Shown: piece by piece, positions 1 through 64,000 of the stretch
Position numbering within the stretch: the first letter of the stretch is position 1
Layout of the letters: every line of letters starts with the position of its first letter
Assembly: GCA_937124965.1 (NCBI GenBank)
Contig: CAKZLB010000013.1
Span: forward strand, 299,154 to 363,153
Reading direction: 5' to 3'
DNA: 64,000 bases
Origin: an uncultured Bacteroidota bacterium
Lineage (GTDB): Bacteria > Bacteroidota > Bacteroidia > NS11-12g > UBA9320
The notes under the pieces: model-generated
Databases searched by the model: none
What the model was told of the DNA's origin: nothing
Seen by the model: the letters and a program-made list of their open reading frames with translations, nothing else
Program-made: the position numbers and the translations under genes

Positions 1-237
1 TCTATTGATGATTTAGATTTTCTCGCAGTTGAAGCATTAACCTATACAGACTCTTTAAACCTCATTGGCTCAAACTGGCATCGTTGGAATTCCGATAGTA
101 AGAAATTCGAGATAGCAAATCAAAACACGTTTGTAATCCGTGATTTCGACAAAAACTACTACGTTCTTCGTTTGGATAAGTTTAGAAAACCTTGGCCAAC
201 AAGAAACGAGACAACATTCACCTTTAAAAGTTTATAA
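1..237 (+). CDS. C-terminal fragment of a hypothetical protein (partial, runs off window start)
   Basis: Open frame from position 1 to TAA at 235-237 (…FTFKSL*). No recognisable domain. Confidence 0.3.
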   Translation, partial: SIDDLDFLAVEALTYTDSLNLIGSNWHRWNSDSKKFEIANQNTFVIRDFDKNYYVLRLDKFRKPWPTRNETTFTFKSL

Positions 238-277
238 TCTTAAATATCCCTATTAATATTGCGGGAAATTTAAGACA

Positions 278-1387
278 ATGAAAAACACCTATTTCTTATT
301 AGCTTCTTTGCTTTTTGTTGCATGCAATAGCTCAACTAACCAAAAAAACAATGAAAGTGCCGAAGTATCTGCAGAACCAACCTTAATCGATCATGCAGAT
401 TCCTCAGAACCACATTTATTGAATTTGCACCAGCTAACCTATGGTGGAGACAATGCAGAAGCATACTTTAGTTTTAATGGTCGAAAGCTCGTATTTCAGA
501 GCAACAACAAAGAATGGGGAGTTGAGTGTGATCAAATTTTTACATTTGATATAGACGAAGCAGAAAAAGACACGTTACGCGCTAAAATGGTTAGTACAGG
601 ATTGGGAAGAACAACTTGTAGTTACTTCATGCCAGATGGAGGACACATTTTATACGGATCCACTCATTTAGCAGACTCAAATTGTCCACCAGAAGTTGTA
701 CCAGAGCCAGGAGGAGCATACTTATGGTCAATTTATGAAGGATACGATATTTTTGTTGCTGACTTAGATGGTAATATTACTCAGCAACTAACCGACGAAC
801 CAGGATATGATGCGGAAGCGACTGTTTCTCCAAAAGGAGATAAAATTGTTTTTACATCGACACGGTCAGGTGATTTAGAATTGTATACTATGAACATTGA
901 TGGAAGTAACGTCGTTCAAATCACAGATCAATTAGGGTACGATGGTGGAGCATTTTTCTCTCCAGACGGTTCAAAATTAGTGTTTAGATCTTCGCGACCA
1001 AAAACGCCAGAAGAGATCAAGACATACAAGGACTATTTAGCTCGAGGTTTAGTGGCTCCAACAAACATGGAAATTTACACATGCAACGCAGATGGCTCTG
1101 ATTTAAAACAAGTTACTAACTTGGGTAAAGCTAATTGGGCACCGTTTTATCACCCTAGTGGCAAAAAGATAATCTTCAGTAGCAATCATTTTTCGGAAAG
1201 AGGTTACGAATTCAATTTGTTCATGATTAATGAAGATGGTACTGGATTGGAACAAATTACTACTCAAAGTAATTTTAATGCTTTTCCAATGTTTTCATAT
1301 GATGGAAAGAAACTTGTATTCTCTTCAAACCGTAACAATGGAGGAACACGTGAAACCAATATGTTTATCGCTGATTGGGTAGAGTAA
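278..1387 (+). CDS. TolB-like WD40/PD40 beta-propeller repeat lipoprotein
   Basis: Signal peptide plus lipobox (LLFVAC). Repeated PD40-type propeller blades (…DGxxIxFxSxRxG…, 'SPDGSKLVFRSSR', 'SYDGKKLVFSSNR'). Confidence 0.6.
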   Translation: MKNTYFLLASLLFVACNSSTNQKNNESAEVSAEPTLIDHADSSEPHLLNLHQLTYGGDNAEAYFSFNGRKLVFQSNNKEWGVECDQIFTFDIDEAEKDTLRAKMVSTGLGRTTCSYFMPDGGHILYGSTHLADSNCPPEVVPEPGGAYLWSIYEGYDIFVADLDGNITQQLTDEPGYDAEATVSPKGDKIVFTSTRSGDLELYTMNIDGSNVVQITDQLGYDGGAFFSPDGSKLVFRSSRPKTPEEIKTYKDYLARGLVAPTNMEIYTCNADGSDLKQVTNLGKANWAPFYHPSGKKIIFSSNHFSERGYEFNLFMINEDGTGLEQITTQSNFNAFPMFSYDGKKLVFSSNRNNGGTRETNMFIADWVE

Positions 1388-1454
1388 ATCGCTGTACTCC
1401 ATGATTGATATCATGATATCAAATTAAATAAAGGTGGTTAGCTTCGTGGTATAA

Positions 1455-1829
1455 ATGAAGCAAGACATTAACTCTTCTGAAGACGTCAAAAAACTTGTTG
1501 ATACGTTTTACGAGAAAGTAAATGCTGACGAAGTATTGTCTCCTGTTTTTAATGATTTTGCAAAGGTAGATTGGCCAAAACATTTACCGAGGATGTATCA
1601 ATTTTGGGAGTCAATTTTGTTCTCAACCGGAGAGTATCAAGGTAGACCATTTCAGAAACACATCCCATTGCCAATAAATGAAACGCATTTTGAGCGTTGG
1701 GTGAGTTTATTTATTAAAAATACAGATGAGCACTTTGTTGGTGAACGTGCTGAAGAAGCAAAGCATCGAGCGAGAACTATTGCGCATATTTTCAACACCA
1801 AGCTTGCCCATATAAACTATCATGAATAA
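1455..1829 (+). CDS. Group-3 truncated-hemoglobin-like globin (YjbI-like)
   Basis: ~120 aa with the globin-like pattern FYEKV…D.L.P.F…W…H…MYQFW…G…Y.G typical of truncated hemoglobins. Confidence 0.5.
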   Translation: MKQDINSSEDVKKLVDTFYEKVNADEVLSPVFNDFAKVDWPKHLPRMYQFWESILFSTGEYQGRPFQKHIPLPINETHFERWVSLFIKNTDEHFVGERAEEAKHRARTIAHIFNTKLAHINYHE

Positions 1830-2169
1830 ACAAATAACAGGATCTTTTTTTTCAAACGTTGAGTTTAATGCAGCACGGCCAGCTATATCAGTGATACTTG
1901 AAACCTCAAACTCGAAAGAAATACGTATTTTATTGGCTTCAGGACAAATAATGAAAGCTCACAAAGCCCCCTACCCTATTACCGTTCAGGTGTTGGATGG
2001 AGAGATAGAATTTGGAGTGATGGGCGAAACACTTATACTAAAACAAGGAGATATTATTGCGTTAGAATCTAACGTTGTTCATGACTTAAAAGGGGCTGTC
2101 GATAGTAACATTCGTCTAACACTGAATAAACTAGATTCGGCAGAAAGAGTTGAGAAAGTGATAGATTGA
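1822..2169 (+). CDS. Cupin domain protein
   Basis: 115 aa. Small beta-barrel cupin motifs (G(x)5HxH-like region 'AHKAPYPITVQVLDGEIEF', 'GDIIALESNVVHDL'). Overlaps the upstream globin gene by 8 nt, so the two are co-transcribed. Confidence 0.5.
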   Translation: MNKQITGSFFSNVEFNAARPAISVILETSNSKEIRILLASGQIMKAHKAPYPITVQVLDGEIEFGVMGETLILKQGDIIALESNVVHDLKGAVDSNIRLTLNKLDSAERVEKVID

Positions 2170-2369
2170 AAGTACAAGAAGACCCTAGCTAATCAAAGGC
2201 ACAAGACCTCGTAATTTATTTTCGACACCACCGCATAAAAATTAAACTGGAGTTACCCTAAATTCACTCGATTTTCAATAATCTAATAACCTGAGTTCGA
2301 TTCTTCTTTATAGGTTTAGAATTTTATAAAAGTCAATAGACAAGGCGGTTTTGTGAAGATTTAGCGGAT

Positions 2370-2396
2370 AAAACCCAACGAAGTTTATTGGGTTTT
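2370..2396 (+). terminator. Candidate intrinsic terminator hairpin (AAAACCCAA-N9-TTGGGTTTT) between the convergent cupin and usp genes
   Basis: 9-bp perfect stem and 9-nt loop. The stem ends in a U-run on the + strand and an A-run on the other strand. Confidence 0.3.
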
Positions 2397-2541
2397 ATGG
2401 AACAACATATACTTATTCCACTAGGAAAAAGCACTTCTCTTCCTAAAAATTATTTGAAATAGCGCGCTATTACTGCATAAATTTTAGTTGACAATCACTA
2501 TTTCCTAGCGTTCTAAAACATAAATAAAAATTGAACTCAGG

Positions 2542-3354
2542 TTAATAACCAGCATCTCCAAGCAAAGTCGCTTCAACCACATGAATTGTTAAGATTGGTG
2601 TTCGTGTTTTATTGACCAACTCTTGAGCGTAATGACCCATAAAATAACCCGTTGGGGATTCTCGTTCACTCATTATGGTAATTAAGTCAGCATCTACCTT
2701 ATCAGCATATTCAATACAGGCATCTGAAATATTTTTATTATTACTCTGTTCTACTTCGTATTCAACGTTACGATCATCACAGTATTTTTTAATCTGATTC
2801 ACATAAATCCTAAGTTTATTAATTACCTCGGGTTGCTCTTCTTTGTTCTCATGGACGATATGAATCTTTGCACCATAAATGCTGGCTAAAGAAACCGACA
2901 ATGGAACTTTCTGTCGTGTTTCACTTGAGTCAGAAACAGGAAGGACTATATTTTTAATTCCAATATTCTCTCGGTATGGTGGTAAAATAAGGACAGGGCA
3001 CGTTGAACTTGACAATACTTTAAAAGAATTACTCCCAATCCAATTTGGATCAGCTTCTTTGCTACCATGTGTCCCCATAACAATCAAATCAGCATTTAGA
3101 GCCTTTTCCAATGCCAAAATCTCCGTATACGGTTTCCCGACCTTTTCTACAAATCCATAATGAGCATTTGAATCTCCAATTATTTCATCTATGTCTTTTT
3201 GAACCTGACCTTCGTTCGAATCCTGTGGATTTACATTTAAGATTGTTAATTTAGCATCAAAACGTTGACTCAGGTCAATTGCGTGTTTTAAGGCAATTTT
3301 ACTGGACTTAGAAGGAACGTAAGCTGCGATGATTTGAGTAAAACGTGTATTCAT
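2542..3354 (-). CDS. Universal stress protein, tandem UspA domains
   Basis: Two Usp repeats ('LVMGTHGS…', 'ITIMSERESPTGYFMGHYAQELVNKTRTPILTIH'). Confidence 0.7.
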   Translation of the reverse strand: MNTRFTQIIAAYVPSKSSKIALKHAIDLSQRFDAKLTILNVNPQDSNEGQVQKDIDEIIGDSNAHYGFVEKVGKPYTEILALEKALNADLIVMGTHGSKEADPNWIGSNSFKVLSSSTCPVLILPPYRENIGIKNIVLPVSDSSETRQKVPLSVSLASIYGAKIHIVHENKEEQPEVINKLRIYVNQIKKYCDDRNVEYEVEQSNNKNISDACIEYADKVDADLITIMSERESPTGYFMGHYAQELVNKTRTPILTIHVVEATLLGDAGY

Positions 3355-3628
3355 ATGATTAATTTTAAAATTGTTTAAGAAAGTAAAAAGGTAAAGGTTG
3401 AATATAAGTATTTTCTGCCAAGATTTTATAGCTTCAACTCTAATTTAAATTTCAACTATTGTAAATTATACGAGGTAGTTACTGCAACCGCAATATTTTA
3501 AAATCATTAAATAAACTATTAACGAGCACCCTTTTCGAACGAAACTTCATATTTCACTCTAATAGGCTTTTACCTTTTGACTAGTTAAAGTATTAATTGG
3601 GATAATTAGCTTCTATAAACCCATTGAT

Positions 3629-4516
3629 ATGAAATTTGACATCCCTAATCCATGTTCTGCAGATTGGAACAAAATGAAAATTGGCATCCAATCGAGATAT
3701 TGTAATTCCTGTGAAAAAAGTGTTGTAGATTTTACCGAAAAAACCCGAGAAGAAATATTGACGTATTTGCTGATGCATAAACACCAGCGAGTTTGTGGGC
3801 ATATTCGGAGGTCTCAACTTGACTTTAAACATGAGGAAATCATGGTTGTAATTGACGGAATGACTCGACAAGAAAAAAAAACCAACCTCCCTTTTTATAT
3901 TCTTTGTGCTGGTGCATTAATATTAAGTTCATGTTCTACCGAACCGACAACCACAGGAAAAATTACCAGCCCAGTTGAAACTGTTGACACCGTGGTTATT
4001 GAAGACTCAACTACCCAGCCAAAAATTGGCAAGGTCTGCGTTGATTCAATTCCAGAAAGTCCCTTTAAACCACCAGTCTTACATACAATTGGAGAAATTA
4101 TTGACGGTGATGTTATTTTGGTAGACTCGATAGAGGAACCGATAGAATTCGACAGCGCTGATGCTGCACGAGAACAAGCACTTTTGGAACAACAAGTTCA
4201 CCAGTTTGTAGAAGTAATGCCTGAATATCCTGGAGGAGTTGATTCGCTGATGGACTTTTTAAAAACCAATGTTCAATACCCTAAAATGGAAAAAGAGATG
4301 GGAATCGAAGGCGTTGTCGTTGTTCAATTCATCGTTGAAAAAACAGGTGAATTGTCAAATTTTAAAATTGTCAAACCCGTAAAAGGCGGCCCAAACTTCG
4401 ACAAAGAGGTTTTGAGAGTAATGCGATTAATGCAAAATTGGACACCTGGAACCCAACAAGGAAGGCCAGTTAGGGTGCAATACCATTTGCCAGTGAGGTT
4501 TAGACTAAAGAATTAA
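3629..4516 (+). CDS. TonB C-terminal-domain protein with N-terminal Cys-rich cytoplasmic module and one TM segment
   Basis: C-terminus 'MPEYPGG…YP…GIEGVVVVQFIV…G…V…GPNFDKEVLRVM…W.PG…GRPV' is a TonB_C fold. N-terminus has PCx(12)CxxC…VVDFTEKT…CG, then TM helix 'LPFYILCAGALILSSC'. Confidence 0.6.
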   Translation: MKFDIPNPCSADWNKMKIGIQSRYCNSCEKSVVDFTEKTREEILTYLLMHKHQRVCGHIRRSQLDFKHEEIMVVIDGMTRQEKKTNLPFYILCAGALILSSCSTEPTTTGKITSPVETVDTVVIEDSTTQPKIGKVCVDSIPESPFKPPVLHTIGEIIDGDVILVDSIEEPIEFDSADAAREQALLEQQVHQFVEVMPEYPGGVDSLMDFLKTNVQYPKMEKEMGIEGVVVVQFIVEKTGELSNFKIVKPVKGGPNFDKEVLRVMRLMQNWTPGTQQGRPVRVQYHLPVRFRLKN

Positions 4517-4549
4517 TTTCAAATTAAAGGGTTACTTTTTCGTTTTTAA

Positions 4550-5293
4550 TTGATTAATAGTAAAAAAGCTATGAATCGATTTCTTTTAACAGTCACCATC
4601 CATTGTTTTGCGACAATCAGTTTTGCTCAGTATGACACACTTCAAATTGAGAATATTTCAATATTTCTTGACACATCAGTTGCTCCAGAGTACTTTCATG
4701 TTGAGTTAAACCTAACTGATTATTATAACTGGAAAGGAAAATCAACCCGTAAAAAAGCAAACCAGTTTTATGTAAATATTGACAGTTGTGAGCAACAGTT
4801 TAACGAACAACTTAGAAAAATCGGAGTAATACCAAAGAATAAGACAACACATAGCGACCGTTTAATTAATTCTACCTGGAACACCCCCCAACAAAATTTA
4901 CGACGCATTTCGTTTGATGTTTCTTCTTCATTAGAAGCTAAATTGGTATACGACTCAATTCCAGAGAAAGGTTTTAAAACCGTTTCGATTTCTGGAAAAC
5001 TATATGATTCAACAAAGACTAAGATAATGGAGGAACTCCAAAGTAAGGCTCTAACAGCCTGTTATCAGAAAGCAATTACTTCGGTAAAAACACAAAACTA
5101 TGATAGTTTTTGTACGTATTATATCAATCATAATTACAACTATGCATATGACTATAATCAAACATACGCGTTGACAACTGGACCCATTGGACCACGAACA
5201 ATTGTATATGATGACATTATACTATTTACTAGTTTGCAATTCAGCTATAAAGCACTGAAAAAGACTAGTGCAACTACCCTAAAATCTGAGTAG
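4550..5293 (+). CDS. Hypothetical secreted protein
   Basis: Signal peptide (…ISFAQ). No recognisable domain. Confidence 0.45.
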   Translation: MINSKKAMNRFLLTVTIHCFATISFAQYDTLQIENISIFLDTSVAPEYFHVELNLTDYYNWKGKSTRKKANQFYVNIDSCEQQFNEQLRKIGVIPKNKTTHSDRLINSTWNTPQQNLRRISFDVSSSLEAKLVYDSIPEKGFKTVSISGKLYDSTKTKIMEELQSKALTACYQKAITSVKTQNYDSFCTYYINHNYNYAYDYNQTYALTTGPIGPRTIVYDDIILFTSLQFSYKALKKTSATTLKSE

Positions 5294-5720
5294 TATGTTC
5301 TTTCGCTTTGACCTTGGCTATTACTTCAGTAATAACTCCATTCTCGTCAATAACGAATGTTGTTCTAAAAATACCCATGTACGTTCGACCATACATTTTC
5401 TTTTCACCCCAAACCCCAAATGCCTCTGCTAGTGCATGGTCTTCATCAACCAACAAGTCAAAAGGCAAATCGTATTTTGCAATAAATTTTTGGTGCTTCG
5501 TCGCTTTATCTGGACTTATCCCATACACTTTATAGCCCGCTGCCAAAAGTGCATCGTAATTATCCCTTAAGTTACACGCTTGTGTTGTACATGTTGGAGT
5601 ATCATCCTTTGGGTAAAAATATAAAACCGTCTTGTTCCCTTTGAGACTCTCCGTGGTAACAGTTTTTTCGTTTTGATCGATTGTTGAGAATTGTGGTAAA
5701 GTCGCTCCTACTTCTAACAT
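5274..5720 (-). CDS. bcp: Thioredoxin-dependent peroxiredoxin Bcp
   Basis: AhpC/TSA fold. Peroxidatic Cys motif 'PKDDTPTCTTQAC'. Confidence 0.85.
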   Translation of the reverse strand: MLEVGATLPQFSTIDQNEKTVTTESLKGNKTVLYFYPKDDTPTCTTQACNLRDNYDALLAAGYKVYGISPDKATKHQKFIAKYDLPFDLLVDEDHALAEAFGVWGEKKMYGRTYMGIFRTTFVIDENGVITEVIAKVKAKEHTTQILG

Positions 5721-5735
5721 ATTTTCTACGTTTTT

Positions 5736-7580
5736 TTAAAATGTTTTTGTTAATAACGCAGTGTTACCTGCACCATCTACAACACGCAATTCAAGAGAAT
5801 GGTTTCCACTTTTTATGGATTTTGGTAAATTCCCAAAGAGCTTTTTTGCTTTTGGTTCATATTCTAACAAAACCCATTGTCCGTCTACATAACAAGCATA
5901 ACTTTTAATTTTACTCGTTAAGTCATCAACTCTAAAACTAATGTAATTCCCAACGGTTAATGGTGTGATAACTGGCGGCATAGTGTCTAGTGCCAAATAA
6001 AACATCCCTAAACTTTTTGTCGTTTCTGAAATATAATTCCCATTTACTGAACCACCTTCATAGCTGCTCGTTCGTGATTTTTTATCATACCGCATCATCA
6101 CCAGTTTTGATTTATTTTTTGATACGTCTGAAGGTATTTTTATTCGAATAGTGGCCGACTTATGCAACGGAACATTATTGTGAAGCACCCGAACCATTGG
6201 CGAAACTGCTTTTCCAGTTGGATTGGTTTCAGAAATCGCAAATACTGCATCATTGTATAAAGCACCTTTTGGTATTGTAACCGTTGCATTTGGTGAAGCG
6301 AGTCGGATAGGTGTGTTGGTCTTATATGTTTTCCCTTCTGGAACCAGCTCCCCACCACCCGCAGGTAGTTCTGATGTAATATCACTTACTAGCGTAAAAC
6401 TATATTTATTTTCATGACCAGAAAAATCCCGAACGACAATCGTAACCTCCTTATTTCGAACTTTCCCGCCACCAATCGTTATAATCCCATTTCCTTTATA
6501 AAAATGGAGTCCATTACCAGACTCTTTAAACATTTTCACGTATCTAGAACCAGTCTCCGAGTAAAGCCAATAGTCTATGTGTTTGTTAATAAATCGTCCT
6601 TGTGAAAAAGCAAAATCTTCGATTGTTTGGGTAAAAATCGACTTACCATCAACTTGAACTTCAGCATAGTTAATTCCAAGTTTATTATACTGATCGGTAA
6701 AATAGTCAACCCACTTTACTCCAACCCCATATTTCCCCGGAGGCAACTTAATCGTTCCATTTCGTTTGGTTTGAATACTGCCGTAAATTCCATAGTTGAC
6801 ATACCTATTTTGATCAATATTGTAAAGTCTGCAACCAAGAATTTTAGGCTTTATAACATCGGCCGCTTTGATTCCGTATATCAATGGATTAACAGTATTC
6901 CCGCGTTTATCTCGAATTTCAAAATGCAAATGAGGTCCGCCAGACCCACCAGTATTACCGCTTAGCGCAATTATTTGTCCCTTTGTAACTTTTAGTTTCC
7001 CAGCTGGAACATACCAATCCATTTCGTACGTTTTAAGAGAATATTGTCGATTAATAACCGCTTCTTGAATATCCCCAACAAACTTTTGCAAATGCCCATA
7101 AACAGTGGTTGTTCCATTTGGGTGCTGAATGTATAGCGCCTTCCCGTAACCTGTGGTTGAAATCTTAATCCGTGAAATGTAACCAGACGCCGATGCTAAA
7201 ACGTTTTTCCCTTCAGAACCTCCAGTTCGTAAATCCAAACCAGCATGAAAGTGGTTCCCTCTCAACTCACCAAATGAGCCAGAAAGAAGTAATTTACCTT
7301 CCAGCGGTTCTTGAAAATAACCAGCGGATCGAGGTTTGATTTTCACAGATTCTACTTCATTTGTTTCTTTTGAATCAGGTTTTGCAGCTTCCTCTTCAGA
7401 CAAAACATCAACCTCCTTAGGTTCTTCAATTTCTTTTGGGACAAGACTATCCGTTTTCTGTTTTGCTATTTCAACCGTTTTCGGTGGTTGGTCAGACGTA
7501 TCTTTTTTTAATAAATATAAAATACATAACAGAGCGAATACTGCTAAAATTAAAATTCCAACCTGTTTACTTCTTTGCAC
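5736..7580 (-). CDS. M23 family metallopeptidase, membrane-anchored
   Basis: N-terminal TM. M23 Zn motifs 'HFHAGLDL' (HxxxD) and 'GGPHLHFEI' (HxH). Confidence 0.8.
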   Translation of the reverse strand: MQRSKQVGILILAVFALLCILYLLKKDTSDQPPKTVEIAKQKTDSLVPKEIEEPKEVDVLSEEEAAKPDSKETNEVESVKIKPRSAGYFQEPLEGKLLLSGSFGELRGNHFHAGLDLRTGGSEGKNVLASASGYISRIKISTTGYGKALYIQHPNGTTTVYGHLQKFVGDIQEAVINRQYSLKTYEMDWYVPAGKLKVTKGQIIALSGNTGGSGGPHLHFEIRDKRGNTVNPLIYGIKAADVIKPKILGCRLYNIDQNRYVNYGIYGSIQTKRNGTIKLPPGKYGVGVKWVDYFTDQYNKLGINYAEVQVDGKSIFTQTIEDFAFSQGRFINKHIDYWLYSETGSRYVKMFKESGNGLHFYKGNGIITIGGGKVRNKEVTIVVRDFSGHENKYSFTLVSDITSELPAGGGELVPEGKTYKTNTPIRLASPNATVTIPKGALYNDAVFAISETNPTGKAVSPMVRVLHNNVPLHKSATIRIKIPSDVSKNKSKLVMMRYDKKSRTSSYEGGSVNGNYISETTKSLGMFYLALDTMPPVITPLTVGNYISFRVDDLTSKIKSYACYVDGQWVLLEYEPKAKKLFGNLPKSIKSGNHSLELRVVDGAGNTALLTKTF

Positions 7581-7714
7581 AAGACAAAATAAACAAGACT
7601 ATGGTGTCCCGTGTTAGTGAGATATACACATGGTTTTAAAATCGTTGGCAAAAACACTCGTGTCGTGTTATCTTTGAGTAGTTTATAACATCCCTTACAA
7701 CAAACATCAGAATA

Positions 7715-9250
7715 TTGAAAATCGAAAAAGTTATAGAAAACCTAGGACTGAAGCAAGTGAATGAAAGCATAGCAACCGGACAACAATGGATTACAGCGGT
7801 TGGTTCGGACACAAGAGACATCTATTCACCTGTGGATGGTAAAAAGATTGCTTCAGTTGTTTACGCTACGGAATCTGAATACAATCATGTTATACGTTTG
7901 GCTGAACAAGCTAAAACGATGTGGAGAGATATTCCTGGACCACAGCGTGGTAATTTTGTTCGAAAACTCGGCAACAAACTACGTATCAAAAAGCGAGAGC
8001 TCGGTTTTTTAGTTAGCTACGAAACAGGGAAAAGTCTTCAGGAAGGTTTAGGTGAAGTTCAAGAGATGATTGACATCTGCGACTTTGCGGTTGGATTAAG
8101 TCGTCAACTTTATGGTCTAACAATTCAAAGCGAAAGACCTAATCATCGAATGATGGAACAATGGCATCCGTTAGGAATTGTTGGAATAATTTCGGCGTTC
8201 AATTTTCCTGTAGCTGTTTGGTGTTGGAATGCTGCCATAGCAGCAGTATGTGGTGATGTAATTATTTGGAAACCTTCAGAAAAAGCTCCTTTATCGGCCA
8301 TTGCTTGTCAACAAATAATCTCAGAACTTTTAATTGAAAATGAATTACCTGAAGGTATTTTCAATTTAGTTATTGGTGACCATCGCATTGGTGAGGTAAT
8401 AGCGAAAGATTCTAAAATTCCATTAATTTCTGCAACGGGAAGTACCAAAATGGGTAAAAGAATTGGACAACTTGTAGGTGCTAGACTTGGAAGGTCGTTA
8501 TTGGAATTAGGAGGAAACAATGCCGTAATAATTAGCAAGCATGCAGACTTACAAAACGCACTTCGGGCTGTTGTATTTGGTAGTGTTGGAACTTGCGGAC
8601 AGCGATGCACATCTACCAGACGTGTAATATTACATCGAGACATTTACGACAAATTTGTGGGAATGCTCATCAAAGCATACAAACAGTTAAAAATAGGTTC
8701 TTCACTGCAAGAGGAAAATCATGTCGGTCCATTGATTGATAAAGATGCAGTTAAAATGTTTACAGACGCAATAGCCGAAATCGAAAATCAAGGTGGTAGA
8801 GTCGTATATGGCGGAACGGTGTTAGAAGGAGAAGGATACGAATCTGGTTGTTATGTTGTACCTGCAATTGCGGAAGCGGCGAACCATTTACCAATCGTTC
8901 AGGAAGAGACATTCGCTCCAATAGTATACGTGATGCCGTATGATAGAATCGAAGAAGCTGTTGCTATGCAAAATGATGTAAAGCAGGGTCTTAGTTCTGC
9001 TATTTTTAGTGACAGTGTGCTTGAAACCGAATACTTTCTGAGCAACGAAGGTTCCGACTGTGGAATTGCAAATATTAACATTGGAACTAGTGGAGCTGAA
9101 ATTGGCGGTGCTTTTGGCGGTGAAAAAGATACTGGTGGTGGTCGCGAATCTGGATCAGATGCTTGGAAAAACTACATGAGACGGCAAACGAATACAATCA
9201 ATTACGGAACTTCCTTACCGTTGGCGCAAGGAATTAAGTTTGATATATAA
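7715..9250 (+). CDS. ALDH7-family alpha-aminoadipic semialdehyde / piperideine-6-carboxylate dehydrogenase
   Basis: Near-colinear with antiquitin: 'EVQEMIDICDFAVGLSR', 'NFPVAVWCWNAAIA', 'GRSLLELGGNNAVII', catalytic Cys 'GQRCTSTRR', 'GSDCGIANINIGTSGAEIGGAFGGEKDTGGGRESGSDAWKNYMRR'. Confidence 0.9.
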   Translation: MKIEKVIENLGLKQVNESIATGQQWITAVGSDTRDIYSPVDGKKIASVVYATESEYNHVIRLAEQAKTMWRDIPGPQRGNFVRKLGNKLRIKKRELGFLVSYETGKSLQEGLGEVQEMIDICDFAVGLSRQLYGLTIQSERPNHRMMEQWHPLGIVGIISAFNFPVAVWCWNAAIAAVCGDVIIWKPSEKAPLSAIACQQIISELLIENELPEGIFNLVIGDHRIGEVIAKDSKIPLISATGSTKMGKRIGQLVGARLGRSLLELGGNNAVIISKHADLQNALRAVVFGSVGTCGQRCTSTRRVILHRDIYDKFVGMLIKAYKQLKIGSSLQEENHVGPLIDKDAVKMFTDAIAEIENQGGRVVYGGTVLEGEGYESGCYVVPAIAEAANHLPIVQEETFAPIVYVMPYDRIEEAVAMQNDVKQGLSSAIFSDSVLETEYFLSNEGSDCGIANINIGTSGAEIGGAFGGEKDTGGGRESGSDAWKNYMRRQTNTINYGTSLPLAQGIKFDI

Positions 9251-9323
9251 GCGTTTGTAAACCCATTCAGTTCAATCCTAAAGTCTTAGTGTTTTATATA
9301 ACAATTAGTAACAACTTTGTGCT

Positions 9324-10478
9324 ATGAGATATTTGCTTGGCATAATTGTATGTTTATTTCTAACTAATGCAATTGCCCAAAACAAATGGGAGTATGGCGT
9401 TAATCTTCATTTTAACAGTGGGCTCGTAAAACCGATATCCTCAGATACGCTTACTAACAAGCCTGGATTTGGAGCTGGAATGTTTTTAGAAAGATCTTTT
9501 TCCAACTTTGGCCTTCAGTCGAACATAAACTATAGTCAAATTAGGTATGAAAACGACTTCTTAAACATTAGCCATGTTTCAAATAATTGTGATTTTATAC
9601 TTTCTCTGGTAAAACCTTTAGATCAAAAAAAACAAACTCATTTAGTAGTAGGTGGAATTCTTGGGTACAACATCAGTTATAGTGAGTCATTGTTAAATGG
9701 TGGCAGCATAAAGCCTGTTTTCAATCAATTCATAAACGACAATATAGTTGACGTTGGGTTACACATTGGTCTAGGTTTGGATTTGAGTAAGGGAAGTAGA
9801 TTCACAGTGTCATATAATGATTTCTTCTTAGGAGAACAATTAAAAGGATCTATTAAAGGAAGAATTGACTATTTGCAACTTGGCCTGCAGTTACGGATAA
9901 ATGATTTGTCGAACAATGAGAATAAAGTAGACAAGCAAGCTGCAAAAAATAAAGCTGTAAGAAATGCAGGCATGCACATTCAAGACCTAAACTCTGAAGG
10001 TTCTGGCATATTAGTCTTTGTTATTCCTACGAAAGATTCTAAAGCCATTGGAATACTGGAAACACGTGACCCCGCAAAGCGAGACAGTATTCGACGTGCT
10101 CGAATTGTGGCCATGAGAGATACAATTTACAGATATTATAACTTTGGTGATTTTGTGATAACAACAGACTCGTTGTTAAATTTTCCTTCAAAAAAGCTCA
10201 AAATCCTTACAGAGGATGGTGTCATTGATTACAAAGTTCCTGAGTCAAAAAAAATGTACTATGCTAAGATAGACGAACTTTTTTTGGAGGATAATAGTCA
10301 ATTGAAATGGGGAATATTTGTCTACGACAATAATCTAAACATGCTTTCCGAGCCATTCCCATATTTCACTCCATATCGTCAATTTGACAAAAATTTTGAA
10401 AAATCGGATGAATTAATTATTGAGTTTAATCAGCGATTAAAATCGTATTTCTCTTACAATAAACAAGGTGGATTATAA
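9324..10478 (+). CDS. Hypothetical outer-membrane beta-barrel-like protein
   Basis: Signal peptide. Alternating hydrophobic beta-strand pattern in the N-terminal half. No named domain recognised. Confidence 0.45.
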   Translation: MRYLLGIIVCLFLTNAIAQNKWEYGVNLHFNSGLVKPISSDTLTNKPGFGAGMFLERSFSNFGLQSNINYSQIRYENDFLNISHVSNNCDFILSLVKPLDQKKQTHLVVGGILGYNISYSESLLNGGSIKPVFNQFINDNIVDVGLHIGLGLDLSKGSRFTVSYNDFFLGEQLKGSIKGRIDYLQLGLQLRINDLSNNENKVDKQAAKNKAVRNAGMHIQDLNSEGSGILVFVIPTKDSKAIGILETRDPAKRDSIRRARIVAMRDTIYRYYNFGDFVITTDSLLNFPSKKLKILTEDGVIDYKVPESKKMYYAKIDELFLEDNSQLKWGIFVYDNNLNMLSEPFPYFTPYRQFDKNFEKSDELIIEFNQRLKSYFSYNKQGGL

Positions 10479-11564
10479 GTCTTTTGTGAGACCTTGTACG
10501 ACTTTGTATCCTTGAAAAAACTCTTTAGCTACAATTCGTAAAAATGTATAGGTTGGAACAGCTAAAATCATCCCTAGTACACCAGCAACCATACCTGCAG
10601 CCATAATTACGACAAAGATTTCCAACGGGTGAGCTTTAACACTTTTTGAAAAGATAAGCGGTTGAAGTACAAAATTATCAGTCAATTGAGCCGTTGCAAA
10701 CACAGCTAAAATTTTTAAGATTAACGGAGTAAGCTCTCCAGTCATTTCCAAATGAACATGAGACAATAAACTCAATGAGATTCCGAAAGTTGCTCCGATA
10801 ATTGGTCCGATGTATGGAATAATATTTATTAGCCCGGCCATAAAACCGATTAGCAAAGCATTTGGAACACCAAAAATTGACAACCCTATTGAAACTATTG
10901 CTGTAATGATTGAAACTTGAATTGCAACGCCAATAAAATAGCGAGTCAGCAAGTCTTTGGTATCAGACAGTATATTATGAATCTTTTCTAAGTAACGATC
11001 TGGGGTGAGAGAGTTTACAATATTGTTTACAATGTCCTTATCCTTCAGCAGAAAAAAGGTAATAAATAGAACACTCATAAATCCAACCAGCACAGAACCT
11101 AGTCCAGACATTATATCTTCAAATAGCCCCGTAAGAAAACTAAAATCAAGGTAACTAACCAATTGGCTTTGTATTGCATCGCGGTTCATTTCCTCAATGT
11201 TCATTTCCTTAAACCATGCTTCAATTGAGTAAATAGGACCCTCGAAAGCACTCATCAATGTTTCCACGTCAAGGTTAACGATTATATCAATCTGTTGCGC
11301 GAGAACTGGAATAAGAAACTTAAAAAAGAGTGAAAGTCCGAACATATAAACAACAATCACTACCAGTGCACTAAGCCAATCTGGCACCTCCCAAGTTTTG
11401 ATTTTGAGTTTAGATATTTTACCCATTAATGGTCTCCCCATTAGAGCCAATACCACTGAAACTGCAAAGTAGATAAACACCTGTTTCACCTGCCATGCAA
11501 ACCAAAACAGCAGAACCAATCCTGCCATACCTAAAACAAATCGTACTATCTGATTGGTTTTCAT
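10473..11564 (-). CDS. AI-2E family transporter (PerM/YhhT-type permease)
   Basis: ~360 aa polytopic membrane protein. Motifs 'PYIGPIIG', 'LSLLSHV…LIFSKSVKAHPLEIFVVIMAAG'. Confidence 0.75.
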   Translation of the reverse strand: MKTNQIVRFVLGMAGLVLLFWFAWQVKQVFIYFAVSVVLALMGRPLMGKISKLKIKTWEVPDWLSALVVIVVYMFGLSLFFKFLIPVLAQQIDIIVNLDVETLMSAFEGPIYSIEAWFKEMNIEEMNRDAIQSQLVSYLDFSFLTGLFEDIMSGLGSVLVGFMSVLFITFFLLKDKDIVNNIVNSLTPDRYLEKIHNILSDTKDLLTRYFIGVAIQVSIITAIVSIGLSIFGVPNALLIGFMAGLINIIPYIGPIIGATFGISLSLLSHVHLEMTGELTPLILKILAVFATAQLTDNFVLQPLIFSKSVKAHPLEIFVVIMAAGMVAGVLGMILAVPTYTFLRIVAKEFFQGYKVVQGLTKDL

Positions 11565-11628
11565 TCTTCGTCAAAGATAGGAATTGAAGTTTGTTGATTA
11601 TTTAAATCAGAAATAAATCATCATTTAT

Positions 11629-12063
11629 TTAGTCTCCATCTGAAGATTCCATGTCTTCACACAACTCAACCAAGATTCCATTGGTCGATTTTGGATGTAA
11701 GAAAGCAATTTTTTTGCCGTCAGCACCTGCTTTTGGTGTGTCATGAATCAATTGAAAACCTAAGTCTTGAAGTCGTTTTAACTCATCTTCAATTCCCACA
11801 ACATCCAGAGCTATATGGTGGATTCCTTCTCCTCGTTTTTCTATAAACTTTGAAATTGAGCTATCTGGAGACGACGCTTCAAGAAGTTCAACTTTTGTTT
11901 CCCCGAGTTTAAAAAAAGAGGTCAAAACACTTTCAGACTCAACGGCTTCTTCTTTGTAAGGTTCAGAATCTAATAGCTTAGATAGAAGGTCATTAGAATT
12001 CTTTATTGACTTAACTGCGATTCCTAAATGTTCAATTTTTCGTATCACGATTTTTTGTTTCAA
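11629..12063 (-). CDS. Methylmalonyl-CoA epimerase / VOC (glyoxalase-fold) protein
   Basis: 'IEHLGIAV…', 'GEGIHHIALDV…GF…I…P…GADGKKIAFLHPKSTNGILVELCE'. Confidence 0.6.
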   Translation of the reverse strand: MKQKIVIRKIEHLGIAVKSIKNSNDLLSKLLDSEPYKEEAVESESVLTSFFKLGETKVELLEASSPDSSISKFIEKRGEGIHHIALDVVGIEDELKRLQDLGFQLIHDTPKAGADGKKIAFLHPKSTNGILVELCEDMESSDGD

Positions 12064-12127
12064 AGATGCTGAAAAATAGTCAGGAAAAATGCCTGACTGT
12101 ACTGAACCATTTTATTCCAATAGTGTT

Positions 12128-12135
12128 TATATTTG
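12128..12135 (+). promoter_or_regulatory. Bacteroidetes-type -7 promoter element TATATTTG upstream of iscS
   Basis: Matches the TAnnTTTG consensus of Bacteroidetes sigma-A promoters, ~30 nt upstream of the iscS ATG. No clear -33 TTG seen. Confidence 0.3.
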
Positions 12136-12166
12136 CAAAGTAGAATTAATCTAAATAAAAATAAGA

Positions 12167-13381
12167 ATGCTATCGTTTCCGATATACTTAGACAACAACG
12201 CCACCACGCCAATGGACCCAAGAGTTCTAGAGGCAATGCTTCCTTATTTCAATAATAAATTTGGGAATGCTGCAAGTCGTAACCACGCCTTTGGCTGGAC
12301 TGCAGAAGAAGCGGTAGATTATGCTAGAGAACAAGTAGCAAAATTAATAAATGCGTCTCCTAAGGAAATCATATTCACTTCTGGGGCTACAGAATCAGAT
12401 AATTTAGCGATTAAAGGTGTTTACGAAATGTATGCCCGTAAAGGTAACCACATTATAACTGTAAACACAGAACACAAAGCAATTTTAGATTCGTGCAAAC
12501 ACATTGAAAAACTTGGAGGCGAAGTGACTTATTTGTCACCAAACGAGGATGGGTTAATTAACCTAGCGGATTTAGAAGCGGCAATTACCCCCAAAACAAT
12601 TTTGATTTCTATTATGTATGGAAACAACGAAATAGGAGTTTTGCAACCAATAGAAGAAATTTCAGCGATTGCCAGAAAACACGATGTACTTTTTCATTCA
12701 GATGCAACCCAAGCTGTTGGAAAAGTTCCTGTTGATGTGATGGCACAAAATATTGACCTGATGTCTTTTACCGCACATAAAATGTACGGCCCAAAAGGAG
12801 CAGGAGCATTATACGTTAGACGAAAGAATCCAAGAGTGAAGGTTACCTCACAATTGGATGGCGGCGGTCATGAGCGAGGAATGCGGAGTGGGACACTAAA
12901 TGTTCCAGGTATCGTTGGACTTGGGAAAGCATGCGAAATCTGTATGGAGGAAATGGAAGAAGAGGCAGCTCGACTTTCTAAAATGAGAGATCATTTGGAA
13001 ACTGAATTGTTGAAGATTGAAGAGTCTTACGTTAACGGAAATAGAGATCATAGACTACCTCACGTTGCAAACATTTCTTTCAAGCATGTTGAAGGAGAAG
13101 GCTTAATGATGGGAATTAAAGATTTAGCAGTTTCATCAGGATCAGCTTGTACTTCAGCTTCATTAGAACCAAGTTACGTTCTAAAGAACTTAGGTTTAGA
13201 TGATGACTTAGCACACTCTTCGCTACGATTTGGTTTAGGCAGATTTACAACAGATGAAGAAGTTGAATTTGCAATTGATCATGTTAAAACAGCAGTACAT
13301 AAACTACGAGAAATGAGTCCACTTTGGGAGATGTTCAAAGAAGGAATCGATCTTAAATCAGTAGTTTGGCAAGAGCACTAA
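12167..13381 (+). CDS. iscS: Cysteine desulfurase IscS
   Basis: PLP-lysine region '[12 protein letters not shown]'. Active-site loop '[17 protein letters not shown]'. Confidence 0.9.
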
Positions 13382-13422
13382 ATTTAGATTAGTACACATA
13401 TTCAAATTTTAAAATAAATAGT

Positions 13423-13821
13423 ATGGCATATTCAGAAAAAGTAATTGATCACTACAGCAACCCAAGAAACATTGGAACGCTGAATAAAGAAGATAAAAAC
13501 GTTGGTACTGGACTAGTAGGAGCTCCAGAATGTGGTGATGTAATGAGACTGCAAATTCAAGTAAATGAAGAAAATGGCATTATCGAAGATGCAAAATTCA
13601 AAACATTTGGATGCGGATCTGCAATCGCTTCTTCTTCTTTAGCAACTGAATGGTTAAAAGGAAAAACGGTAAATGAAGCTATGGAAATTGACAACATGGC
13701 TATCGTTGAAGAGTTAGCCCTTCCACCTGTAAAGATTCACTGTTCGGTATTAGCTGAAGACGCGATTAAGACGGCAATCAACGATTACAGAACTAAACAA
13801 GGCTTAGAAGAAATCGCATAA
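13423..13821 (+). CDS. iscU: Fe-S cluster assembly scaffold IscU
   Basis: 'GAPECGDVM', 'FKTFGCGSAIASSS', 'HCSVLAEDAI'. Confidence 0.9.
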   Translation: MAYSEKVIDHYSNPRNIGTLNKEDKNVGTGLVGAPECGDVMRLQIQVNEENGIIEDAKFKTFGCGSAIASSSLATEWLKGKTVNEAMEIDNMAIVEELALPPVKIHCSVLAEDAIKTAINDYRTKQGLEEIA

Positions 13822-13831
13822 GAATAAAGTT

Positions 13832-14158
13832 ATGATTACAATTACTCCCTCTGCACTCGAAAAAATAAACGTTCTAAAATCTGAGCAAGATCTTAGCGAT
13901 GACTACTTTATTCGTGTATCTGTTGTTGGAGGTGGTTGTAGTGGTTTAAGTTACAACCTAGATTTCGACAACGAATCTAAAGAAGGAGATCAAGTATTTG
14001 ACTCTGAAGGTGCAAAGATTATCTGCGACATGAAAAGTTTTTTGTACCTGTGCGGAACTGAACTTGACTTCTCAGACGGCTTAAACGGAAAAGGATTTAA
14101 CTTTATAAACCCAAATGCTACACGTACTTGTGGTTGTGGTGAGAGCTTTGCTGTTTAA
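13832..14158 (+). CDS. iscA: Fe-S cluster insertion protein (HesB/IscA/ErpA family)
   Basis: 'GGGCSGLSY' and C-terminal 'CGCGESF'. Confidence 0.85.
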   Translation: MITITPSALEKINVLKSEQDLSDDYFIRVSVVGGGCSGLSYNLDFDNESKEGDQVFDSEGAKIICDMKSFLYLCGTELDFSDGLNGKGFNFINPNATRTCGCGESFAV

Positions 14159-14189
14159 TTAATAAAGACTTGAGCTCAGCGCTATAAAA

Positions 14190-14217
14190 CCTTCCACGTT
14201 ACATGGAAGGTTTTTTT
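14190..14217 (+). terminator. Intrinsic terminator after iscA (CCTTCCA-loop-TGGAAGG plus T7)
   Basis: 7-bp stem, 7-nt loop and TTTTTTT run directly after the iscA stop. It overlaps the 3' end of the convergent upxY-like gene, so it may act bidirectionally. Confidence 0.5.
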
Positions 14218-14732
14218 ATGCTATCTTTTACCTTTTGAAGAAATTCAAAGGGTATATTTATCTTAATACCTTGGCCTAATGTGTCAAATGAAACGAGGAA
14301 AATTCGTTCGTTGTTTTTTCTAATCAAATCAACGTAATGTCCTTTTAGCGGACCCTCGTTCACCAAAACTTTCTCTCCCTCAGTAAAATCTGATGGATCT
14401 AAAATCGTTTCAGCAAAATATCCTTCCTTTTCAATGGCTTTTATTATTTCAATTTCACGATCTTTAACAATAGCATGCTTTCCCTCAAACGATAAAAAGC
14501 TAACTACCCCGCTGTTGTTCAAAATCTCATGAACTTGTAACGTTGTTGGCCGGACAAACAAGTACCCATTAAACATCGGTAGTTCAACCCATTTTTTGCG
14601 GTCACTCCAATTGCTAAGGCGTTTAACGATTGGCAAATAGTTTTCAATTCCAACTTCACTCAATCGTTGCGCAACTCTCTTCTCTTGTCGAGACATCACG
14701 TACACCACTTTCCACCTAACCTCTTCCGTCAT
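14199..14732 (-). CDS. UpxY-family (NusG-like) transcription antiterminator
   Basis: 'WKVVYVMSRQEKRVAQRL…ENYLPIVKRLSNWSDRKKWVELPMFNGYLFVRP' NGN domain plus C-terminal KOW. Confidence 0.7.
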   Translation of the reverse strand: MTEEVRWKVVYVMSRQEKRVAQRLSEVGIENYLPIVKRLSNWSDRKKWVELPMFNGYLFVRPTTLQVHEILNNSGVVSFLSFEGKHAIVKDREIEIIKAIEKEGYFAETILDPSDFTEGEKVLVNEGPLKGHYVDLIRKNNERIFLVSFDTLGQGIKINIPFEFLQKVKDSIKKPSM

Positions 14733-14954
14733 TCTGATTCATTTATACGATGGCAAACTTACCGATTTTTAAAATCAAAAACCTCTACCACTTTTACCCA
14801 ACAGACACCATTTATTTTCAAAAAGGAACTAAAAAAACGCTTAAACCACGATTATTCATCGACAAAGTATAAAATTCTCCCACCACAATTATACAGTACA
14901 ACTTATTGTTTTTCAATGCCTTAAACTACCTGTGGAAATTTTTCTATGAAAAAA

Positions 14955-14980
14955 GTGGGAGATTGTGGTAGAAAGTGGGA
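14955..14980 (+). promoter_or_regulatory. MraZ operator: three direct repeats GTGGGA / GTGGTA / GTGGGA with exact 10-bp phasing upstream of mraZ
   Basis: Repeats start at 14955, 14965 and 14975. The classical Pmra MraZ site is a triple GTGGG direct repeat at 10-nt spacing. It lies 47-72 nt upstream of the mraZ ATG. Confidence 0.55.
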
Positions 14981-15026
14981 GAATCTGTAATACTTTTACA
15001 TCGAATTTTTATCTCAACAAAAAAGC

Positions 15027-15488
15027 ATGTCGGGTTATATCGGTGAATATGAATGTAAGGTTGACGACAAGGGTCGCACTATCGTTCCTGCTGGTTTAAA
15101 ACGGCAGATTCCGAAGGATGCTTTGAGCAGAATGGTGGTAAACCGAGGTTTTGATAAATGCCTCACTCTCTTCACTCGAAAAGATTGGGACATTGAAACC
15201 CAAAAACTAAATAAACTGAGTGATTTCAAGAGAAATGATCGGCGATTTAAAAGATTGTTTAACAGCGGTGCGACTGAGATAAAAATCGATACTGCTTCCC
15301 GAATATTATTACCCAAGAAATTATGCACGTATGCTGAAATAGAATCAGAGGTGGTTTTTTATGCATACGAAAACAAAATAGAAATATGGTCTAAGAAAGT
15401 TTATGAAGAGCAAATGGATATGGATCCAGATGACTACGCTGACTTAGCCGAAGAAGTAATGGGAAATGACAGTGGAAACGATGAGTAA
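15027..15488 (+). CDS. mraZ: Transcriptional regulator MraZ
   Basis: Tandem MraZ halves ('KVDDKGRTIVPAGLK', 'KIDTASRILLPKKL'). First gene of the dcw cluster. Confidence 0.9.
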   Translation: MSGYIGEYECKVDDKGRTIVPAGLKRQIPKDALSRMVVNRGFDKCLTLFTRKDWDIETQKLNKLSDFKRNDRRFKRLFNSGATEIKIDTASRILLPKKLCTYAEIESEVVFYAYENKIEIWSKKVYEEQMDMDPDDYADLAEEVMGNDSGNDE

Positions 15489-16380
15489 ATATCACGTACC
15501 GGTTATGCTGTCTGAGTGTTTAGAAGGGTTGAACCTCAGATCAGACGGAACGTATGTTGACGTCACCTTTGGTGGCGGTGGTCACTCATACCCCATTTTG
15601 GATAAAATTCCTGATGGCAAGTTGATTGCATTTGACCAAGACAATGATGCACGTGAATTAGCCATTGATTACCCAAACCTCATTTTTGTCAATCATAATT
15701 TTCAATTTATCTCAAATTTTCTGAAATATTTTGAAGTTCCAAAAGTTGATGGACTTCTGGCTGATCTTGGTGTTTCGTCGCATCAGATCAATGAAGGTGA
15801 ACGAGGATTTTCCTTCCGATACGACGCTGACTTGGACATGAGAATGAATCAAGAGCAAGCACTAGATGCCTATGAAATTGTCAATACGTATTCGGCGGAA
15901 GAGCTCAGTAAACTCTTTAAAACCTATGGTGAAATCAGATACGCTTGGAAATTAGCCAACAAAATAGTCGCAGTGCGACAAGGCAAACCAATTGCCACTA
16001 CAGGTGATTTAGCAGCTATTGCTGAGGAGTTCACCATTCCAAAACAACGTAATAAAGAATTGGCTCAACTGTTTCAAGCACTTCGCATTGAAGTAAATGA
16101 CGAACTAGGTGTATTAAAATCTTTGTTAACAAAAAGCTTAGAATGCCTTGCGCCAGGCGGTCGACTTGTCGTAATGTCATACCACAGTTTAGAAGACAGA
16201 TTAGTCAAAACCTTCATGCAATCTGGAAATTTCGAGGGAAAGATCGAAACAGATGCATTCGGAAGATCTCTACAACCATTTAAACTAATTACTCGAAAAC
16301 CTATTACGGCTTCGGAGGAAGAATTAGTGAGTAACCCACGCTCTAGAAGTGCCAAACTAAGAATAGCAGAGAAGTTATGA
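15466..16380 (+). CDS. rsmH: 16S rRNA (cytosine1402-N4)-methyltransferase RsmH (MraW)
   Basis: 'HVPVML.E…YVD.TFGGGGHS', 'LADLGVSSHQ…RGFSF'. Overlaps mraZ by 23 nt. Confidence 0.9.
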   Translation: MTVETMSKYHVPVMLSECLEGLNLRSDGTYVDVTFGGGGHSYPILDKIPDGKLIAFDQDNDARELAIDYPNLIFVNHNFQFISNFLKYFEVPKVDGLLADLGVSSHQINEGERGFSFRYDADLDMRMNQEQALDAYEIVNTYSAEELSKLFKTYGEIRYAWKLANKIVAVRQGKPIATTGDLAAIAEEFTIPKQRNKELAQLFQALRIEVNDELGVLKSLLTKSLECLAPGGRLVVMSYHSLEDRLVKTFMQSGNFEGKIETDAFGRSLQPFKLITRKPITASEEELVSNPRSRSAKLRIAEKL

Positions 16381-16706
16381 GTACTCAAGAACCTATATCA
16401 AATAAAGAAAACTCCCGCATAGTCTGGGGCTTTGAGGTTTTGAAAGGAACTGAAATGCTCAAGCTAATCGTCTTTATTGGCATTTTGGCAATTCCATACG
16501 TGTACTACTCGCATGTTGCTGACAAAAAGCACCGTGAATCAGAAAAAGTCAAAAACGAGCTTAAGGAACTAAGAGCAGAATATATAACACTTAAATCCCA
16601 AATAGTCGGGCAAAACAAACAATCAGATGTTGCCAAAAGACTAAAAGACAAAGGATTAACTCCAATACAAGAAGCACCTATTGATTTGAATCAGGAACCA
16701 GATTGA
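16377..16706 (+). CDS. ftsL: Cell division protein FtsL-like
   Basis: 109 aa, one TM helix then a coiled-coil. Position between rsmH and ftsI. 4-nt overlaps on both sides. Confidence 0.6.
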   Translation: MSTQEPISNKENSRIVWGFEVLKGTEMLKLIVFIGILAIPYVYYSHVADKKHRESEKVKNELKELRAEYITLKSQIVGQNKQSDVAKRLKDKGLTPIQEAPIDLNQEPD

Positions 16707-18796
16707 ACGTTAAAAAAGACATATTGTGGCGTGTGATAGTCAGCATATTAATGCTTGTCTTTCTTAGTGTGGGCATTGTTTACCAAATCGTAAATGTGCA
16801 GTACGTTCAAGGAGAGCACTGGAATGCAGTAGACGATAGTTTGCACGTCAAATATCAAACAATACCCGCTGTTCGTGGAAGCATTTATTCGGAAGATGGG
16901 AGCCTCCTCGCAACAAGTGTCCCTATTTATAAAATCAGCTTAGACTTCGGTGTCATTCACGAGTTTCACAAAGATTCTTTTGGCAGCTATAAGAATATCC
17001 TCGCTACAAGACTTGCCAACACCTTACAAAATCGGACATCAGATGAGTATCTGACTGTTTTAGAAGAAGGTTATCGACTCCGAAAACGATATGTCACGAT
17101 TATTCGAAATGCAAGCTTTCTGCAGAGCAAAGAGATTATGAGTTGGCCAATTTTCAGTGCTGGCAGATACAAAGGTGGAATCGTATTAGAAGAAAAAAAC
17201 ATTCGTAAAAAACCGTATTACGAATTGATGGCCAGAACAATTGGCTATATCAATGAAAACCATAAAGGCGCTGGTATTGAAGCAAGTTTTGATGAAATAC
17301 TGACTGGTGCAGATGGCAAAATGGTCGTTCGTAAAGTTCCTGGAGGGTATCGCCCTTTAGAAAACGATATGAAAATAAGTGCGACAAACGGAAAAGACAT
17401 TTTCACTACGGTTGACATTGGCTTACAAGATTTAGTGAACGAAGAACTGAGTAAAGGAATCTTGGATAATGGCGCAGCCTATGGAACTGCTGTATTGCTC
17501 GAAGTCAAAACTGGAAAAATCAAGGCGATTGCCAATATCAACAATACGACTGATGGCTTAAGAGAATATTTCAACCACGCAATTGGCACTGGCTATGAGC
17601 CTGGAAGTACGATAAAACTAGTTTCTGCATTAGCTGCGCTTGAAAACAACGATGTTGAACTTGACGATTCAATTGATGTGCATTACGGCTCATACAAATT
17701 TTTTAAAAACGACAGCATTGAAGACAGTGGGCATACACGAGTTCGCAAGATGACCTATCAACAAGTGTTTGAAAACTCATCGAATGTCGGGATTTCCATC
17801 ACCGCATTTAAAGGGTTTAAGAAAGACCCAGTTGAGTTTATTAAATACTTCGAAGAACTGAAACTCACTGAGCCGTTGGAAACGGGTATTAAAGGTGAGG
17901 TTATTCCGTCTATACTTCGACCAACAAGACCTGGTTGGTCTGGAATGGCTGTGCCATCTATGTCTATCGGATACTCCGTCTCAATGAGCCCGTTGCACAT
18001 CGCTATGCTTTACAACGCGGTGGCGAACGATGGAGTTATGATGCGTCCATATTTAATAGCAGGGATTGGGTCTTTAGGACAATTGGACGAGCATTATGAA
18101 CCGCTTGTTTACAACAGTAAGATTTGCAAACAATCTACTCTTGATGATCTGCGTACAATGCTTGAGGGAGTTGTTCAAAACGGAACAGCCAAAGCATTAA
18201 AAGACCTTCCGTTTCGAGTTGCAGGGAAGACAGGAACATCAAGAATTTCAGATAATTCGGAAGGGTATACAAACGAATATCACTCAAGTTTTGCGGGCTA
18301 CTTTCCCGCCGACAATCCAAAATACACACTAGTTGTGATGATTAGTCGACCGTCTAAAGGACGCATCTATGGTTCACAAGTAGCACTACCTGTTTTCAAA
18401 GAAATCGCGTCTAAAATTTATGCAAACGCGGTTCATGCGCGAGTACCATATTCTGACACCACAGCACTTCCCAACGTGCTTGGAGGAAAATACAGCGATG
18501 TAAAAAAGGTATGTAAAAAACTAAATCTCGACTATGATGTAGACGCACGAAATCAAGAACTCGTAGTTCTAAAATCTGGTGAAGGCGAACTAGTAGGTAA
18601 GCGAATCGATTTTCAAAAAAACGTTATGCCTGATGTTAAAGGATTGGGATTGTCGAAATGCCTATTCCTCTTTGAAAACAAAGGATATAAAGTAAGACAG
18701 CGAGGCATTGGCAAAGTGGTTGAACAATCTCCATTGCCTGGAACCGTCCTTACGCCCGGGAGAACAATTTACCTCAGACTTAGTACCGATAAATGA
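16703..18796 (+). CDS. ftsI: Peptidoglycan D,D-transpeptidase FtsI (PBP) with C-terminal PASTA repeats
   Basis: Transpeptidase motifs 'STIK', 'SSN', 'KTGT'. Two PASTA-like modules in the last ~120 aa. Confidence 0.9.
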   Translation: MNVKKDILWRVIVSILMLVFLSVGIVYQIVNVQYVQGEHWNAVDDSLHVKYQTIPAVRGSIYSEDGSLLATSVPIYKISLDFGVIHEFHKDSFGSYKNILATRLANTLQNRTSDEYLTVLEEGYRLRKRYVTIIRNASFLQSKEIMSWPIFSAGRYKGGIVLEEKNIRKKPYYELMARTIGYINENHKGAGIEASFDEILTGADGKMVVRKVPGGYRPLENDMKISATNGKDIFTTVDIGLQDLVNEELSKGILDNGAAYGTAVLLEVKTGKIKAIANINNTTDGLREYFNHAIGTGYEPGSTIKLVSALAALENNDVELDDSIDVHYGSYKFFKNDSIEDSGHTRVRKMTYQQVFENSSNVGISITAFKGFKKDPVEFIKYFEELKLTEPLETGIKGEVIPSILRPTRPGWSGMAVPSMSIGYSVSMSPLHIAMLYNAVANDGVMMRPYLIAGIGSLGQLDEHYEPLVYNSKICKQSTLDDLRTMLEGVVQNGTAKALKDLPFRVAGKTGTSRISDNSEGYTNEYHSSFAGYFPADNPKYTLVVMISRPSKGRIYGSQVALPVFKEIASKIYANAVHARVPYSDTTALPNVLGGKYSDVKKVCKKLNLDYDVDARNQELVVLKSGEGELVGKRIDFQKNVMPDVKGLGLSKCLFLFENKGYKVRQRGIGKVVEQSPLPGTVLTPGRTIYLRLSTDK

Positions 18797-20253
18797 AGCA
18801 ATTGAATTCCATATTGCCTAACAATTTGTCTTTTTCAATAAAAGGAGATTCTGCTATTGACATAAATCATTTGCAATTGGATTCTCGTTTGGTTAAGCCA
18901 GGAGATTGTTTCATTGCGATTAGAGGAAGTATTACGGACGGTCATAAGTATATAGAAACGGCCATTTCAAACGGTGCTTCAGTAATAATCGCGGAAGAGG
19001 TTCCGGAAAACCCGCATGACAGCGTAACCTATGTAATTACAAAAAACACCACTTCATTCATTGGACCGCTCGCCTCAAACTATTACGACAACCCATCTAA
19101 AAACTTGAAGCTCGTTGGTGTTACCGGAACAAACGGGAAAACCACCGTTGCGACGTTGTTATATAAACTGTACAGAAAACTTGGAATTTCATGTGGTTTG
19201 CTCAGCACGGTCGAAAACAAAATTAACGATACCGTTTCACCTTCCACGCATACAACGCCAGACCCTATAACGCTCAACCACTTACTTAAAAAAATGGTGG
19301 ATGCAGGTTGCACTTACTGCTTTATGGAGGTGAGTTCACATGCCATTCATCAAGAGCGAATTGGAGGTTTGCGTTTTAAGCTCGCGGCCTTCACAAATAT
19401 TACTCATGATCATCTCGATTATCATGAAACTTTTGCCAACTATCGAGATGTAAAAAAATCACTTTTTGATCATTTAGATTCAGACGCGTTCGCCTTAACC
19501 AACAAAGACGATAAAAATGGTTTGGTTATGGTGCAGAACAGCAGTGCTACGCGATACACCTACGCGTTACATTCTTCTGCTGATTTCACGGCTCGAATAG
19601 TTGAGCACGATTTCAATGGGATGTTATTATCCATTGATAGAAAAGAAGCTTGGTATCATTTAGTTGGAAAATTTAATGCCTACAACCTACTCACCGTTTA
19701 TGCCACTGCGTTTATTCTCGGTCAGGAATCAGATACCATCATTACCGCTTTAACAAGTTTAACTGCAGTAAACGGCCGTTTTGAGTATATTCAATCAGAG
19801 AGTAAAATAATTGGCGTAATCGATTATGCGCACACTCCCGATGCCCTAGAGAACGTATTGCAAACGATAAATGCAGTTCGCTCTAAAAACGAACAACTGA
19901 TTACCGTAATCGGATGTGGTGGAAACAGAGATCACGACAAACGTCCAATTATGGCAAAAGTCTCAGCCGAGTTGAGCAACAAAGTCATCCTTACTTCAGA
20001 CAACCCACGAACGGAAAATCCAGAAGCAATCTTAGCCGATATGCAAACTGGCATTCCACCTCAACACTATAAAAAAGTACTAAAAATTACCGACCGAGAG
20101 CAAGCTATTCGAACCGCGATTAGTTTATCTAACCCAGGCGATATAATTCTAATTGCGGGCAAAGGTCATGAGACATATCAGGACATTAAAGGAGTAAAAC
20201 ACCCCTTTGACGATAAAGAAGTATTCATAAAAAACACCTCCCAAAACCTATAA
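18793..20253 (+). CDS. murE: UDP-MurNAc-L-Ala-D-Glu:meso-DAP ligase MurE
   Basis: P-loop 'GVTGTNGKTT'. 'DNPR' DAP-specificity motif present. Confidence 0.9.
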   Translation: MKQLNSILPNNLSFSIKGDSAIDINHLQLDSRLVKPGDCFIAIRGSITDGHKYIETAISNGASVIIAEEVPENPHDSVTYVITKNTTSFIGPLASNYYDNPSKNLKLVGVTGTNGKTTVATLLYKLYRKLGISCGLLSTVENKINDTVSPSTHTTPDPITLNHLLKKMVDAGCTYCFMEVSSHAIHQERIGGLRFKLAAFTNITHDHLDYHETFANYRDVKKSLFDHLDSDAFALTNKDDKNGLVMVQNSSATRYTYALHSSADFTARIVEHDFNGMLLSIDRKEAWYHLVGKFNAYNLLTVYATAFILGQESDTIITALTSLTAVNGRFEYIQSESKIIGVIDYAHTPDALENVLQTINAVRSKNEQLITVIGCGGNRDHDKRPIMAKVSAELSNKVILTSDNPRTENPEAILADMQTGIPPQHYKKVLKITDREQAIRTAISLSNPGDIILIAGKGHETYQDIKGVKHPFDDKEVFIKNTSQNL

Positions 20254-20256
20254 AGT

Positions 20257-21516
20257 ATGCTGTATTATTTATTTAGATATTTAGAACAACATTTTGCAAT
20301 TCCAGGGGCTGGTGTGTTTGAATTTAGCTCGTTTAGAGCCATCCTGGCCATAATTGTCTCATTAATGATTAGCCTGCTTTTTGGCAAGAAGTTAATAGAC
20401 ATGCTCCGTAAAAAGCAAGTTGGTGAGTCAATTCGCGACCTGGGACTTGAAGGGCAAATCGAGAAAAAAGGAACACCAACAATGGGTGGTTTAATCATTA
20501 TTGCCGCCATTTTAATCCCCACATTATTATTCGCTAGACTCAGGAATATTTACGTCATCCTGATGATTGTAACCACCGTATGGCTTGGGTTAATTGGATT
20601 CTTGGATGATTACATTAAGGTTTTCAAAAAAGATAAAGCTGGCTTAGCTGGTAAATTCAAAGTTGTGGGTCAACTCGGCTTAGGGTTAATCATCGGTCTC
20701 ACACTTTACTTTAACAAAGAAGTTGTTGTTCGTGAAACTGTTTCACAAAGCGAAGCCACTTCTACTCAAATTGAAGCCTCACATGAAAGCTATCAAAATG
20801 AGCTTGGTGAAACGATGTATGTCATAGATAATAAATCAACTATAACCACGATTCCATTTATAAAAAGTCATGAGTTTGACTATGCAGACTTACTTTTCTT
20901 TTTAAGTAATGCAAATGCTAAAAAGTACTCGTGGATTATCTACGTGTTTGTTGTCACGTTTATCATCATTGCGGTAAGTAATGGAGCCAACCTTACCGAC
21001 GGCATCGACGGATTGGCTGCTGGAACGAGTGCTATAATCGGTCTCACGTTAGCTGTGCTAGCGTTCATTTCTGGTAATGCCATATTCGCCAAATACCTGA
21101 ACATCATGTTTATTCCTTTTCAAGGGGAACTTGTAATTTTTGGTGCGGCTTTCGTCGGGGCATGTATCGGCTTTTTATGGTACAACTCCTACCCTGCTCA
21201 AGTTTTTATGGGCGATACTGGAAGTTTAGCACTAGGAGGAATAATCGCAGTTTTTGCCATTATGCTTCGTAAGGAATTATTGATTCCAATTTTATGCGGA
21301 ATCTTTTTGGCTGAAAATCTATCGGTTGTCATTCAAGTCAGCTATTTCAAATACACAAAAAAACGATATGGCGAAGGTCGACGCATATTCAAAATGTCGC
21401 CTTTACATCACCACTATCAAAAGTTAGGATACGCAGAACCCAAAATCGTTACGAGGTTTTGGATTGTCGGAATCATGCTAGCAGCGCTCACCATAATAAC
21501 CTTTAAGCTACGATAA
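20257..21516 (+). CDS. mraY: Phospho-N-acetylmuramoyl-pentapeptide transferase MraY
   Basis: '[13 protein letters not shown]', '[12 protein letters not shown]', 'SPLHHH'. Confidence 0.95.
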
Positions 21517-21519
21517 CAA

Positions 21520-22860
21520 TTGCCAAGAAGAACAGTCATATTAGGCGCTGGTGAAAGCGGAACAGGTGCAGCATTACTTGCAAAGCACTTGGGACATGAC
21601 GTGTTTGTTTCTGACAAAGGAACGATAAAGGATAAGTATGCCTTAGATTTAAAAGACAACAACATTGCTTACGAGCAAGGATTGCATTCTGAAGAGCTTA
21701 TTCTAAATGCTGATGAAGTAATCTTAAGTCCTGGGATTCCTCTAACAGTACCGTTAGTAAAACAACTGAAGAAAAATGGAGTGCCAGTGATATCCGAAAT
21801 TGAGTTTGGCGCTCGCCATACAGAGGCAATGTTGATTGGAATTACCGGGACAAATGGTAAAACAACAACTACCCTTTTGACACACCACCTTTTACAATCA
21901 GCTGGAATAAAGGTTGGCCTCGCGGGTAATGTAGGTCATAGCTTAGCACGACAAGTAATTGACAATCAGTTCACTCATTACGTAATTGAGCTTAGCAGCT
22001 TTCAACTTGACTTGATTTTCGAAACCAAGTTTCACTACGCAATTTTACTAAATATTACCCCTGATCACCTGGATCGATATCCAAGTTACCAGCACTATAT
22101 CGCCTCAAAATTTAGAATCACACAGAACCAAAATGAAAACGATTATTTCATCTACTGTGAGGATTCTGAACCTGTTGCAAACTATCTAACCGAACACCCT
22201 ACAAATGCTCACAAGCTTCCTTTCTCGATAAATCATACCGTCGACGAGGGCGCATGGACTGACGAACTTGCTTTTCACATCAACTTATATCAACCAAAAA
22301 TAAAATTTAAAATGGACTTAAATCAACTCACAATTAGTGGGAAACACAACACGTACAACTCAATGGCAGCATCCATTGTAGCAAACTCTCTACTTATCCG
22401 AAACGACGTAATTAGAGAGAGTCTAATGGACTTTAAAAACATTGAACACAGACTAGAATTTGTGACGGCTGTAAAAGGCGTAGATTACATTAACGATTCA
22501 AAGGCTACTAATGTTAATTCTGCTTGGTATGCGTTAGAAAGTATGAAAAAACCAGTAGTTTGGATTGCTGGCGGTATTGACAAAGGCAATGATTATTCAA
22601 GCTTAGTCCCACTAGTAAAGGAAAAAGTACGCATCCTTATTTGTTTAGGAAAAAACAACATCGCGTTACACCAAGCTTTTTCAAAACATGTCGATATGAT
22701 TATCAACGTTACTTCGGCTAAAGAAGCGGTGCAAGTTGCTAATGGAATGGCATTTAAAACTGAGGTAGTTCTTCTTTCTCCAGCATGCGCAAGTTTCGAT
22801 TTGTTCGAAAGCTATGAAGACAGAGGCCGTCAATTTAAGTATGAAGTGCGTAATCTGTAA
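21520..22860 (+). CDS. murD: UDP-MurNAc-L-Ala:D-Glu ligase MurD
   Basis: 'GITGTNGKTTTT', 'ITPDHLDRY', Mur ligase C-terminal domain. Confidence 0.9.
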   Translation: MPRRTVILGAGESGTGAALLAKHLGHDVFVSDKGTIKDKYALDLKDNNIAYEQGLHSEELILNADEVILSPGIPLTVPLVKQLKKNGVPVISEIEFGARHTEAMLIGITGTNGKTTTTLLTHHLLQSAGIKVGLAGNVGHSLARQVIDNQFTHYVIELSSFQLDLIFETKFHYAILLNITPDHLDRYPSYQHYIASKFRITQNQNENDYFIYCEDSEPVANYLTEHPTNAHKLPFSINHTVDEGAWTDELAFHINLYQPKIKFKMDLNQLTISGKHNTYNSMAASIVANSLLIRNDVIRESLMDFKNIEHRLEFVTAVKGVDYINDSKATNVNSAWYALESMKKPVVWIAGGIDKGNDYSSLVPLVKEKVRILICLGKNNIALHQAFSKHVDMIINVTSAKEAVQVANGMAFKTEVVLLSPACASFDLFESYEDRGRQFKYEVRNL

Positions 22861-22863
22861 GTA

Positions 22864-24027
22864 GTGCTACATTGGATTCGTAATAATATCAAGGGAGACC
22901 ATATAATATGGTTCGTTGTTGTCCTACTTTCATTGTGGGGTGTGCTTGCAATATATAGTTCTACGAGTCTTTTTGCCTATAAATTTCATGGAGGCGACAC
23001 AGAGTATTACTTAGTTAAACACGTTGGGATATTAGTCATGGGACTATTTCTCATGTGGTTAACGCATTTGGTTGATTTTCAATATTACTCTAGACCAGCC
23101 CAGTACTTGGTGTACTTAGCTATGGTCCTCCTGTTTTACACATTAATCTTTGGTAATGATTTGAACAATGCGAAACGTTCGATCACAATTCCGGGTATTG
23201 GACTGTCATTTCAATCCTCCGATTTTGCCAAAGTTGCACTTATCATGTATATCGCACAGTTCTTGTCAAAACGACAAGAATCTGTCGCCGATTTCAAAAA
23301 GACATTTTTACCAGTACTAATAGTCATTGTAGTCGTTTGCGCATTGATTGGTATCGCCGATTTATCAACGGCCGCTGTTTTATTTGCAACGTCCATTTTA
23401 CTATTATTTATTGGGCGGATTCCTGCAAAATATCTTTTTGCCCTTTTTGGTACTGGAACCATAGTTATTGGCGTTTTGGCCTTCGTTATATGGAATTCTG
23501 ACACAGACATAGGTCGTATCAAAACATGGAAATCGAGAATTGAAAGTTATGTAAGCTTTGTTGGGGGTGATGAAACCGCGGAATCATATCAGAATCAACA
23601 AGCTAATATTGCCATCTCTAATGGTGGTTTAACGGGTTTAGGGCCTGGAAAAAGTAAACAACGAAACTTCCTACCATTAGCCTTCTCAGATTTTATTTAT
23701 GCAATTATTATTGAGGAATATGGATTGATAGGTGGACTATTTGTAATGGGGCTTTACCTCACGTTATTGTACCGTGCGGTGTTGATTGTCGTCCATTCTC
23801 CCAAAGCATTTGGAGCACTGCTAGCCATAGGTCTGTCCTTTACACTCGTAATTCAAGCTTTCATGAACATGGGAGTAGCGGTTCATTTATTCCCAAATAC
23901 TGGATTACCGCTACCATTTATAAGCATGGGAGGAACGAGCTTACTATTTACAAGTATTGCAATGGGAATAATCCTAAGTGTTAGCCGAATAAGCAGAAAC
24001 GAAACTGAGTTAATAGATGAAGAATAA
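22864..24027 (+). CDS. ftsW: FtsW (SEDS-family peptidoglycan glycosyltransferase)
   Basis: 10-TM SEDS protein. 'SDFIYAIIIEEYGLIGG', 'PFISMGGTS'. Confidence 0.9.
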   Translation: MLHWIRNNIKGDHIIWFVVVLLSLWGVLAIYSSTSLFAYKFHGGDTEYYLVKHVGILVMGLFLMWLTHLVDFQYYSRPAQYLVYLAMVLLFYTLIFGNDLNNAKRSITIPGIGLSFQSSDFAKVALIMYIAQFLSKRQESVADFKKTFLPVLIVIVVVCALIGIADLSTAAVLFATSILLLFIGRIPAKYLFALFGTGTIVIGVLAFVIWNSDTDIGRIKTWKSRIESYVSFVGGDETAESYQNQQANIAISNGGLTGLGPGKSKQRNFLPLAFSDFIYAIIIEEYGLIGGLFVMGLYLTLLYRAVLIVVHSPKAFGALLAIGLSFTLVIQAFMNMGVAVHLFPNTGLPLPFISMGGTSLLFTSIAMGIILSVSRISRNETELIDEE

Positions 24028-25096
24028 AAGAACATTTTTAATTTCAGGTGGCGGTACTGGTGGCCATATTTTTCCAGCAATTGCAATTGGTAAAGCTTTA
24101 CAACTGAAATACCCTGAATCGACGATAGAATTTGTCGGAGCAAAAGACAAAATGGAGATGCAAAAAGTTCCAGAGGCTGGATTCAAGATTCATGGGCTTT
24201 GGATAAGTGGAATAGATCGAAAACTCTCTCTAAAGAACTTTAGTTTTCCATTCAAACTCCTTTCTAGTTTATGGAAATCGTATAAAATTATTAAAAAAAT
24301 AAAGCCTTCGGCGGTTATTGGTGTTGGTGGCTTCGCTAGTGGACCATTGTTGTACGTAGCAAATGTACTTGGCATACCAACTTTGGTTCAAGAACAAAAC
24401 AGCTACCCAGGTATTACTAATAAACTATTATCAAAAAAAGCTGACAAAATTTGTGTTGCATTCGACAACATGGAGCGTTTCTTTCCAAAAGAAAAAATTG
24501 TCATTACTGGAAACCCCATCCGCCAAGAATTACTAAACTCCAACAAAACAGTAGAACAAGCACGAGAACATTTTGGTTTAATAAATGAATCAACAGTCTT
24601 GATAATCGGTGGTAGTTTAGGTGCTAGAACTATTAACCAAGCAATAGCAAAAGACCTAAAATTATTTGAACAAAAAGGTATTCAGGTAATTTGGCAAACA
24701 GGGAAATCATATTCAGAGAAGCACTCGGTTTATGGTATACAAACTACCTTTATCAAGGAGATGGATTTGGCATATCAAGCCGCAGATCTGATTATTTCTA
24801 GAGCTGGAGCATCTAGTCTTTCAGAATTAAGTGCTCTGGGTAAAGCGAGTATTTTGGTTCCAAGTCCTAATGTGACTGAAGATCATCAGACTAAAAATGC
24901 AATGGCCATGGTTGAAAAAGACGCTGCTGAAATCATCCGAGATCATGAAGCTTTAGAGAAACTAGTATCTTTTGCATTACAGTTAATCGATGATAAAAAT
25001 CGGATAGAATTTTTACAGTCAAACGCTAAGCTCTTAGGCAAGACAAACGCAACGGAATTGATTGTTCAAGAAATTGAATGCCTAATAAGTCAATGA
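24017..25096 (+). CDS. murG: UDP-GlcNAc:lipid I GlcNAc transferase MurG
   Basis: 'GGTGGHIFPA', 'RAGASSLSEL'. Confidence 0.9.
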   Translation: MKNKRTFLISGGGTGGHIFPAIAIGKALQLKYPESTIEFVGAKDKMEMQKVPEAGFKIHGLWISGIDRKLSLKNFSFPFKLLSSLWKSYKIIKKIKPSAVIGVGGFASGPLLYVANVLGIPTLVQEQNSYPGITNKLLSKKADKICVAFDNMERFFPKEKIVITGNPIRQELLNSNKTVEQAREHFGLINESTVLIIGGSLGARTINQAIAKDLKLFEQKGIQVIWQTGKSYSEKHSVYGIQTTFIKEMDLAYQAADLIISRAGASSLSELSALGKASILVPSPNVTEDHQTKNAMAMVEKDAAEIIRDHEALEKLVSFALQLIDDKNRIEFLQSNAKLLGKTNATELIVQEIECLISQ

Positions 25097-26460
25097 ACAT
25101 AAAGCAGCTACATACCGTATTTTTTATTGGCATTGGTGGCATAGGTATGAGCGCTCTAGCCAGATATTTTAAGCATCAGGGGTTTAATGTTTTGGGTTAT
25201 GACAAAACACCAAATCCTGTAACAAAAGCATTACGTGACGAAGACATAGAAATTCATTTTAGCGATGACGTATCTTGGGCAAAAGAACAACTTACAGGTG
25301 TCTCTTTATCAGAAATTGTAGTTGTGTACACACCTGCTGTTCCCTTTAATTTAGGCATCAAAACTTATTTTGAATCTGAGAATGTACGCATCATTAAACG
25401 CGCTGAGGCACTAGGAATCGTTACTCAGCAGACAACAAATTTGTCCATTGCAGGAACACATGGAAAAACAACAACAAGCTGTCTTTTAGCACACATTCTA
25501 TCTGTATCTGAAATACCACAAGTTGCTTTCTTAGGAGGTATTTCATCAAATTTAAATAGCAATTATTACAACACGTTAAAAGAAAATACAACCTCAGTAA
25601 GTGTAACTGAAGCCGACGAGTTTGATCGTTCATTTCTTCATTTAACTCCAAAATATGCGGCCATAACCAATATGGATGCCGACCATTTGGATATATATGG
25701 TGACAAAGACTCACTCACAAAATCATTTATTGAATTTGGCGACAACGTAAATCCTGATGGAAAACTGTTTGTTCAAGCCGATTGTCAGAACGAATTTAAA
25801 CGACCAATAATCACCTACGGAATTGAGCAAGGGCATATTAGCGCAAGAAACGTTCACATTCATGAAGGTCAATTTATTTTCGATTTGTACCTAGACAGCG
25901 ATGTTTTCCGTCTTCTAAAACTGGGGATCCCAGGAAAACATAACATTGAAAATGCCGTAGCAGCATCGTGTATTGCATTGGAAATGGGTGTATCCGAAGA
26001 CCAACTGCGTAATGCACTCGAAACATTCAAAGGGGTTAAACGTCGGTTTGAATATGTTGTGAATACCAAAGAACATGTTTTTATTGATGATTATGCACAT
26101 CACCCTACAGAATTAAAGGCAATAATATCCGCGACCAAAGAACTATATCCATCAAAAAAAATAACAGGAATCTTTCAACCTCATTTGTTTACACGCACTC
26201 GCGACTTTATGGATGAGTTTGCAGAGAGCTTGTCACTATTGGATGAGATAATCTTATTGGACATTTATCCAGCAAGAGAACTACCGATAGAAGGAGTAGA
26301 CAGCCAAGTTTTACTTGAAAAAATTCGTACAAAAAAATCGTTAGAAACTAAAGAGCGGGCTATTAACAAAATTGCAAGTGAACTACCAGAAGTTCTCCTT
26401 ACGTTAGGAGCTGGAGATATTGACTCAATTATTCAACCATTGAAATCACTCTACGTATGA
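25078..26460 (+). CDS. murC: UDP-N-acetylmuramate--L-alanine ligase MurC
   Basis: 'FIGIGGIGMSALA', 'AGTHGKTTT', 'DHLDIYG'. Confidence 0.9.
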   Translation: MPNKSMNIKQLHTVFFIGIGGIGMSALARYFKHQGFNVLGYDKTPNPVTKALRDEDIEIHFSDDVSWAKEQLTGVSLSEIVVVYTPAVPFNLGIKTYFESENVRIIKRAEALGIVTQQTTNLSIAGTHGKTTTSCLLAHILSVSEIPQVAFLGGISSNLNSNYYNTLKENTTSVSVTEADEFDRSFLHLTPKYAAITNMDADHLDIYGDKDSLTKSFIEFGDNVNPDGKLFVQADCQNEFKRPIITYGIEQGHISARNVHIHEGQFIFDLYLDSDVFRLLKLGIPGKHNIENAVAASCIALEMGVSEDQLRNALETFKGVKRRFEYVVNTKEHVFIDDYAHHPTELKAIISATKELYPSKKITGIFQPHLFTRTRDFMDEFAESLSLLDEIILLDIYPARELPIEGVDSQVLLEKIRTKKSLETKERAINKIASELPEVLLTLGAGDIDSIIQPLKSLYV

Positions 26461-27182
26461 AGAAGTATCTGTTACGTTGGGTGTTTTTGGGAGTTGGTTT
26501 GTTGCTGACGATTACCTTGTTTTTTATTTTTAAGGTGAAGAAAACAAATACTGTTTGCACTGATTTTAACATTGAATACCACAGAAAACAAGAACCATTA
26601 ATTTCAAAAAGCCAAATTGCCGACTATTTACGCAAGGACTCTATCCAATTTATTGGCTTACAAGGCAAGGATATCGACTTGGCTAGTGTTGAAAAAAGTT
26701 TAAACAAAAACGATTTTATTCAAGAAGCCCATTGCTATTTAGCGATGAATGGAAATTTACAACTCGTCATTCATCAAAAAACTCCTATTTTACGAGTAAT
26801 TCCGCTTGGAAAACCAGGATATTATTTAGATAAAAATGGCAAGAAATTCCCGCTATCACTGCTATACACACCCGATGTAAAAGTGGCCACTGGGTTTATC
26901 AACACGAGCTTGCACAAAAAACTGTACACATTCACAAGCTATGTTAATCAGTCAGACTTCTGGAAACCCTTTATAGAACAGATATTTGTCAGACCCAATG
27001 GAGATATAATCTTCACCACGCAAATGGGAGGGCACGAAGTAGTTGTTGGAGACAATAATCGTTTAGAACAAAAACTTGATAAGCTAATGCGATTTTATCA
27101 AAAGGCTTCATCAAATCTCGGATGGGAAACCTATAGAGAAATAAATATTAAGTATAGAGATCAAGTAATTTGCAAGAAGTAG
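26457..27182 (+). CDS. ftsQ: Cell division protein FtsQ
   Basis: Single N-terminal TM then POTRA-like region. Position between murC and ftsA. Confidence 0.7.
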   Translation: MKKYLLRWVFLGVGLLLTITLFFIFKVKKTNTVCTDFNIEYHRKQEPLISKSQIADYLRKDSIQFIGLQGKDIDLASVEKSLNKNDFIQEAHCYLAMNGNLQLVIHQKTPILRVIPLGKPGYYLDKNGKKFPLSLLYTPDVKVATGFINTSLHKKLYTFTSYVNQSDFWKPFIEQIFVRPNGDIIFTTQMGGHEVVVGDNNRLEQKLDKLMRFYQKASSNLGWETYREINIKYRDQVICKK

Positions 27183-27183
27183 C

Positions 27184-28515
27184 ATGACCGAAAACAAAAT
27201 CATCGTAGGACTAGACATAGGAACCACAAAAATCTGCACCATTGTGGGTAGGATGGGTGAATATGGAAAAGTTGACATCCTAGGTTTAGGACAAGTCCCA
27301 ACGAATGGTGGAGTAACACGTGGTGTTGTTTCAAATATTGACAAGACGGTAAATGCGATTATTGCTTCTACAGAAGACGCTGCGAAAAAATCGAATGTAG
27401 ATATAAATCGAGTTCATGTTGGAATTGCGGGCGCTCACATCAACAGCTTGCAACATAGAGGCATGATTATTCGTAATGATGCCGAACTTGAAATTTCACA
27501 AGACGATTTAGATAAGTTAGAGAAAGACATGCATAAATTGTCAGTAAACCCTGGCGATAAAATTATACATGTTCTTCCACAAGACTTTACTGTAGACAAC
27601 GAACCCGGTATTGTAGACCCAATAGGAATGGCTGGTGTCAAACTTGAAGGAAACTACCATATAATCACTGGGCAGATAACAGCCGCAAAAAATATATACA
27701 AGTGCGTTGAAAAATCAGGTCTAAAAGTTTCTGAACTAACGTTAGAGCCTTTAGCATCTGCACACTCGGTATTAAGTGAAGAAGAGTTAGAAGCAGGTGT
27801 TGCTTTAGTTGACATCGGAGGCGGAACAACAGACGTTGCCATCTTCCATGAAAACATAATACGACACACCGCAATTATACCTTACGGTGGTAACATCATC
27901 ACGGAAGACATCAAAGAAGGATGTAACGTAATGAAGCACCAAGCTGAATTGCTAAAAACTCGATTTGGATCAGCATTGGCAGACGAATCAACCGAAAACG
28001 AAATAGTTTCAATTCCAGGGTTACGAGGAAGAGAGCCTAAAGAAATATCCGTTAAGAACTTATCCATGATTATAAGTGCACGGGTTTCTGAGATATTAGA
28101 ACTTGTGTATTACGAAATCAAATCAAGCGGTTTAGAAAAGAAACTGGTTGGAGGAATTGTAATTACCGGTGGAGGAGCTATGTTAAAAAACATAACTCAA
28201 TTAGCAGAATACATCACTTGTTTGGATGCACGAATCGGTTATCCTAACGAGCATCTAGCCAAAGGAATGGTAGATGAGGTAAAAAGTCCAATTTATGCTA
28301 CAGCAGTTGGCTTAGTGTTAAAAGGGTTACGTGAAGATTCCGAGGCAAATAACGAATTTAGACGAGAAGAAAAAAAAGAGGTTGAAATTGAAGCAGATGT
28401 AGCTGAAATGACCGAAGAAGATAAAGATCGAAGTATAAAAGCAGAAAGGCGTGATCATTTTTTCACAAAATTCAAAGCTTGGTTAAAGGACGAAAGTGAC
28501 ATTAAAGATTTTTAG
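27184..28515 (+). CDS. ftsA: Cell division protein FtsA
   Basis: Actin-fold 'VGLDIGTTKI', 'DIGGGTTD', 'ITGGGA'. C-terminal amphipathic membrane-targeting helix 'FFTKFKAWLKD'. Confidence 0.9.
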   Translation: MTENKIIVGLDIGTTKICTIVGRMGEYGKVDILGLGQVPTNGGVTRGVVSNIDKTVNAIIASTEDAAKKSNVDINRVHVGIAGAHINSLQHRGMIIRNDAELEISQDDLDKLEKDMHKLSVNPGDKIIHVLPQDFTVDNEPGIVDPIGMAGVKLEGNYHIITGQITAAKNIYKCVEKSGLKVSELTLEPLASAHSVLSEEELEAGVALVDIGGGTTDVAIFHENIIRHTAIIPYGGNIITEDIKEGCNVMKHQAELLKTRFGSALADESTENEIVSIPGLRGREPKEISVKNLSMIISARVSEILELVYYEIKSSGLEKKLVGGIVITGGGAMLKNITQLAEYITCLDARIGYPNEHLAKGMVDEVKSPIYATAVGLVLKGLREDSEANNEFRREEKKEVEIEADVAEMTEEDKDRSIKAERRDHFFTKFKAWLKDESDIKDF

Positions 28516-28524
28516 AAGAGCGGA

Positions 28525-29904
28525 ATGAACTTTAAAGTAGACTTACCTAAGGATAAATCTTCGATTATTAAAGTAATTGGAGTTGGAGGCGGAGGCGGAA
28601 ACGCCGTGAACTACATGTACGAGCAGGGTATTTCTGGCGTTGATTTCTTTATCTTTAATACTGACAATCAAGCGCTCGAAATGAGTGTTGTTCCAAATAA
28701 AATACAAATTGGAAACGAACTTACAGAAGGTCGCGGAGCGGGGTCAAACCCAGAAGTTGGAAAACACGCGGCTGAAGAAAGTTTAGAAGATATCATTGAC
28801 TCACTTGGTGTAAACACTCAAATGGTGTTTGTCACGGCAGGTATGGGTGGAGGAACCGGAACTGGAGCTGCTCCTGTTATTGCGAAAGCTGCAAAAGACA
28901 TGGGTATTCTAACCGTTGGTATTGTTACTACTCCATTTACTTTCGAAGGGAGTAAACGAGTAACAGCGGCGGAAACCGGACTTAATGAAATGCGGGAAGT
29001 AGTTGATTCATTATTGGTAATATCCAACGACCGAATCAAAGACATGTACGGCAACCTGAAAATTACTGAAGCATTTAGTCACGCAGACAATATTTTAACA
29101 ACAGCTGCAAAAGGAATTGCAGAAATAATAACCATTGCAGGTAGTATAAATGTCGACTTTGAAGACGTTAAAACTGCTATGACCAACAGTGGTGTTGCAA
29201 TTCTTGGTAATGGAGTTGCGGAAGGTGAAGATAGAGCGACGCGTGCGGCAGAACTAGCTTTAACCTCGCCTTTGCTAAATGATAACAAGATTGTTGGAGC
29301 AAGCGACTTATTGATTAACATTTCCTATGGCGATGAAGAAGCCCGAATGGATGAATATGCAGCAATCAACGAGTTCTTCCAAGATCAAGCTGGGATGGAC
29401 GCAAACCTTAAATGTGGGTTGTGTTATGACGATACCTTAGGATCGAAAATATCTGTAACCATAATAGCAACAGGTTTTAACAAAGCAGAAAATAGATACT
29501 TAGGTGTTTCTGAAATCGAAGAAGAAGAGAATCATATATTGGAATCTATTTCGATTGATCCAGAGGCAATAGAGGAAGAAGAAGTATCCAATAAAAAGCA
29601 AACTTCAATCTTCGACTACATTGAAGATAATGAGGAAGAAGAAGAAATCCGCAGTGCAAATGCGCGGGTAGAAGAAATGAAAGAACGAATTCTTCGACTG
29701 AAAGAGTTAAGTAAAACAGCAAACTCTCAAGAAGGAATGGAGGAACTTGAGAACGTTCCGGCATACAAAAGACGTGGGGTTAAACTAGCAAACACCACAC
29801 ACTCATCTGAATCAGATATCTCGCGAACTTCGCTTGTTGATGAACCAGATAATAAACCCGAAATAAAGACAAATAACAGTTTCTTACATGACAATGTAGA
29901 CTGA
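28525..29904 (+). CDS. ftsZ: Cell division GTPase FtsZ with long acidic C-terminal linker and tail
   Basis: '[11 protein letters not shown]', tubulin signature '[11 protein letters not shown]', T7 loop 'NVDFEDV'. The FtsA-binding peptide 'NVPAYKRRG' lies ~45 aa before the C-terminus. Confidence 0.95.
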
Positions 29905-29935
29905 TAAGATTTTGACTACACATGCGACTTGAACA

Positions 29936-29989
29936 GGGGGGCACAATCATTTGAGAAAATGTTTATGTACCCCCTTTCTTTTTGAGCTT
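29936..29989 (+). terminator. Candidate composite stem-loop plus T-run after ftsZ (and convergent pth)
   Basis: GGGGG…CCCCC outer stem (29936-40 / 29970-74). Inner CATTT-gaga-AAATG hairpin (29948-61). Followed by TTTCTTTTT…TTTTTT. Confidence 0.35.
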
Positions 29990-30195
29990 TTTTCGTTGAC
30001 ACAATGTGGTAATGCGATAATGAGATAATACTAATGTGTCTCAAAATCAACCATACAGCTTTTGAACTATATATATAATCGAAAATGTTAGTTTAATAAT
30101 GTTGACTTCAAATGTCAGACCGACAATTGAAGCATTGATCATACCTGGTTAGTGTTGACCAACTCACAATTCTCAACTTTCAACTTTCTATTTAC

Positions 30196-30234
30196 CATTG
30201 TAGCATTAAATCATTGTAGCATTGTAGCATTGTA
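30196..30234. repeat. Short tandem/interspersed repeat of (C)ATTGTAGC units
   Basis: cattgtagcatt at 30196-30207 and 30212-30223. attgtagcattgtagcattgta 30213-30234. Lies in the convergent ftsZ/pth intergenic region. Confidence 0.5.
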
Positions 30235-30241
30235 CAGCCTA

Positions 30242-30811
30242 CTACAAATCCTTCGTATTTACCAAATTCATGGCCATTCCAACTCCACGAAACACCATTT
30301 CTTCAATTCCTTTTTGCATTTTTTTATAAAGCTTAGGAAGCTCGCTTGCCTCAGTCTCTGTCCATTCACCTAAAACATAGTCAATCTGATGACCTGCAGA
30401 AAACTCTGCACCAATTCCAACCCGTAAGCGCGGGTATTTGCTCCCGTTTAACACCTCTTGAATGCTCTTTAATCCATTGTGTCCACCATCACTACCTTTG
30501 GTGCGCATTCTCAAGGTTCCAAATGGCAAGTTTAAGTCATCGGTGACTATAAGAATCTGATGCGGTTGCATCGACAATTTTTTCATCCAAAATTGCAATG
30601 CATTGCCACTCAAATTCATAAACGTATCAGGTTTCAGGAAATGTAGATTTCTCCCTCGATATTTATGTGTTGCATACGCACCAAAGCGATCATTTTCAAA
30701 AGTAAAATCATATGCCTCGGCTAGATAATCCAAAAAATCAAAGCCTACGTTGTGACGGGTTCGAGCATATTTGTCTCCAATATTACCTAAACCGACTATC
30801 AAATATTTCAT
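30242..30811 (-). CDS. pth: Peptidyl-tRNA hydrolase
   Basis: 'MKYLIVGLGNIG.KY..TRHN.GF', 'DDLNLPFG', 'GGHNGLKS'. Confidence 0.9.
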   Translation of the reverse strand: MKYLIVGLGNIGDKYARTRHNVGFDFLDYLAEAYDFTFENDRFGAYATHKYRGRNLHFLKPDTFMNLSGNALQFWMKKLSMQPHQILIVTDDLNLPFGTLRMRTKGSDGGHNGLKSIQEVLNGSKYPRLRVGIGAEFSAGHQIDYVLGEWTETEASELPKLYKKMQKGIEEMVFRGVGMAMNLVNTKDL

Positions 30812-32007
30812 TTCTCTTCTGCTGCTTTTAACGATGGGTAAATTGATGCTAAAAAACCCAATAAACTAATAACCATGACAACACCAATAATATCATACAG
30901 TTTTAAGTTGACTGGAAAATACTCAACGAAACTGCCTTCTAATGGAACAATACCATAGGTGTGTTGGACAAAAATAAAACCTATTCCAATGAACAACCCC
31001 ACGAAGATACCGGTCCATGTAATTAACAAACCTTCGGTTAAGAAAATTTTTCGAATGGTGCTTTGCTCTGCTCCCATGCTTCTCAGAATACTTATATCCT
31101 TTTTCTTCTCTAGCACAAGCATCGTAAGCGCCCCTACTGTGTTAAAAGCAGCTATTAGAACAACTAGAGTCAAAATTGCAAACGTTGCCCATTTTTCAGT
31201 TTTAAATACCTTGTATGCGGATTCATTTTGTTCTGATCGATTAAGTACTTCATAGCTATCGCCTAGAATTTCAATCAATACACTCTGTACTGTTTTGATC
31301 TCATCCGGAACGACCTTTAGCTCTAATCCACTAACTCTACCCTCCACATTAAATAACGCCTGCACTACAGGCAATGAAGCCACAATTAAGTCCTTATCTC
31401 CCTCTTCGTTTAACACAACCACTCCCGATGGCACAACATATTGCATGCTCAGCGATGCATCAGGATTCAGTTGATTATACTCCACTCCTTTCTTTGGAAC
31501 AAAAAGCGTAGCTTGTGTTTGAATGCTTTCGATATTAACATTAAGACTGGACGCGATCGAACTTCCAAAAACAGCATAATTGCGTTTGTCGTCGCTTAGC
31601 TTGTAATCGCCATAAACAATAAATGTGTCAATATTTGTAACGTTTTTGAAACGTTGATCAACGCCTTTTATTTTGGAAATTTCCTGTGCATCACCGTATC
31701 TCACAACAACATTATCCTCCAACGTTTGAGAAATAAACTCAATGCCCTTTGTTTCTTCTATCAGGTCAATTAAAGAGTCTGCTGGAAACGTCTTGGCAAA
31801 TTTTGCAGTAATTTTAATGTCTGGGTCAAACGAGTCGTTCATTCCCATTACCAGCCCTTCCAATCCGTTTAAAAAAGAAAGAATGATAATCATAACAGCG
31901 GTACCGACAGTAAAAATTAATACTGAAATCGCCGAAATAATATTAATCGCGTTGGTATTTTTTTTCGAAAAAAGATACCGTCGTGCTATGAACCTAACAA
32001 GATTCAT
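30808..32007 (-). CDS. Lipoprotein-release ABC transporter permease (LolC/LolE, FtsX-like)
   Basis: N-terminal TM, large periplasmic loop, C-terminal FtsX 3-TM bundle ('ILRSMGA…I..IF..EG'). Confidence 0.8.
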   Translation of the reverse strand: MNLVRFIARRYLFSKKNTNAINIISAISVLIFTVGTAVMIIILSFLNGLEGLVMGMNDSFDPDIKITAKFAKTFPADSLIDLIEETKGIEFISQTLEDNVVVRYGDAQEISKIKGVDQRFKNVTNIDTFIVYGDYKLSDDKRNYAVFGSSIASSLNVNIESIQTQATLFVPKKGVEYNQLNPDASLSMQYVVPSGVVVLNEEGDKDLIVASLPVVQALFNVEGRVSGLELKVVPDEIKTVQSVLIEILGDSYEVLNRSEQNESAYKVFKTEKWATFAILTLVVLIAAFNTVGALTMLVLEKKKDISILRSMGAEQSTIRKIFLTEGLLITWTGIFVGLFIGIGFIFVQHTYGIVPLEGSFVEYFPVNLKLYDIIGVVMVISLLGFLASIYPSLKAAEEK

Positions 32008-32427
32008 TTAGTCCTCAGGATCTTTCTTGATTTTTTCTAATAAATCGTTGATTCGTGCTGCTCGATCTATTCTATCGTCTTGATAAAACTGTAAATCAGG
32101 AATCTTGCGCATTTGGTCTTTTAACTTTTGTGCGAGGTAGTGACGAATGGTTGCTTTGTTGTCTTGAAGAATTTGTAAATCTTTCTCTTTGTCTTTGGAA
32201 TTTAGAAAGCTCAAAAACACCTTAGCAAGACCTAGATCAGGTGTTACCTCAACTTCCAACACAGTGACAAGAACCCCATTTAAAAGTTGCTGAGAAGCAG
32301 AGTCAATGATCTCACCGAGATCTTTCTGCATTTGTTTACCTAATTTATCCTTTCTACTCAAGTCGTTATATTTAGCAGCAAAGCTACGATATAATGAAGA
32401 AAAACGAATTAACTTAGACCGGCACAT
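32008..32427 (-). CDS. rbfA: Ribosome-binding factor A (start uncertain, probably downstream of the annotated ATG)
   Basis: 'RKDKLGKQMQKDLGEII…LVTVLEVEVTPDLGLAKVFLS' matches the RbfA KH-like core. ~20 extra N-terminal residues in the ORF-track model. Confidence 0.75.
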   Translation of the reverse strand: MCRSKLIRFSSLYRSFAAKYNDLSRKDKLGKQMQKDLGEIIDSASQQLLNGVLVTVLEVEVTPDLGLAKVFLSFLNSKDKEKDLQILQDNKATIRHYLAQKLKDQMRKIPDLQFYQDDRIDRAARINDLLEKIKKDPED

Positions 32428-32494
32428 CCCTCATTGACCGTTTTTTATTTGGTATGTAGCGTTTATATTTGATTAAATCTAAAACAGAATAGCC

Positions 32495-32839
32495 ATGACA
32501 CGACAAGAATATATCGCCGTATGCTCAACCTGCACCAACAGAAAGTTCAACCCTAAACTCGGTATAATATGCGGACTCACAAGTGAAATAGCATCATTCG
32601 AAAATACGTGCGAATCGTATGACGATGATCAAGAGCAAATTGCTGCTTTAGAAAAGAAAGAGACTTCTTATACAAATAAAAATGATAGTACGACAACAAA
32701 AGACATTTTTATCGGTGGTGCTATTTTTGTTGGAGGCGTGGTTGCTACCGTTGCAGACCTTGGATACGTTTTTTATGGCGCAATTATTTTCGGTGGATTT
32801 AAACTAGTCCAAGGTTTAATGTCTGCGGATGAAGCGTAA
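32495..32839 (+). CDS. Hypothetical small protein: 4-Cys zinc-ribbon-like N-terminus plus Gly-rich TM C-terminus
   Basis: CSTC…x16…C…x12…C. C-terminus 'GGAIFVGGVVATVADLGYVFYGAIIFGG'. Confidence 0.4.
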   Translation: MTRQEYIAVCSTCTNRKFNPKLGIICGLTSEIASFENTCESYDDDQEQIAALEKKETSYTNKNDSTTTKDIFIGGAIFVGGVVATVADLGYVFYGAIIFGGFKLVQGLMSADEA

Positions 32840-32871
32840 AATAATGGCTTACCCCTCAACGTACACAAGCC

Positions 32872-33183
32872 ATGTGGATGACTACAATGTTACCTAAACT
32901 AAATAACAAATTACTTTCCGCGCAACTTCATGGAGGTATTGTGCTGTTATTTTTTAGTTATTTAACTTGGAGATGGGTAGAATCCCTCTTATCGTATAAT
33001 CCAAATCCAGAACTGCAAGGACTAATCGGCACCTTTGGATACCCAATCAAAACCTTAGAATTCTTTGTCGTATCATCGTTAGCAGGTTTTGTTGTCGGTG
33101 CATTGGTATATGATCAAAGAATTATCATTCGAACTGGATATTATTGCTCTACTGTAATATTACTTCTGCAAATTTTATTATAG
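32872..33183 (+). CDS. Hypothetical small membrane protein
   Basis: Three predicted hydrophobic helices. No domain recognised. Confidence 0.35.
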   Translation: MWMTTMLPKLNNKLLSAQLHGGIVLLFFSYLTWRWVESLLSYNPNPELQGLIGTFGYPIKTLEFFVVSSLAGFVVGALVYDQRIIIRTGYYCSTVILLLQILL

Positions 33184-33198
33184 ATATAAGTACCTAAC

Positions 33199-33627
33199 AT
33201 GAAGGACTACTATAAAATCTTGGGATTAACAAGTACGTGCACATTTTCCGATATCAGGAAAGCATATCGAACAAAAGCCTTGGAGCTGCATCCCGATGTT
33301 AATAATAGTAAAACGGCTAAAGCTGACTTTATAAATATTAATGAGGCGTACACTGTTTTAAAGAATCCGGTTAGACGAGCACAATACGACAACCTGCAAT
33401 TTCGTCCGCTTAATAAAACTAGGCCTTCGGACAGGAGAAACCAACGCAGATCTTCGCGGGTTTATCGCAGCGCAGAGCGTGGTAAACAAAATGGGAAAGA
33501 ACAGGGTGTAAATTCTAAGGATAAAGTCGAAAAGAAAAGCAACAGCATTTTTACTTGGTTTTTTGGAGATGTAATCATTGAATTGGCGTTGGAGGGTATA
33601 TTTTTTATTATACGGTTATTCTTATAA
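33199..33627 (+). CDS. J-domain (DnaJ N-terminal domain) protein with C-terminal TM helix
   Basis: 'DYYKILGL…IRKAYRTKALELHPDVN…INEAY.VL.NP.RRAQYD' with HPD tripeptide. Basic linker. Hydrophobic C-terminus. Confidence 0.7.
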   Translation: MKDYYKILGLTSTCTFSDIRKAYRTKALELHPDVNNSKTAKADFININEAYTVLKNPVRRAQYDNLQFRPLNKTRPSDRRNQRRSSRVYRSAERGKQNGKEQGVNSKDKVEKKSNSIFTWFFGDVIIELALEGIFFIIRLFL

Positions 33628-33669
33628 TCGTGGTTTAACTATTCGTCCTACATTTTATATATTTACCAC

Positions 33670-34122
33670 ATGAAAACCAAAAACACGCTATTTACTATAG
33701 CAACTGCTAGTCTTTTTGTGTTCGCCTCTTGCGGACAAAATGCTGATAAAACATCTGAATCGGATAAAACCGAGACTAACGAAACAACAAAAAGTGAATC
33801 GGCTTCCTCTGAGCCTGAATCTAAATCTCAACTTGGAAATTTTGAGACATTAGTTGGTAATTGGACCGTTGATGCTGCGACTGCTGGATTACAAATGGAC
33901 ATTTCATTCACCGACGACGGTCAATTTCATCAAAAAATGGGAGAAAGCCACAATCAGTCAGGTACGTGGGAAATTGTAGATGACCAACATATAAAAATTG
34001 TTACGCCAAGTACAGAAGGTCAAACATGGTTAGTAACAGATCTAAACGACGAAAGTGTCAATATCTGCTGGAACCCAGACAGCGAAAAGCCAAAAACGAT
34101 TCCGTTTCAACGCGCAGAATGA
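33670..34122 (+). CDS. Hypothetical lipoprotein
   Basis: Signal peptide plus lipobox 'VFASCGQ'. Confidence 0.5.
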   Translation: MKTKNTLFTIATASLFVFASCGQNADKTSESDKTETNETTKSESASSEPESKSQLGNFETLVGNWTVDAATAGLQMDISFTDDGQFHQKMGESHNQSGTWEIVDDQHIKIVTPSTEGQTWLVTDLNDESVNICWNPDSEKPKTIPFQRAE

Positions 34123-34420
34123 TGGAACAAGATCAGTGGTTAAACTGGATGAAGAAATAATAAGCTCTGGTTTAGAATCCTGTGCGAATCTATATGAGCC
34201 AATAATATTATACAAATATCCTGACTCATCATTCGACCGGAGCATTGAAGCGTATGAAGATGATGGTTTTATCTACATATACATATTCGGGGGACAGAAC
34301 GCCAGTACATATTTCGCAAAATTAGTGTTTAATGAAACGGGTTATATCACATCGATTATTGTTGATTACATGCCATTGAGTATGCATGGTAGTTTTGGTG
34401 AGAACTTTATTGGATTTTGA
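34055..34420 (+). CDS. Doubtful ORF overlapping the 3' end of the upstream lipoprotein gene
   Basis: Only in-frame ATG is at 34055 (68-nt overlap with the upstream gene). No domain recognised. May be spurious or start at GTG 34136. Confidence 0.2.
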   Translation: MSISAGTQTAKSQKRFRFNAQNDGTRSVVKLDEEIISSGLESCANLYEPIILYKYPDSSFDRSIEAYEDDGFIYIYIFGGQNASTYFAKLVFNETGYITSIIVDYMPLSMHGSFGENFIGF

Positions 34421-34460
34421 CCAAAGTGTATCTTCAGTCACTCCATGTCTACTGACAGAC

Positions 34461-34493
34461 AAGCCTAACGTCGCTTCCTCTGAAAGACGTTCC
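34461..34493. repeat. Member of a degenerate dispersed intergenic repeat family (copy D)
   Basis: aagcctaacgtcg…cgcttcctctgaaagacgttcc. Compare cgctctgaatgacgtttcc at 50098 and cgctttgaatgacgtcgc at 52326. Lies immediately 3' of the giant helicase gene. Confidence 0.3.
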
Positions 34494-34548
34494 TAGGAAA
34501 TTTCGCGACACCTCTATTCACTATACGCTTTTCACTATTCACTCTTAG

Positions 34549-37500
34549 TTATTCACTCTTAAAAACGTAGCCTTTTTTAACTTTTTTACCAATCATTTTC
34601 TCTTTTTCTTCCAATGCCTTTTCATTCGTAGCAAACGGTTTTTCAGAGACCTGAGGTTTGTTTCCAATGCGTCCATAACGCACAATCACTGAAGATTCAG
34701 CAACTCCGATTTCCCAATATTTGTTACTCGTTCCTTCAACAAACTCATACCGTTCGAATGGAATATCGCCAGTTACCTCGTTCGACGGTTTACTCTCCAC
34801 TTCATCCAACGATGGTTCCGTTATTACTTCTTCTGTTTCTTCAACTTTTTCATCTTCAACAACGTAGATTTTTGTTTCCGCTTCATGAACTTCTTCATCA
34901 ACATCTTCGCCTGCCTCAAACAAATCATCGACATTGACAGCTTTCTCAAACACCGTTTTATTTTCGAGGATTTTCTTAAGTTTTTCAAGAACACGTTCCT
35001 TTTGTTCAAACCAATCTTTGTAAAGCACACGTGTTATCTTCCAACCAAAAGATTTTAAGATTTCTGGTCGCTGGCAATATTGTTCCAACACGTCATCGTT
35101 TGAATAATGATGTGCATGATCAATCAAAATCCCCAACTGGTATCGATCTTCACCATCTACCTTAATCGCTAAATCACACTTAAAATGGGATTGTCCTACT
35201 CCTACATCAGCGGCGTAACCCATTTTATCAAGCTCTTTTTTCAACTGCTGAACAATCAACTTGTTGTCTAAACTTTCAAGTTCTTCGGTCTGACTCATTG
35301 AGTCAAGAATCACATTTGCTTCTCCAATTCGCCCTTCAGATATTAGTCGAGCGTAACTTAAAAAGCGCTTGAAGTAGTTTGCTCCTTCGTTATAGTCGTT
35401 TTTGATATCTTGTGGTTGGATACTCGAAACAACTACCATGTTTCGTTTCGCTCTTGAGAAAATTACATTCAATCGTTTCTCTCCTCCCCTCCTATTTATT
35501 GGTCCAAAATTCATGTACATTTTTCCTGAATGATTGTAACCATAACAAACGCTCATGATAATGATATCACGCTCATCACCCTGCACATTTTCTAAATTCT
35601 TTACAAAAAGACCATTAAACTGGTCTTCATCCATTCGCTGGTATTCTTGTTCCAATCGTGCTTCAAAATCACGATCATCTGTACACAAACGTTGTAAAGC
35701 AGCCTCAATTTCAGACTGTTGTTCCATAGAAAATGCGACCACACCAATGCTTCTTCCATCCTTATGATTCAGCAGCTGCTGAACCATCTTTGCGATGTAA
35801 TTTGCTTCATCAACGTTTTTACGCTTTTCATAGGTTGCATTTTCCAAGTAATGATAGCTAATGCTTTTTGACAACATCTTATCAATATCAATGTCTTCAG
35901 AAATGTCCGTGACTGGAAGGGATTCTTCACTTTGCGATTGATGCATGACATTATCAGGAATCGTTAAAAGTCCTCGTTTGTAAAACGCAGCATTGCTAAA
36001 ACTAATTAAGCTTTCATGCCTGCTTCTATAATGCCAACCCAGCATCACCGACGATAGTTTTCGTCCACCTTGGTTCAGCAAGCTATCTGCATCAAGGCTT
36101 ATCCCGATATGTTCTTCGGTTTCACTTTCATCTTCATCGACGGTATTGCTTGAGCTAAAGAAATTCGTCGGCGGCATTTGCATTTCATCTCCAACAATGA
36201 TGGTTTGTTTGGTTCTAAAAAGCGATGGAACACCTTCTTCCACAGTAATCTGACTCGCTTCATCATAAATTACCACATCAAATAAATCAACGTCAATTGG
36301 CATGGTGTCACTCACACTGAGTGGACTCATCAGCCAAACCGGTTTTAAAGCAGTTAGCAATGAATTTGTTTCTTCACCCGCCAATTCACGAATCGACTTA
36401 TAGCGCATCGATTTACCGAATTCATTTTCTAATATTCGTCGAGCCGCAAGCCATAACTTCTTCTGTACTTTTTCCTCTTGCGTTAATTGAGCGGCGACAG
36501 ATTCGGTAACGCGAATCATGTCGGAAAACTCATCTCGAATTTTCGCCCGAATGTGTTCAACGTTACTCTCGTAATATTTGTCAAGCAATGCATTTATTCT
36601 TCGAATACTTATTTCCAAACTGTCGTCTTCGACCCTTGCAAAATTTGCTTGAGTTTCATAAATATCTTTGAGCGATTTATAAGCAAAATTGAATTCAAAG
36701 TCAGCCAAGTCCCAAGGCATTTGATACAAACAATGCTTTAGCTCTGGACTTACATTTTTTGCTTTTTCGATAAATGGCATCATTGCCGATAACGAACTAA
36801 CAACTGGTTTACTTTTTTGCAATTTCTCGTCTAAATTTTCAACTTTTAAATTTCGCACATCACCATAAAGCTGTTCGACATTTTCATATAGCTCTTGAAA
36901 CATGGCAGCTTGGCCATTCAACGCATTGATCTCTTCTAATGCATTCTCTCTAACCCAATGACCAAGTGTTTTTGTTGGATGCAATTGCATCTCTTCAATC
37001 CATTTCGTCTCATCATCCCAGGCCTCCAATCCGAAACTTGACATCGTTTGAGTTCTAAGTCGCTCAATCTGATCTTTACAAGTGTACTCATCATTCAGGT
37101 TTGTGAGCAGTTTTTCAAAATCTGGTTTAATCTTGTGCGCTTCAAGATTGTACGATTCTGCAATTTGTCCTTTTAGTTTATAAAAGGCGGGATTTACAAA
37201 ACGTAAAATGGAGCTATTCAGTTTCTTCCATTGAATAAGGGCTTGCTCAGCGTCGTCTTTGCCCCACTTCTGTTTCCAGTTACTGTTCGATTTTTCGAGA
37301 CTGGCTTTTTCTTGCAACAAAGACTGTATTGATTTTTTAGCTTCGTATAAATCAGCCGCCTCATTCGAACCTCTTGAAAACACTTGGAGTTTTCCCTTAT
37401 TGACTATCGTTCCTAAGCGCTCTGCTAATTGAAACCTTTCCTTCCAAAGACTCAATTTCATCTTTTCAGGATCATCAATATCGAAATCATCTAACTGTTC

Positions 37501-40029
37501 TAGCCAATTATCTAATATCGTTACAGACTTTTCAATTTTGTCTAAAACGACTTGTTTTGGATTTGACGATTCAATGATTGAAGTTTCGAGCTGAGCAAAT
37601 GGGTACTGCGAAATTGCTTTTTCTAATCCTGCAGTTTTCAATTGTTCAATCCAGTCAGTTATCCACTCTCGCTCCGATTTCCATTCCGAATATAAAGCAA
37701 ATTGAACGATAGCCGTTTCAGACGGATAGACACGATGTGCATTGAATCTATGCAATACTTCGAATAGCTCAATTGGCGGCACTTCGCCAGATTTCATTTG
37801 TTTATGAAAAAATGCCAATTTCTCTGTTTCCGCTTCGATTGCATCTACTACAAACTTCCTGTTTCTTTCTATTTCATTTAGGTCTAGTGTATTCGAAATG
37901 AAGCTTTCATACGTTTCTTTGAGGTTCAGGATGAATGATTTTTTATCCGCCTGAGAATCGTGTATCAAACAGCACAATTCGTCTAGTTTCCGATTTTTCA
38001 ATCTATGGAATACAACGTCCAATGCAGCACGTTTTTCACAAACAAACAAAATCTTTTTGCCTCGTGAAATGTAGTCTGCAATTAGATTTGTAATTGTCTG
38101 TGACTTACCTGTACCAGGAGGTCCCTGAATGATATAACTTTGTCCAGTTCTCGCTAACTCTATTGCTTTTGTTTGGGTTGGATCCGCAGAAATAATTGGA
38201 AAATTTGTCGCTAAATCTGAGTTGCTTTCTGTATCGTTTAGAACACGCTGTGGCAACTCACTAAATAGTTGGTCGAATATTTCATCAGACGTTTTAGAAT
38301 CAATTATCTCATTGTAATCACGCACCAAGCTCATCTTACGATAGTTAAAATTACCAATTGTGATGTTGCATGTATCTACTTCCCAAACCAATGGATTTAC
38401 GTCGCCTTCATTGTCTGTGGTATAAAACGTTCTAGCCTTTTCTTGAACCGCATTATTTGTTGGACTTAAACTGTCATTGATAATGTATTCTAGCGCACTG
38501 TTTTTGTAGCGAATTCGCTCTTTAAAAATTTGTAACCCTAACGGAATGAAATCGTCGTTTGAATAGGAATAATGGAAATTACGTACGTTTAGCGCAGCTG
38601 CTTTTTTGGTTAATTTGTGTGTTCGTAGATTAAAGTTCTTTTTAGCTATGGTATGTATTAGTTTAATCTTTGGCTTTTGACGCCATTCTATAGAAATTCC
38701 AGAACCATCTGATGCAATTTGTTGCTGAATAGTATTCACCAAATCCTCAACATCACTTGTTTCCAAGTCAATAAAACTTGGCAAATCGATATCATACAAA
38801 TCCTTGAGATAATTACTTAAAATCGGATTTATCTCAGCTTCCGTGCTATCAAATCCAATAATAAATTGATCTCGAACTCCTTTTTTCTTTGTTACTGTAG
38901 CTGGCAGTAATAAAAGCGGTGACGTAATTTTCTCTGTATTATCTTCCTTAAAATTATACCAATGTAGGAACGCAACAACCACCCGCAATTGACTAAAACC
39001 ATACTCATTCTGACTTCGTCGAGCATCCAACCGAATTTTGTTTAAGGTTGGAGCGATGATTTTATTTTGCCCGATTTCGACGAAGTTATTGACGATGATC
39101 TTTTTGGACTTAATCACCTTTTTTCGGATATTATCGTTCCAAAATATCAAGTCTTTTTCACGAATATTTTCGTGATCTAACAATAGCGGAACGGATGATA
39201 TCGTGAGGTTTAAGAAGTTTTGTTGTTCTCTAAAATATAACAACTTATTCCGTCTACTAATATCAAATAGCCGATTCTTAAGCTTTGCTAGTATCCATTG
39301 ATTACGCGTTGATGTTTCTTGATTTCGAAATCCTTCTGTTTCTGTTAAATCAACATAATTTTCAGGATTATACTCCCGATAGTTGTTCAGTTTGGTAATT
39401 GCCTCTTCCAAATTCGACAAACGATCTTCTCGGTATACCTGCGTCATTTCATAAATGACATTGTGTGCCGTTGGGTGAAGCGATTGATTAAGAAAAAACA
39501 GCCGTTTCCGATTTTCAACAAAAGCCTCCAAGTCATCTTTCTCTCGAAAATCTAATTGATACGCCACACTTGCGAGTATCATCCCGAGGTTAAAAATATC
39601 CGTGATTGGATCGTAATGACCCAAGGCGTACTCCCATGATTTGTAATTTGGAAGGTATGACGCTTGAGACGGCGAAGTATTCTCATCCATGTGAATGAGA
39701 TTGGTTGAGTACTCAGAGCTTTGAGTATCGACATCCAGTTTCTCTGTATACCCTTGATCAACCTCTATACTTGACTTTTGATTCGGCTTTACAAATAATG
39801 GACGCGTTGCATACTGAATAGTTTTAGCAGGACCTGAAACACTCAACCGATTATCGATGTATTCAATTTGTTGAATGTGGGTAATCATTGCAACCTGATT
39901 ATTCTCGTGTAGGTATTTAACCTTTTCAAGAAGCGGAAGCGTATAGGCGATAAAATCAGGTGTTTTAAGCTGACCGAAATCCTTAATTCTATCGATAAGG
40001 TGAAATATGTTTTGTGAGGTATTTTCCAT
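34549..40029 (-). CDS. Giant (1826 aa) multidomain protein: N-terminal kinase-like C-lobe signature region, DUF4011, Upf1-like SF1 helicase core, Vsr/DUF559-like endonuclease fold, acidic linker, C-terminal WGR domain
   Basis: DUF4011-like 'NKLLYFR…YGFSQLRVVVAFLHWYN…SPLLLLPATV'. Walker A 'IIQGPPGTGKSQT' (aa 633-645). Motif II 'DEASQ' (1256-60). Motif III 'VGDEMQMPP'. Motif IV 'GWHYRSRHESL'. Motif V 'VQGDERDIIIMS'. Motif VI 'EKRLNVIFSRAKRNMVVV'. Endonuclease-like 'FKCDLAIKVDGEDRYQLGILIDHAHHYS'. WGR 'YWEIGVAESSVIVRYGRIGNKPQVSEKPF…A…KVKKGY' (aa ~1755-1826; nt 34552-34767). Confidence 0.85.
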   Translation of the reverse strand: MENTSQNIFHLIDRIKDFGQLKTPDFIAYTLPLLEKVKYLHENNQVAMITHIQQIEYIDNRLSVSGPAKTIQYATRPLFVKPNQKSSIEVDQGYTEKLDVDTQSSEYSTNLIHMDENTSPSQASYLPNYKSWEYALGHYDPITDIFNLGMILASVAYQLDFREKDDLEAFVENRKRLFFLNQSLHPTAHNVIYEMTQVYREDRLSNLEEAITKLNNYREYNPENYVDLTETEGFRNQETSTRNQWILAKLKNRLFDISRRNKLLYFREQQNFLNLTISSVPLLLDHENIREKDLIFWNDNIRKKVIKSKKIIVNNFVEIGQNKIIAPTLNKIRLDARRSQNEYGFSQLRVVVAFLHWYNFKEDNTEKITSPLLLLPATVTKKKGVRDQFIIGFDSTEAEINPILSNYLKDLYDIDLPSFIDLETSDVEDLVNTIQQQIASDGSGISIEWRQKPKIKLIHTIAKKNFNLRTHKLTKKAAALNVRNFHYSYSNDDFIPLGLQIFKERIRYKNSALEYIINDSLSPTNNAVQEKARTFYTTDNEGDVNPLVWEVDTCNITIGNFNYRKMSLVRDYNEIIDSKTSDEIFDQLFSELPQRVLNDTESNSDLATNFPIISADPTQTKAIELARTGQSYIIQGPPGTGKSQTITNLIADYISRGKKILFVCEKRAALDVVFHRLKNRKLDELCCLIHDSQADKKSFILNLKETYESFISNTLDLNEIERNRKFVVDAIEAETEKLAFFHKQMKSGEVPPIELFEVLHRFNAHRVYPSETAIVQFALYSEWKSEREWITDWIEQLKTAGLEKAISQYPFAQLETSIIESSNPKQVVLDKIEKSVTILDNWLEQLDDFDIDDPEKMKLSLWKERFQLAERLGTIVNKGKLQVFSRGSNEAADLYEAKKSIQSLLQEKASLEKSNSNWKQKWGKDDAEQALIQWKKLNSSILRFVNPAFYKLKGQIAESYNLEAHKIKPDFEKLLTNLNDEYTCKDQIERLRTQTMSSFGLEAWDDETKWIEEMQLHPTKTLGHWVRENALEEINALNGQAAMFQELYENVEQLYGDVRNLKVENLDEKLQKSKPVVSSLSAMMPFIEKAKNVSPELKHCLYQMPWDLADFEFNFAYKSLKDIYETQANFARVEDDSLEISIRRINALLDKYYESNVEHIRAKIRDEFSDMIRVTESVAAQLTQEEKVQKKLWLAARRILENEFGKSMRYKSIRELAGEETNSLLTALKPVWLMSPLSVSDTMPIDVDLFDVVIYDEASQITVEEGVPSLFRTKQTIIVGDEMQMPPTNFFSSSNTVDEDESETEEHIGISLDADSLLNQGGRKLSSVMLGWHYRSRHESLISFSNAAFYKRGLLTIPDNVMHQSQSEESLPVTDISEDIDIDKMLSKSISYHYLENATYEKRKNVDEANYIAKMVQQLLNHKDGRSIGVVAFSMEQQSEIEAALQRLCTDDRDFEARLEQEYQRMDEDQFNGLFVKNLENVQGDERDIIIMSVCYGYNHSGKMYMNFGPINRRGGEKRLNVIFSRAKRNMVVVSSIQPQDIKNDYNEGANYFKRFLSYARLISEGRIGEANVILDSMSQTEELESLDNKLIVQQLKKELDKMGYAADVGVGQSHFKCDLAIKVDGEDRYQLGILIDHAHHYSNDDVLEQYCQRPEILKSFGWKITRVLYKDWFEQKERVLEKLKKILENKTVFEKAVNVDDLFEAGEDVDEEVHEAETKIYVVEDEKVEETEEVITEPSLDEVESKPSNEVTGDIPFERYEFVEGTSNKYWEIGVAESSVIVRYGRIGNKPQVSEKPFATNEKALEEKEKMIGKKVKKGYVFKSE

Positions 40030-40035
40030 GGTCGA

Positions 40036-41283
40036 TTAATCTTGGAATATGCTGTCTTCTCGTGATTCGTTTTGCTTTTGCAAGTCTGCCATTGCACTAT
40101 CCAGAAGCGCTTTAAAGTCGCGAACGGTTAGTTTCATTTCTTTTCTGATAATTTTTTCATAGATATCCTTAATGCCAATCACCTCCGCTAATTCGGAAGT
40201 ATACGCAAGCGGCATGTTCTCAAGCTCTCTATCAACCTTCGAAAAGTCTAACAGTACGTAACAGAGATAGGACTTGACCGACTCCTTAGAAGACTCAATA
40301 TTTTTGGCAAAGTCTTCAATTTTGACATCGTCTTTTGTTCGTACAAAATCCTGAAAATACTGATCACACAGATTCAACACCGTAGACGTTGCCATCCATT
40401 TTGGCTTGACGATTAATTGGAGGAGGTTTTTCGTTACCTCTTGCATTTCAGTTTGCTTAAAGATGTCAAGCTTGTCAATGTCTAAAGAGCCTTCAATCAA
40501 TTTTTGAACGTGTTCGAAATAATCCTTATCGTTTTCCGATTGCATGAGAAGTGCAATACTTCTGATATATGACTCAGGGTGCGTGTCGTTGACTGTTCCT
40601 TCATCAACATTCGATAGTATTTCCTTTGCTTGGTTTAAATAGCTTTCCGCGTTGACTTCTGACAACCCTGTATCAAGTTTTACCAACATTTGTATTACCG
40701 TTTTATGGTCTTTTGAAACGAGTAAAGATCCAGCATCACAAAAGAGTTCCATGTATAGCTGATAAATTCGAGCAGTTTGGATAATGGCATTTTCACTACG
40801 ATTATCGTTTGCCAATGAAACTACTAATCGATTCGTAATTTCAAACTCTTCGTTGTCTGTTTTGTAAAATAAATAATGACTAAGCTCGTGCGCTAATAGG
40901 CATTTCATTTCCTCATCGTTCAATAGGTTTAAAACAGACCCTGAGAACACAATATGTGCTTCCTTATCAAGAATTGAAATTCCGGCGTTTAACTGTGTAC
41001 TATTATTCTCTTGATAGAGAATTACGTTTGCATCTATCGCCAGCACCTTGCAGCATTCATCAGCCAAGAGGTATAGTTTTTCATGACTTGATCTGTCGAG
41101 TCGGTAGGTATTTTTTAAAAGCGTTTTTTTGTATTCATCTATCTGTTGCTCCTTCGTCGCTTTAAGTGCAAACCAATCCCACGTTTTCTTTTGCTGTTTA
41201 AAATGATCTCGCAATTTTATGTGATACTGAAACGGAGTGAGGTTTAAACTGGGTGAACTCGACTCTGTGGTTTGATTTTCCAT
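40036..41283 (-). CDS. Soluble HExxH zinc-metallopeptidase-like protein (M48-like core) with uncharacterised alpha-helical C-terminal half
   Basis: 'NVILYQENNSTQLNAGISILDKEAHIVFSGSVLNLLNDEEMKCLLAHELSHYLFY' parallels the M48/HtpX 'NAFa.G…i.l..gLl..l...El.aVlaHElgH' block. Downstream Glu in 'ELFCD'. No TM segments. Stop is 6 nt before the helicase ATG. The track starts at TTG 41289; ATG 41283 is preferred. Confidence 0.6.
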   Translation of the reverse strand: MENQTTESSSPSLNLTPFQYHIKLRDHFKQQKKTWDWFALKATKEQQIDEYKKTLLKNTYRLDRSSHEKLYLLADECCKVLAIDANVILYQENNSTQLNAGISILDKEAHIVFSGSVLNLLNDEEMKCLLAHELSHYLFYKTDNEEFEITNRLVVSLANDNRSENAIIQTARIYQLYMELFCDAGSLLVSKDHKTVIQMLVKLDTGLSEVNAESYLNQAKEILSNVDEGTVNDTHPESYIRSIALLMQSENDKDYFEHVQKLIEGSLDIDKLDIFKQTEMQEVTKNLLQLIVKPKWMATSTVLNLCDQYFQDFVRTKDDVKIEDFAKNIESSKESVKSYLCYVLLDFSKVDRELENMPLAYTSELAEVIGIKDIYEKIIRKEMKLTVRDFKALLDSAMADLQKQNESREDSIFQD

Positions 41284-41558
41284 AGACAAAATTAAGGTGC
41301 TAAATTATGGAAAAGTGCGAAGACTGTCAGATATTTAGCGAAGAATGTGGATGTGATTTCACGTTCTAAGCTTAAAAATTAATCACCTTTTCTAAACGGG
41401 CACAACCATGTTATTTAGAAAGAATAATTAATGTGAGTCAGGCTTTATTTATTACCCTCTTTCATTCATAACAAATCACCTGTTTGTGCCCAGGGAAAGG
41501 ACAATGCGTCAAGTTGGAGTTTTTTTTCTAGAAAACATAGTTCTTAAATTAGCTTAAT

Positions 41559-42551
41559 GTGAATGTAAAAAATAATATTTGTGGCTTAATAATAACAAAT
41601 ATGAACCAATCAAAAATCTTACTTACTTTCTCCTTTTTAATACTTGTCTCAATTTGGAGTTGTAAAGATGACACAGTTTTACCGACAAAATCTGCCAATG
41701 AATTAATAGTCGTAACTGGCATGGATCCTATAATTAACGAAAACCCAAGCAATAAGCAATTGCTGACAACAATCACTGGTACCTCTGCGTTAGGTGATGT
41801 TGTTATGAGTTTAGAAATGGAGTCTGTTACAGGAAGTCTGGACTTTAATCCTGAAAATGGTGAAGTGCGAGTAAAAAATAGAAGTCTTTTTGATTTTGAA
41901 AAAAATCAGTTTATCACCTTTAAAATCAAGGGAACAGTTGGTGAAGAATGGAATGAAGGAACATTTAAGATTACCTTAAAAGATGTAGAAGAATTGCCTT
42001 CTGTGCAAAACTTGCTAGATGAGGGTAAACATCCTTGGGAAATAATGAAAAGTAACTCTAAGTATACTATTGATTCACTGATTAATAAACGCTATGGAGG
42101 TGGGTACATTTTTCGTGTGGATGATTTTGATTTTGAAACTTGGATTGTTGCTAAAGAAGATATAGGATCTGCACCATGGGGTTGCAAGGGCACTCTAATT
42201 AGTTATACAAGTGATGCAATACATAAGAGTGCAGAAAACACGAAAACCATTCTTGCTGAATGCAATGAACCGAGTATTGCCGCTAGAAAATCTGATGCAT
42301 ATTCTATCGATGGTTATGACGACTGGTATTTGCCTTCTGAAGGTGAGATGAGAACTGTATTTTTTATATTGAAGAAAGAAACATTAGACAAAATGGAAAT
42401 TGCAATAGGTAGCAAGTATTGGACTTCAACACAAGAAAACAAAGACGATGCAATTTACATTGGTTACATATCAGAGGGACGAGGGACGTCATACACGGGA
42501 AGCAAAGACATCCTTTATAAAGTTCGACCTTGTAGAAAAGTTACGCAGTAG
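41559..42551 (+). CDS. DUF1566 (Lcl C-terminal domain)-containing lipoprotein
   Basis: Signal peptide plus lipobox 'SIWSCKDD'. C-terminal 'DGYDDWYLPSEGEMRTVF…KYWTST' matches the DUF1566 'DWRLPT..EL..L' signature. Confidence 0.5.
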   Translation: MNVKNNICGLIITNMNQSKILLTFSFLILVSIWSCKDDTVLPTKSANELIVVTGMDPIINENPSNKQLLTTITGTSALGDVVMSLEMESVTGSLDFNPENGEVRVKNRSLFDFEKNQFITFKIKGTVGEEWNEGTFKITLKDVEELPSVQNLLDEGKHPWEIMKSNSKYTIDSLINKRYGGGYIFRVDDFDFETWIVAKEDIGSAPWGCKGTLISYTSDAIHKSAENTKTILAECNEPSIAARKSDAYSIDGYDDWYLPSEGEMRTVFFILKKETLDKMEIAIGSKYWTSTQENKDDAIYIGYISEGRGTSYTGSKDILYKVRPCRKVTQ

Positions 42552-42914
42552 AACATCGTTTTATCTATCAACGTAATAAAATTTGTATTCTCTTTAGTCT
42601 TTTGAAATGTCGTGATGAGAGCTGTAACTACAGTGGCTAAGTACATATTCATCTTTGTCCTTATATGAAGCTACATTTCTTATTTAGGAACTAGTTGAAA
42701 AACTTAATGAGTATAAGCTGCAAGAATGACACTATCGAACTTCAAAAAATTCCGAAGAGTTAATACAGTTAATGCTCAATGGCAATGAGTTTTATCCTGA
42801 ATACTTTGAATACAAATACTGTCCCAGTGGGGATTATTATGTTTTAACTATTATACTTCATCACGAAAAAGACAACTTAGTTATTGATAGTCGGGATTTG
42901 AATAAGGAGGAAAG

Positions 42915-43544
42915 ATGGCGATGACTTTCAAACAAGTCCCAGACATGACAACTATTGAGAACAAAACGAGGTATACGCTTGGATTTGTTCTTGCGTTGTT
43001 GTTTGCATCTATTGTCACATTTTACCTCCAAAGCATTTCATTACTAACAATTCTCGGACTCTATTTTTTAGGCCATTACTGGTTTGATTTTAGCAGAAGA
43101 CTTCAATCTGACTGGATAAGAAATAAACACATCGTCGGAAAAATTGCATTTACGGAGGACCAACTTAACATCGAAAATCTTCAACAACATATAGATTTTA
43201 CCGATTTAAAAAAGATCAAATTCACGTACAATTACATTCGTGGAAAACGTTTTGCAAAAGGTGATGTAATAAACAATGGACTGGCAAGACTGAATATCAC
43301 TACGAAATCTGATGAGAAACACACAATTGTATTTATCATTGAATCTTTAGAGCAGTTTGACTTCTTAAAAATCCTATTCAAAAAATGGTATCAACTTGGG
43401 GTTGAAATATCCGAACGCTTTACAAACGAACAACTCAGAACGATGTGTCTTGAACGAATTGATATCATGTCCTACAAAGAATTGCAAATATTCAAAAATG
43501 AGCTTCAACCAATAACAGGGAGGAATACAAATGAAGTTTCATAA
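42915..43544 (+). CDS. Hypothetical membrane protein
   Basis: Two N-terminal TM helices. No domain recognised. Confidence 0.4.
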   Translation: MAMTFKQVPDMTTIENKTRYTLGFVLALLFASIVTFYLQSISLLTILGLYFLGHYWFDFSRRLQSDWIRNKHIVGKIAFTEDQLNIENLQQHIDFTDLKKIKFTYNYIRGKRFAKGDVINNGLARLNITTKSDEKHTIVFIIESLEQFDFLKILFKKWYQLGVEISERFTNEQLRTMCLERIDIMSYKELQIFKNELQPITGRNTNEVS

Positions 43545-43565
43545 AATTAGTCGGATGGAGGTTAT

Positions 43566-43823
43566 TCAGTCGTAATGAAATCTACACTTCGCAATTAATA
43601 TTTCGTCCTCATTGTATTGGTAGATTAATCTGTGTTCGCTATCTATTCGTCTTGACCAAAACCCAGCATATTTATGCTTTAAAGGCTCAGGTTTTCCAAT
43701 TCCATCAAATGGGTTTCGACCAATCTCTTTCAGAAGATCATTTATTTTTTTAAGCTTTTTTTTATCCGTTTTTTGCCAATACAAATAATCTTCCCAGGAC
43801 TCGTCAACGAATATATACTTCAT
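43566..43823 (-). CDS. yoeB: YoeB/Txe-family toxin (RelE fold)
   Basis: 'SWEDYLYWQ…D.K…KIN.LLKEI.R.PF.G.GKPEPLK…G.WSRRID.EHRLIY' colinear with YoeB. Confidence 0.85.
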   Translation of the reverse strand: MKYIFVDESWEDYLYWQKTDKKKLKKINDLLKEIGRNPFDGIGKPEPLKHKYAGFWSRRIDSEHRLIYQYNEDEILIAKCRFHYD

Positions 43824-43830
43824 CTTAACT

Positions 43831-44079
43831 TTAAATTAAGTCTTTGTCAAAAGACTCACCGCTTTTAAGTTTGTCAATAGCGGAATCTAATCTTAATTCA
43901 TTTTTTCGAGAAGATAATTCGTGATTTGTAGCCATCAATGAATTGTATTCTTGCAATGACATAACTACAATTCCAGAATCTTTTCCGCGATTTATTATCA
44001 ACGTTTCAACGTTTTTTACAACTAGGTCTAAGTAAGCTTTAATATCTTTCCTAAAAGCAGAAACAGTAGTTATTTGCAT
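43831..44079 (-). CDS. yefM: YefM/Phd-family antitoxin
   Basis: 'MQITTVSAFRKDIKAYLDLV…ETLIINRGKDSGIVVMSLQEYNSLM' Phd/YefM fold. Immediately upstream of yoeB. Start taken at the internal ATG (44079), not the track's 44115. Confidence 0.8.
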   Translation of the reverse strand: MQITTVSAFRKDIKAYLDLVVKNVETLIINRGKDSGIVVMSLQEYNSLMATNHELSSRKNELRLDSAIDKLKSGESFDKDLI

Positions 44080-44447
44080 AATTTTGTATTTTATTAAGTA
44101 CAAATATAAGTACAAAATTTAGATTACTTGATTTCTTCTGTGTAGCTGACAACGACTCAATAGCGTCCTAAACTTTTTTTTAGTAATGCTAGTGACGCCA
44201 GTTAATTCAGGTGAGTAGGATTTTTGAAGGACTTTGGGGTTTAATGTTCATAATACATTTGGTTTGGAGGTCGATGGCATTTTTGGAGATGGAGTGTCAG
44301 TGAAGTTTTTTTTGGTAAAATCCAAGGGAAGTCGAGAACTTGTTCGAGAATCACTCGCAGGATTCCAATAAAAACAAACGGAAACGAACAACGCCAAAGG
44401 AGCCTTGAACTTTTTGTTTACTTTTTGGTTCAAGACAAAAAGTAAAA

Positions 44448-44514
44448 CCTGCTTGCCAACAAGCAGGTCGGTTTGGCCTGCCTGCAGCAGGCAGGCTGAT
44501 AAGCCTGCCTGGCG
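44448..44514. repeat. GC-rich twin palindromes plus repeat-family motif (copy A) in an AT-rich divergent intergenic region
   Basis: CCTGCTTG-CCAA-CAAGCAGG (44448-44467). GCCTGCCTGC-A-GCAGGCAGGC (44476-44496). AAGCCTGCCTGGCG (44501-44514), which recurs at 50148-50161. Confidence 0.5.
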
Positions 44515-44604
44515 GAAGACACGGCCAAGTAGAACTATTTATTAAAATATTTACGACAGGATTGCTACCAAACAATTAGAATCTCACAACTACGTTAAGA
44601 ACGT

Positions 44605-45903
44605 ATGCCAATAAACAGACTTAAATCCCTTTTAACCATTTTCTGTTTAATACTAGTTTGTCAAATTAGTTATGCATGCAGCATGTACAAAGTCACGCAC
44701 AACGGCAGTACGATGGTTGGTTGTAACGAAGACAACTGGCGCACTACTTCTCATATTTGGTTTGAAAATCCGTTAACTACAGGTGCGTTTGGTGCAGCAT
44801 TCACTGGATCTCGTAACGTTGGAGCCAATCGATATGCTCCCCAATCGGGCATGAATACAGAAGGCTTAGTTTTTTCACGGTTAGAGTCATGGTATCCAAA
44901 AAAATCTGTTGATTTATCAAACAAAAAACAAATTACTGATGAAGTGATTTTCCTCTCAGAAATTCTTCATGACTACAAAACGGTAGCTGAAGTAAAACGA
45001 CACATTGAGCAATACGACCATAGTATTTTTATAGATGATGTCTTTATCTATATCGACAAATCTGGTGACTATCTAGTTGTTGAACCTTATGGATTTGTTG
45101 AAGGAGATGAGGCGGCCTATGTACTGTCTAACTTTTGTCCATCCATAACAAATAAGGAAACGGCTAGAACATTAATTCGCTATAAGAATGGTGAGGATTA
45201 CATCAAAAATCACTCAGTAGAAGCCTCGTTAACATTCTGTAAAAACGTCTCAGACACCATGCATGTTTGTAGAAACAGGAATGGGGATGGAACGTTGCTA
45301 ACGTCTATTTGGGACACGGACAATGGAACCGTTAACCTATACTTCTATCATGATTTTGACTCAACAATTCAATTTAGTCTATCAACAGAACTCGCTAAAG
45401 GCGACTATCAATTGTATATCCCTGACCTATTTCCAAAGAATTCTGAGTACCAACGTTTGGCAGATTACAAAACACCTTTCAACACCCCGTGGTTGCGAGT
45501 TTCACTAGTTGTGCTGGCGGGAATATTATTTCTCAGCATTGTTGTATTTGGTTTTGACTACCTCAGGAAGCTAAAAACCGAAACGCTTAACGTAAAAAAA
45601 ATCCTGCTGATTGGTCTTAACCTCCTACTCGTTGCGTATCTCTTCGTTTTAGCAACGAACATAAACATATACTATTTTGATGCCCCTTATACGCACTATA
45701 GTTCAAATCTGATTACAGCATCCTCCTACGTACCTTTTATACTCTTATTGGCAATCATTCCGCTTTTTATGTATATGGCTAGAAGGTTGACTCAAAAAAG
45801 CACAGCACTATTAGAGAAAGGTTTAATTGGGGCGAATATGGTTGTATATCTTGTTCTGGTAGTAGGCTTTAATTACTGGGGTTTGTTTACTTTTATAAAT
45901 TAG
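44605..45903 (+). CDS. Ntn-hydrolase (choloylglycine hydrolase/linear amide C-N hydrolase)-like domain fused to a C-terminal polytopic membrane domain
   Basis: After the signal peptide, 'CSMYKVTHNGSTMVGCNEDNW' fits the N-terminal nucleophile pattern C[ST]x…G.N.D of the choloylglycine hydrolase family. ≥4 TM helices in the last 150 aa. Confidence 0.4.
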   Translation: MPINRLKSLLTIFCLILVCQISYACSMYKVTHNGSTMVGCNEDNWRTTSHIWFENPLTTGAFGAAFTGSRNVGANRYAPQSGMNTEGLVFSRLESWYPKKSVDLSNKKQITDEVIFLSEILHDYKTVAEVKRHIEQYDHSIFIDDVFIYIDKSGDYLVVEPYGFVEGDEAAYVLSNFCPSITNKETARTLIRYKNGEDYIKNHSVEASLTFCKNVSDTMHVCRNRNGDGTLLTSIWDTDNGTVNLYFYHDFDSTIQFSLSTELAKGDYQLYIPDLFPKNSEYQRLADYKTPFNTPWLRVSLVVLAGILFLSIVVFGFDYLRKLKTETLNVKKILLIGLNLLLVAYLFVLATNINIYYFDAPYTHYSSNLITASSYVPFILLLAIIPLFMYMARRLTQKSTALLEKGLIGANMVVYLVLVVGFNYWGLFTFIN

Positions 45904-45986
45904 CAAGGCCAAACATCCGTTGTTCAAATAGCTTAATGTTAAACTCTTAAAACCCCTATATTCGAAAAACAGTTAACAAGAACACT

Positions 45987-46340
45987 ATGAATAAAACTAT
46001 TCATTTATCGTGCGCAATTGTCGGAGTAATGATAAGCTTTGCTTTCGCAAATCCAAACACCGCCTTAAAGGCTACTTATGGCGTTTCTCTGAACGACCCT
46101 TCGCAAATAAAACTTCAATTAAACAACGACTTTTCGTTCACCTATCAAGACTATTCCAATGTCGACAAACCAATTGATGTTGAGGGGACATATAAAATTG
46201 ATGGCAAACTTATTATGCTCAATTCTACTTCCAATTCATCCTATCACAACAAATGGAAAATTACAAACGACGGGTGTCGGATTCAATCACGAAAAGGAAT
46301 ATTGTTCTATTCACTTGTCAAATTAAGTAACGAACATTGA
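45987..46340 (+). CDS. Hypothetical secreted protein
   Basis: Signal peptide. No domain recognised. Confidence 0.4.
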   Translation: MNKTIHLSCAIVGVMISFAFANPNTALKATYGVSLNDPSQIKLQLNNDFSFTYQDYSNVDKPIDVEGTYKIDGKLIMLNSTSNSSYHNKWKITNDGCRIQSRKGILFYSLVKLSNEH

Positions 46341-46915
46341 GGGCTACTCTTATTTCTATAGTCATTCTAGCAACCTTAGCTAATTGTACCACTTCTAGAT
46401 TTTCCAAAACTCCATTTACTTATATCGCTAAAGCTGAAAAGCTTTATGAAAAAGGAAAGTATGATAAAGCATTAAGCAAGTTAGAACATGCAGACACTAT
46501 GCACTATTTTATTTGCGGACTTTATCAAGGTTTACGAAATCAGGAAATTGCTCTGTTGCAATATTCAGTTTACATGAAACTCGAAAAATATGATTTAGCG
46601 CGACAATCGTTAGACTCACTCTGGAGGTTGGAAACACAAGTTTTCGATTCGTTGAAAGTTCTTGCCTATCAAAAAGAATATGGCGATTTGTTCTTATCAC
46701 AAAAAATTGATTCAGCAATAAAAAATGCAACTATCGACAGTAGCATGAATAACACGGAATTCATCTCGTATGTGAATTTAACAGTTGATAGTTCCGTTGT
46801 ACTAAGATTCAAAGCAGAAAAGGATATGTTTCGTTCCAAAGATGAATTTGGTCGTAATCTGTGGAAGACAAGTTTTATGAACTCCTCTGCGTATCAATTA
46901 CTCAAATACCCTTAA
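46337..46915 (+). CDS. Hypothetical protein (possible lipoprotein)
   Basis: N-terminal hydrophobic segment plus 'LANCTT'. 4-nt overlap with the upstream gene. Confidence 0.4.
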   Translation: MRATLISIVILATLANCTTSRFSKTPFTYIAKAEKLYEKGKYDKALSKLEHADTMHYFICGLYQGLRNQEIALLQYSVYMKLEKYDLARQSLDSLWRLETQVFDSLKVLAYQKEYGDLFLSQKIDSAIKNATIDSSMNNTEFISYVNLTVDSSVVLRFKAEKDMFRSKDEFGRNLWKTSFMNSSAYQLLKYP

Positions 46916-47111
46916 TTAAGTATAAATTCATACTGTACTTCATGTTTCACAACTAAAGTCTTAGCATTCTTCTAGTTAAAACTTCACTTAAATATCAAAA
47001 TAATAATCTATTGGCGAGGGCTTTCAATTAACCATTAAAATTTGAAAGTGAAATAACTTAACAACTTATTAAAATTCTTAATTAATGTAACGGCACTTAT
47101 TACAACCTGAA

Positions 47112-47639
47112 TTATTCCCAAATAAGTGTTAAGCTCAATGCACCCATGAGGCTACTGTTCGGGCTTTCAAAATCAGCGTTTATAATTTCCAAAACAGATT
47201 TACCATCCTTAGTATAGAATCTCGCTGATTCACAATTACTATCACCAGGTCCTTTTTGAGGTCTAATAGTAAATTCATCGCCTTCTGAAGTAAATCCTTT
47301 ACCCGTTATTACAATCGTTCCAGCGCTTCTTTTATCATGAACGGTGTAGTCTCCATCCTCTGTGTTAGCCACTTCAATTGACAATTCGGTATTGGGATAG
47401 TTATCTAACTCCATGCGCAAAACCATTTTCGTATCATATGGCCCCGACACCTGCTTTACGGTATGAGTTGATTCGTAAAACGTGACATCTACATCGCCAT
47501 CGTTGAATTTAACAAATTGAAAGGTTGGTGTATTTGTATCAACCATATCGTCTTTTGTAGATGGGGCATCATCATTACAACTAATTAATCCGATAGATAC
47601 TACTGAGACAAAAAAGAGACAAAGGCTAAATGATTTCAT
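47112..47639 (-). CDS. Hypothetical lipoprotein
   Basis: Signal peptide plus lipobox 'GLISCNDD' when started at the internal ATG 47639. The track start at 47750 adds 37 unlikely residues. Confidence 0.45.
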   Translation of the reverse strand: MKSFSLCLFFVSVVSIGLISCNDDAPSTKDDMVDTNTPTFQFVKFNDGDVDVTFYESTHTVKQVSGPYDTKMVLRMELDNYPNTELSIEVANTEDGDYTVHDKRSAGTIVITGKGFTSEGDEFTIRPQKGPGDSNCESARFYTKDGKSVLEIINADFESPNSSLMGALSLTLIWE

Positions 47640-47769
47640 AGAATTTATTTTTTGTTGGACTCGAAAATACTTAAAATTTCGTTTAATTTCAGCTTTTACG
47701 CATATGTAACAGAAGCTAAGAATAGGGCCCCAACTAAACTTGATGCTCAAAAAAACGCAACGTCAAATG

Positions 47770-49146
47770 TTATCTCATTAAAAGTTTCCCGTTTAACATT
47801 TCACCATTTTCAAGAATCACCGTCCAAATAAAAACACCTTCTTTCGCAGGAATATTAAGTGACGAGTTTCCATTGACTGTTTGCTCAGAGATTATTTTTC
47901 CAACCAAATCCGATAGAACAAACCTCCCGGTGCCTCCATTTGATATTCTAACGTTTAAGGATTCTCCAATTTGAATAGGGTTTGGTCCAATGTTAATTAT
48001 GCTAGATAGATAATCTCGAACCGAAGCATTATAATCTTCATTGCTTAATTCAATAATTTTGTGTGTAAATGGATTGTTATTACTCCAAGCGTTACCACTT
48101 GTAGCCAAGTATATTTTTCCGTCAGGAGAAACACAAATATCACGAAGACGGGTCAGTTCATTTTTAAAATATTTAGTTTCCGAAACAACAGAATCTCCTG
48201 CTTCATTAAAGCCAAAAGCAATTACACTTTTATCTTTTAAAACCGTCATTAACAGCTTGTTTCGAAACTCTGGGATTGCACGATGACCGTACCAAATAAT
48301 ATCGGAAGGTGCAATCGTTGGAGTCCAAGCCGCCAGTGGCTCGACTACATTGTTCTCGTCACAAAACGCTTCTTCTGGTGGTGAATCACAAAAACCCGCA
48401 ACGGTAGGCCATCCATAGTTTCTATCTTTTTTTATGATGTTTAATTCATCGTCCGTTGTGGGTCCATGTTCGGAACTATACAGAATTCCATTTGGAGCCA
48501 ACCATAAACCTTGGGCATTTCTGTGTCCGTAAGACCATACATAACTATTTGAACTCGGATTGTCACTTGGAATTGTACCATCTAAATTCATCCGAAGCAC
48601 TTTGCCAGATAACGAGTTCATGTCCTGTGGAAGATTTTGCTTTTGTGCATCACCAGTGGTCATAAGCAACGTATTGTCTGGAAGGATTAATAACCTACAC
48701 CCAATATGGGTTGTATTTCCAACGATGTTTTCAACTAACGTATCTATTGGAATTAACGTTTTACCATCATAGTCAAACTTCACCAATCGCTCCAAAATAC
48801 TACTCCCTGCTAAATACGTGTAGGCTATAAAAACATGGGGCGTGTTTTCAAAATCTGGATGTAAAACCATACCTAACATACCAGCTTCCGATCTTTCATA
48901 AACATCTGCAGACAAATCAAGTAGAACGTCATGTTCTCCAGTTTCTGGATTTAATCGACTAACTCTACCAAACCGTTCGGTCATCCAAATATGGTCGTCT
49001 GGCCCCCAAAGAATTTCCCATGGAATATCCAACGAATCTTTGACCACCCTAGATGTAAGCACAGTTGAATCTAACGTGTACTTTTCTTGTCCATACAAAA
49101 AACCACTGCTACAGATTAATAGTAAAAGGAGTAATCGTTGTTTCAT
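47770..49146 (-). CDS. PQQ-dependent sugar (glucose/sorbosone) dehydrogenase-family beta-propeller with probable T9SS C-terminal sorting domain
   Basis: 'DIPWEILWGPDDHIWMTERFGRVSRLNPETG…AGMLGMVLHPDF' GSDH pattern. C-terminal ~80 aa beta-rich tail typical of Por-secreted proteins. Signal peptide from ATG 49146 (the track start is GTG 49173). Confidence 0.55.
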   Translation of the reverse strand: MKQRLLLLLLICSSGFLYGQEKYTLDSTVLTSRVVKDSLDIPWEILWGPDDHIWMTERFGRVSRLNPETGEHDVLLDLSADVYERSEAGMLGMVLHPDFENTPHVFIAYTYLAGSSILERLVKFDYDGKTLIPIDTLVENIVGNTTHIGCRLLILPDNTLLMTTGDAQKQNLPQDMNSLSGKVLRMNLDGTIPSDNPSSNSYVWSYGHRNAQGLWLAPNGILYSSEHGPTTDDELNIIKKDRNYGWPTVAGFCDSPPEEAFCDENNVVEPLAAWTPTIAPSDIIWYGHRAIPEFRNKLLMTVLKDKSVIAFGFNEAGDSVVSETKYFKNELTRLRDICVSPDGKIYLATSGNAWSNNNPFTHKIIELSNEDYNASVRDYLSSIINIGPNPIQIGESLNVRISNGGTGRFVLSDLVGKIISEQTVNGNSSLNIPAKEGVFIWTVILENGEMLNGKLLMR

Positions 49147-49229
49147 AAGATTTCTGTTTTTTGTGAATAACACGAAACTATCGAATTGGTGTTAACTTGT
49201 TGCCCATAACTTTCACTAACCTCAGACCA

Positions 49230-49934
49230 ATGAAATGTTTTACAATACTATTACTTCTACTTACATCATTTTTCGCAAGAAGTCAAGAAATTCTCATGAT
49301 GTATACTCAATCTATTGATATAACTGGTGGTGCTAGTCTGACAAAATTTCATGATTTCGCAAATAAACACTGGCGACAAAATGGATATTCAAACTATAAG
49401 ACTAGACCTGGATATGTCATTCGCATTGGTCTAGACTTACCGTATCACGGAAAAATAAATCCGAGATTTGACTTGACCCTTGAAAACTATGGCGGCTACA
49501 TCAACGTTGACGAATCTAGTCCGGCAGGAAGTTTTGGAACAAAAGGAGATGTCCGAAAAACGAACCTTACTTTAGGTCTAACCGCGATTCACTACGCCAA
49601 TTTTTGGAAAAACTTAAAAGTCGTTAGTGGCCCAACTATTTCTGGTTTGGTTTCTGAAAAAGCCAGCGGTTCATTCGATTACTTGAACACATCTCATGAC
49701 CTAGACAAAGATTACAACCCATTTAACTCAAAAGTACTTTTAGGATATCGTATAGGAATTGTTAAGGCGTTTGGGTTAACGGAGAAATATGGAATCAGCC
49801 TTCAGTATATGTGGAGCCTCACTTTAACCAAAGAATTTCGGGAGTATCCCAGCACTACGCGTGCCGGCAGACATGCGGTGACTGTTGGTTTATATAAAAA
49901 TAGAAAGAAAAAGAATGTTGCATATAAAATATGA
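49230..49934 (+). CDS. Hypothetical outer-membrane beta-barrel-like protein
   Basis: Signal peptide 'MKCFTILLLLLTSFFARSQE'. Alternating beta pattern. Aromatic C-terminal residue pattern. Confidence 0.45.
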   Translation: MKCFTILLLLLTSFFARSQEILMMYTQSIDITGGASLTKFHDFANKHWRQNGYSNYKTRPGYVIRIGLDLPYHGKINPRFDLTLENYGGYINVDESSPAGSFGTKGDVRKTNLTLGLTAIHYANFWKNLKVVSGPTISGLVSEKASGSFDYLNTSHDLDKDYNPFNSKVLLGYRIGIVKAFGLTEKYGISLQYMWSLTLTKEFREYPSTTRAGRHAVTVGLYKNRKKKNVAYKI

Positions 49935-50050
49935 ATGTAACCTATTTTCACATTAATGATTTAGCATAAAAAAATGAACAACTACTAATGAATAGCTAAT
50001 TTTGTATAAATTGGTTGCACTCCCTCAATGTGATTGTGCTACCATCATAA

Positions 50051-50161
50051 GATTCTTCGCTCAATCATATTCAATCGATAGATTCCAAATTTCGTTTCGC
50101 TCTGAATGACGTTTCCATAGGATAAACCAGAAAAGGACCTTTCTAAGAAGCCTGCCTGGCG
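50051..50161. repeat. Dispersed intergenic repeat family (copy B)
   Basis: gattcttcgct (50051-61), cgctctgaatgacgtttcc (50098-116), aagcctgcctggcg (50148-161). All three are shared with copy C and/or A. Confidence 0.4.
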
Positions 50162-50398
50162 TCCATAGCCGTTAACTTAACAAGTCAAGTGTTTGGTAAT
50201 GTGCGTCAGACAGGGAGGCACTACTGAAGAATCTACTACATTCGAAAAACGTTGTCAATTACCAACTATTCATTGTTCATTGTCCGTTATTCACTAATAA
50301 GTGTTCACCAATTTTCAATTTCCAACTATCAACTCTTCACAATTCGTTATTCATTAACTTTGACCACACCTTCTAACCATGAAACATCGAATAACATT

Positions 50399-50995
50399 AT
50401 GAATCCAATCTTATTCAGCATTTTAACTTTTGTTCTACTTGCTCAAAATACATATACATTTGGACAACGTAGTGATTCCTTAGAATTAGATCTACATACA
50501 GATCATGACACGTTTTTTATCATAAAAGAAAATGTACCTCAAAGCAAATTGTGGGGTAACTGTTGGCACTTTGCAGCTTCATATAACCGATGTTTAGGCA
50601 ATGAATTTGACGTAAATATGGGTCGAACCTATGGCTCATATTTTTGTTCTGGAGGAGGCTGTATGTACAAAACCTATAGCTGGGGTTTGGGTTATGCGTT
50701 AAACTCTTTTGAATCGGAATATCACCATCTAGCAAAGGTCTATTACGAACATACATTCTTTTACTTCCCACCAATATCCTACGGACTTCGAATGGAGTAC
50801 TTTTACGACTTTAATCAAAATAGCAGCTATATCAGGCCTGCAATTGGCTTGTCTTTCATTTATCTTGATATCCTATATAACTATTCATTACCACTAAACA
50901 CGGATGATAACATGTACAATCACGGAGTTACGCTTCGAATAAAACTGTTTCAAAAACTATCAAATTGGCAATACAATCACCCGAACAAATGCTAA
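50399..50995 (+). CDS. Hypothetical secreted protein
   Basis: Signal peptide begins at internal ATG 50399 (MNPILFSILTFVLLAQ). The track start 50252 would translate the repeat-rich leader. Confidence 0.45.
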   Translation: MNPILFSILTFVLLAQNTYTFGQRSDSLELDLHTDHDTFFIIKENVPQSKLWGNCWHFAASYNRCLGNEFDVNMGRTYGSYFCSGGGCMYKTYSWGLGYALNSFESEYHHLAKVYYEHTFFYFPPISYGLRMEYFYDFNQNSSYIRPAIGLSFIYLDILYNYSLPLNTDDNMYNHGVTLRIKLFQKLSNWQYNHPNKC

Positions 50996-51064
50996 TTAAC
51001 CACAGGTTACCAATAATCAGTTCATTAACGCCAATCTCAATATCTTTGTTGAAGTTCTTCACAC

Positions 51065-51844
51065 ATGAACAAACCCGAAATAAGAACAATAAATGTCGTT
51101 CAGTATCTCAGTCCATTGAGAGAAGGTGGTTCGTTGCCTGCAATTGTAAAGGCTGACGATGACTTCCTGTATGTCTTAAAGTTTCGTGGAGCTGGACAAG
51201 GCAAGAAAGCACTAATTGCAGAATTGATCGGTGGGGAAATTGCACGGGTCTTGGGATTAAATGTTCCTGAACTGGTTTTCATGAACTTGGATGACTCATT
51301 TAGTAAAACTGAACCCGATGAAGAAATTCAGGATTTATTGCGATTTAGCGTTGGGTTAAATTTAGGATTGCATTTTTTATCACGTGCTATAACCTATGAT
51401 CCGTTGGTATCTATTGCCGATTCAAAATCGGCTTCTCTTGTTGTCTTGCTGGATAGCATGATTTCAAACATCGATCGAACCGCAAAAAACACAAACCTAT
51501 TAAACTGGAATCACGAGTTGTGGCTGATTGACCATGGGGCAAGCCTTTATTTTCATCATGATTGGGACAATTGGGAATCACATTTAAACAGAACATTTCC
51601 TAAAATAAAAGACCATGTTTTGCTGGCTAAAGCCAGTCATCTGAACGAAGCAGCAGAAGACATTAAACATTTGTTGAGCGATGAAGTAATTGAAAATATC
51701 GTTTCAATAATTCCAGAAGATTGGTTAATCGAAGAGTCAAACCCCATTAGTCCAAACGAAATACGTTCTGCGTACAAGGCATTTTTAATTTCAAAAGTCT
51801 CCAATATTGACGTATTGGCAAAAGAAGCTGCCGATGCAAAATAA
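51065..51844 (+). CDS. HipA-like C-terminal kinase-fold domain protein
   Basis: 'DDFLYVLKFRGAGQGKKALIAE', 'ISNIDRTAKNTNLL…LWLIDHGASLYF' resembles the HipA catalytic / Mg-binding loops. No HipA N-terminal domain. Confidence 0.45.
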   Translation: MNKPEIRTINVVQYLSPLREGGSLPAIVKADDDFLYVLKFRGAGQGKKALIAELIGGEIARVLGLNVPELVFMNLDDSFSKTEPDEEIQDLLRFSVGLNLGLHFLSRAITYDPLVSIADSKSASLVVLLDSMISNIDRTAKNTNLLNWNHELWLIDHGASLYFHHDWDNWESHLNRTFPKIKDHVLLAKASHLNEAAEDIKHLLSDEVIENIVSIIPEDWLIEESNPISPNEIRSAYKAFLISKVSNIDVLAKEAADAK

Positions 51845-52217
51845 AGTCACCTATGAATTTGCAGTAATACGTGTGGTTCCTAAAGTAGAGCGCGAGGAAT
51901 TCATGAATGTTGGGGTACTATTATTTTCTAAACCAAAGAAGTACCTTGGAATGAAATACGCTGTTAACGAAAACCGTCTCAAGGCGTTTGCTCCTGATAT
52001 AGAAATCGATGACATCATCAATTACTTGAACGCGTGGGAATCAGTTTGTGATGGAAGTCCGAACGGTGGAACCATAGGCACTTTCGACATTGCTTCACGC
52101 TTTCGTTGGTTGGCTGCTTCAAGAAGTACTATCATCCAAAGTTCAAAAACGCATCCAGGTCTGTGTTCCAACCCAGAGAAAGTATTGGAAGAGTTGTTTG
52201 AGTTGTATGTTTTGTGA
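51834..52217 (+). CDS. DUF3037 domain protein
   Basis: 'VTYEFAVIRVVPKVEREEFMNVGVLLF' matches the DUF3037 N-terminal signature. ATG 51834 overlaps the upstream stop by 11 nt. Confidence 0.45.
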   Translation: MQNKVTYEFAVIRVVPKVEREEFMNVGVLLFSKPKKYLGMKYAVNENRLKAFAPDIEIDDIINYLNAWESVCDGSPNGGTIGTFDIASRFRWLAASRSTIIQSSKTHPGLCSNPEKVLEELFELYVL

Positions 52218-52278
52218 TGGAGGAGTGGTGAAATAGGGCAATGCTACAAGGAGGCAATAGCTGGAACACAATTCATGG

Positions 52279-52426
52279 GATTCTTCGCTTACGTATTTCA
52301 ACTCCTTTTTATAATCCTTCATAACGCTTTGAATGACGTCGCTGGCCAGCAATAAAATCAATGACGTTACTACTCGTTGAGGACGAAACTCCAATCAATG
52401 TCGTCACTCACAAGCCTGCATGTCGG
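52279..52426. repeat. Dispersed intergenic repeat family (copy C)
   Basis: gattcttcgct (52279-89), cgctttgaatgacgtcgc (52326-43), aagcctgcatgtcgg (52412-26). Confidence 0.4.
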
Positions 52427-52533
52427 TCGTATGTACTTGTACATCAACAGACATAATCGCTAGACGGGCAGACGACTAAAGAGGCTCAACATTCCATTTA
52501 AGAACAATTCCGTTTTTTTAGTAAGTTGCGATT

Positions 52534-53364
52534 TTGATGACGAAACCCAAGAAACTTCTTTCCCAACGTCACCCGTTGCTTTACTTTATTTCCATTTGGG
52601 AGAAAAGAGTACGGCGACGAATTACGTGGTTGATTGACAAAAAAAAATATACAACTCATAAATCCGCAAAGCCTCTATCCTTCCGAGTAAAAAAACACCA
52701 ATCTAAGTTATTGAAAAAACTTGGCGAGTCCGACATGGTGCTTCAATACAACAAAATTGAGAACCTAAAGCTTGTTGTGGAACAGATAAACGGAACCATA
52801 ATGAAACCAGGAGAAACGTTTTCATTTTGTAAAACGGTTGGCTTACCTACCCAGAAAAAAGGGTATAAGTTAGGAATGGAACTATCGTTTGGAAAAGCAC
52901 AAGAAGGCATTGGCGGTGGAATTTGCCAAAGCTCAAATCTCTTGCACTGGCTTGCATTGCACTCTCCATTAGCCATTAACGAGCGGCATCATCATAGTTT
53001 TGATCCTTTTCCAGACGACGGCCGCGTGTTACCTTTTGCAAGTGGAGCAACAGTCTTCTACAACTATCTTGATTTTCAACTTACTAATAACACAGAACAT
53101 ACATTTCAACTTAATTTATGGCTGACCGATAAATTGTTAGAAGGGGAGATTCGAGTTAACGAAGAACTAGATTTCAATTATCACGTTCAGGAAAAGAATC
53201 ATACGTTTTTAAAAAAAGGCAATGTTTACTATCGAACCAATGAAATCTGGAGAACTAAACACGCAAAATTTAAGGCTGGAAAATTACTTGAAGAAGAAAA
53301 GATTTACACGAATATGTGTCGAGTGATGTATGTTCCAGAAAACGTGGATATTTCTGATCTTTAG
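52534..53364 (+). CDS. VanW-family protein
   Basis: 'KPGETFSFCKTVGLPTQKKGYKLGMELSFGKAQEGIGGGICQSSNLLHWLALHSPL' matches the VanW core (G.GY..G…GGGICQ.S..L). Confidence 0.7.
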   Translation: MMTKPKKLLSQRHPLLYFISIWEKRVRRRITWLIDKKKYTTHKSAKPLSFRVKKHQSKLLKKLGESDMVLQYNKIENLKLVVEQINGTIMKPGETFSFCKTVGLPTQKKGYKLGMELSFGKAQEGIGGGICQSSNLLHWLALHSPLAINERHHHSFDPFPDDGRVLPFASGATVFYNYLDFQLTNNTEHTFQLNLWLTDKLLEGEIRVNEELDFNYHVQEKNHTFLKKGNVYYRTNEIWRTKHAKFKAGKLLEEEKIYTNMCRVMYVPENVDISDL

Positions 53365-53391
53365 AGGAATGTTTTTGTATGTTGCAATTAT

Positions 53392-53952
53392 ATGAGTCAA
53401 CTTTTCACTTTTGTAATAATCACTTCATTCTGTTTATGTTTTACTTCTTGTTCAACTAAGGCACACGAAAAAAGTTCAGCCAAGAATTCTGTCGTAAGCC
53501 AATTCGAAAAACCCATTTTAACAAGAGTTAAGTCGCACGGAATTACATTTAAAGCATCATTAGAACCCATTGTAAAAAATAGTTTAAGACCTAGAATAGT
53601 CAATGGCACCATATACAACAGTACAGCTAAACCCGTTTACTATTTATCATCTTCGTGCAATGGCTTGGACTATTATCTTAAATTTTCACAAGAAACCGCA
53701 CAAGCAACGCCATTGATTCAATGTAACGCTTCATATCCACTTATTGGAGTCATTCATAGTAAAGACTCTTTGGCATTTGACACATACATTCATAAAGACT
53801 CAGGAGAAGTTCAGGTAGGTATTGATTTCAGACAAATAAACATGATGATACCTCGGCAAAAATTAATCGATTCACCTGCATTAGTAAACAAAATTTATAA
53901 TGCAACGACAAACCCAGACGATATTCTTTGGAGCATTGAACTTATTGATTAA
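53392..53952 (+). CDS. Hypothetical lipoprotein
   Basis: Signal peptide plus lipobox 'CFTSCST'. Confidence 0.45.
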   Translation: MSQLFTFVIITSFCLCFTSCSTKAHEKSSAKNSVVSQFEKPILTRVKSHGITFKASLEPIVKNSLRPRIVNGTIYNSTAKPVYYLSSSCNGLDYYLKFSQETAQATPLIQCNASYPLIGVIHSKDSLAFDTYIHKDSGEVQVGIDFRQINMMIPRQKLIDSPALVNKIYNATTNPDDILWSIELID

Positions 53953-54119
53953 TCTGTTGAATCGATGATTGTTGCTTGATGATTCCCAATACTAAAAAAG
54001 TCGTTTTGAGTAATTCAAATACGAAAATTTGTATTGATGCATCAGTTTCTGATTACTTACTAATAAATCGTATTAACTGATTAATAGCTACTTTCGACTA
54101 ACCATAGAACCGCTTAAAT

Positions 54120-54971
54120 ATGACTAGAATGAATTCACATAAAAGGATTTGGAGATCGATTTTACTTTGTTCTGTTTTCTTGTTTAGCTGTTCGCAAATT
54201 TTGTTTGAACATGCAATGCCTGCTTCTGGGAGGGTAATTCAGAAACTTCCGTCATCATTTTCAGGAGAATACTTGTCTTTTAATTTTGATTCATCCTCAA
54301 TAACCGGAACGATGACAAAAATTAAAGTAACCGACAAACCGTTTCCAAGCGTCGCTCAATTTGATCTTCTTTTTATGGATAGTGCAACTTGGTATGGAAA
54401 ACATTCATTTGGAATAGACACGGTGTGGTTTGAAAACAATAAATTACTGGTTAAGTCTGGATCTAAAAAGTTACAACTGTCTCTGAAAGATACCTTAAGC
54501 TCAAGTAAAGACACTAGTGATTCATTCTTTCCTCGCTCTGTTAAAAACAATGAGTCCGTTAGCTTTGAAATACGAAAATATCGCGACGCGTGTTACCTCA
54601 ACACATTGGATACTTTAAACCATTATGTAACCGTTAAACTATGGTTTGACGACGACGATTTATTAATCAATCCTTTTTATCTTTTTGACAATACTGAGAA
54701 GTCAAGTTCTGGAGACTCCGTAGCAACCATGATAGAGCGTTACAATCTCAGTAAAATAATAAAAGACTCCAGTAGCTGGTCTCAGGACTATCTTGCAAAT
54801 ATTACAGACGACCAATTTTGGGCATTAGAAAAAGAATTCGAACTACGCAAACCATATGTCCGCCTGTATCGTCTAAACAAGAATTCAGGGCAATGGCTAA
54901 TTGGTTTACTAGTATTTGGGGTAATCTTTTTGGTGCTGTTAATCGAATTCTCGAAGCATGAACTCGTTTAG
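54120..54971 (+). CDS. Hypothetical protein with N-terminal signal and C-terminal TM anchor
   Basis: 'WLIGLLVFGVIFLVLLI' near the C-terminus. No domain recognised. Confidence 0.4.
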   Translation: MTRMNSHKRIWRSILLCSVFLFSCSQILFEHAMPASGRVIQKLPSSFSGEYLSFNFDSSSITGTMTKIKVTDKPFPSVAQFDLLFMDSATWYGKHSFGIDTVWFENNKLLVKSGSKKLQLSLKDTLSSSKDTSDSFFPRSVKNNESVSFEIRKYRDACYLNTLDTLNHYVTVKLWFDDDDLLINPFYLFDNTEKSSSGDSVATMIERYNLSKIIKDSSSWSQDYLANITDDQFWALEKEFELRKPYVRLYRLNKNSGQWLIGLLVFGVIFLVLLIEFSKHELV

Positions 54972-55034
54972 TAAAGGTTGAGTCGAGAATGCTACATTTA
55001 GTATATGAGGTAATGAGATAATGGAAAAACAGCA

Positions 55035-55862
55035 CTAACAACCTGGAAAACCCAGTGTAAACTCATATTCCTGTTCAACAACCTGACCATTATTAATTGC
55101 TGGCGACCAAAGTGGCATGTCTCGCACTAACCGAAGTGCTGTTTCGTCTAAATATGTATCTCCACTTGTTCCAGTTAAACGAACATCTTCAACTTCACCT
55201 TGCTTATTCACCGTAAACCACACTCGTGTTTGAGTAGGATCTTCAAAGTTTTCCAACGTCCGAATAAGCGTATCGTATTGTTTCATATAATCTTGTAACC
55301 CTGCCATACCTCTCTTAAAGACAGCCTGATGCTCTGGCACAACCGTTAAATTCAACACCATTTCTTGAGAGTCATATTTCTCAGTTATAGAGTTTTTCAT
55401 CAAATAACTAACGCGCACATTTAGTATTGCATTCAAAGGAGTGTTTACTAACAGTTCTCGTTGACTTGTGTTGAATATGTTGTTTAAACCAGTTGCGACA
55501 ATCGTATCTTCCTTGGTAATAGCAGACAGCTGCACTGAAACGTATTTATCAATCCAATTTTTTGGGTAATTTTTATAAATATCATTTAGTTCTTTTGCTT
55601 CACCCATTTCAAGCTGCGTCACTGATCTAGTTTGCAGCCCTCTTAGATTAAACCACAAACTTGAATAATTCCGTTTGGGTTTTGTTTCCTCCGCTTTAAC
55701 TATATCTATTTTATACTCCTCAGTAGAATTGCATTCTGCATTTTTATCTACCTCAGGTGATTCACATGTAACGTTGTTCTTAGTCCTATTGACCACCGAG
55801 GCAATGGTCACCATTCCCATAACCAAAACTAAACTTCCTAAAATCAATGCTTTTCTACTCAT
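55035..55862 (-). CDS. Hypothetical signal-anchored protein with TonB-C-like C-terminal domain
   Basis: N-terminal TM. C-terminal 'VWFTVNKQGEVEDVRL…SGDTYLDETALRLVRDMP.WSPA..NG' resembles a TonB_C / energy-transducer fold. Confidence 0.4.
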   Translation of the reverse strand: MSRKALILGSLVLVMGMVTIASVVNRTKNNVTCESPEVDKNAECNSTEEYKIDIVKAEETKPKRNYSSLWFNLRGLQTRSVTQLEMGEAKELNDIYKNYPKNWIDKYVSVQLSAITKEDTIVATGLNNIFNTSQRELLVNTPLNAILNVRVSYLMKNSITEKYDSQEMVLNLTVVPEHQAVFKRGMAGLQDYMKQYDTLIRTLENFEDPTQTRVWFTVNKQGEVEDVRLTGTSGDTYLDETALRLVRDMPLWSPAINNGQVVEQEYEFTLGFPGC

Positions 55863-55955
55863 ATCTATAATTGTTATACAGCAAATCTAAATTCACTTGT
55901 TTCACAGTTCTGAAAACGATTTGTTAAAAGATGTTAATGAAATGTAAATACTCCT

Positions 55956-57248
55956 TTGCCTATCCATGATTTCGCTAATTTCGTTGGAATGGCCGTCAAA
56001 AACATACGTTATATTTTACTCTTAATGCTCATTACGCTTGCTGCATTATTTGTTACACAAGCGTATTGGTTCAAAAAAAGCTTCCAACTTGAAGAGAGAC
56101 AGTTTGAAGATTCGTTAAATGTTGCTCTAAGGAGCGTTGCGGATCAACTACTAAAATCAAACAATGACACCACACAACGAATTGCACCAATTCAAAAACT
56201 GTCTTCCAATGAGTTTTTCGTTCAAACCGATTGCTATTATACGCTTCATGAGTTAGATAGCTTACTAAAATATGAGTTTAAAGCCAGGTCACTGGACTTT
56301 GATTATGACTATATGATGTTAGAGGCTGGCACCACTGAGATCGTCCTTGGAAACAGCGTTCCTGGGATACTCGACATTAACAATGTTGCGTGTCGTTCAA
56401 GAGACGGAGTTGCCGATTACTATGATTTTAAGATTCGATTAACCAACAAAAAGGCGTTCTTGCTGAATTCACTAGGTATATGGATGTTTTCATCATCGAC
56501 ATTGTTAATTATACTGGCTGTTTTTGTTTTCATTATCGTCTTCATTCTCCGTGGTCGTAAGTTGGCCATTCAAAAAGCAAACTTTGTCAACAATATGACC
56601 CACGAACTAAAGACGCCTATTTCAAACATTGCTGTCGCGTCAGATGCAATTCGAAACAAAAACCGAAAATTAGACCAGAACAAACTTGAGACGTATGCCG
56701 AAATCATTTATAACGAAAATGACCGTTTAAATAAACTAGTCGATTCGGTATTAGAGCTCTCTTCATTGGAAAAAAACGAACAATCATTTTCATTTGAAGA
56801 AGTTGATATTCACAAAATAATCTCAGAAACATCCCGTCGATTTAAACCAATTATAGATCAACGAAACGGAGAAGTAATATTGCATTTGGATGCAGAAACT
56901 AGTGTCGCTTCGGCTGACAAATTGCATGTATCCAATGTTGTCTACAACTTGATAGAAAACGCATTAAAGTTTTCTAAAGACGAACCAGAAGTAGTAATCG
57001 AAACAAGAAATATTGACGGCAAGTTGGAGATTTCAATTTCAGACAAAGGAGTTGGAATTAACGTAGAAGATCAAGACTACATTTTTGAAAATTTTTATCG
57101 TGTTCAATCCGGAAATGTGCACAGCACAAAAGGTTTTGGGCTTGGATTATCGTACGTAAAACTTGTTATTGAAAAACATGGTGGTAGCCTTTCATTTTCT
57201 AGCAAAGAAGGTTTTGGCAGCACGTTTAATGTTTATCTTGCCGTTTGA
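55956..57248 (+). CDS. Sensor histidine kinase
   Basis: Two TM helices. HisKA H-box 'NFVNNMTHELKTPISNI'. N/G1/G2 boxes 'NLIENALKF', 'ISDKGVGI', 'GFGLGLSYVK'. Confidence 0.8.
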   Translation: MPIHDFANFVGMAVKNIRYILLLMLITLAALFVTQAYWFKKSFQLEERQFEDSLNVALRSVADQLLKSNNDTTQRIAPIQKLSSNEFFVQTDCYYTLHELDSLLKYEFKARSLDFDYDYMMLEAGTTEIVLGNSVPGILDINNVACRSRDGVADYYDFKIRLTNKKAFLLNSLGIWMFSSSTLLIILAVFVFIIVFILRGRKLAIQKANFVNNMTHELKTPISNIAVASDAIRNKNRKLDQNKLETYAEIIYNENDRLNKLVDSVLELSSLEKNEQSFSFEEVDIHKIISETSRRFKPIIDQRNGEVILHLDAETSVASADKLHVSNVVYNLIENALKFSKDEPEVVIETRNIDGKLEISISDKGVGINVEDQDYIFENFYRVQSGNVHSTKGFGLGLSYVKLVIEKHGGSLSFSSKEGFGSTFNVYLAV

Positions 57249-57943
57249 CTATGTCAGGAGCGAAAAAAAGAATCTTACTGGTTGAAGATGACAAAAGCAT
57301 GGGCTATTTGTTGAAGGATACGTTAGAAAACTATGGCTTTGAACTAACTCATTATACAGATGGTCAATCCGCATATTCAGCGTTTAAGTTAAATGCGTTC
57401 GATCTTTGTTTATTGGATGTAATGATGCCCGTCATGGATGGCTTTACGTTGGCTAAGAAAATTCGAAAAATCTCAGAAACGGTTCCAATCGTTTTCCTTA
57501 CCGCCAAAGCCCTCAAGGAAGACAGAATTGAAGGTTTTAAAATCGGAGCTGATGATTATGTAACCAAACCCTTCAGTGTTGAAGAATTGGCATTGCGCAT
57601 TAAAGCCATTTTAAAACGTGGGGTCATAACCCCACAACTACAACCCACCCTTTCATTCTCTGAGTGTACTCTGGACATTACGAATTTGACCCTTGTTTGC
57701 AACAATGAACTGCGTCAGTTAACGCAAAAAGAAGCCGACCTACTAGCTCTTTTTATCAGGAATCAGAATGTATTAATGAAACGTGCGTTTATCCTAAATG
57801 AGGTTTGGAAAGACGATAATTACTTTGTCGGGAGAAGTTTAGATGTATTCATTTCGAAGCTTCGAAAGTATTTAAAAGATGACTCTAATATCCAAATCGT
57901 GAACATTCACGGTGCGGGTTATCGGTTTGAGGTAAAGGTTTAA
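57245..57943 (+). CDS. OmpR-family response regulator
   Basis: Receiver 'ILLVEDD…LLDVMMP.MDG'. Winged-helix C-terminus '…GAGYRFEV'. 4-nt overlap with the kinase gene. Confidence 0.85.
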   Translation: MTMSGAKKRILLVEDDKSMGYLLKDTLENYGFELTHYTDGQSAYSAFKLNAFDLCLLDVMMPVMDGFTLAKKIRKISETVPIVFLTAKALKEDRIEGFKIGADDYVTKPFSVEELALRIKAILKRGVITPQLQPTLSFSECTLDITNLTLVCNNELRQLTQKEADLLALFIRNQNVLMKRAFILNEVWKDDNYFVGRSLDVFISKLRKYLKDDSNIQIVNIHGAGYRFEVKV

Positions 57944-58027
57944 GTTTTCACATTAACAAAGCAAAAAATTCTCTCAATTTTCTTTTTGTAGATTTGGTAC
58001 TAGAAATAAAAGCAGTCAGGGTCCAAA

Positions 58028-58984
58028 ATGCAATATGAAAATTTAATTCTAATCAAAGGTGGAAACTACTTAGACGTAAAAAAAGCGCTGGAAGACTGGC
58101 TTTCAAATTATCAAGACTCCTTCCAACACCAATTCATTTTTGAGTTATTTAAATTAGATGACCGCTTATTTGCTATTCAAGTCGACAGGAGACTTGACAA
58201 TGATCGGTTTTATTATTTAGTAAATTTCCTACAGTATCCTTTTGACATTACGTACACTGTTCAAGTCGAGGGCTTTACAATAGAAAAAGACGTTTCAGAA
58301 CTTGAGGGAGAAGAGTTGCTTATTTATATTTCGGAAGACGATACCGATTACGATTGTGTATATGTCACAACTAGTCAAAATGAGCATTATAAAATTGACT
58401 TTGGAGGAAGGGTAACTGAAACTGAAGAGACTAAGTCGTACTATCACCCCGAGAATCTCAACTTGCAAAACCCCGAAATTTTTAAAACGGAAAAGGTCAC
58501 ATCAGATCATATTAACGGAAAACCAGTAGATGAAATATCTAAATTACCAAAACGACTAATCATTTGCTCTGCTTTATCTGCACTGTTACTCGGTCTCAAT
58601 CATTTTATTATGAGTAGTGGTAGAGATTTTTTCGCAGTTGTTTTTTTTATCACCGCAGGAATTGCGGGATGGTTATTTTTTGATTACAAACTTTTACAGC
58701 GTCCACGTTTATACTTAGGAGGTTTGATCTTGTCTTTTGCTGTATTATTATATGGTGCGTACCTGAGCAACAACTTTACATTCACAGAGTCAAAGATTGC
58801 ACTTTTAGGTTCTTTCTTTCCAATGGTGCTTCTTTTGACGCAGCTTCCGGCTCGTTGGATATTTAAGCGTATCATGAAACGAGAACCGATTGTCGACAAA
58901 CCGGCACCTTCCCTTGCCGATTTTATTTATATGGCTACATTAGGAATACCATTATTTTTTTTGCTTATTTTCTTCGCCAGGTAA
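58028..58984 (+). CDS. Hypothetical membrane protein
   Basis: Soluble N-terminal ~170 aa, then 4-5 TM helices. Confidence 0.4.
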   Translation: MQYENLILIKGGNYLDVKKALEDWLSNYQDSFQHQFIFELFKLDDRLFAIQVDRRLDNDRFYYLVNFLQYPFDITYTVQVEGFTIEKDVSELEGEELLIYISEDDTDYDCVYVTTSQNEHYKIDFGGRVTETEETKSYYHPENLNLQNPEIFKTEKVTSDHINGKPVDEISKLPKRLIICSALSALLLGLNHFIMSSGRDFFAVVFFITAGIAGWLFFDYKLLQRPRLYLGGLILSFAVLLYGAYLSNNFTFTESKIALLGSFFPMVLLLTQLPARWIFKRIMKREPIVDKPAPSLADFIYMATLGIPLFFLLIFFAR

Positions 58985-59120
58985 ATACTACTAAGATGAT
59001 GGATACGGACAACATAATCGACGCGGAATTGAATGAAATAGGTCCATTATCAACCAATTTAACGTTTTTTATTTTTCCTATATTTGACAATAAAGCTTCT
59101 CTAACCAAAAATCTAAACAC

Positions 59121-59588
59121 ATGAATGGATCTAGTCTTCACATTGACAAACCTTGTCCGTATATACCAAAGAAAAAAGATGCATGTGGCATTGGTTTTCA
59201 TTGCAAATCATGTAACAAAATTGTAGTTGATTTTACTGACAAAACATTAGCCGAAATTGAACAAAGCATTACTCCAGACACCTGCGGAATTTTCTCCTTC
59301 GATCAAATTCCAAACCAGCCTAAAATGTCAATTGCAAGGCAAATACTGTTTTATGGTTTGATGTTCGTTTCCTTGATAGGGTTTAACGTTAAACCAATCG
59401 CTGCTCAAACAACCAAACAAGAGATTAAGGCTAAAAAGATAGAAGCTAAGGAAGCTAAGAAATCAGTTAAAAAACAACTCAAATCCGCAAAACAGGAAAA
59501 GAAAAGCAAAAAAAGAAAACGTACTTTATTTAGACGTCGCGGGCATATAAAAGGTAAAATGAGAACAATGGGATGTCCCGATTTTTAA
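59121..59588 (+). CDS. Hypothetical single-pass membrane protein with Cys-rich N-terminal module (paralog of the N-terminus of 3629..4516) and Lys-rich tail
   Basis: 'PCPYIPKKKDACGIGFHCKSCNKIVVDFTDKTLAEI…CG' aligns with 'PCSADWNKMKIGIQSRYCNSCEKSVVDFTEKTREEI…CG'. TM 'ILFYGLMFVSLIGF'. KKxxK repeats. Confidence 0.4.
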   Translation: MNGSSLHIDKPCPYIPKKKDACGIGFHCKSCNKIVVDFTDKTLAEIEQSITPDTCGIFSFDQIPNQPKMSIARQILFYGLMFVSLIGFNVKPIAAQTTKQEIKAKKIEAKEAKKSVKKQLKSAKQEKKSKKRKRTLFRRRGHIKGKMRTMGCPDF

Positions 59589-59624
59589 AAACCTACTGGA
59601 GTTTTAAACAATCATTTTTAATCA

Positions 59625-60305
59625 TTGTGGTATTGGATATTTTTGGCCATGCCCATTATTGAAAAAACGATTGAATTTGTAAAACAACGATTAAGCGGTG
59701 ATGCTTCTGGTCATGATTGGTGGCACATTCACAGGGTTTGGAGCAACGCAAAAACGATTGCAAGTCATTACCCACAGGCAGACATCTTGGTCATTGAACT
59801 TGCTGCTCTGCTCCACGACATCGCTGACTGGAAAGACCATAACGGAAACTTTGACATCGGGCCAAAGGTAGCCACTGAATGGCTTCAACAATTTGAAGGT
59901 ATTTCCCATGAACAAATCAACGAGATTGCATTTATCATTAAACATGTCAGTTTTAAAGGAGCTAATGCAGAAACAGTTGAATTGTCGCTTGAAGGACAAA
60001 TTGTTCAAGATGCTGATCGATTAGACGCAATCGGAGCAATAGGTATCGCTCGAACGTTTGCTTTTGGAGGAAGTCGTGGTAGTTTAATGTACGACCCAAA
60101 CATTCAACCCAAAACCGCTATGAATGAGAAAGCGTATGTTCATAAAAACAAGGGAAATACGACTATCAACCATTTTTATGAGAAACTATTACTCCTAAAA
60201 GATCGACTTAATACGGAGACTGGTAAACAAATGGCAAACCATCGTCATCAATACATGGAAGATTTTTTAAAACAGTTTTACGCCGAATGGAATGGTGAAA
60301 AATAA
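59625..60305 (+). CDS. HD-domain phosphohydrolase
   Basis: 'GHDWWHIHRV', 'LLHDIADWK', 'QDADRLDAIGAIGIAR'. Confidence 0.75.
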   Translation: MWYWIFLAMPIIEKTIEFVKQRLSGDASGHDWWHIHRVWSNAKTIASHYPQADILVIELAALLHDIADWKDHNGNFDIGPKVATEWLQQFEGISHEQINEIAFIIKHVSFKGANAETVELSLEGQIVQDADRLDAIGAIGIARTFAFGGSRGSLMYDPNIQPKTAMNEKAYVHKNKGNTTINHFYEKLLLLKDRLNTETGKQMANHRHQYMEDFLKQFYAEWNGEK

Positions 60306-60353
60306 CTGTCAACATAATTCTGGTCAACTTGTTACTATTAAAAGGTTAAGAAA

Positions 60354-61340
60354 ATGAAAACGCAATTTACCCTCCTGTCATTGATGCTCTTAACCATGTT
60401 TAGCTGCAATTTGAAAAGTAAAACTACAATGCAAGACAAAGAAACCAATCCATTGCTTTGCGATCCTGAAACGGGTGTTTGTGAAGTTCCTGAAGACTCG
60501 GCTAAAGGCCAATCGAACGCTGACCTTAGCTCTAAGCATCGTATAAAAGTTATTTACTACACTGACCCAATTTGTTCATCTTGTTGGGGAATTGAGCCAC
60601 AACTTCGAAAACTAAAGCTCGAATATGGTCGACATTTGGATATCGAATATCGTATGGGTGGATTACTTCCTGATTGGAGTTATAACAGCGGAGGGATCAG
60701 CAAACCAAGTGATGTTGCCCATCACTGGGATGAAGTAAGCGCCATATACGATATGCCAATTGATGGTGATGTTTGGCTTGAAGATCCATTACCTTCCTCC
60801 TACCCTCCTTCAATTGCTTTTAAAGCGGCGCAAATGCAAAACGAAAAAATCGCCATTGACTTTTTACGCCGAATTCGTGAAATGGTGTTTTTAGAAAAAA
60901 AGAATATTACCAAATGGGAACATCTTGAAACTGCGGCCAAAGAAACTGGATTGGACATTAAACAGTTGAAGTCTGATTATGAAAATGAAGCTATTCGATT
61001 ATTCAATGAAGATTTAGCTCTTGGAAAAGAACTTGGAGTGAGAGGTTTTCCATCAGTATTTTTTATCGACTCATCTAATAATCGTGAGTTGGTCTATGGT
61101 TCACGACCATATGAAGTCTATGAATTCGTTGTGCAAAAACTTTATCCAGAAGCAAAAAAACAGGAGTATGACCAAACCGCTGCCGGACTATTTCAAACAT
61201 TTAAAACATTGACGGCTAAGGAGTTCTCTATATTATCCAACACCAATCGAAACGTTTCGGGTGCTTTACTCGAGTCTGACGTAGCTTCTGGATTATTAAA
61301 ATCGACTGCTACAAAAAATGGAAATTTGTACTATCGATAA
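60354..61340 (+). CDS. DsbA-family thioredoxin-fold protein (FrnE/SpxH-like)
   Basis: Signal peptide or lipobox. 'YYTDPICSSCWGIEPQ' CxxC in a DSBA-like thioredoxin domain. 'GVRGFPSVFF'. Confidence 0.65.
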   Translation: MKTQFTLLSLMLLTMFSCNLKSKTTMQDKETNPLLCDPETGVCEVPEDSAKGQSNADLSSKHRIKVIYYTDPICSSCWGIEPQLRKLKLEYGRHLDIEYRMGGLLPDWSYNSGGISKPSDVAHHWDEVSAIYDMPIDGDVWLEDPLPSSYPPSIAFKAAQMQNEKIAIDFLRRIREMVFLEKKNITKWEHLETAAKETGLDIKQLKSDYENEAIRLFNEDLALGKELGVRGFPSVFFIDSSNNRELVYGSRPYEVYEFVVQKLYPEAKKQEYDQTAAGLFQTFKTLTAKEFSILSNTNRNVSGALLESDVASGLLKSTATKNGNLYYR

Positions 61341-61961
61341 ACACATAGAGCGAGCAGCCTTTTCTATATTTCTGACATTCTGTTAAATTCTTCTCCGCTA
61401 GACTAAACACAGGAAGAAAGTTAGGCTAGAATATTTTGGTCAAATCTAAAGTCTCAGTCGTGTTGCTTAGGGTCAATCACTCCTCATTACTCGGACACGA
61501 TGTGCCTTTACTGACTGAATTGTTAATGTTTCTGTCTAGCCATCGATCAATCGTCGAAGCCATTAAGTCTAGCAACGATGCGAAGCGCGGGCGGCCAAAA
61601 ATAATCGGCGATGTGCGCTGGAGGGTTTTGGTGGCCACTGTGTGGAGGAGGGATTGAGCGAACCAAAACGAAGGGCATTATTATTTTTATATTTTTCTTG
61701 TTTCGTTCTTTTTTCAAAAAAAGAATGAAAACCAGGTTATAGGGCTGGTAAGCCCTAATGGAAGGTTATAGGCTTCAATTAGATTAGTGCTTGGATCATT
61801 TGAGATACTGACTCCGAACTTGGTATGACTTTACTATGAAGCATTTTCTCTTAAATTTAATACTCAATATTTTAAACACGAATATCTATTCGTTTATCGG
61901 AATTGACTTGCACTAAAGAAATTTAATACGATATATTTGTGATATCATTTTAATATCACCT

Positions 61962-62822
61962 ATGGAAAAAACATTTAAACCACTATCAGGCTACATCATG
62001 TTGTTAGCAGTTGTTGCTTGCATTGTTACAATCGTCTTTGGGATCATGCATCGAAACCCGATTATTATCTTTCCGACGATTGTCGCATTTTTACTCATCA
62101 TTGTCGGATTTACAATAGTTAGTCCGAATGGTTCAAACGTAATGACATTATTTGGTGCATATAAAGGGACGATAAGAAGCAATGGGTATTATTGGGTTAA
62201 CCCATTTTATAAAAAACAAAAAATATCGTTGCGTGCAAGAAACTTAGATACTCCTCCAATCAAAGTAAACGATAGCTTGGGGAATCCAATTAAAATCGGT
62301 GCGGTTGTAGTATGGAAAGTTAAAGAAACATATAAAGCAGCCTTCGAAGTAGATGATTATCAAAGCTTTGTAAACATCCAAAGTGAGGCAGCCATACGAA
62401 AACTAGCTGGAGCATACCCATACGATGATTTAGAAGATGAGCATAAGGGTGAAACAAATCATTTGACCTTAAGAAGCGGCGGTGCTGAAATAGATGAAAA
62501 ATTAGAAGACGAACTAACACGACGATTGCGAATTGCAGGTATTGAAGTAATTGAAGCCCGAATAAGTTACTTGGCGTACTCTGAAGAAATTGCAAGTGCC
62601 ATGTTACAACGGCAACAAGCAACAGCAATAATTGCAGCACGTAAGAAAATCGTTGAAGGGGCTGTTGGAATGGTAGATGACGCATTAATTCAGCTTAATG
62701 ATTTAGGTATTGTAGACTTAGATCAAGATAAAAAGGCAGCTATGGTTAGTAATTTATTAGTTGTACTTTGTTCAGACAAAGCGGCGAGTCCAATCATCAA
62801 CGCAGGAACTCTTCATAATTAA
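61962..62822 (+). CDS. SPFH/band-7 domain membrane protein
   Basis: Two N-terminal TM helices, then an SPFH core ('…[56 protein letters not shown]'). Confidence 0.65.
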
Positions 62823-62827
62823 AAGGT

Positions 62828-62980
62828 ATGGATAAGTATGTAATCATAGAAAAGAAGGTTTTCGAAAAAACGGCTGCTTTTGAAAAAAGAGTAAACGATC
62901 AATCACGAAAAGGATATAAAGCATTGAATATTTCAGTAAGTCAAAGTGGTGGTTATGCTGTGTTAATGGAAAAAGTATAA
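62828..62980 (+). CDS. Small ORF (50 aa), DUF4177-like; absent from ORF track (<60 aa)
   Basis: 'MDKYVIIEKKVFEKTAAFEKRVNDQSRKGYKALNISVSQSGGYAVLMEKV' fits the DUF4177 pattern (M.kY.v…G…l.sis….Y.vl.ek). Starts 6 nt after the SPFH stop. Confidence 0.45.
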   Translation: MDKYVIIEKKVFEKTAAFEKRVNDQSRKGYKALNISVSQSGGYAVLMEKV

Positions 62981-62987
62981 GAGTATA

Positions 62988-63164
62988 GTGGGGAAGAAAA
63001 AAGCATTCGCTTTACGTATAGATGAAAAAATGTTAGCCGCCGTTGAAAAATGGGCGGCTGACGAGTTTAGGAGCACCAATGGACAAATAGAGTTTCTATT
63101 GAGTGAAGCACTTAAGAAAGCTGGACGAAATCCAAAGAACAGTAATAACGGAACAAACACTTAA
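62988..63164 (+). CDS. Small ORF (58 aa, GTG start), Arc-family ribbon-helix-helix DNA-binding protein common in Bacteroidetes
   Basis: 'GKKKAFALRIDEKMLAAVEKWAADEFRSTNGQIEFLLSEALKKAGR' is a conserved family usually annotated Arc-like or HicB-like. Below the track threshold. Confidence 0.5.
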   Translation: MGKKKAFALRIDEKMLAAVEKWAADEFRSTNGQIEFLLSEALKKAGRNPKNSNNGTNT

Positions 63165-63273
63165 TCACTGACTCACGACATTTATAAGAAGAAATCGTTG
63201 GATTGTCAGTTTTTCTCTGTCTTTCTGGTTTTGATGCAGCTATTTGATACCTTTGGGTGTTTACCTAAAACCA

Positions 63274-64000
63274 ATGGCACTCAATATTTTTAATACCTTT
63301 CGTGCGTCGCTCACACTTATAGTGTTTGTTGCAATTTCAATGTCACCAGCAAAAGGTGACCATATAATTGGTTCTGATTTTTCATATTCATGTACTGCAA
63401 CGAACGATAGTATTTTCAACGTAGTTTATAACTTCTACCGTGATTGCAATGGATGTTATGTCTTAGGTCAATCACCAAAATGCGGAACTTCTGAGAATTG
63501 TGCATCGTCAAGTACAGCTCCCACTTCTCTTAAAGTAACGTGTTTGAAAGGAGGAAATTTTTCTACAACACTTAGCCTGAAACGTACATCAATTGTCGAT
63601 ATTACTAAAACATGTAAGGCCGTTAAAAGTCGATGTGCACAACCATGTAATGGGAAGTTTCCTTATGGAATTGAAAAGCACACATTTGAAGGGCAATTAG
63701 ATTTAACTCAAGCAATCAAAAACGGATGCTGTAACGTAGAGATTTCAGCACTGTTGTACGTTCGAAGTGCCTTAATAACAACTGGGCAACAACAGCAAAC
63801 ATTCTACACTTCATGTGAAATAAATGTATGTGATGCAAAATGTAATTCTTCCCCGACGTTAACAAATGACCCTGTCGCAATTTTATGCTGTAATCAACCA
63901 TATGTATTTAATAATGGTGCGGTTGATTTTGCGGATAATGATTCTATCTCATACAGTTTCGCACCTGCTTTTAGAGGTCAAAACCAGCAAACGTCCTATA
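63274..64000 (+). CDS. N-terminal part of a Cys-rich secreted protein (partial; continues beyond window end)
   Basis: Signal peptide 'MALNIFNTFRASLTLIVFVAISMSPA'. ~24 Cys in 240 aa, including CC pairs. No stop before the window end. Confidence 0.4.
   Translation, partial: MALNIFNTFRASLTLIVFVAISMSPAKGDHIIGSDFSYSCTATNDSIFNVVYNFYRDCNGCYVLGQSPKCGTSENCASSSTAPTSLKVTCLKGGNFSTTLSLKRTSIVDITKTCKAVKSRCAQPCNGKFPYGIEKHTFEGQLDLTQAIKNGCCNVEISALLYVRSALITTGQQQQTFYTSCEINVCDAKCNSSPTLTNDPVAILCCNQPYVFNNGAVDFADNDSISYSFAPAFRGQNQQTSY

Follow-up and report, generated by a model that had tools for sequence, protein, structure and literature searches.

Three described groups of repeats come close to the elements analysed here. 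The Ssn nucleases are single-strand-specific and recognise the NTS/SRM repeats, inverted repeats of 20-50 nucleotides that form a hairpin in single-stranded DNA (Chenal et al. 2025, Nat Commun 16:2388; PMC11893778). The NTS is CGTCATTCCCGCG..GCGGGAATCYRG, and its critical positions are the GTC, the palindrome and the C, the loop being dispensable or extendable (PMC11893778). Neisseria Ssn needs the palindrome, the GTC just upstream of it and the C just downstream, tolerates changes or extensions of the loop, and cuts single-stranded DNA a few nucleotides upstream, leading to less recombination of incoming DNA at repeat-flanked genes; the Neisseria NTS repeats cluster around particular genes (PMC11893778). 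A degenerate SRM pattern has been published, HGTCWYN(0-2)YYVSBRHN(0-5)WNVSBRGN(0-2)RNCYNB (PMC11893778), which was drawn from 29 genomes and is a search aid, not a definition. The second group, the CGTC-tagged REP super-family, includes dRS3 of Neisseria and RPE-4 and RPE-6 of Rickettsia (Di Nocera et al. 2013, BMC Genomics 14:522; PMC3733652). Its members pair up head to head, begin their stems with A-T pairs, end in a CCA tail, lie downstream of genes and are reported without a dedicated transposase (PMC3733652). The third group consists of the REP/BIME elements and REPINs, whose small palindromic units stand as inverted doublets able to form one long hairpin or a "clover", with a GTAG tag and an IS200-like tyrosine transposase (Bertels & Rainey 2011; PMC3116915).

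The window, by which we mean the whole 64,000-nucleotide stretch of DNA analysed, lies on contig CAKZLB010000013.1 of an uncultured Bacteroidota bacterium (GCA_937124965.1). An earlier note had described four regions in it, A to D, as copies of one GC-richer repeat family bracketing an accessory patch. All four regions are indeed richer in GC than most other intergenic DNA of the window (0.37-0.44 versus typically 0.23-0.34), and their placement was correctly given. Region D adjoins the 3' end of the helicase gene, which matches PADLOC PDC-S37/Hhe; region A lies beyond the toxin-antitoxin pair YoeB/YefM of the accessory patch; and regions B and C are on either side of the genes for HipA_2 and DUF3037 (the HipA-like/DUF3037 block of the note), which match PADLOC PDC-M66A/B. 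B, C and D are each located directly 3' of a plus-strand gene, and the genes between and beside the copies are of the defence or accessory type. The short strings quoted for the family are all present, with one start shifted by a single nucleotide: cgctYtgaatgacgt begins in C at 52325, not at 52326. This string and gattcttcgct are the head and the tail of a single unit, the minus strand of which reads CGTC-ATTC...loop...GAAT-C.

B, C and the decayed D are very probably REP-type palindromic repeats of the CGTC-tagged/NTS-SRM class, and A is not; the assignment is based on recurrence of the unit pattern in other genomes and on the presence there of units flanking SsnA-like GIY-YIG genes. The description of the regions as "REP/MITE-like" was thus correct as to their kind for B, C and probably D. 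On the sense strand, the units follow the scheme (C/T)GTC-ATTC..X..GAAT-C, in which X is a seven-nucleotide GCGAAGC mini-hairpin (alpha units), an AGGAG...ACGACT segment (beta units) or a longer insert. The stem is formed by the four AT-rich base pairs of ATTC/GAAT, followed by AGA/GAA and either the GCGAAGC mini-hairpin or an insert of 20-50 nucleotides. Alpha units pair with beta units in inverted orientation, intergenic arrays are also seen in the loci, and the variable hairpin inserts are all located at one fixed point of the unit. The features of the four regions are collected in Table 1.

Table 1. Repeat units and neighbouring features of regions A to D, in positions of the window.
Feature	Position	Strand	Sequence or remark
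Region D	34.43-34.49 kb		
D, decayed beta-type unit	34428..34460	-	minus strand GTCTGTCAGTAGACATGGAGTGACTGAAGATAC
D, alpha-type unit, decayed and truncated	34471..34489	-	CGTC tag; minus strand CGTCTTTCAGAGGAAGCGA, 16/19 to the canonical unit; the string cgcttcctctgaaagacgt of the earlier note lies inside
Heptamer word array beside D	34512..34562		TATTCAC-like; overlaps the stop codon of the helicase gene
Region A	44.4-44.53 kb		
A, H1 motif	44403..44445	+	CCTTGAACTTTTTGTTTACTTTTTGGTTCAAGACAAAAAGTAA; member of a separate dispersed motif family, not of the repeat-unit family
A, terminator-like hairpin with T-run	44446-44469	-	
A, long GC-rich imperfect hairpin	44475-44529	-	listed under 44446..44529; AAGCCTGCCTGGCG at 44501-44514 is one arm
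Region B	50.0-50.25 kb		
B, remnant of a further beta unit	50014..50036	-	gttgcactccctc; identical to the loop in beta units from Melainabacteria
B, outer inverted repeat (9 bp)	50050-50058 / 50226-50234		AGATTCTTC / GAAGAATCT
B, alpha unit, core intact	50051..50111	-	minus strand CGTC-ATTCAGAGCG-36-nt loop insert-AGCGAA-GAAT-C
B, tail and head of alpha unit	50051-50061; 50098-50112		tail gattcttcgct; head cgctctgaatgacgt
B, shorter alternative alpha unit	50081-50111		CGTCATTCAGAGCGAAACGAAATTTGGAATC
B, spacer between the two heads	50112..50203		contains AAGCCTGCCTGGCG of the earlier note at 50148-50161
B, beta partner unit	50204..50233	+	CGTCAGACAGGGAGGCACTACTGAAGAATC; beta model E=0.0055
Heptamer word array beside B	50262..50310		TATTCAT/TGTTCAT/TATTCAC...; intergenic, before the called gene start at 50399
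Region C	52.28-52.49 kb		
C, alpha unit, core intact	52279..52338	-	minus strand CGTC-ATTCAAAGCG-35-nt loop insert-AGCGAA-GAAT-C-CCA
C, string of the earlier note in the spacer	52412-52425		AAGCCTGCATGTCG
C, beta partner, heavily decayed	52459..52487	+	GCTAGACGGGCAGACGACTAAAGAGGCTC

Copy B is a head-to-head doublet. Its alpha unit, on the minus strand, is intact; the beta unit, on the plus strand, is decayed, the 5' half of its palindrome having been mutated from ATTC to AGAC. The alpha model finds B with E-values of 3.5e-4 and 0.035, and in the predicted fold AAGCCTGCCTGGCG of the spacer pairs with the beta loop. Copy C has the same arrangement, more decayed, and contains no intact outer repeat. 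Copy D is a decayed pair of one beta and one alpha unit. CGTC heads are present in the alpha units of B, C and D and in the beta unit of B, while palindrome halves are mutated in the beta units of B and C and in both units of D. The alpha units of B and C are in direct orientation with three genes between them, and both keep the (C)GTC 5' of the palindrome and the C 3' of it (50111 to 50051 in B, 52338 to 52279 in C).

Region A is a separate, strongly structured cluster of hairpins with a different dispersed motif. It shows no match to B, C, D or the family models, and is tied to the family solely by the 14-mer AAGCCTGCCTGGCG, a link compatible with chance (P of about 0.37). Membership of A is without support, and so is the picture of a four-copy family bracketing the accessory patch, A being a different structured element. 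The module CCTGCCTG was also considered as a link from A to the family and rejected, as its enrichment in the loci is only about two-fold and it seldom lies close to units.

The core of the units was searched for in 596 Gb of sequence, on both strands, with the composite pattern GATTCTTCGCT-N20-50-CGCTNTGAATGAC (23 fixed bases, 31 spacings). Among the matches listed, at least 119 stretches from about 78 assemblies contain it, against a calculated chance expectation of about 0.5. The hosts, again among the matches listed, comprise Bacteroidota, Melainabacteria, Acidobacteriota, Bacillota, Chloroflexota, Patescibacteria, delta-proteobacteria, Acidimicrobiia and others. In the loci examined, 91% of the units lie outside open reading frames. 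The repeat family was recognised through a Pfam scan of the neighbouring open reading frames: among the 150 nearest to units, GIY-YIG ranks first (8 of 150), and all eight are about 100 amino acids long with units directly abutting them. Their identity to a 94-residue N. gonorrhoeae open reading frame is 37-45% (E 1e-16 to 1e-21). That frame contains Y6, Y17 and E64, all conserved in the proteins beside the units, and is located among nine exact NTS repeats in 2.2 kb. These residues and the surrounding NTS repeats identify the N. gonorrhoeae frame as SsnA (PMC11893778). NCBIfam and PDB sequence searches gave no name for the GIY-YIG proteins. Judged from sequence, the link between the unit class and Ssn homologues is an association seen in other genomes. 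In two loci (L007 and L096), canonical NTS-type units, both matching the SRM pattern, adjoin alpha units.

When the units are compared with the NTS/SRM repeats, the CGTC tag, the ATTC...GAAT palindrome ends and the trailing C are shared, the loop is variable or extendable in both, and the repeats are extragenic, clustered and grouped around particular genes. In other genomes, the units flank single-domain GIY-YIG genes of about 100 residues in the order SRM-ssn-SRM (cd10448-type). Locally this arrangement is absent: no ssn gene or pseudogene was found in the window and 10 kb on each side of it (83 kb of the 552,702-bp contig). The 10-kb flanks contain no further units either, and local copy number is low. 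The stems differ as well. Where the NTS has a GC-rich stem of 8 bp, the units here have an AT-rich stem of 4 bp and a weak predicted hairpin, and they are of two types, alpha and beta, alternating as inverted pairs. As single-stranded DNA, the window units fold with -3.6 and -4.8 kcal/mol, no better than shuffles, the only possible pairs being those of ATTC with GAAT and one closing GC pair; for the canonical alpha unit the value is -0.3 kcal/mol, versus -8.9 kcal/mol for the NTS. In the modelled folds, pairing between the alpha and beta arms could be an alternative source of hairpin structure. The published SRM pattern has no match in the window, and none in 81 alpha and 21 beta units (0/102 canonical units). 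The units are an AT-rich, long-loop variant that this pattern misses.

The likeness to the CGTC-tagged REPs includes the unpaired CGTC or TGTC head, a stem starting AT...AT, a short tail (CCA in copy C), the head-to-head dimer of copy B, and a position downstream of genes in spacers of the unidirectional or convergent kind. The described families, however, have stems of 8-9 bp and loops of 4-5 nucleotides and are known mostly from alpha-proteobacteria, whereas the units here have shorter stems and loops of 7 to about 50 nucleotides and occur in Bacteroidota and many other phyla. Heptanucleotide arrays, and small hairpins nested in a host repeat, are features of the cyanobacterial STRR heptamer repeats and small dispersed repeats. 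Our heptamer word arrays beside D and B, which are also found around units in Chitinophagaceae loci, and the hairpins nested at one fixed point resemble these by description, although the sequences are different.

If a different enzyme moved the units, either a RAYT/IS200-like tyrosine transposase or a DDE transposase, they would be REPINs or MITEs and the GIY-YIG association would be incidental. The grouping into inverted doublets and clusters, the nesting of inserts and the intergenic location do resemble REPINs and BIMEs (PMC3116915), in both systems one small nuclease gene lies between repeats of its own, and copy B has 9-bp terminal inverted repeats. Against this, GIY-YIG is the top family among the 150 neighbouring frames and no transposase family is present among the 25 families listed for them; the tag is CGTC and not the GTAG of the RAYT-linked REPs, and CGTC REPs are reported without a dedicated transposase (PMC3733652). 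The GTAG tag is absent and no IS200-like RAYT gene is found between 28.5 and 59 kb. The flanks of B (...catcata / actacat...) show no target-site duplication, C has no intact outer repeat, and transposition intermediates are not known for this unit class. Units are also rare in plasmids and phages, where a query with the canonical palindrome gave one weak match each. We consider such an origin improbable.

A role in RNA, as 3' stabilisers, terminators or structured non-coding RNA in transcripts of the upstream genes, seems equally improbable. B, C and D do all lie just 3' of a plus-strand gene, convergent spacers are enriched for units in the loci examined, and an action as RNA hairpins has been suggested for REPs at large (PMC3733652). 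However, Rfam gives no match at gathering score for the window and eight unit-rich loci and nothing relevant at E-values up to 10; whole-element folds are no better than shuffles (z -1.2 and -0.6); the orientation of the units with respect to flanking genes is unbiased (29 to 35 in the loci examined); no terminator-like site is present on B, C or D; and SsnA does not bind RNA (PMC11893778). The cores of the hammerhead, hairpin and other ribozymes, compared by eye, did not fit, in agreement with Rfam.

The copies had also been proposed to be scars or boundaries of horizontally acquired blocks, with direct repeats delimiting a 10-kb block between D and A and the HipA-like block between B and C. 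The defence and accessory genes between and beside the copies, and the direct orientation of the B and C alpha units around three genes, would suit this, as would the clustering of Neisseria NTS repeats around particular genes (PMC11893778). The bracket from D to A pairs unlike things, since A is a different element from D. No integrase or transposase is encoded in the annotated part of the window (28.5-59 kb), a tRNA search found none, and neither target-site duplications nor a break in GC composition were found. Between B and C, 25 of 26 positions of the core are identical, against 55 of 153 (36%) in the remainder; with only the nuclease-recognition cores conserved, this is the reverse of what neutral decay of a duplicated boundary would leave. 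HipA_2 is always 259 residues long and 75-81% identical across families of Bacteroidota. Its DUF3037 partner lies beside it in all three loci read and is the sole neighbour kept in HipA_2 relatives; in these three other Bacteroidota, the HipA_2/DUF3037 loci are without such flanks. The closest of the available relatives share no synteny with the window, and the best VanW relatives, at most 80% identical, have no common neighbours. The reading of the copies as insertion scars has no support, and we see little likelihood of it.

The statistics available within the window (exact k-mers, sensitive self-BLAST, colinear chains) are too weak to decide on their own whether the strings are shared by descent. 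The window contains 32 direct shared 14-mers, shuffling gives one shared 14-mer between different intergenic regions a probability of about 0.37, and single shared strings of 11-14 nucleotides are not beyond chance; self-BLAST with sensitive settings, proposed as a check, does not single out the copies. B and C, in turn, are reciprocal best non-self nhmmer matches over about 190-210 nucleotides (E of about 0.06), and their colinear blocks have a chain score of 29, ranking second among 306 comparisons and reached by 2 of 2000 shuffles, although only marginally above other pairs. Together with the core blocks that recur elsewhere, these results make B and C real relatives, and the only pair demonstrably related within the window. 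Because the loci behind the alpha model were found with B and C strings, the matches of that model to the alpha halves of B and C are partly circular; the search pattern contained no beta units, and the beta arm of B and the remnants in D match the beta model independently. D contains two adjacent weak same-strand matches to the family models (P=0.0003, 3000 composition-matched shuffles) and a heptamer array resembling that beside B, and is probably a decayed family member. That the family does not exist, all shared strings being chance in AT-rich intergenic DNA, would fit the A-B link and possibly parts of D, but for B and C it is refuted by the joint recurrence of both core blocks, at the same class of spacing, in the stretches found elsewhere, and as a whole it is extremely improbable.

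The repeats are therefore best taken as Ssn-related units, real but ordinary. By analogy with Neisseria, unit DNA exposed as a single strand when DNA is replicated or repaired, or when foreign DNA is taken up, would be bound by a candidate Ssn-family nuclease, a small protein with a single GIY-YIG domain whose gene would lie elsewhere in the genome. The ssn gene, set between repeats of its own, has the look of an element that is selfish or has been domesticated; its sites would have spread through intergenic DNA, mostly at the 3' ends of genes. The alpha cores of B and C keep exactly the GTC, the palindrome and the C, while their surroundings have diverged to saturation, which suggests that constraint or gene conversion acts on these cores now or did so recently; the beta partners, like D, are relics. 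By the same analogy, we infer that the units may be recognised by an Ssn in this organism and may affect the genes they flank.

A further-reaching reading, which we put forward as tentative and on balance doubtful, is that the alpha and beta units would represent a distinct, cross-phylum class of Ssn-site specificity, missed entirely by the SRM pattern. Its palindrome would be weak and 4 bp long, its loop would hold either the GCGAAGC mini-hairpin or a long insert, and alpha and beta units would be obligately paired in inverted orientation. Ssn/SRM would then be much more widespread than reported, especially in Bacteroidota, and the intact alpha cores around the candidate defence pair HipA_2/DUF3037 (PADLOC PDC-M66) would be maintained as live Ssn targets limiting recombination of incoming single-stranded DNA at that locus.

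A literature search gave no match for the DNA strings of the units or for spurious-peptide strings such as RFAQNDK; in our own estimation, the units may be the source of many spurious short open reading frames in metagenome annotations. For this window, the result matters little: it explains why certain spacers have a higher GC content and strings in common, and removes the idea of insertion boundaries. For the family it means that AT-rich, long-loop, Ssn-related repeats are present in many phyla, beside Ssn homologues and outside the published pattern. Because that pattern misses this form, surveys of Ssn and SRM may under-count them in Bacteroidota and elsewhere, and with them a possible role in limiting recombination around defence and surface genes.

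The four GC-richer spacers that the earlier note had joined into one repeat family hold a finding that is real but ordinary: two related copies that are partly intact (B and C) and a decayed one (D), all of a repeat class already known; the fourth spacer, region A, holds a hairpin cluster unrelated to them. The window, part of a 552,702-bp ENA metagenome contig (ERZ928060, k127_249302), has a GC content of 37%. Its dcw cluster, its CHU_C and TonB-type genes and its closest protein matches indicate an uncultured member of the Bacteroidota; no tRNA genes or Rfam families were found in it. The strings quoted in the note are all present, although cgctYtgaatgacgt begins in C at position 52325 instead of 52326. 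The gene context is also as described, and the four spacers have a GC fraction of 0.37–0.44, compared with typically 0.23–0.34 for most others. Window-only statistics for the shared strings are weak, with 32 direct shared 14-mers in an exact-word count and a probability of about 0.37, by shuffling, of one 14-mer common to different spacers. In the proposed self-BLAST, run at a word size of 7, the copies do not stand out. Elsewhere in the window, a tandem 8-mer array (CATTGTAG, 4.9 copies) is located at 30196–30234, in the intergenic DNA that separates ftsZ from the gene for peptidyl-tRNA hydrolase. A 621-nucleotide spacer (61341–61961) has a GC-rich core at about 61560–61670 (gcgaagcgcgggcggcc...ggaggagggattgagcg), and contains no open reading frame (ORF) of 80 residues or more, no Rfam match and no repeat-unit match.

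When the composite pattern GATTCTTCGCT-N(20-50)-CGCTNTGAATGAC was scanned across 185,579 species genomes, at least 119 stretches matched, against about 0.5 calculated by chance; the matches listed come from many phyla and, counted by accession prefixes, from about 78 assemblies. Read on the sense strand, they share the unit (C/T)GTC-ATTCNGA-[X]-GAAGAAT-C, in which the loop content X is mostly the heptamer GCGNAGC (alpha units), alternatively AGGAG...ACGACT (beta units), or a longer insert at exactly the same point, often forming its own hairpin, as in a Roseivirga example (ATCCCGAT-gca-ATCGGGAT). In the fetched matches (L001–L119), hairpin inserts of 20–50 nucleotides occupy one fixed position, after the GCG of the GCGAAGC mini-hairpin, which points to loops extended in a modular way or to nested insertion. 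Alpha units alternate with beta units of the opposite orientation, and in spacers they can build up arrays of more than 1 kb (L101, L090). In the fetched loci, 91% of the units lie outside crude ORFs, convergent spacers are enriched in units about 1.7–2-fold per kilobase and orientation with respect to the flanking genes is unbiased (29 to 35); these properties are more in keeping with an element acting at the DNA level than with a strand-specific RNA. The units have no Rfam match, even at permissive thresholds, and are rare in plasmids and phages; text searches of the literature for the strings found nothing. In Chitinophagaceae MAGs, arrays of heptanucleotide words (CCATTGT, ACCTGAA and TTGACAA-like; L029, L082, L084, L085, L094, L102) directly adjoin alpha units, as TATTCAC-like arrays do in the window, an arrangement that we take to recall the cyanobacterial STRR repeats.

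In B and C, gattcttcgct is the tail and cgctYtgaatgacgt the head of one alpha unit on the opposite strand, with an insert of 35–36 nucleotides between them. The two copies are related: they share colinear blocks with a chain of 29 nucleotides (second of 306 spacer comparisons, reached by 2 of 2000 shuffles) and are reciprocal best non-self nhmmer matches over about 200 nucleotides (E about 0.06). In B, the alpha and beta heads face each other and their outer 9 base pairs pair (AGATTCTTC/GAAGAATCT); C is built to the same plan. Models of the alpha and beta units, made from loci of other genomes, have significant matches in the window at B and C only; the alpha matches are partly circular, as strings from B and C fished those loci, and the independent beta-model match has an E-value of 0.0055. 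The combined score of the two adjacent matches in D was reached by 1 of 3000 composition-matched shuffles of its spacer. No units were found in the other window spacers or in the 10 kb flanking each end of the window. D and the beta partners of B and C have clearly undergone decay.

Positions of the repeat units and neighbouring genes in the window
Feature	Position	Strand	Remarks
D, beta-like unit	34428–34460	same as D alpha-like unit	weak match
D, alpha-like unit	34471–34489	same as D beta-like unit	CGTC-tagged, truncated; weak match
TATTCAC-like heptamer array following D	34512–34562		like the array following B
DUF4011/AAA_11/AAA_12/MTES_1575/WGR helicase	34549–40029	minus	1826 aa
YoeB/YefM	43566–44115	minus	
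B, beta remnant	50014–50036		
B, alpha unit	50111 to 50051	minus	intact
B, spacer	between alpha and beta heads		92 nt, containing AAGCCTGCCTGGCG
B, beta unit	50204–50233	plus	5' palindrome half mutated
TATTCAC-like heptamer array following B	50262–50310		like the array following D
HipA_2+DUF3037	51065–52217	plus	
C, alpha unit	52338 to 52279		intact
C, beta unit	52459–52487		badly decayed
VanW	52537–53364		

The family could be identified because neighbouring ORFs pointed to GIY-YIG: of the 150 that lie closest to units in the fetched loci, 8 belong to this Pfam family, more than to any other. All eight are roughly 100 residues long and are abutted by units, mostly on either side, at distances of a few to tens of bases; the hosts of these unit-flanked GIY-YIG ORFs include Flavobacteriaceae, Pedobacter, a delta-proteobacterium and candidate division FCPU426. 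This arrangement matches that described by Chenal et al. (2025, PMC11893778) for the Ssn family of single-domain GIY-YIG single-stranded DNA nucleases. There, relatives of the Neisseria NTS repeat (CGTCATTCCCGCGMAVGCGGGAATCYRG, a subset of dRS3), termed Ssn-related motifs (SRM), flank the gene of SsnA, a 94-residue single-domain GIY-YIG nuclease, which binds the repeat only as single-stranded DNA and makes its cut a few nucleotides upstream of it. Critical for SsnA are the palindrome, the three bases preceding it and the C that follows, while the loop tolerates changes, removal or extension (PMC11893778). A tblastn search with one unit-flanked protein returned a single 94-residue ORF in a chromosome-sized N. 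gonorrhoeae record. It starts with MQPAVYILASQRNGTLYIGV..., contains Y6, Y17 and E64, the residues mutated in PMC11893778, and lies in a 2.2-kb stretch with nine exact copies of NTS. Over their full length, the unit-flanked proteins share 37–45% identity with it (E-values of 1e-16 to 1e-21). No ssn gene or pseudogene was found in 83 kb (the window plus 10 kb on either side), so recognition of the units by an Ssn in this organism is something we infer. The core blocks of B and C agree at 25 of 26 positions, against 55 of 153 in the rest of the roughly 200-nucleotide element and 15 of 36 in the loop insert. Such a pattern would be expected where nuclease-contact positions are maintained and the loop can vary freely, and this core-only conservation argues against simple relics.

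The same repeats had earlier been classed as CGTC-tagged REPs (Di Nocera et al. 2013, PMC3733652). These have a CGTC or TGTC head and A-T first stem pairs, as do the window units, and a CCA tail, which is present in copy C; they mostly form head-to-head dimers, like copy B, and are located downstream of ORFs, as are B, C and D. In contrast, the published degenerate SRM pattern has no match in the window or among 102 canonical alpha/beta units, though such units flank Ssn homologues. The pattern does pick up two canonical NTS-type units immediately adjacent to alpha units, in a Roizmanbacteria and an Ignavibacteria locus. A near-canonical NTS-type unit (GTCATTCTCGCGCAAGTGGGAATC, L129:11567–11590) in a Flammeovirgaceae genome, 4.4 kb from a HipA_2/DUF3037 pair, shows that GC-stem SRM forms also exist in Cytophagia-like Bacteroidota. 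The stem of the alpha unit consists of only the 4-bp ATTC/GAAT, with a single-stranded fold of -0.3 kcal/mol, compared with -8.9 kcal/mol for NTS; the folds of the window units (-3.6 and -4.8 kcal/mol) are no better than those of shuffles. Given this short stem and weak fold, the recognised structure may need alpha/beta pairing or the protein. By tag, palindrome ends and context, the predicted hairpin being weak, the window copies are filed as an AT-rich, long-loop variant of the known CGTC-REP/SRM kind.

Region A, listed in the earlier note as a family member, has no nhmmer match to B, C or D. Its 14-mer is one arm of a long GC-rich hairpin, and the minus strand of 44400–44545 is predicted to fold at -61.1 kcal/mol (z=-5.95). 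This hairpin cluster occupies the spacer from which yefM-yoeB and the gene at 44605 diverge, and may be a small RNA or an insulator. A 10-bp hairpin followed by a T-run (44469–44446) is the best terminator-like site in the scanned 34.3–52.7 kb, and no minus-strand gene ends there. The left part of the region (44403–44445) belongs to another, separate dispersed motif (H1) of ~45 nucleotides, (G)CCTTGANCTTTTTG(T)TTACTTTTTGGNTCAAG(C/A)CAAAAAGTAA, also found in L131–L168 and at L104:116–155. An exact search for its 28-nucleotide core pattern retrieved 38 stretches of JGI metagenomes, on low-GC contigs and in 26 distinct contexts; one assembly (UOEP01) has at least eight copies at the ends of contigs. 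The upstream half, conserved though outside the search pattern, pairs with GNTCAAG; the pairing includes one covarying pair (CG 10, UA 9, AU 3; 12 double changes against 3.6 in shuffles, 0 of 500) and additionally a CG/UG pair. A variable GC-rich hairpin usually comes after H1. In most cases the ORF upstream of H1 has the same orientation as the motif (21 on the same strand, 5 on the opposite one); H1 has no Rfam match.

Of the proposed bracketing of accessory genes, the positions and the defence-like genes hold, but A and D are not the same element. The helicase matches the candidate defence protein PDC-S37 (E=3.6e-202) and Hhe in PADLOC, and HipA_2+DUF3037 the candidate system PDC-M66A/B. 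The 417-residue protein adjoining the helicase is SprT-like. The suggestion of insertion scars finds no evidence: the annotated part of the window (28.5–59 kb) contains neither an integrase nor a transposase, and no tRNA, target duplication or GC break was seen. HipA_2 is 75–81% identical and always 259 residues long across Spirosomataceae, Flammeovirgaceae, Saprospiraceae and Flavobacteriaceae, an unusually high conservation for a defence gene, and in all four loci read (the window and three relatives) its 3' end shares about 10 nucleotides with the DUF3037 gene. In the three relatives' loci, DUF3037 always comes after HipA_2 and alpha/beta-type flanks are absent. The nearest VanW relatives are at most 80% identical and have no neighbours in common with the window. 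A 'repeat-genes-repeat' layout has been described around Neisseria genes (PMC11893778) and, the layout here being the same, a recombination-modulating role of the units is conceivable by analogy.

Follow-up and report, generated by a model that had tools for sequence, protein, structure and literature searches.

A predicted M48-type zinc peptidase gene coupled to a gene for an Hhe/ProA-class helicase-nuclease protein in an uncultured Bacteroidota bacterium

Results

Organisation of the locus

The two genes described here lie on the minus strand of contig CAKZLB010000013.1 (assembly GCA_937124965.1) of an uncultured Bacteroidota bacterium, within a stretch of 64,000 nucleotides which was analysed as a whole and is referred to as the window (Table 1). 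As had been observed in an earlier note made from the sequence, they are 6 nt apart (34549..40029 and 40036..41289), and the spacer, which is in frame, reads as translational coupling of the peptidase and helicase genes. The partner of the helicase had been given as a protein of 417 aa; this open reading frame (ORF) is real if the TTG at 41289 used by the ORF finder is taken as the start, but counted from the in-frame ATG at 41283 the protein has 415 aa, as have both the database protein (P0001) and the product of the gene call on the source contig. Scans for promoters and terminators gave counts no higher than those expected from shuffling, and the TAATTTTG motif found 3 nt upstream of the partner ATG occurs at chance level, with 63 matches in the window against 83 expected.

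Table 1. Coordinates of the gene pair and its features within the window
Feature	Position	Strand	Remarks
Large gene, 1826 aa	34549..40029	-	ATG start; pseudokinase lobe, DUF4011, SF1B helicase, Vsr-like nuclease and WGR
Protein-kinase C-lobe-like N-terminal domain, aa 1-235	39325..40029	-	No N-lobe; HRD and DFG not conserved
DUF4011 domain, aa 253-408	38806..39273	-	Pfam 55.2 bits; ProA homology begins here
Upf1-like SF1B helicase, aa 616-1536	35422..38184	-	Pfam, motifs and PDB sequence matches
Walker A of helicase	38095-38124	-	
DEASQ of helicase	36250-36264	-	
Vsr/DUF559-like REase_MTES_1575 nuclease, aa 1594-1686	34972..35250	-	Pfam 60.1 bits
C-terminal WGR domain, aa 1764-1822	34564..34740	-	Pfam 50.3 bits (threshold 22)
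In-frame 6-nt spacer, partner stop codon to helicase start	40030..40035	-	
Partner gene, soluble acidic M48-type zinc peptidase (predicted), 415 aa	40036..41283	-	ATG start at 41283
M48/gluzincin catalytic domain of partner, ~aa 59-250	40534..41109	-	
HELSH zinc-binding/catalytic motif, H132, E133, H136	40876..40890	-	Conservation across 106 sequences
MELFCD motif, E179 as inferred third zinc ligand	40735..40752	-	E179, C182 and D183 invariant in 106 sequences
Helical C-terminal domain of partner, aa 251-415	40039..40533	-	Confident structure model

The M48-type partner

The partner is a predicted M48-type zinc endopeptidase with an intact active site. Its description in the earlier note as a soluble, M48-like HExxH protein was borne out: it has the M48 catalytic-domain fold, transmembrane segments are absent from both it and the large protein, and it carries neither a signal peptide nor a membrane anchor. 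Across 106 sequences there is no variation at E133, H136, E179, C182 or D183, and conservation of H132 is at least 90%; both the HExxH zinc site and the downstream Glu ligand expected of M48 are thus present. The E-x-x-C-D arrangement around the latter resembles the “ExxAD” motif of M48 enzymes, of which we take it to be the equivalent. A profile search also placed the protein in the M48 peptidase family, albeit marginally (PF01435, 23.4 bits against a threshold of 20.3, with 45 aa covered); the Ralstonia ortholog scores 36.6 bits against the same model. The family is large, falling into at least 370 clusters when grouped at 50% identity, and no member exceeds 547 aa; the protein is acidic in all of 45 sequences (pI 4.9-5.9). 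A structure search with the C-terminal helical domain gave no convincing match. The partner matched neither the PADLOC models nor the anti-phage models of NCBIfam, where only weak HtpX and SprT matches were found.

Membership of the SprT/DPC-protease family was considered and rejected on the grounds of motif and fold. The SprT-like Pfam match of the window peptidase is marginal (27.3 bits, threshold 25.6), the Ralstonia ortholog falls below that threshold with 21.0 bits, and Foldseek returned a weak match to SPRTN (6mdw, probability 0.57). The SprT motif is HExxHx5H; the partner reads HELSHYLFYKT, with no conserved His at the third position, and its structural neighbours are M48 and not SprT proteins.

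The helicase-nuclease protein

The domains which the earlier note had recognised in the large protein were all recovered, with DUF4011, AAA_11 (616-763), AAA_12 (1324-1536), REase_MTES_1575 and WGR each exceeding the Pfam gathering threshold. The SF1 helicase motifs I, II, III, V and VI are all present and almost invariant across the family, the window copy reading GPPGTGKSQT (636-645), DEASQ (1256-1260), GDEMQMPP (1280-1287), QGDERD (1483-1488) and GGEKRLNV (1515-1522), and an insertion of ~560 aa separates the two RecA-like lobes. The best PDB sequence matches of the helicase are IGHMBP2, Sen1 and Upf1. The nuclease, of the Vsr/DUF559 type, a DNA endonuclease fold, keeps D1619, D1637 and H1641 in the window copy; within the family D1637 is retained in 38/38 sequences, H1641 in 31/38 and D1619 in 25/38. 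The WGR domain is basic (pI 9.2), is carried on an acidic linker of ~60 aa and matches the WGR protein of PDB entry 2ra8, and is missing from some family members (e.g., L035 and P0199). In PARPs, WGR is the domain which senses DNA breaks, and DNA breaks are its documented ligands. At the other end of the protein, and newly recognised here, the first ~220 residues fold like the C-lobe of a protein kinase without the catalytic motifs: the bilobal fold of eukaryotic-type protein kinases (ePK) with its ATP-binding N-lobe is absent, and neither HRD nor DFG is conserved.

Nhi and Mokosh had been named in the earlier note as described defence systems with Upf1-like helicases. ProA, PDC-S37 and Hhe (E values of ~1e-200 for the first two and ~1e-100 for the last) are closer and had been missed. 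Among the PADLOC models the large protein matched PDC-S37 at 3.6e-202 (PDLC05009, which has no curated cut-off; profile positions 218-1371 of 1550), Hhe at 1.9e-99, MkoA at 1.7e-36 and MkoC at 7.7e-22; the corresponding NCBIfam values were 7e-203 for anti-phage ProA and 3e-133 for Hhe. No Nhi model was among the matches at E <= 0.1 in PADLOC, which may not include one. An hhalign alignment to bona fide ProA spans residues 254-1699. ProA, PDC-S37 and Hhe are the closest known relatives, making the large protein a new branch of a described class. Against the ProA model (NF058533) it scored 677 bits for a cut-off of 1500, matching profile positions 576-1739 of 1903, whereas the positive controls from a Bacteroides finegoldii plasmid and Acinetobacter pGFJ1 reached 2197 and 1772 bits respectively; against the Hhe model (NF042953) it scored 446 bits for a cut-off of 2000, with the best match confined to residues 1196-1728. 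As both scores are far below the cut-offs, function cannot simply be transferred from these proteins.

Co-inheritance and distribution

In each of the 43 GTDB loci with downstream DNA, the peptidase gene is followed on its own strand by the helicase gene, and the order is the same in the eight Beta- and Gammaproteobacterial genera examined (Ralstonia, Burkholderia, Luteimonas, Bordetella, Cupriavidus, Paraburkholderia, Pseudoduganella and Pseudoxanthomonas); the pair is conserved in at least two bacterial phyla. Stop-to-start spacing falls between -11 and +10 nt in 44/45 loci. All-against-all clustering of the flanking ORFs found only two gene clusters common to all loci, those of the peptidase and the helicase, with no third conserved gene; DUF4132 occurs downstream of the pair in two loci only. 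The pairwise-identity matrices of the two proteins are correlated at r = 0.977, a value reached in none of 1000 Mantel permutations, and in the loci examined the helicase of this branch was never seen without the peptidase. The peptidase and the helicase-nuclease are an obligate, co-inherited unit. Domain-wise partial mirror-tree correlations, calculated in search of a docking domain for the peptidase, lay between -0.03 and 0.50 and followed the rate of evolution, and are therefore uninformative on this point. A Rosetta-stone fusion was looked for and not found: the ProA N-termini examined contain no peptidase domain, and members of the peptidase family reach at most 547 aa. In four loci (L006, L017, L025 and L037) the helicase ORF is truncated beside an intact peptidase, and these truncations may be assembly errors.

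A peptidase-based scan, by which the proteobacterial branch was missed, found the pair in at least 47 of 185,579 GTDB species. Its distribution is patchy. Variable presence between close strains, which the earlier note had proposed to look for, is seen in Ralstonia: 136 Ralstonia records match the query and 12-14 megaplasmids carry the pair, most of the sampled records carry the flanking uvrA alone, and strain CFBP2957 has only a 126-nt remnant, the pair having been lost in close Ralstonia strains. For the lineage of the window, an exact-protein look-up matched the source contig alone. No phage-borne copies were found in IMG/VR, and no consistent LexA box lies upstream of the pair in four proteobacterial loci.

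Genomic neighbourhood

The patch of accessory genes in which the pair had been placed stands in part. YoeB/YefM genes (43566-44115) adjoin it as claimed, while the DUF1566/Lcl_C match (41559-42551) is real but sub-threshold. One flank has ftsA/ftsZ/pth/rbfA and the opposite one a sorbosone dehydrogenase, in keeping with the earlier description of the surroundings. None of ten neighbours in the window (0/10) matched a PADLOC model, and the composition of the pair is not anomalous within the window. The 105 nearest neighbours from 29 loci carry 142 heterogeneous Pfam families, mostly housekeeping; compared with PADLOC they yielded three apparently system-specific families, once each, the remainder being apparently generic ATPase or helicase similarity. 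A clear defence island was seen in one of 12 annotated contexts, a small sample with no formal background statistic, and no enrichment of defence genes was found in either set. Mobile-element genes were absent beside the pair in the contexts read.

Contexts vary from genus to genus. Five of the eight proteobacterial contexts consist solely of housekeeping or metabolic genes, and in Luteimonas the pair lies inside a type I R-M/Mrr/HipAB island. Repair genes adjoin the pair in several lineages, namely an Lhr helicase and an ATP-dependent DNA ligase in Nonlabens, RecQ in Marivirga, a long UvrA paralog in Ralstonia and DNA polymerase II in Burkholderia; in a Flavobacteriales metagenome-assembled genome the neighbours are RtcB/RlaP. 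Within genera the pair looks vertically inherited, judging from the synteny in Nonlabens.

Discussion

The pair is a new variant within the Hhe/ProA class, one made up of two genes, and most likely a protease-coupled DNA-surveillance module. In the form which we tentatively favour, the products of the translationally coupled operon would act as a single cytoplasmic complex in surveillance against invading DNA (phage or plasmid), with the peptidase as a switch or a second effector. The large subunit would be a DNA motor-nuclease of the Hhe/ProA/PDC-S37 type, in which the Upf1-like SF1B helicase travels along nucleic acid and the Vsr-like nuclease cleaves, whilst the basic WGR domain on its flexible acidic tether may sense a DNA end, a nick or another aberrant structure, and DUF4011 and the catalytically dead kinase C-lobe could serve as regulatory or docking modules. 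Because the peptidase is acidic and shows no evident surface for DNA binding, access to its substrate would be solely via the large subunit; the enzyme may either cleave an inhibitory part of that subunit and so license the nuclease, or degrade proteins which the motor meets on the target DNA. We infer the complex, the DNA substrate, the defence role and the target of the peptidase, the complex and the peptidase substrate purely so.

A defence role is suggested by the homology of the core to ProA, PDC-S37 and Hhe, by the patchy and strain-variable presence of the pair, by the Luteimonas defence island and by YefM-YoeB in the window. Against it count the lack of enriched defence neighbours, the native composition, the vertical look of the inheritance, the neighbouring repair genes, the ProA and Hhe scores below cut-off, and the substitution of D1619 in 13/38 and of H1641 in 7/38 relatives; DUF4011 proteins, moreover, can be core genes, as in Pseudomonas aeruginosa. 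The earlier note had reasoned that a place in a syntenic core with housekeeping neighbours would speak against defence. The surroundings are indeed housekeeping in most genomes, yet there is no syntenic core across genera, and the defence role therefore rests mainly on homology.

A role in DNA repair is a serious rival to the defence reading, possible if rather unlikely in our estimation. The pair would then be a genome-maintenance module repairing endogenous lesions such as DNA-protein crosslinks and protein-capped or blocked ends: WGR would locate the break or end, the helicase unwind, the M48 peptidase strip the protein and the Vsr-like nuclease trim. Repair genes beside the pair in independent lineages (with the Flavobacteriales genome counted among them), the mostly housekeeping contexts, the native composition and seemingly vertical inheritance, the break-sensing role of WGR in PARPs and the weak SprT-like and SPRTN similarities are all consistent with this. 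However, the neighbouring repair gene changes with the lineage, so that none is a conserved partner, and the four proteobacterial loci lack a consistent LexA box; the peptidase is acidic throughout and M48-type rather than SprT-type, as seen from the missing third His and the sub-threshold Ralstonia ortholog; the sole characterised relatives are anti-phage proteins; and the patchy distribution, with losses in close Ralstonia strains, also argues against it. It is improbable that the pair is a non-immune protease-coupled DNA-processing machine, a prokaryotic functional analogue, built from unrelated parts, of SPRTN plus a helicase in the repair of DNA-protein crosslinks, in which the WGR tail would dock on a break or protein-capped DNA end and the SF1B motor unwind, after which the M48 peptidase, brought by the pseudokinase lobe, would digest the protein bound there covalently or tightly and the Vsr-like nuclease would then trim the DNA.

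We give little credence to a toxin-antitoxin-like or addiction arrangement, in which a toxic helicase-nuclease would be held in check by the peptidase, an antidote which would either sequester it or cleave it continuously, so that the nuclease would be freed once the peptidase was lost; such an arrangement could also run within a defence role as abortive infection. The small upstream gene, large downstream effector and tight coupling are reminiscent of type II toxin-antitoxin and Abi operons, and the strict co-occurrence of the two genes and the truncated helicase ORFs beside intact peptidases would fit, although the latter may reflect assembly errors. An enzyme of 415 aa with an invariant active site is, however, untypical of an antitoxin, an autoregulatory DNA-binding domain is absent, and single, unpartnered genes for the related ProA and Hhe are tolerated. 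Very unlikely, finally, is an RNA-directed function, in which the helicase would work on RNA, as do Upf1 of eukaryotes and MkoA of Mokosh, in the surveillance of RNA or in a defence that targets it, with WGR binding RNA and the peptidase acting on ribonucleoprotein: the nearest solved helicases have RNA, or both RNA and DNA, as substrates, MkoA is similar and RtcB/RlaP adjoin one locus, but the fused nuclease has a DNA endonuclease fold, the WGR ligands are DNA breaks and the closest relatives of full architecture have been described as defence proteins of the helicase-nuclease kind.

Genes for Hhe/ProA-type fusions of a helicase with a nuclease are recognised as anti-phage, and what is new in this branch compared with the single-gene forms is the obligate zinc peptidase with its intact site, the dead kinase lobe and the WGR break-sensor domain. 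Should the peptidase license or complement the nuclease, the two genes would constitute a two-component system, with control of a DNA-degrading motor by a separately encoded metallopeptidase; we know of no described defence system with that property. If the role is instead in repair, a protease-assisted route of DNA repair in bacteria would be indicated. Since the family also occurs in culturable and genetically workable bacteria, among them Ralstonia solanacearum, Burkholderia, Cupriavidus and Nonlabens, its function is directly testable.

Comparison with known systems

The earlier view that the pairing is a new one holds, in that the partner has no PADLOC match and no description of an M48 peptidase paired with a DUF4011 protein was found in the literature searched, which does not imply its absence elsewhere. 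That literature also contained no descriptive paper on ProA or PDC-S37 and no description of the mechanism of Hhe/ProA-type fusions. The Hhe, ProA and PDC-S37 architecture, with DUF4011, an SF1 helicase and a Vsr-like/MTES_1575 nuclease on one polypeptide, is present here; their single-gene character is not, a partner being found in every locus examined. ProA (NF058533) and PDC-S37 share with the large protein a core of DUF4011, an Upf1-like SF1 helicase with a long insertion and REase_MTES_1575. ProA, however, has its own N-terminal region of ~380-410 aa before DUF4011, which does not align to the kinase-like lobe of the window protein, and its C-termini differ also: that of B. finegoldii carries DUF3320 where the window family has WGR, that of Acinetobacter ends shortly past the nuclease with DUF3320 not detected, and Pfam found WGR but no DUF3320 in the window protein. 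The bona fide ProA loci of the B. finegoldii plasmid and pGFJ1 have no M48 neighbour and sit among toxin-antitoxin genes and beside CRISPR-Cas, whereas the window family is mostly not so placed. Hhe (HheA), in which one gene encodes both the helicase and the nuclease domain and which has been studied experimentally and restricts phages, has the same core architecture, but it works alone whereas the window family always has the peptidase gene, and in Halomonas its locus lies 1 kb from a Gabija system, a kind of context in which the window family is mostly not found.

Mokosh and Nhi are more distant relatives of the window protein than ProA and Hhe. Similarity to MkoA and MkoC is confined to the Upf1-like/COG1112 helicase lobes, and neither the two-gene form of Mokosh (MkoA with the PLD nuclease MkoB) nor the fused MkoC was recognised here, no PLD-nuclease partner being conserved near the pair. 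Hachiman (HamAB), a two-gene helicase-nuclease complex which senses DNA integrity, resembles the pair in layout, in that a helicase serves as the sensor and a nuclease as the effector. Homology is limited to generic helicase folds, and the partner of the Hachiman helicase is the nuclease; in the present pair the nuclease belongs to the helicase protein itself, and a peptidase takes the partner's place. Compared with the M48 enzymes (HtpX, Ste24/ZMPSTE24, BepA and Oma1) and the soluble “minigluzincins” (selecase, proabylysin and projannalysin), the partner, with M48 sequence similarity limited to ~50 residues, is cytoplasmic and soluble, has an extra C-terminal helical domain of ~165 aa and is genetically linked to a helicase-nuclease. 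With SprT, Wss1 or SPRTN and a helicase, the pair shares the idea of a zinc protease cooperating with a DNA helicase.

The gene pair as a conserved unit

The earlier note had placed two minus-strand genes 6 nt apart, which the ORF table confirms, a statistically trivial point. The partner ORF has an in-frame ATG at 41283, two codons into the TTG-initiated frame, and the resulting 415-aa product is both an exact database protein and the gene as called on the source contig; the ATG of the large gene follows 6 nt from the partner stop, in frame, and GC over the pair (0.36-0.39) is the same as that of its surroundings. The source contig is metagenomic and 552 kb long (ENA ERZ928060); in gene content and nearest relatives it resembles Flavobacteriales. 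Same-frame junctions, spaced by 0, 3 or 6 nt, also occur in L021, L023, L025-L027, L034, L036, L042 and L046 (retrieved homologous loci), and since stop and start share a frame, stop-codon read-through would yield a fusion protein; no fused peptidase-helicase protein was seen in databases. The sequence TAATTTTG, which fits the Bacteroidota -7 promoter consensus TAnnTTTG, lies close enough to the partner ATG that a leaderless or very short-leader mRNA would be implied; its frequency in the window was not above chance.

A pattern scan with the partner alignment, using one genome per GTDB species, returned 47 loci from 185,579 species, a lower bound because the scan missed the proteobacterial branch. 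In all 43 loci with downstream DNA (the other four stop at a contig edge) the peptidase gene is followed on the same strand by a large-protein homologue that is full-length and 39-57% identical. Ralstonia solanacearum megaplasmids carry full-length homologues at approximately 35% identity, the genes annotated "M48 family metalloprotease" and "WGR domain-containing protein" overlapping by 4 nt. A search seeded by the Ralstonia peptidase gave 449 relatives across Beta- and Gammaproteobacteria, and each of seven more genera checked (Burkholderia, Luteimonas, Bordetella, Cupriavidus, Paraburkholderia, Pseudoduganella and Pseudoxanthomonas) had the pair with its 4-nt overlap. Conservation of the pair across genomes, proposed earlier as a check, was thus borne out by the GTDB loci and the proteobacterial genera alike.

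Stop-to-start spacing falls between -11 and +10 nt in all but one of 45 loci and, when all flanking ORFs were clustered, only the peptidase and helicase genes were common to every locus, the next cluster being present in 10. For the two proteins, the matrices of pairwise identities have a correlation of r = 0.977, a value equalled by none of 1000 Mantel permutations. An exhaustive profile search (E <= 1e-30) gave at least 370 peptidase clusters at 50% identity; among the 150 listed, nearly all were about 400 aa and none was fused to a helicase. The few family members without WGR still have the partner (e.g., locus L035). The gene pair is a real, widespread unit, and both enzymes are intact, co-translated and co-evolving.

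Features of the pair, its homologues and their neighbours (nt positions within the window or retrieved locus, unless marked aa)
Feature	Location	Position	Strand	Remarks
Large gene	Window	34549..40029	-	1826 aa, ATG start
Partner ORF	Window	40036..41289	-	417 aa from TTG
DUF4011	Large protein	aa 253-408		Pfam, above gathering threshold
AAA_11	Large protein	aa 616-763		Pfam, above gathering threshold
AAA_12	Large protein	aa 1324-1536		Pfam, above gathering threshold
REase_MTES_1575 (Vsr/DUF559-like)	Large protein	aa 1594-1686		Pfam, above gathering threshold
WGR	Large protein	aa 1764-1822		Pfam, above gathering threshold
Same-frame partner stop/helicase start	Window	40030-40038	-
TAATTTTG motif	Window	41287-41294	-	3 nt 5' of partner ATG
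YefM-YoeB	Window	43566-44115	-	2.3 kb from operon
DnaJ-domain gene	Window	33199-33627	+	142 aa; convergent, just 3' of large gene
HipA_2-family gene	Source contig (L048)	1-219		About 10 kb from operon
Lhr + ATP-dependent ligase	Nonlabens (L053)	17391-21239		Adjoins pair
Long UvrA paralog	Ralstonia (L049)	11711-17457		Adjoins pair
DNA polymerase II	Burkholderia (L057)	18258-20624		Adjoins pair
RecQ	Marivirga (L052)	1794-3698		Adjoins pair
RlaP/RtcB	Flavobacteriales MAG (L054)	18282-21236		Adjoins pair
375-aa protein, faint DnaJ match	Burkholderia (L057)	16870-17997	-	Convergent, just 3' of large gene
DUF4132 protein	Marivirga lumbricoides (L004/L052)	16706-19957		Directly downstream, same strand as pair
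DUF4132 protein	Arenicella-labelled MAG (L010)	12731-16108		Directly downstream, same strand as pair
Large-gene remnant, 126 nt	R. solanacearum CFBP2957 megaplasmid (L051)	11891-12016		Upstream of uvrA; 82% identical to large-gene 3' end
"Reverse transcriptase family protein"	Bacteroides finegoldii plasmid (L055)	10100-11230		Convergent, 1 nt from bona fide ProA gene

The two proteins

The predicted architecture of the large protein (DUF4011, Upf1-like SF1 helicase, Vsr/DUF559-like nuclease and WGR) was recovered as five Pfam domains. The SF1 motifs GPPGTGKSQT, DEASQ, GDEMQMPP, QGDERD and GGEKRLNV are essentially invariant in a 63-sequence family alignment. Among solved helicases, IGHMBP2, Sen1 and Upf1 come closest in sequence; the PDB copy searched contained no structure resembling Hhe or ProA. 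Within the nuclease D1637 is invariant (38/38), with H1641 in 31 and D1619 in 25 of the 38, and the window copy retains all three. The WGR domain is basic (pI 9.2), and an acidic linker about 60 aa long connects it to the rest of the protein. The large subunit combines the components of a DNA-tracking nuclease with a break-sensor-type domain. In L006, L017, L025 and L037 the large ORF is short (734-1621 aa), although tblastn homology runs on, and all four loci have an intact peptidase; these are possibly frameshifts, pseudogenes or assembly errors.

That the partner is a soluble HExxH peptidase with M48 likeness is upheld by its conserved zinc-site residues and the absence of any hydrophobic segment. 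Its Pfam matches, Peptidase_M48 and SprT-like, are both marginal and limited to the HExxH helix; the Ralstonia ortholog scores 36.6 bits for M48, with SprT-like under threshold. Across 106 homologues there is no variation at E133, H136, E179, C182, D183, H235 or P236, and at least 90% keep H132. We take E179-L-F-C-D183 to be the equivalent of the M48 "ExxAD" third-ligand motif, and the third histidine of SprT/SPRTN is absent from the partner sequence. All 45 orthologues examined are acidic. Two proteobacterial homologues from JGI (P0303 and P0313) bear the product name "plasmid stability protein".

Genomic context and possible role

Several signs point to an accessory or defence nature: the low number of GTDB species carrying the pair, surroundings that vary from genus to genus, a Luteimonas copy inside an island of type I R-M, Mrr, Fic and HipAB, and the YefM-YoeB toxin-antitoxin pair in the window. 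A HipA_2-family gene also lies on the source contig. The accessory-gene patch proposed earlier holds as regards YefM-YoeB, but none of ten window neighbours matched PADLOC. Variable presence between close strains, a further suggested check, was seen in Ralstonia: 12 megaplasmids retain the complete 17-kb region, most sampled records among the 136 matching the query have the neighbouring uvrA alone, and in CFBP2957 (97% identical flank), a strain without the pair, a deletion scar is left in the form of 126 nt from the 3' end of the large gene.

On the other side, the 105 nearest neighbours (29 loci) match 142 heterogeneous Pfam families, mostly housekeeping, with only single PADLOC matches that look system-specific; five proteobacterial contexts are wholly housekeeping or metabolic, the locus is syntenic within Nonlabens, and P. 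aeruginosa core genes include a DUF4011 protein. Upstream of the pair no consistent LexA box was found in four proteobacterial loci, and viral contigs in IMG/VR carried no copies. The defence label is plausible, but this context calls for caution.

We tentatively favour anti-mobile-element surveillance as the biological role, with slightly less than even confidence. DNA or RNA repair genes adjoin the pair in five lineages, a different gene in each, which speaks against defence. A role in DNA repair is the main rival, at clearly lower confidence than surveillance. A toxin-antitoxin-like arrangement is improbable, and an RNA-directed function more improbable still. In mechanistic terms, peptidase and large protein would form a complex in which the large subunit brings the acidic peptidase to its substrate, possibly via its family-specific pseudokinase lobe; proteolysis would then license the nuclease, or else strip proteins from the target nucleic acid.

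The domain most commonly fused to WGR is DUF4132 (MolR type); the DUF4132 proteins next to the pair, of 1083-1125 aa, may therefore form a third part of the system in one subclade. The DnaJ neighbour shared by the window and Burkholderia may be a coincidence.

Relation to known defence systems

In PADLOC the large protein matched PDC-S37 (3.6e-202), Hhe (1.9e-99) and MkoA of Mokosh (1.7e-36), and the partner gave no match; NCBIfam scored the large protein at 677 bits for "anti-phage protein ProA" (cut-off 1500) and 446 bits for Hhe (cut-off 2000), and the partner gave weak HtpX and SprT model matches and nothing else. Nhi and Mokosh, the reference relatives named in the earlier note, are more distant than ProA, PDC-S37 and Hhe. 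The pairing itself does appear new: no description of the two genes as a pair was found in the literature searched.

Two plasmid proteins served as ProA controls, from B. finegoldii (2197 bits) and Acinetobacter (1772 bits). Unlike the window pair, neither gene has a peptidase neighbour; both proteins lack WGR and any Pfam-detectable N-terminal domain, and that of B. finegoldii has DUF3320. A ProA-like gene of Salinibacter that falls just short of the threshold (1404 of the required 1500 bits) adjoins a type I-E CRISPR-Cas locus. Profile alignment limits homology with ProA to residues 254-1699 of the window-protein family, and Hhe is a single-gene helicase-nuclease defence in the literature. 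The large protein belongs to an already known class; given its sub-cut-off scores, the partial homology and the single-gene nature of ProA and Hhe, it is a member of neither named family and instead makes up a third branch within the Hhe/ProA superfamily, one whose termini and obligate partner are both new.

Follow-up and report, generated by a model that had tools for sequence, protein, structure and literature searches.

A predicted cytoplasmic M48-family metallopeptidase encoded together with a Hhe/ProA-like helicase-nuclease

The closest described relatives of the helicase-nuclease analysed here are the anti-phage proteins Hhe, ProA and PDC-S37, a single-gene group with which it has in common a DUF4011 domain, an Upf1-like SF1 helicase core and a Vsr-like MTES_1575 nuclease. 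Hhe, reportedly described by Gao et al. in 2020, is represented by the NCBIfam model NF042953, named 'DUF4011 domain-containing anti-phage protein Hhe', and the S prefix of PDC-S37 presumably marks single-gene candidates in PADLOC. A literature search for the origin of the name ProA found no paper. M48 peptidases typically work in the membrane or periplasm on unfolded substrates, with Ste24, HtpX, Oma1 and BepA being membrane or periplasmic quality-control enzymes. A cytoplasmic switch role for such an enzyme is without precedent, and no characterised M48 enzyme is known to be tied in this way to the gene of a helicase-nuclease. The family pattern is H-E-x-x-H-x(30,140)-H-P-x(4)-R, in which HPx4R is defined as an active-site plug, and its members as a rule act as proteases in the quality control of stalled substrates (PMC7950410). 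Hachiman HamAB offers a likeness of working only: its helicase reportedly monitors whether DNA is intact and governs a partner enzyme, which is set free or switched on upon an encounter with aberrant DNA (PMC10925250). The partner in Hachiman is a nuclease, whereas the locus described here has its nuclease as part of the helicase protein and a protease as the separate partner, and the partners of the two systems have no homology.

The window, a stretch of 64,000 nucleotides from an uncultured Bacteroidota bacterium, carries on its minus strand a metallopeptidase gene followed immediately by a gene for a giant helicase-nuclease (Table 1). A plus-strand reading of the peptidase open reading frame (ORF), which spans 40036-41289, was rejected, as stop codons occur throughout. 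A TTG start at 41289 yields 417 residues, and an ATG two codons downstream yields a product with 100% identity to a database protein (P0001); ATG numbering is used below. An earlier note on this DNA had numbered the HExxH residues H134/E135/H138, which is correct in TTG numbering (HELSH at residues 134-138). The peptidase ORF is not a chance ORF, because its family comprises, at 50% clustering, 1760 representatives with E<=1e-3 and 370 with E<=1e-30. In the product, neither a transmembrane segment, the absence of which the same note had stated, nor a signal peptide was found; the maximum 19-residue Kyte-Doolittle mean is 1.25 and the N-terminus is hydrophilic. Since it has neither membrane anchor nor signal peptide, the peptidase is predicted to be soluble and hence cytoplasmic. 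The AF2 model, which is confident (pLDDT 89.7, pTM 0.86), consists of a three-stranded sheet followed by an almost entirely helical remainder. The peptidase shows no informative domain fusion, and one 'fusion' to an alanine racemase is an apparent gene-calling artefact.

Table 1. Positions of the two genes and their domains and motifs in the window (peptidase residues in ATG numbering).
Feature	Window position	Strand	Details
Peptidase gene	40036..41283	(-)	415 aa from ATG; predicted soluble, divergent M48-family zinc metallopeptidase
Conserved N-terminal helical extension, residues 15-58	41110..41241	(-)	Alignments; helices 19-58 in model
M48 catalytic domain, residues 53-248	40540..41127	(-)	
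HELSH zinc-binding/catalytic motif (H132, E133, H136)	40876..40890	(-)	Alignment
ELFCD, with E179 as predicted third zinc ligand (M48 'ExxAD' helix)	40735..40749	(-)	Alignment
HPESYIR, the HPx4R 'active-site plug' (H235, P236, R241)	40561..40581	(-)	Alignment
Family-specific all-helical C-terminal domain, residues 250-415 (~165 aa)	40039..40536	(-)	
Partner gene, multidomain helicase-nuclease, 1826 aa	34549..40029	(-)	ATG 6 nt after peptidase stop codon
Helicase N-terminal domain, residues 1-215, protein-kinase C-lobe-like fold	39385..40029	(-)	
DUF4011, residues 253-408	38806..39273	(-)	Pfam 1.1e-14
Upf1-like SF1 helicase core, AAA_11 (616-763) and AAA_12 (1324-1536)	35422..38184	(-)	Pfam
MTES_1575 (Vsr-like) restriction-endonuclease-fold domain, residues 1594-1686	34972..35250	(-)	Pfam 2.3e-16
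C-terminal WGR, residues 1764-1822, after acidic linker	34564..34740	(-)	Pfam 2.6e-13; PDB 2ra8

The assignment of the peptidase as M48-like, proposed in the earlier note, was upheld by profile searches. Pfam Peptidase_M48 (PF01435) matches at 23.3 bits against a gathering cut-off of 20.3, covering only profile positions 32-77, and hhalign of the peptidase family profile against bona fide full M48 returns 96.5% probability over 182 columns (residues 53-248), with the HExxH, ExxxD and HPx4R motifs aligned. Profile matches in the PDB are minigluzincins and HtpX; an M48/minigluzincin fold is present, and the fold is closest to M48. Among full-length relatives, down to 26% identity, 116/117 close and 133/140 distant ones retain the published M48 pattern, and this retention argues for a working enzyme. 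Among Pfam matches at E<=1 there is none to DUF45/WLM (YgjP-like) or to the M78 profile PF06114, the best matches being to peptidase families, and the predicted zinc ligands are intact. PADLOC and NCBIfam profiles returned no defence-partner model for the peptidase and only weak matches to HtpX and SprT. With high confidence, the ORF can be assigned to the M48 peptidases, as a very divergent zinc metallopeptidase that is predicted from its sequence to be cytoplasmic and catalytically intact. Unlike Ste24/ZMPSTE24, HtpX, Oma1, BepA, LoiP and YcaL, it lacks both a membrane anchor and a signal peptide, its similarity to the family is marginal outside the motifs, and it possesses an N-terminal extension of its own and a C-terminal domain that is not recognisably TPR.

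In an alignment of 98 homologous sequences, E133 and H136 of the HELSH motif are invariant and H132 is at least 90% conserved, and E179 and D183 of the ELFCD motif are likewise invariant. ELFCD aligns with SELSAD of bona fide M48 and is replaced by TELFAD in the Ralstonia homologue; the equivalent of E179 in BepA is E201, the role of which has been described (PMC7950410). H235, P236 and R241 of the putative plug are also invariant, and the H235-R241 segment sits 98 residues past H136. Immediately before it lies loop 228-234, the sole internal segment of the model with low confidence, and its low pLDDT suggests that the loop is mobile. The N-terminal extension of ~45 aa has no match in Pfam and contains the conserved motifs TWxWF and LLKNTYRL, with W35, W37, F38, L56, K57 and N58 invariant, and no significant structural relatives of the C-terminal domain were found. 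An uncharacterised alpha-helical tail of ~230 aa had been claimed; the tail is indeed helical but is shorter than that, because the M48 core extends to approximately residue 248 and includes E179 and H235-R241.

The partner helicase begins with a domain of kinase-like fold in which no canonical kinase motifs (HRD, DFG in register, G-loop) were found and which is apparently inactive. Its helicase core is divided by a long insertion that separates AAA_11 from AAA_12, with Walker A (GPPGTGKS) at residue 636 and Walker B (DEASQ) at residue 1256, and the PDB sequence matches of the core are IGHMBP2, Sen1 and Upf1. A conserved cleavage motif in the disordered linker at residues 220-239 was considered and rejected, as the conservation of the linker (0.56) falls in the average range (0.49-0.64). 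PDC-S37 of PADLOC, for which no curated cut-off is given, matches the helicase with E 3.6e-202, aligning residues 549-1731 to profile positions 218-1371 of 1550. The NCBIfam ProA model (NF058533) aligns residues 548-1739 to profile positions 576-1739 of 1903 at 677 bits (7e-203), well below its cut-off of 1500, and scores 707 bits with the Ralstonia orthologue; Hhe scores 446 bits (3e-133) against a cut-off of 2000, with its best stretch at residues 1196-1728. By these profile comparisons, the helicase is a relative of Hhe, ProA and PDC-S37 and not a member of those families. The matches omit approximately the first 550 residues of the helicase, and its clade alone has the M48 partner, the WGR domain and the kinase-like N-domain. 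This clade is defined by its N-terminal region, which is kinase-like and apparently inactive, and in most cases carries a WGR domain at its C-terminal end.

The peptidase gene had been called the first gene of an operon with a helicase partner, and both parts of this claim were confirmed, the pair being present in every informative locus. The peptidase gene followed by the helicase gene on the same strand was found in 52/52 such loci, ranging from Bacteroidota to Ralstonia, Burkholderia and Luteimonas and down to 26% identity, and in all 43 genome loci with downstream sequence the helicase gene shares the strand of the peptidase gene. The apparent spacing in most of these 43 loci, taken from the ends of tblastn matches, is -2 to ~70 nt, with an extreme of 468 nt, and 4-nt gene overlaps occur in Ralstonia, Burkholderia, Luteimonas and Massilia. 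In the reverse direction, helicase-first look-ups placed an M48 gene upstream in 5/5 cases, two WGR-less variants included; WGR is dispensable for pairing, since these variants retain the peptidase. Among 72,556 plasmid records searched, the peptidase and the N-terminal 550 aa of the helicase occur in the same 14 records, whereas none of 461 further plasmid records with only Hhe- or DUF3320-type helicases contains a peptidase homologue. The peptidase was never absent beside a helicase of this clade in the material examined, and the identities of peptidase and helicase to the window pair are correlated (r=0.95). No third conserved gene, HTH protein, repressor or regulator accompanies the pair, the top neighbour cluster being present in seven loci and reflecting within-genus synteny. 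The peptidase always directly precedes one particular helicase-nuclease, and the two therefore very probably form an uncharacterised two-gene unit that works together; they are probably co-transcribed and translationally coupled. That the peptidase is an obligate partner of a single DUF4011/Upf1-like helicase/Vsr-like nuclease clade is held with great confidence. The earlier view that helicases of this class have no known partner of this kind fits the lack of a PADLOC match to the peptidase, the S prefix of PDC-S37, the single-gene annotation of Hhe, and literature searches on M48 with helicase, WGR with helicase, DUF4011, PDC-S37 and ProA, which found no paper on the pair.

The flanks of the pair vary between loci, with some loci adjoining a type I R-M system and HipBA, others a reverse transcriptase, a SWIM protein and a Macro protein, and most, including that of the window, lying among housekeeping genes. 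A PADLOC scan of 144 neighbouring ORFs returned convincing defence matches only sporadically, and no peptidase homologues were found in phage records. The variable flanks, the defence-type neighbours of some loci and the matches of the helicase to PDC-S37, ProA and Hhe point towards a defence role, while the housekeeping setting of the window pair, the sporadic nature of the defence matches and the lack of phage homologues point away from it. No structured RNA was found around the operon by Rfam matching, and scans for sigma-70 promoters and terminators did not rise above shuffled expectation and are of little value in a Bacteroidota-like genome.

We lean towards a reading of the pair as a two-gene Hhe/ProA-like variant in which the M48 peptidase would act as a docked proteolytic switch. 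The peptidase would use its non-catalytic helical parts to dock onto the N-terminal region of the helicase that is specific to this clade, and its HPx4R plug would hold it silent, as modelled for BepA (PMC7950410). Engagement of aberrant or foreign DNA by the helicase, recognising ends or nicks through WGR and DUF4011 and translocating with ATP, would displace the plug, and the peptidase would then cut an exposed segment of the helicase-nuclease to activate it or limit its lifetime. That the helicase is the substrate is a tentative and rather doubtful part of this scheme. The chances that the module defends against mobile DNA appear evenly balanced, and this role is proposed by analogy only, because the helicase scores far below the curated Hhe and ProA cut-offs. 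Another formulation, in which an immune or genome-integrity machine would couple a kinase-like/DUF4011/helicase/nuclease/WGR DNA sensor to a cytoplasmic M48 enzyme for site-specific proteolysis of the sensor or of DNA-bound foreign proteins, is conceivable but on the improbable side.

An alternative that we consider unlikely, though the best of the remaining explanations, is a function in genome maintenance, in which the helicase would translocate, WGR would read breaks, the peptidase would clear proteins that block DNA or are covalently trapped on it and the Vsr-like nuclease would process the lesion, in the manner of SprT/Wss1/SPRTN, zinc proteases for DNA-protein crosslinks that work with DNA-handling machinery. 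The best Pfam match of the peptidase is in fact SprT-like, just above the cut-off (27.3 against 25.6 bits), but it covers only the neighbourhood of HExxH (residues 92-146). SprT-type enzymes carry a third histidine ligand closely after the motif (HExxHx5H), whereas HELSHYLFYKTD has no histidine within 12 residues after H136; the predicted third ligand of the peptidase is instead a glutamate ~43 residues downstream, its HPx4R plug is an M48 feature, and its fold and motifs are those of M48. SPRTN (6mdw) appears in the Foldseek list with a non-significant E of 2.6. Genomic context favours maintenance in several respects: the window pair lies in a housekeeping setting (dcw cluster, pth and rbfA, with a YefM/YoeB pair nearby) and its GC content equals that of the flanks, giving no compositional signal of recent transfer; among the neighbouring genes are, in Ralstonia, a giant uvrA and, in Burkholderia, DNA polymerase II; and the pair occupies conserved chromosomal positions within Nonlabens and within Burkholderia. 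The bacterial WGR proteins MolR and DR2173 have been reported to be DNA-damage-induced (PMC8533742), and the general role of M48 enzymes in the quality control of stalled substrates would also fit. Against maintenance, however, no convincing LexA box (CTGT-N8-ACAG) was found upstream of four proteobacterial operons, the distribution is patchy, with the pair in only 14/102 Ralstonia plasmid records that contain any helicase relative, and the helicase has its named relatives among anti-phage proteins.

It is quite improbable that the partner of the helicase is non-proteolytic, that is, an assembly chaperone or antitoxin-like inhibitor that holds the helicase-nuclease inactive and in which the metal site is purely structural. 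The two genes are tightly coupled and the smaller one comes first, an arrangement seen in many defence pairs of toxin-antitoxin-like type; this would be consistent with such a role, as would the ~210 of 415 peptidase residues that belong to non-catalytic helical regions conserved across the family and the annotation of some relatives as 'Zn-dependent protease with chaperone function'. However, HExxH with its catalytic glutamate, the zinc glutamate and HPx4R are all kept in the 116/117 close and 133/140 distant relatives, which would be unexpected for a purely structural role.

A derepression protease of the ImmA/IrrE/CapP type, which would cleave a repressor upon a damage or infection signal and so induce the helicase gene, is very unlikely. 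The M78 regulators, among them CapP of CBASS, resemble the window peptidase in being small HExxH metallopeptidases whose genes accompany an immune or stress module and whose presumed task is to convert a signal into proteolysis; however, no HTH or repressor gene is conserved beside the pair, the peptidase has an M48-like fold and no M78 match, and what it accompanies is a region of the helicase protein, not a promoter-proximal regulator. Chance adjacency of an ordinary M48 protease with a housekeeping role and a helicase gene unrelated to it, to which the generic annotation of homologues as 'M48 family metalloprotease' and nothing beyond would point, is refuted by the 52/52 loci across phyla, the 4-nt overlaps, the correlated identities and the exact co-occurrence on plasmids.

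A large and conserved cytoplasmic M48 branch locked to a helicase-nuclease would extend the known roles of the family, and the DNA-sensor formulation given above, if true, would represent the first M48 signalling role outside membranes and the first protease-gated Hhe-like helicase-nuclease. The pair sets a widespread two-gene clade, which numbers hundreds of clusters at 50% identity, apart from the single-gene Hhe/ProA/PDC-S37 group, and because PADLOC has no model for the peptidase, current detection tools would call this clade single-gene or overlook it. The module also unites a pseudokinase-like domain, an Upf1-like helicase and a PARP-type WGR domain, in which echoes of eukaryotic innate immunity or DNA-damage responses may be seen. 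In one locus (L048), genes for Macro, ARH and Tpt1 proteins adjoin the pair; an ADP-ribose theme was rejected, as such neighbours occur in no other locus. Carriers of the pair that are open to culture and manipulation include Ralstonia solanacearum (for example CFBP 8695, GRD98_20280/20285), Burkholderia, Cupriavidus and Nonlabens, and the two-gene clade is distributed across Bacteroidota, Burkholderiales, Xanthomonadales and other groups.

The peptidase gene and that of the 1826-aa helicase-nuclease downstream of it were found together at all 52 informative loci across all searches, as the earlier note had anticipated in proposing a helicase partner. When one genome per species was scanned, a peptidase homologue turned up at 47 loci; four of these end inside or at the gene, and all of the remaining 43 have a full-length helicase homologue directly downstream on the same strand. 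The gaps between the genes are apparent values, measured from the end of one tblastn match to that of the next; most fall between -2 and ~70 nt, and a few are wider, reaching 468 nt at most. In the window, the helicase ORF starts 6 nt past the peptidase stop codon. The divergence of the two proteins from the window pair is correlated (r=0.95), and no third conserved gene was found near the pair at the genome loci. Starting from the helicase, a ~400-aa M48 gene was found directly upstream in all three look-ups of homologues with 39-56% identity and in both of two WGR-less variants (5/5), which answers the concern that the peptidase might often be missing beside this helicase. On a Ralstonia solanacearum megaplasmid, a 26%-identical peptidase overlaps by 4 nt with an 1833-aa 'WGR domain-containing protein', and the 4-nt overlap recurs in three of three further look-ups in its proteobacterial clade, which contains Burkholderia, Cupriavidus, Massilia, Luteimonas and others. 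The peptidase is very likely an obligate genetic partner of one helicase-nuclease clade. Chance adjacency of the two genes is refuted.

Within a collection of 72,556 plasmid records, the peptidase matches 14 Ralstonia records and one unrelated ordinary M48, and the N-terminal 550 aa of the helicase match exactly those 14 peptidase-bearing records. The helicase-nuclease part matches 475 records; in the other 461, among them DUF3320 proteins and Klebsiella plasmids with the annotation 'anti-phage protein Hhe', there is no peptidase homologue. This co-occurrence (14 vs 461) ties the peptidase to the clade whose N-terminal region is kinase-like/DUF4011, rather than to DUF4011 helicases at large; genetic coupling demonstrably follows the N-terminal region of the helicase.

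Positions of the two genes, their domains and nearby features (window coordinates, or residues where stated)
Feature	Position	Strand	Detail
Peptidase ORF	40036-41289	minus	TTG start at 41289; 417 aa
Peptidase ORF, alternative start	ATG at 41283	minus	415 aa; 100% identity to a database protein
HELSH	40876-40890	minus	residues 132-136 (ATG numbering), 134-138 (TTG numbering)
N-terminal helical extension	peptidase residues 15-58		conserved
C-terminal helical domain	peptidase residues 250-415		~165 aa
Partner ORF	34549-40029	minus	1826 aa
DUF4011	partner residues 253-408
AAA_11 half, split Upf1-like SF1 helicase	partner residues 616-763		Walker A GPPGTGKS
AAA_12 half, split Upf1-like SF1 helicase	partner residues 1324-1536
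MTES_1575 (Vsr-like) endonuclease domain	partner residues 1594-1686
WGR domain	partner residues 1764-1822		preceded by acidic linker
dcw cluster	18793-29904	plus	complete
Divergent neighbour	41559-42551	plus	330 aa
YefM/YoeB	43566-44115	minus	type II toxin-antitoxin
Palindrome cluster	44440-44525		intergenic

The SF1 helicase of the partner has the Walker B motif DEASQ, and matches to models of anti-phage proteins all fall within the helicase-nuclease part: PADLOC PDC-S37 (3.6e-202) and NCBIfam ProA (677 bits, cut-off 1500) match from about residue 550, and the best stretch for NCBIfam Hhe (446 bits, cut-off 2000) begins at about residue 1190. The S prefix of PDC-S37 is the one that PADLOC gives to single-gene candidates. 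The partner lies below both curated thresholds (Hhe and ProA) and matches PDC-S37 only partially; by these profiles it is a relative of the three families, not a member. Two clade helicases of 1680-1709 aa, at loci fetched from other genomes (L057:1580-6622 and L058:3725-8854), lack the C-terminal WGR and retain the M48 partner, and WGR is therefore an optional module of the clade, dispensable for pairing. The pair is classified as a Hhe/ProA-like helicase-nuclease to which this clade has added an acquired kinase-like N-terminal domain, usually a WGR, and an obligate M48 peptidase subunit. None of the PADLOC and NCBIfam defence models recognises the peptidase, and no description of the pair was found in the literature library searched, where just six papers refer to DUF4011.

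The peptidase is encoded on the minus strand, the plus-strand reading of 40036-41289 having been rejected for a frame full of stops; the HExxH that the earlier note placed at 134-138 is HELSH in TTG numbering (ATG numbering is used below). Two Pfam matches exceed their cut-offs, SprT-like (27.3 vs 25.6) and Peptidase_M48 (23.3 vs 20.3), both confined to the HExxH surroundings; the Pfam M78 and DUF45 profiles did not match, NCBIfam gave weak HtpX matches and PADLOC gave none. A word-indexed search returned 414 relatives of ~400-420 aa, and an HMMER search run exhaustively from a 98-sequence profile yielded, after clustering at 50%, 1760 representatives, of which 370 reach E<=1e-30; almost all of them match from end to end. 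The family is large and uniform. Residues H132, E133, H136, E179, D183, H235, P236 and R241 are among those that are invariant or nearly so. The paper on the BepA structure defines M48 enzymes by an HExxH, a Glu on the following helix that binds zinc, and an 'active-site plug' HPx4R, and condenses these into the pattern H-E-x-x-H-x(30,140)-H-P-x(4)-R (PMC7950410). The peptidase fits this pattern (HELSH ... ELFCD ... HPESYIR), which is kept in 116 of 117 close and 133 of 140 distant full-length relatives, and when the profile was compared with that of a bona fide M48 (Pfam match of 1.5e-28 across the whole profile), all three motifs aligned over residues 53-248 (96.5% probability). The SprT-like alternative fails, the third-ligand histidine being missing. 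Since the three motifs and the profile comparison fit, and SprT, M78 and DUF45 fail, the peptidase is very likely a divergent, soluble M48 with an intact catalytic set; each testable criterion of sequence and fold supports membership, and enzyme activity is predicted. The M48-like core of the earlier note thus stands, also against the DUF45 and ImmA-type (M78) profiles.

Averaged over 19 residues, hydrophobicity peaks at a Kyte-Doolittle mean of 1.25, too low for a membrane span, in agreement with the reported lack of a TM segment, and the N-terminus is polar, so the peptidase is predicted to be cytoplasmic. The helical tail described earlier is real, and its ~230 aa shrink to ~165 because part of the M48 core was counted in; this C-terminal domain belongs to no Pfam family, and a search for structural relatives found none. 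The conserved helical extension at the N-terminus is the other non-catalytic part of the peptidase.

The pairing is striking, widespread and easily tested; function and mechanism we infer as follows. The chances that the module is a defence system are about even. In a mechanism that we consider less likely than not, the peptidase would dock on the N-terminal region of the helicase via its own family-specific helical parts, and the HPx4R plug would keep it silent, in line with the proposal drawn from BepA for M48 enzymes; directly before H235 lies the one internal loop to which the peptidase model gives low confidence. On meeting aberrant DNA, the helicase would release the peptidase, which would then cut the helicase-nuclease and so activate or limit it. 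It is rather unlikely that the module serves genome maintenance, with the protease removing proteins bound to DNA; an unusually long uvrA (~1945 aa) after the pair in Ralstonia solanacearum (L051:16886-21122) and a DNA polymerase II gene (polB) close to it in Burkholderia (L053:16258-17197) possibly hint at a DNA-repair link, or are coincidence. That the peptidase is a non-proteolytic inhibitor or chaperone is improbable, given its conserved catalytic residues, and an ImmA-like derepression protease, here without a repressor partner, is highly improbable.

The flanks of the pair vary between genera, some being defence-like, some repair-like and many neutral. On the Luteimonas sp. WGS1318 chromosome (L055:1-5954 and 15375-17062), the surroundings are defence-island-like, with type I R-M genes (HsdM, HsdS, an inserted Fic and HsdR) on one side and a HipB/HipA toxin-antitoxin on the other. 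On JGI metagenome contig Ga0604650_0000040 (L048:933-4748 and 11574-17369), the pair sits inside a conflict-type island, with methyltransferase, Macro, ADP-ribosylglycohydrolase, PP2C phosphatase and Tpt1 (RNA 2'-phosphotransferase) genes upstream and, downstream, a reverse transcriptase and a SWIM protein that is probably the source of the PADLOC SWIM_XIII match (2.6e-147); its ADP-ribose genes are absent from all other fetched loci. Across 144 neighbouring ORFs, strong PADLOC matches are only sporadic (SWIM_XIII, RT-Protease_XI, IetA, PDC-S01 and WYL) amid matches to generic ATPases. Presence is patchy, with the pair in 14 of 102 Ralstonia plasmid records that have some helicase relative. 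This distribution and the varied flanks fit an accessory, transferable cassette, which does not in itself prove a defence role.

In the window, the pair shares the GC content of its flanks, which hold housekeeping genes (dcw cluster, pth, FtsX-like permease, rbfA) and YefM/YoeB. The dcw cell-division/cell-wall cluster (murE, mraY, murD, ftsW, murG, murC, ftsQ, ftsA, ftsZ) lies ~4.6 kb from the module and shows that the setting is the chromosomal core genome of an organism that is low in GC and Bacteroidota-like. YefM/YoeB (Phd/YefM antitoxin, 4e-16; YoeB toxin, 5.5e-39), 2.3 kb from the peptidase gene, is the sole defence-like element near the module. In the divergent neighbour, which is not conserved beside the pair in other genomes, the N-terminus combines a hydrophobic stretch with a Cys after it, which may be a lipoprotein signal, and the C-terminal domain resembles Lcl_C at a score below threshold (27.1 bits, cut-off 34.9). 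GC-rich palindromes/hairpins such as cctgcttgccaacaagcagg and gcctgcctgcagcaggcaggc cluster in an AT-rich spacer; they match no Rfam family at gathering score and could represent a stack of terminators or a REP-like element.
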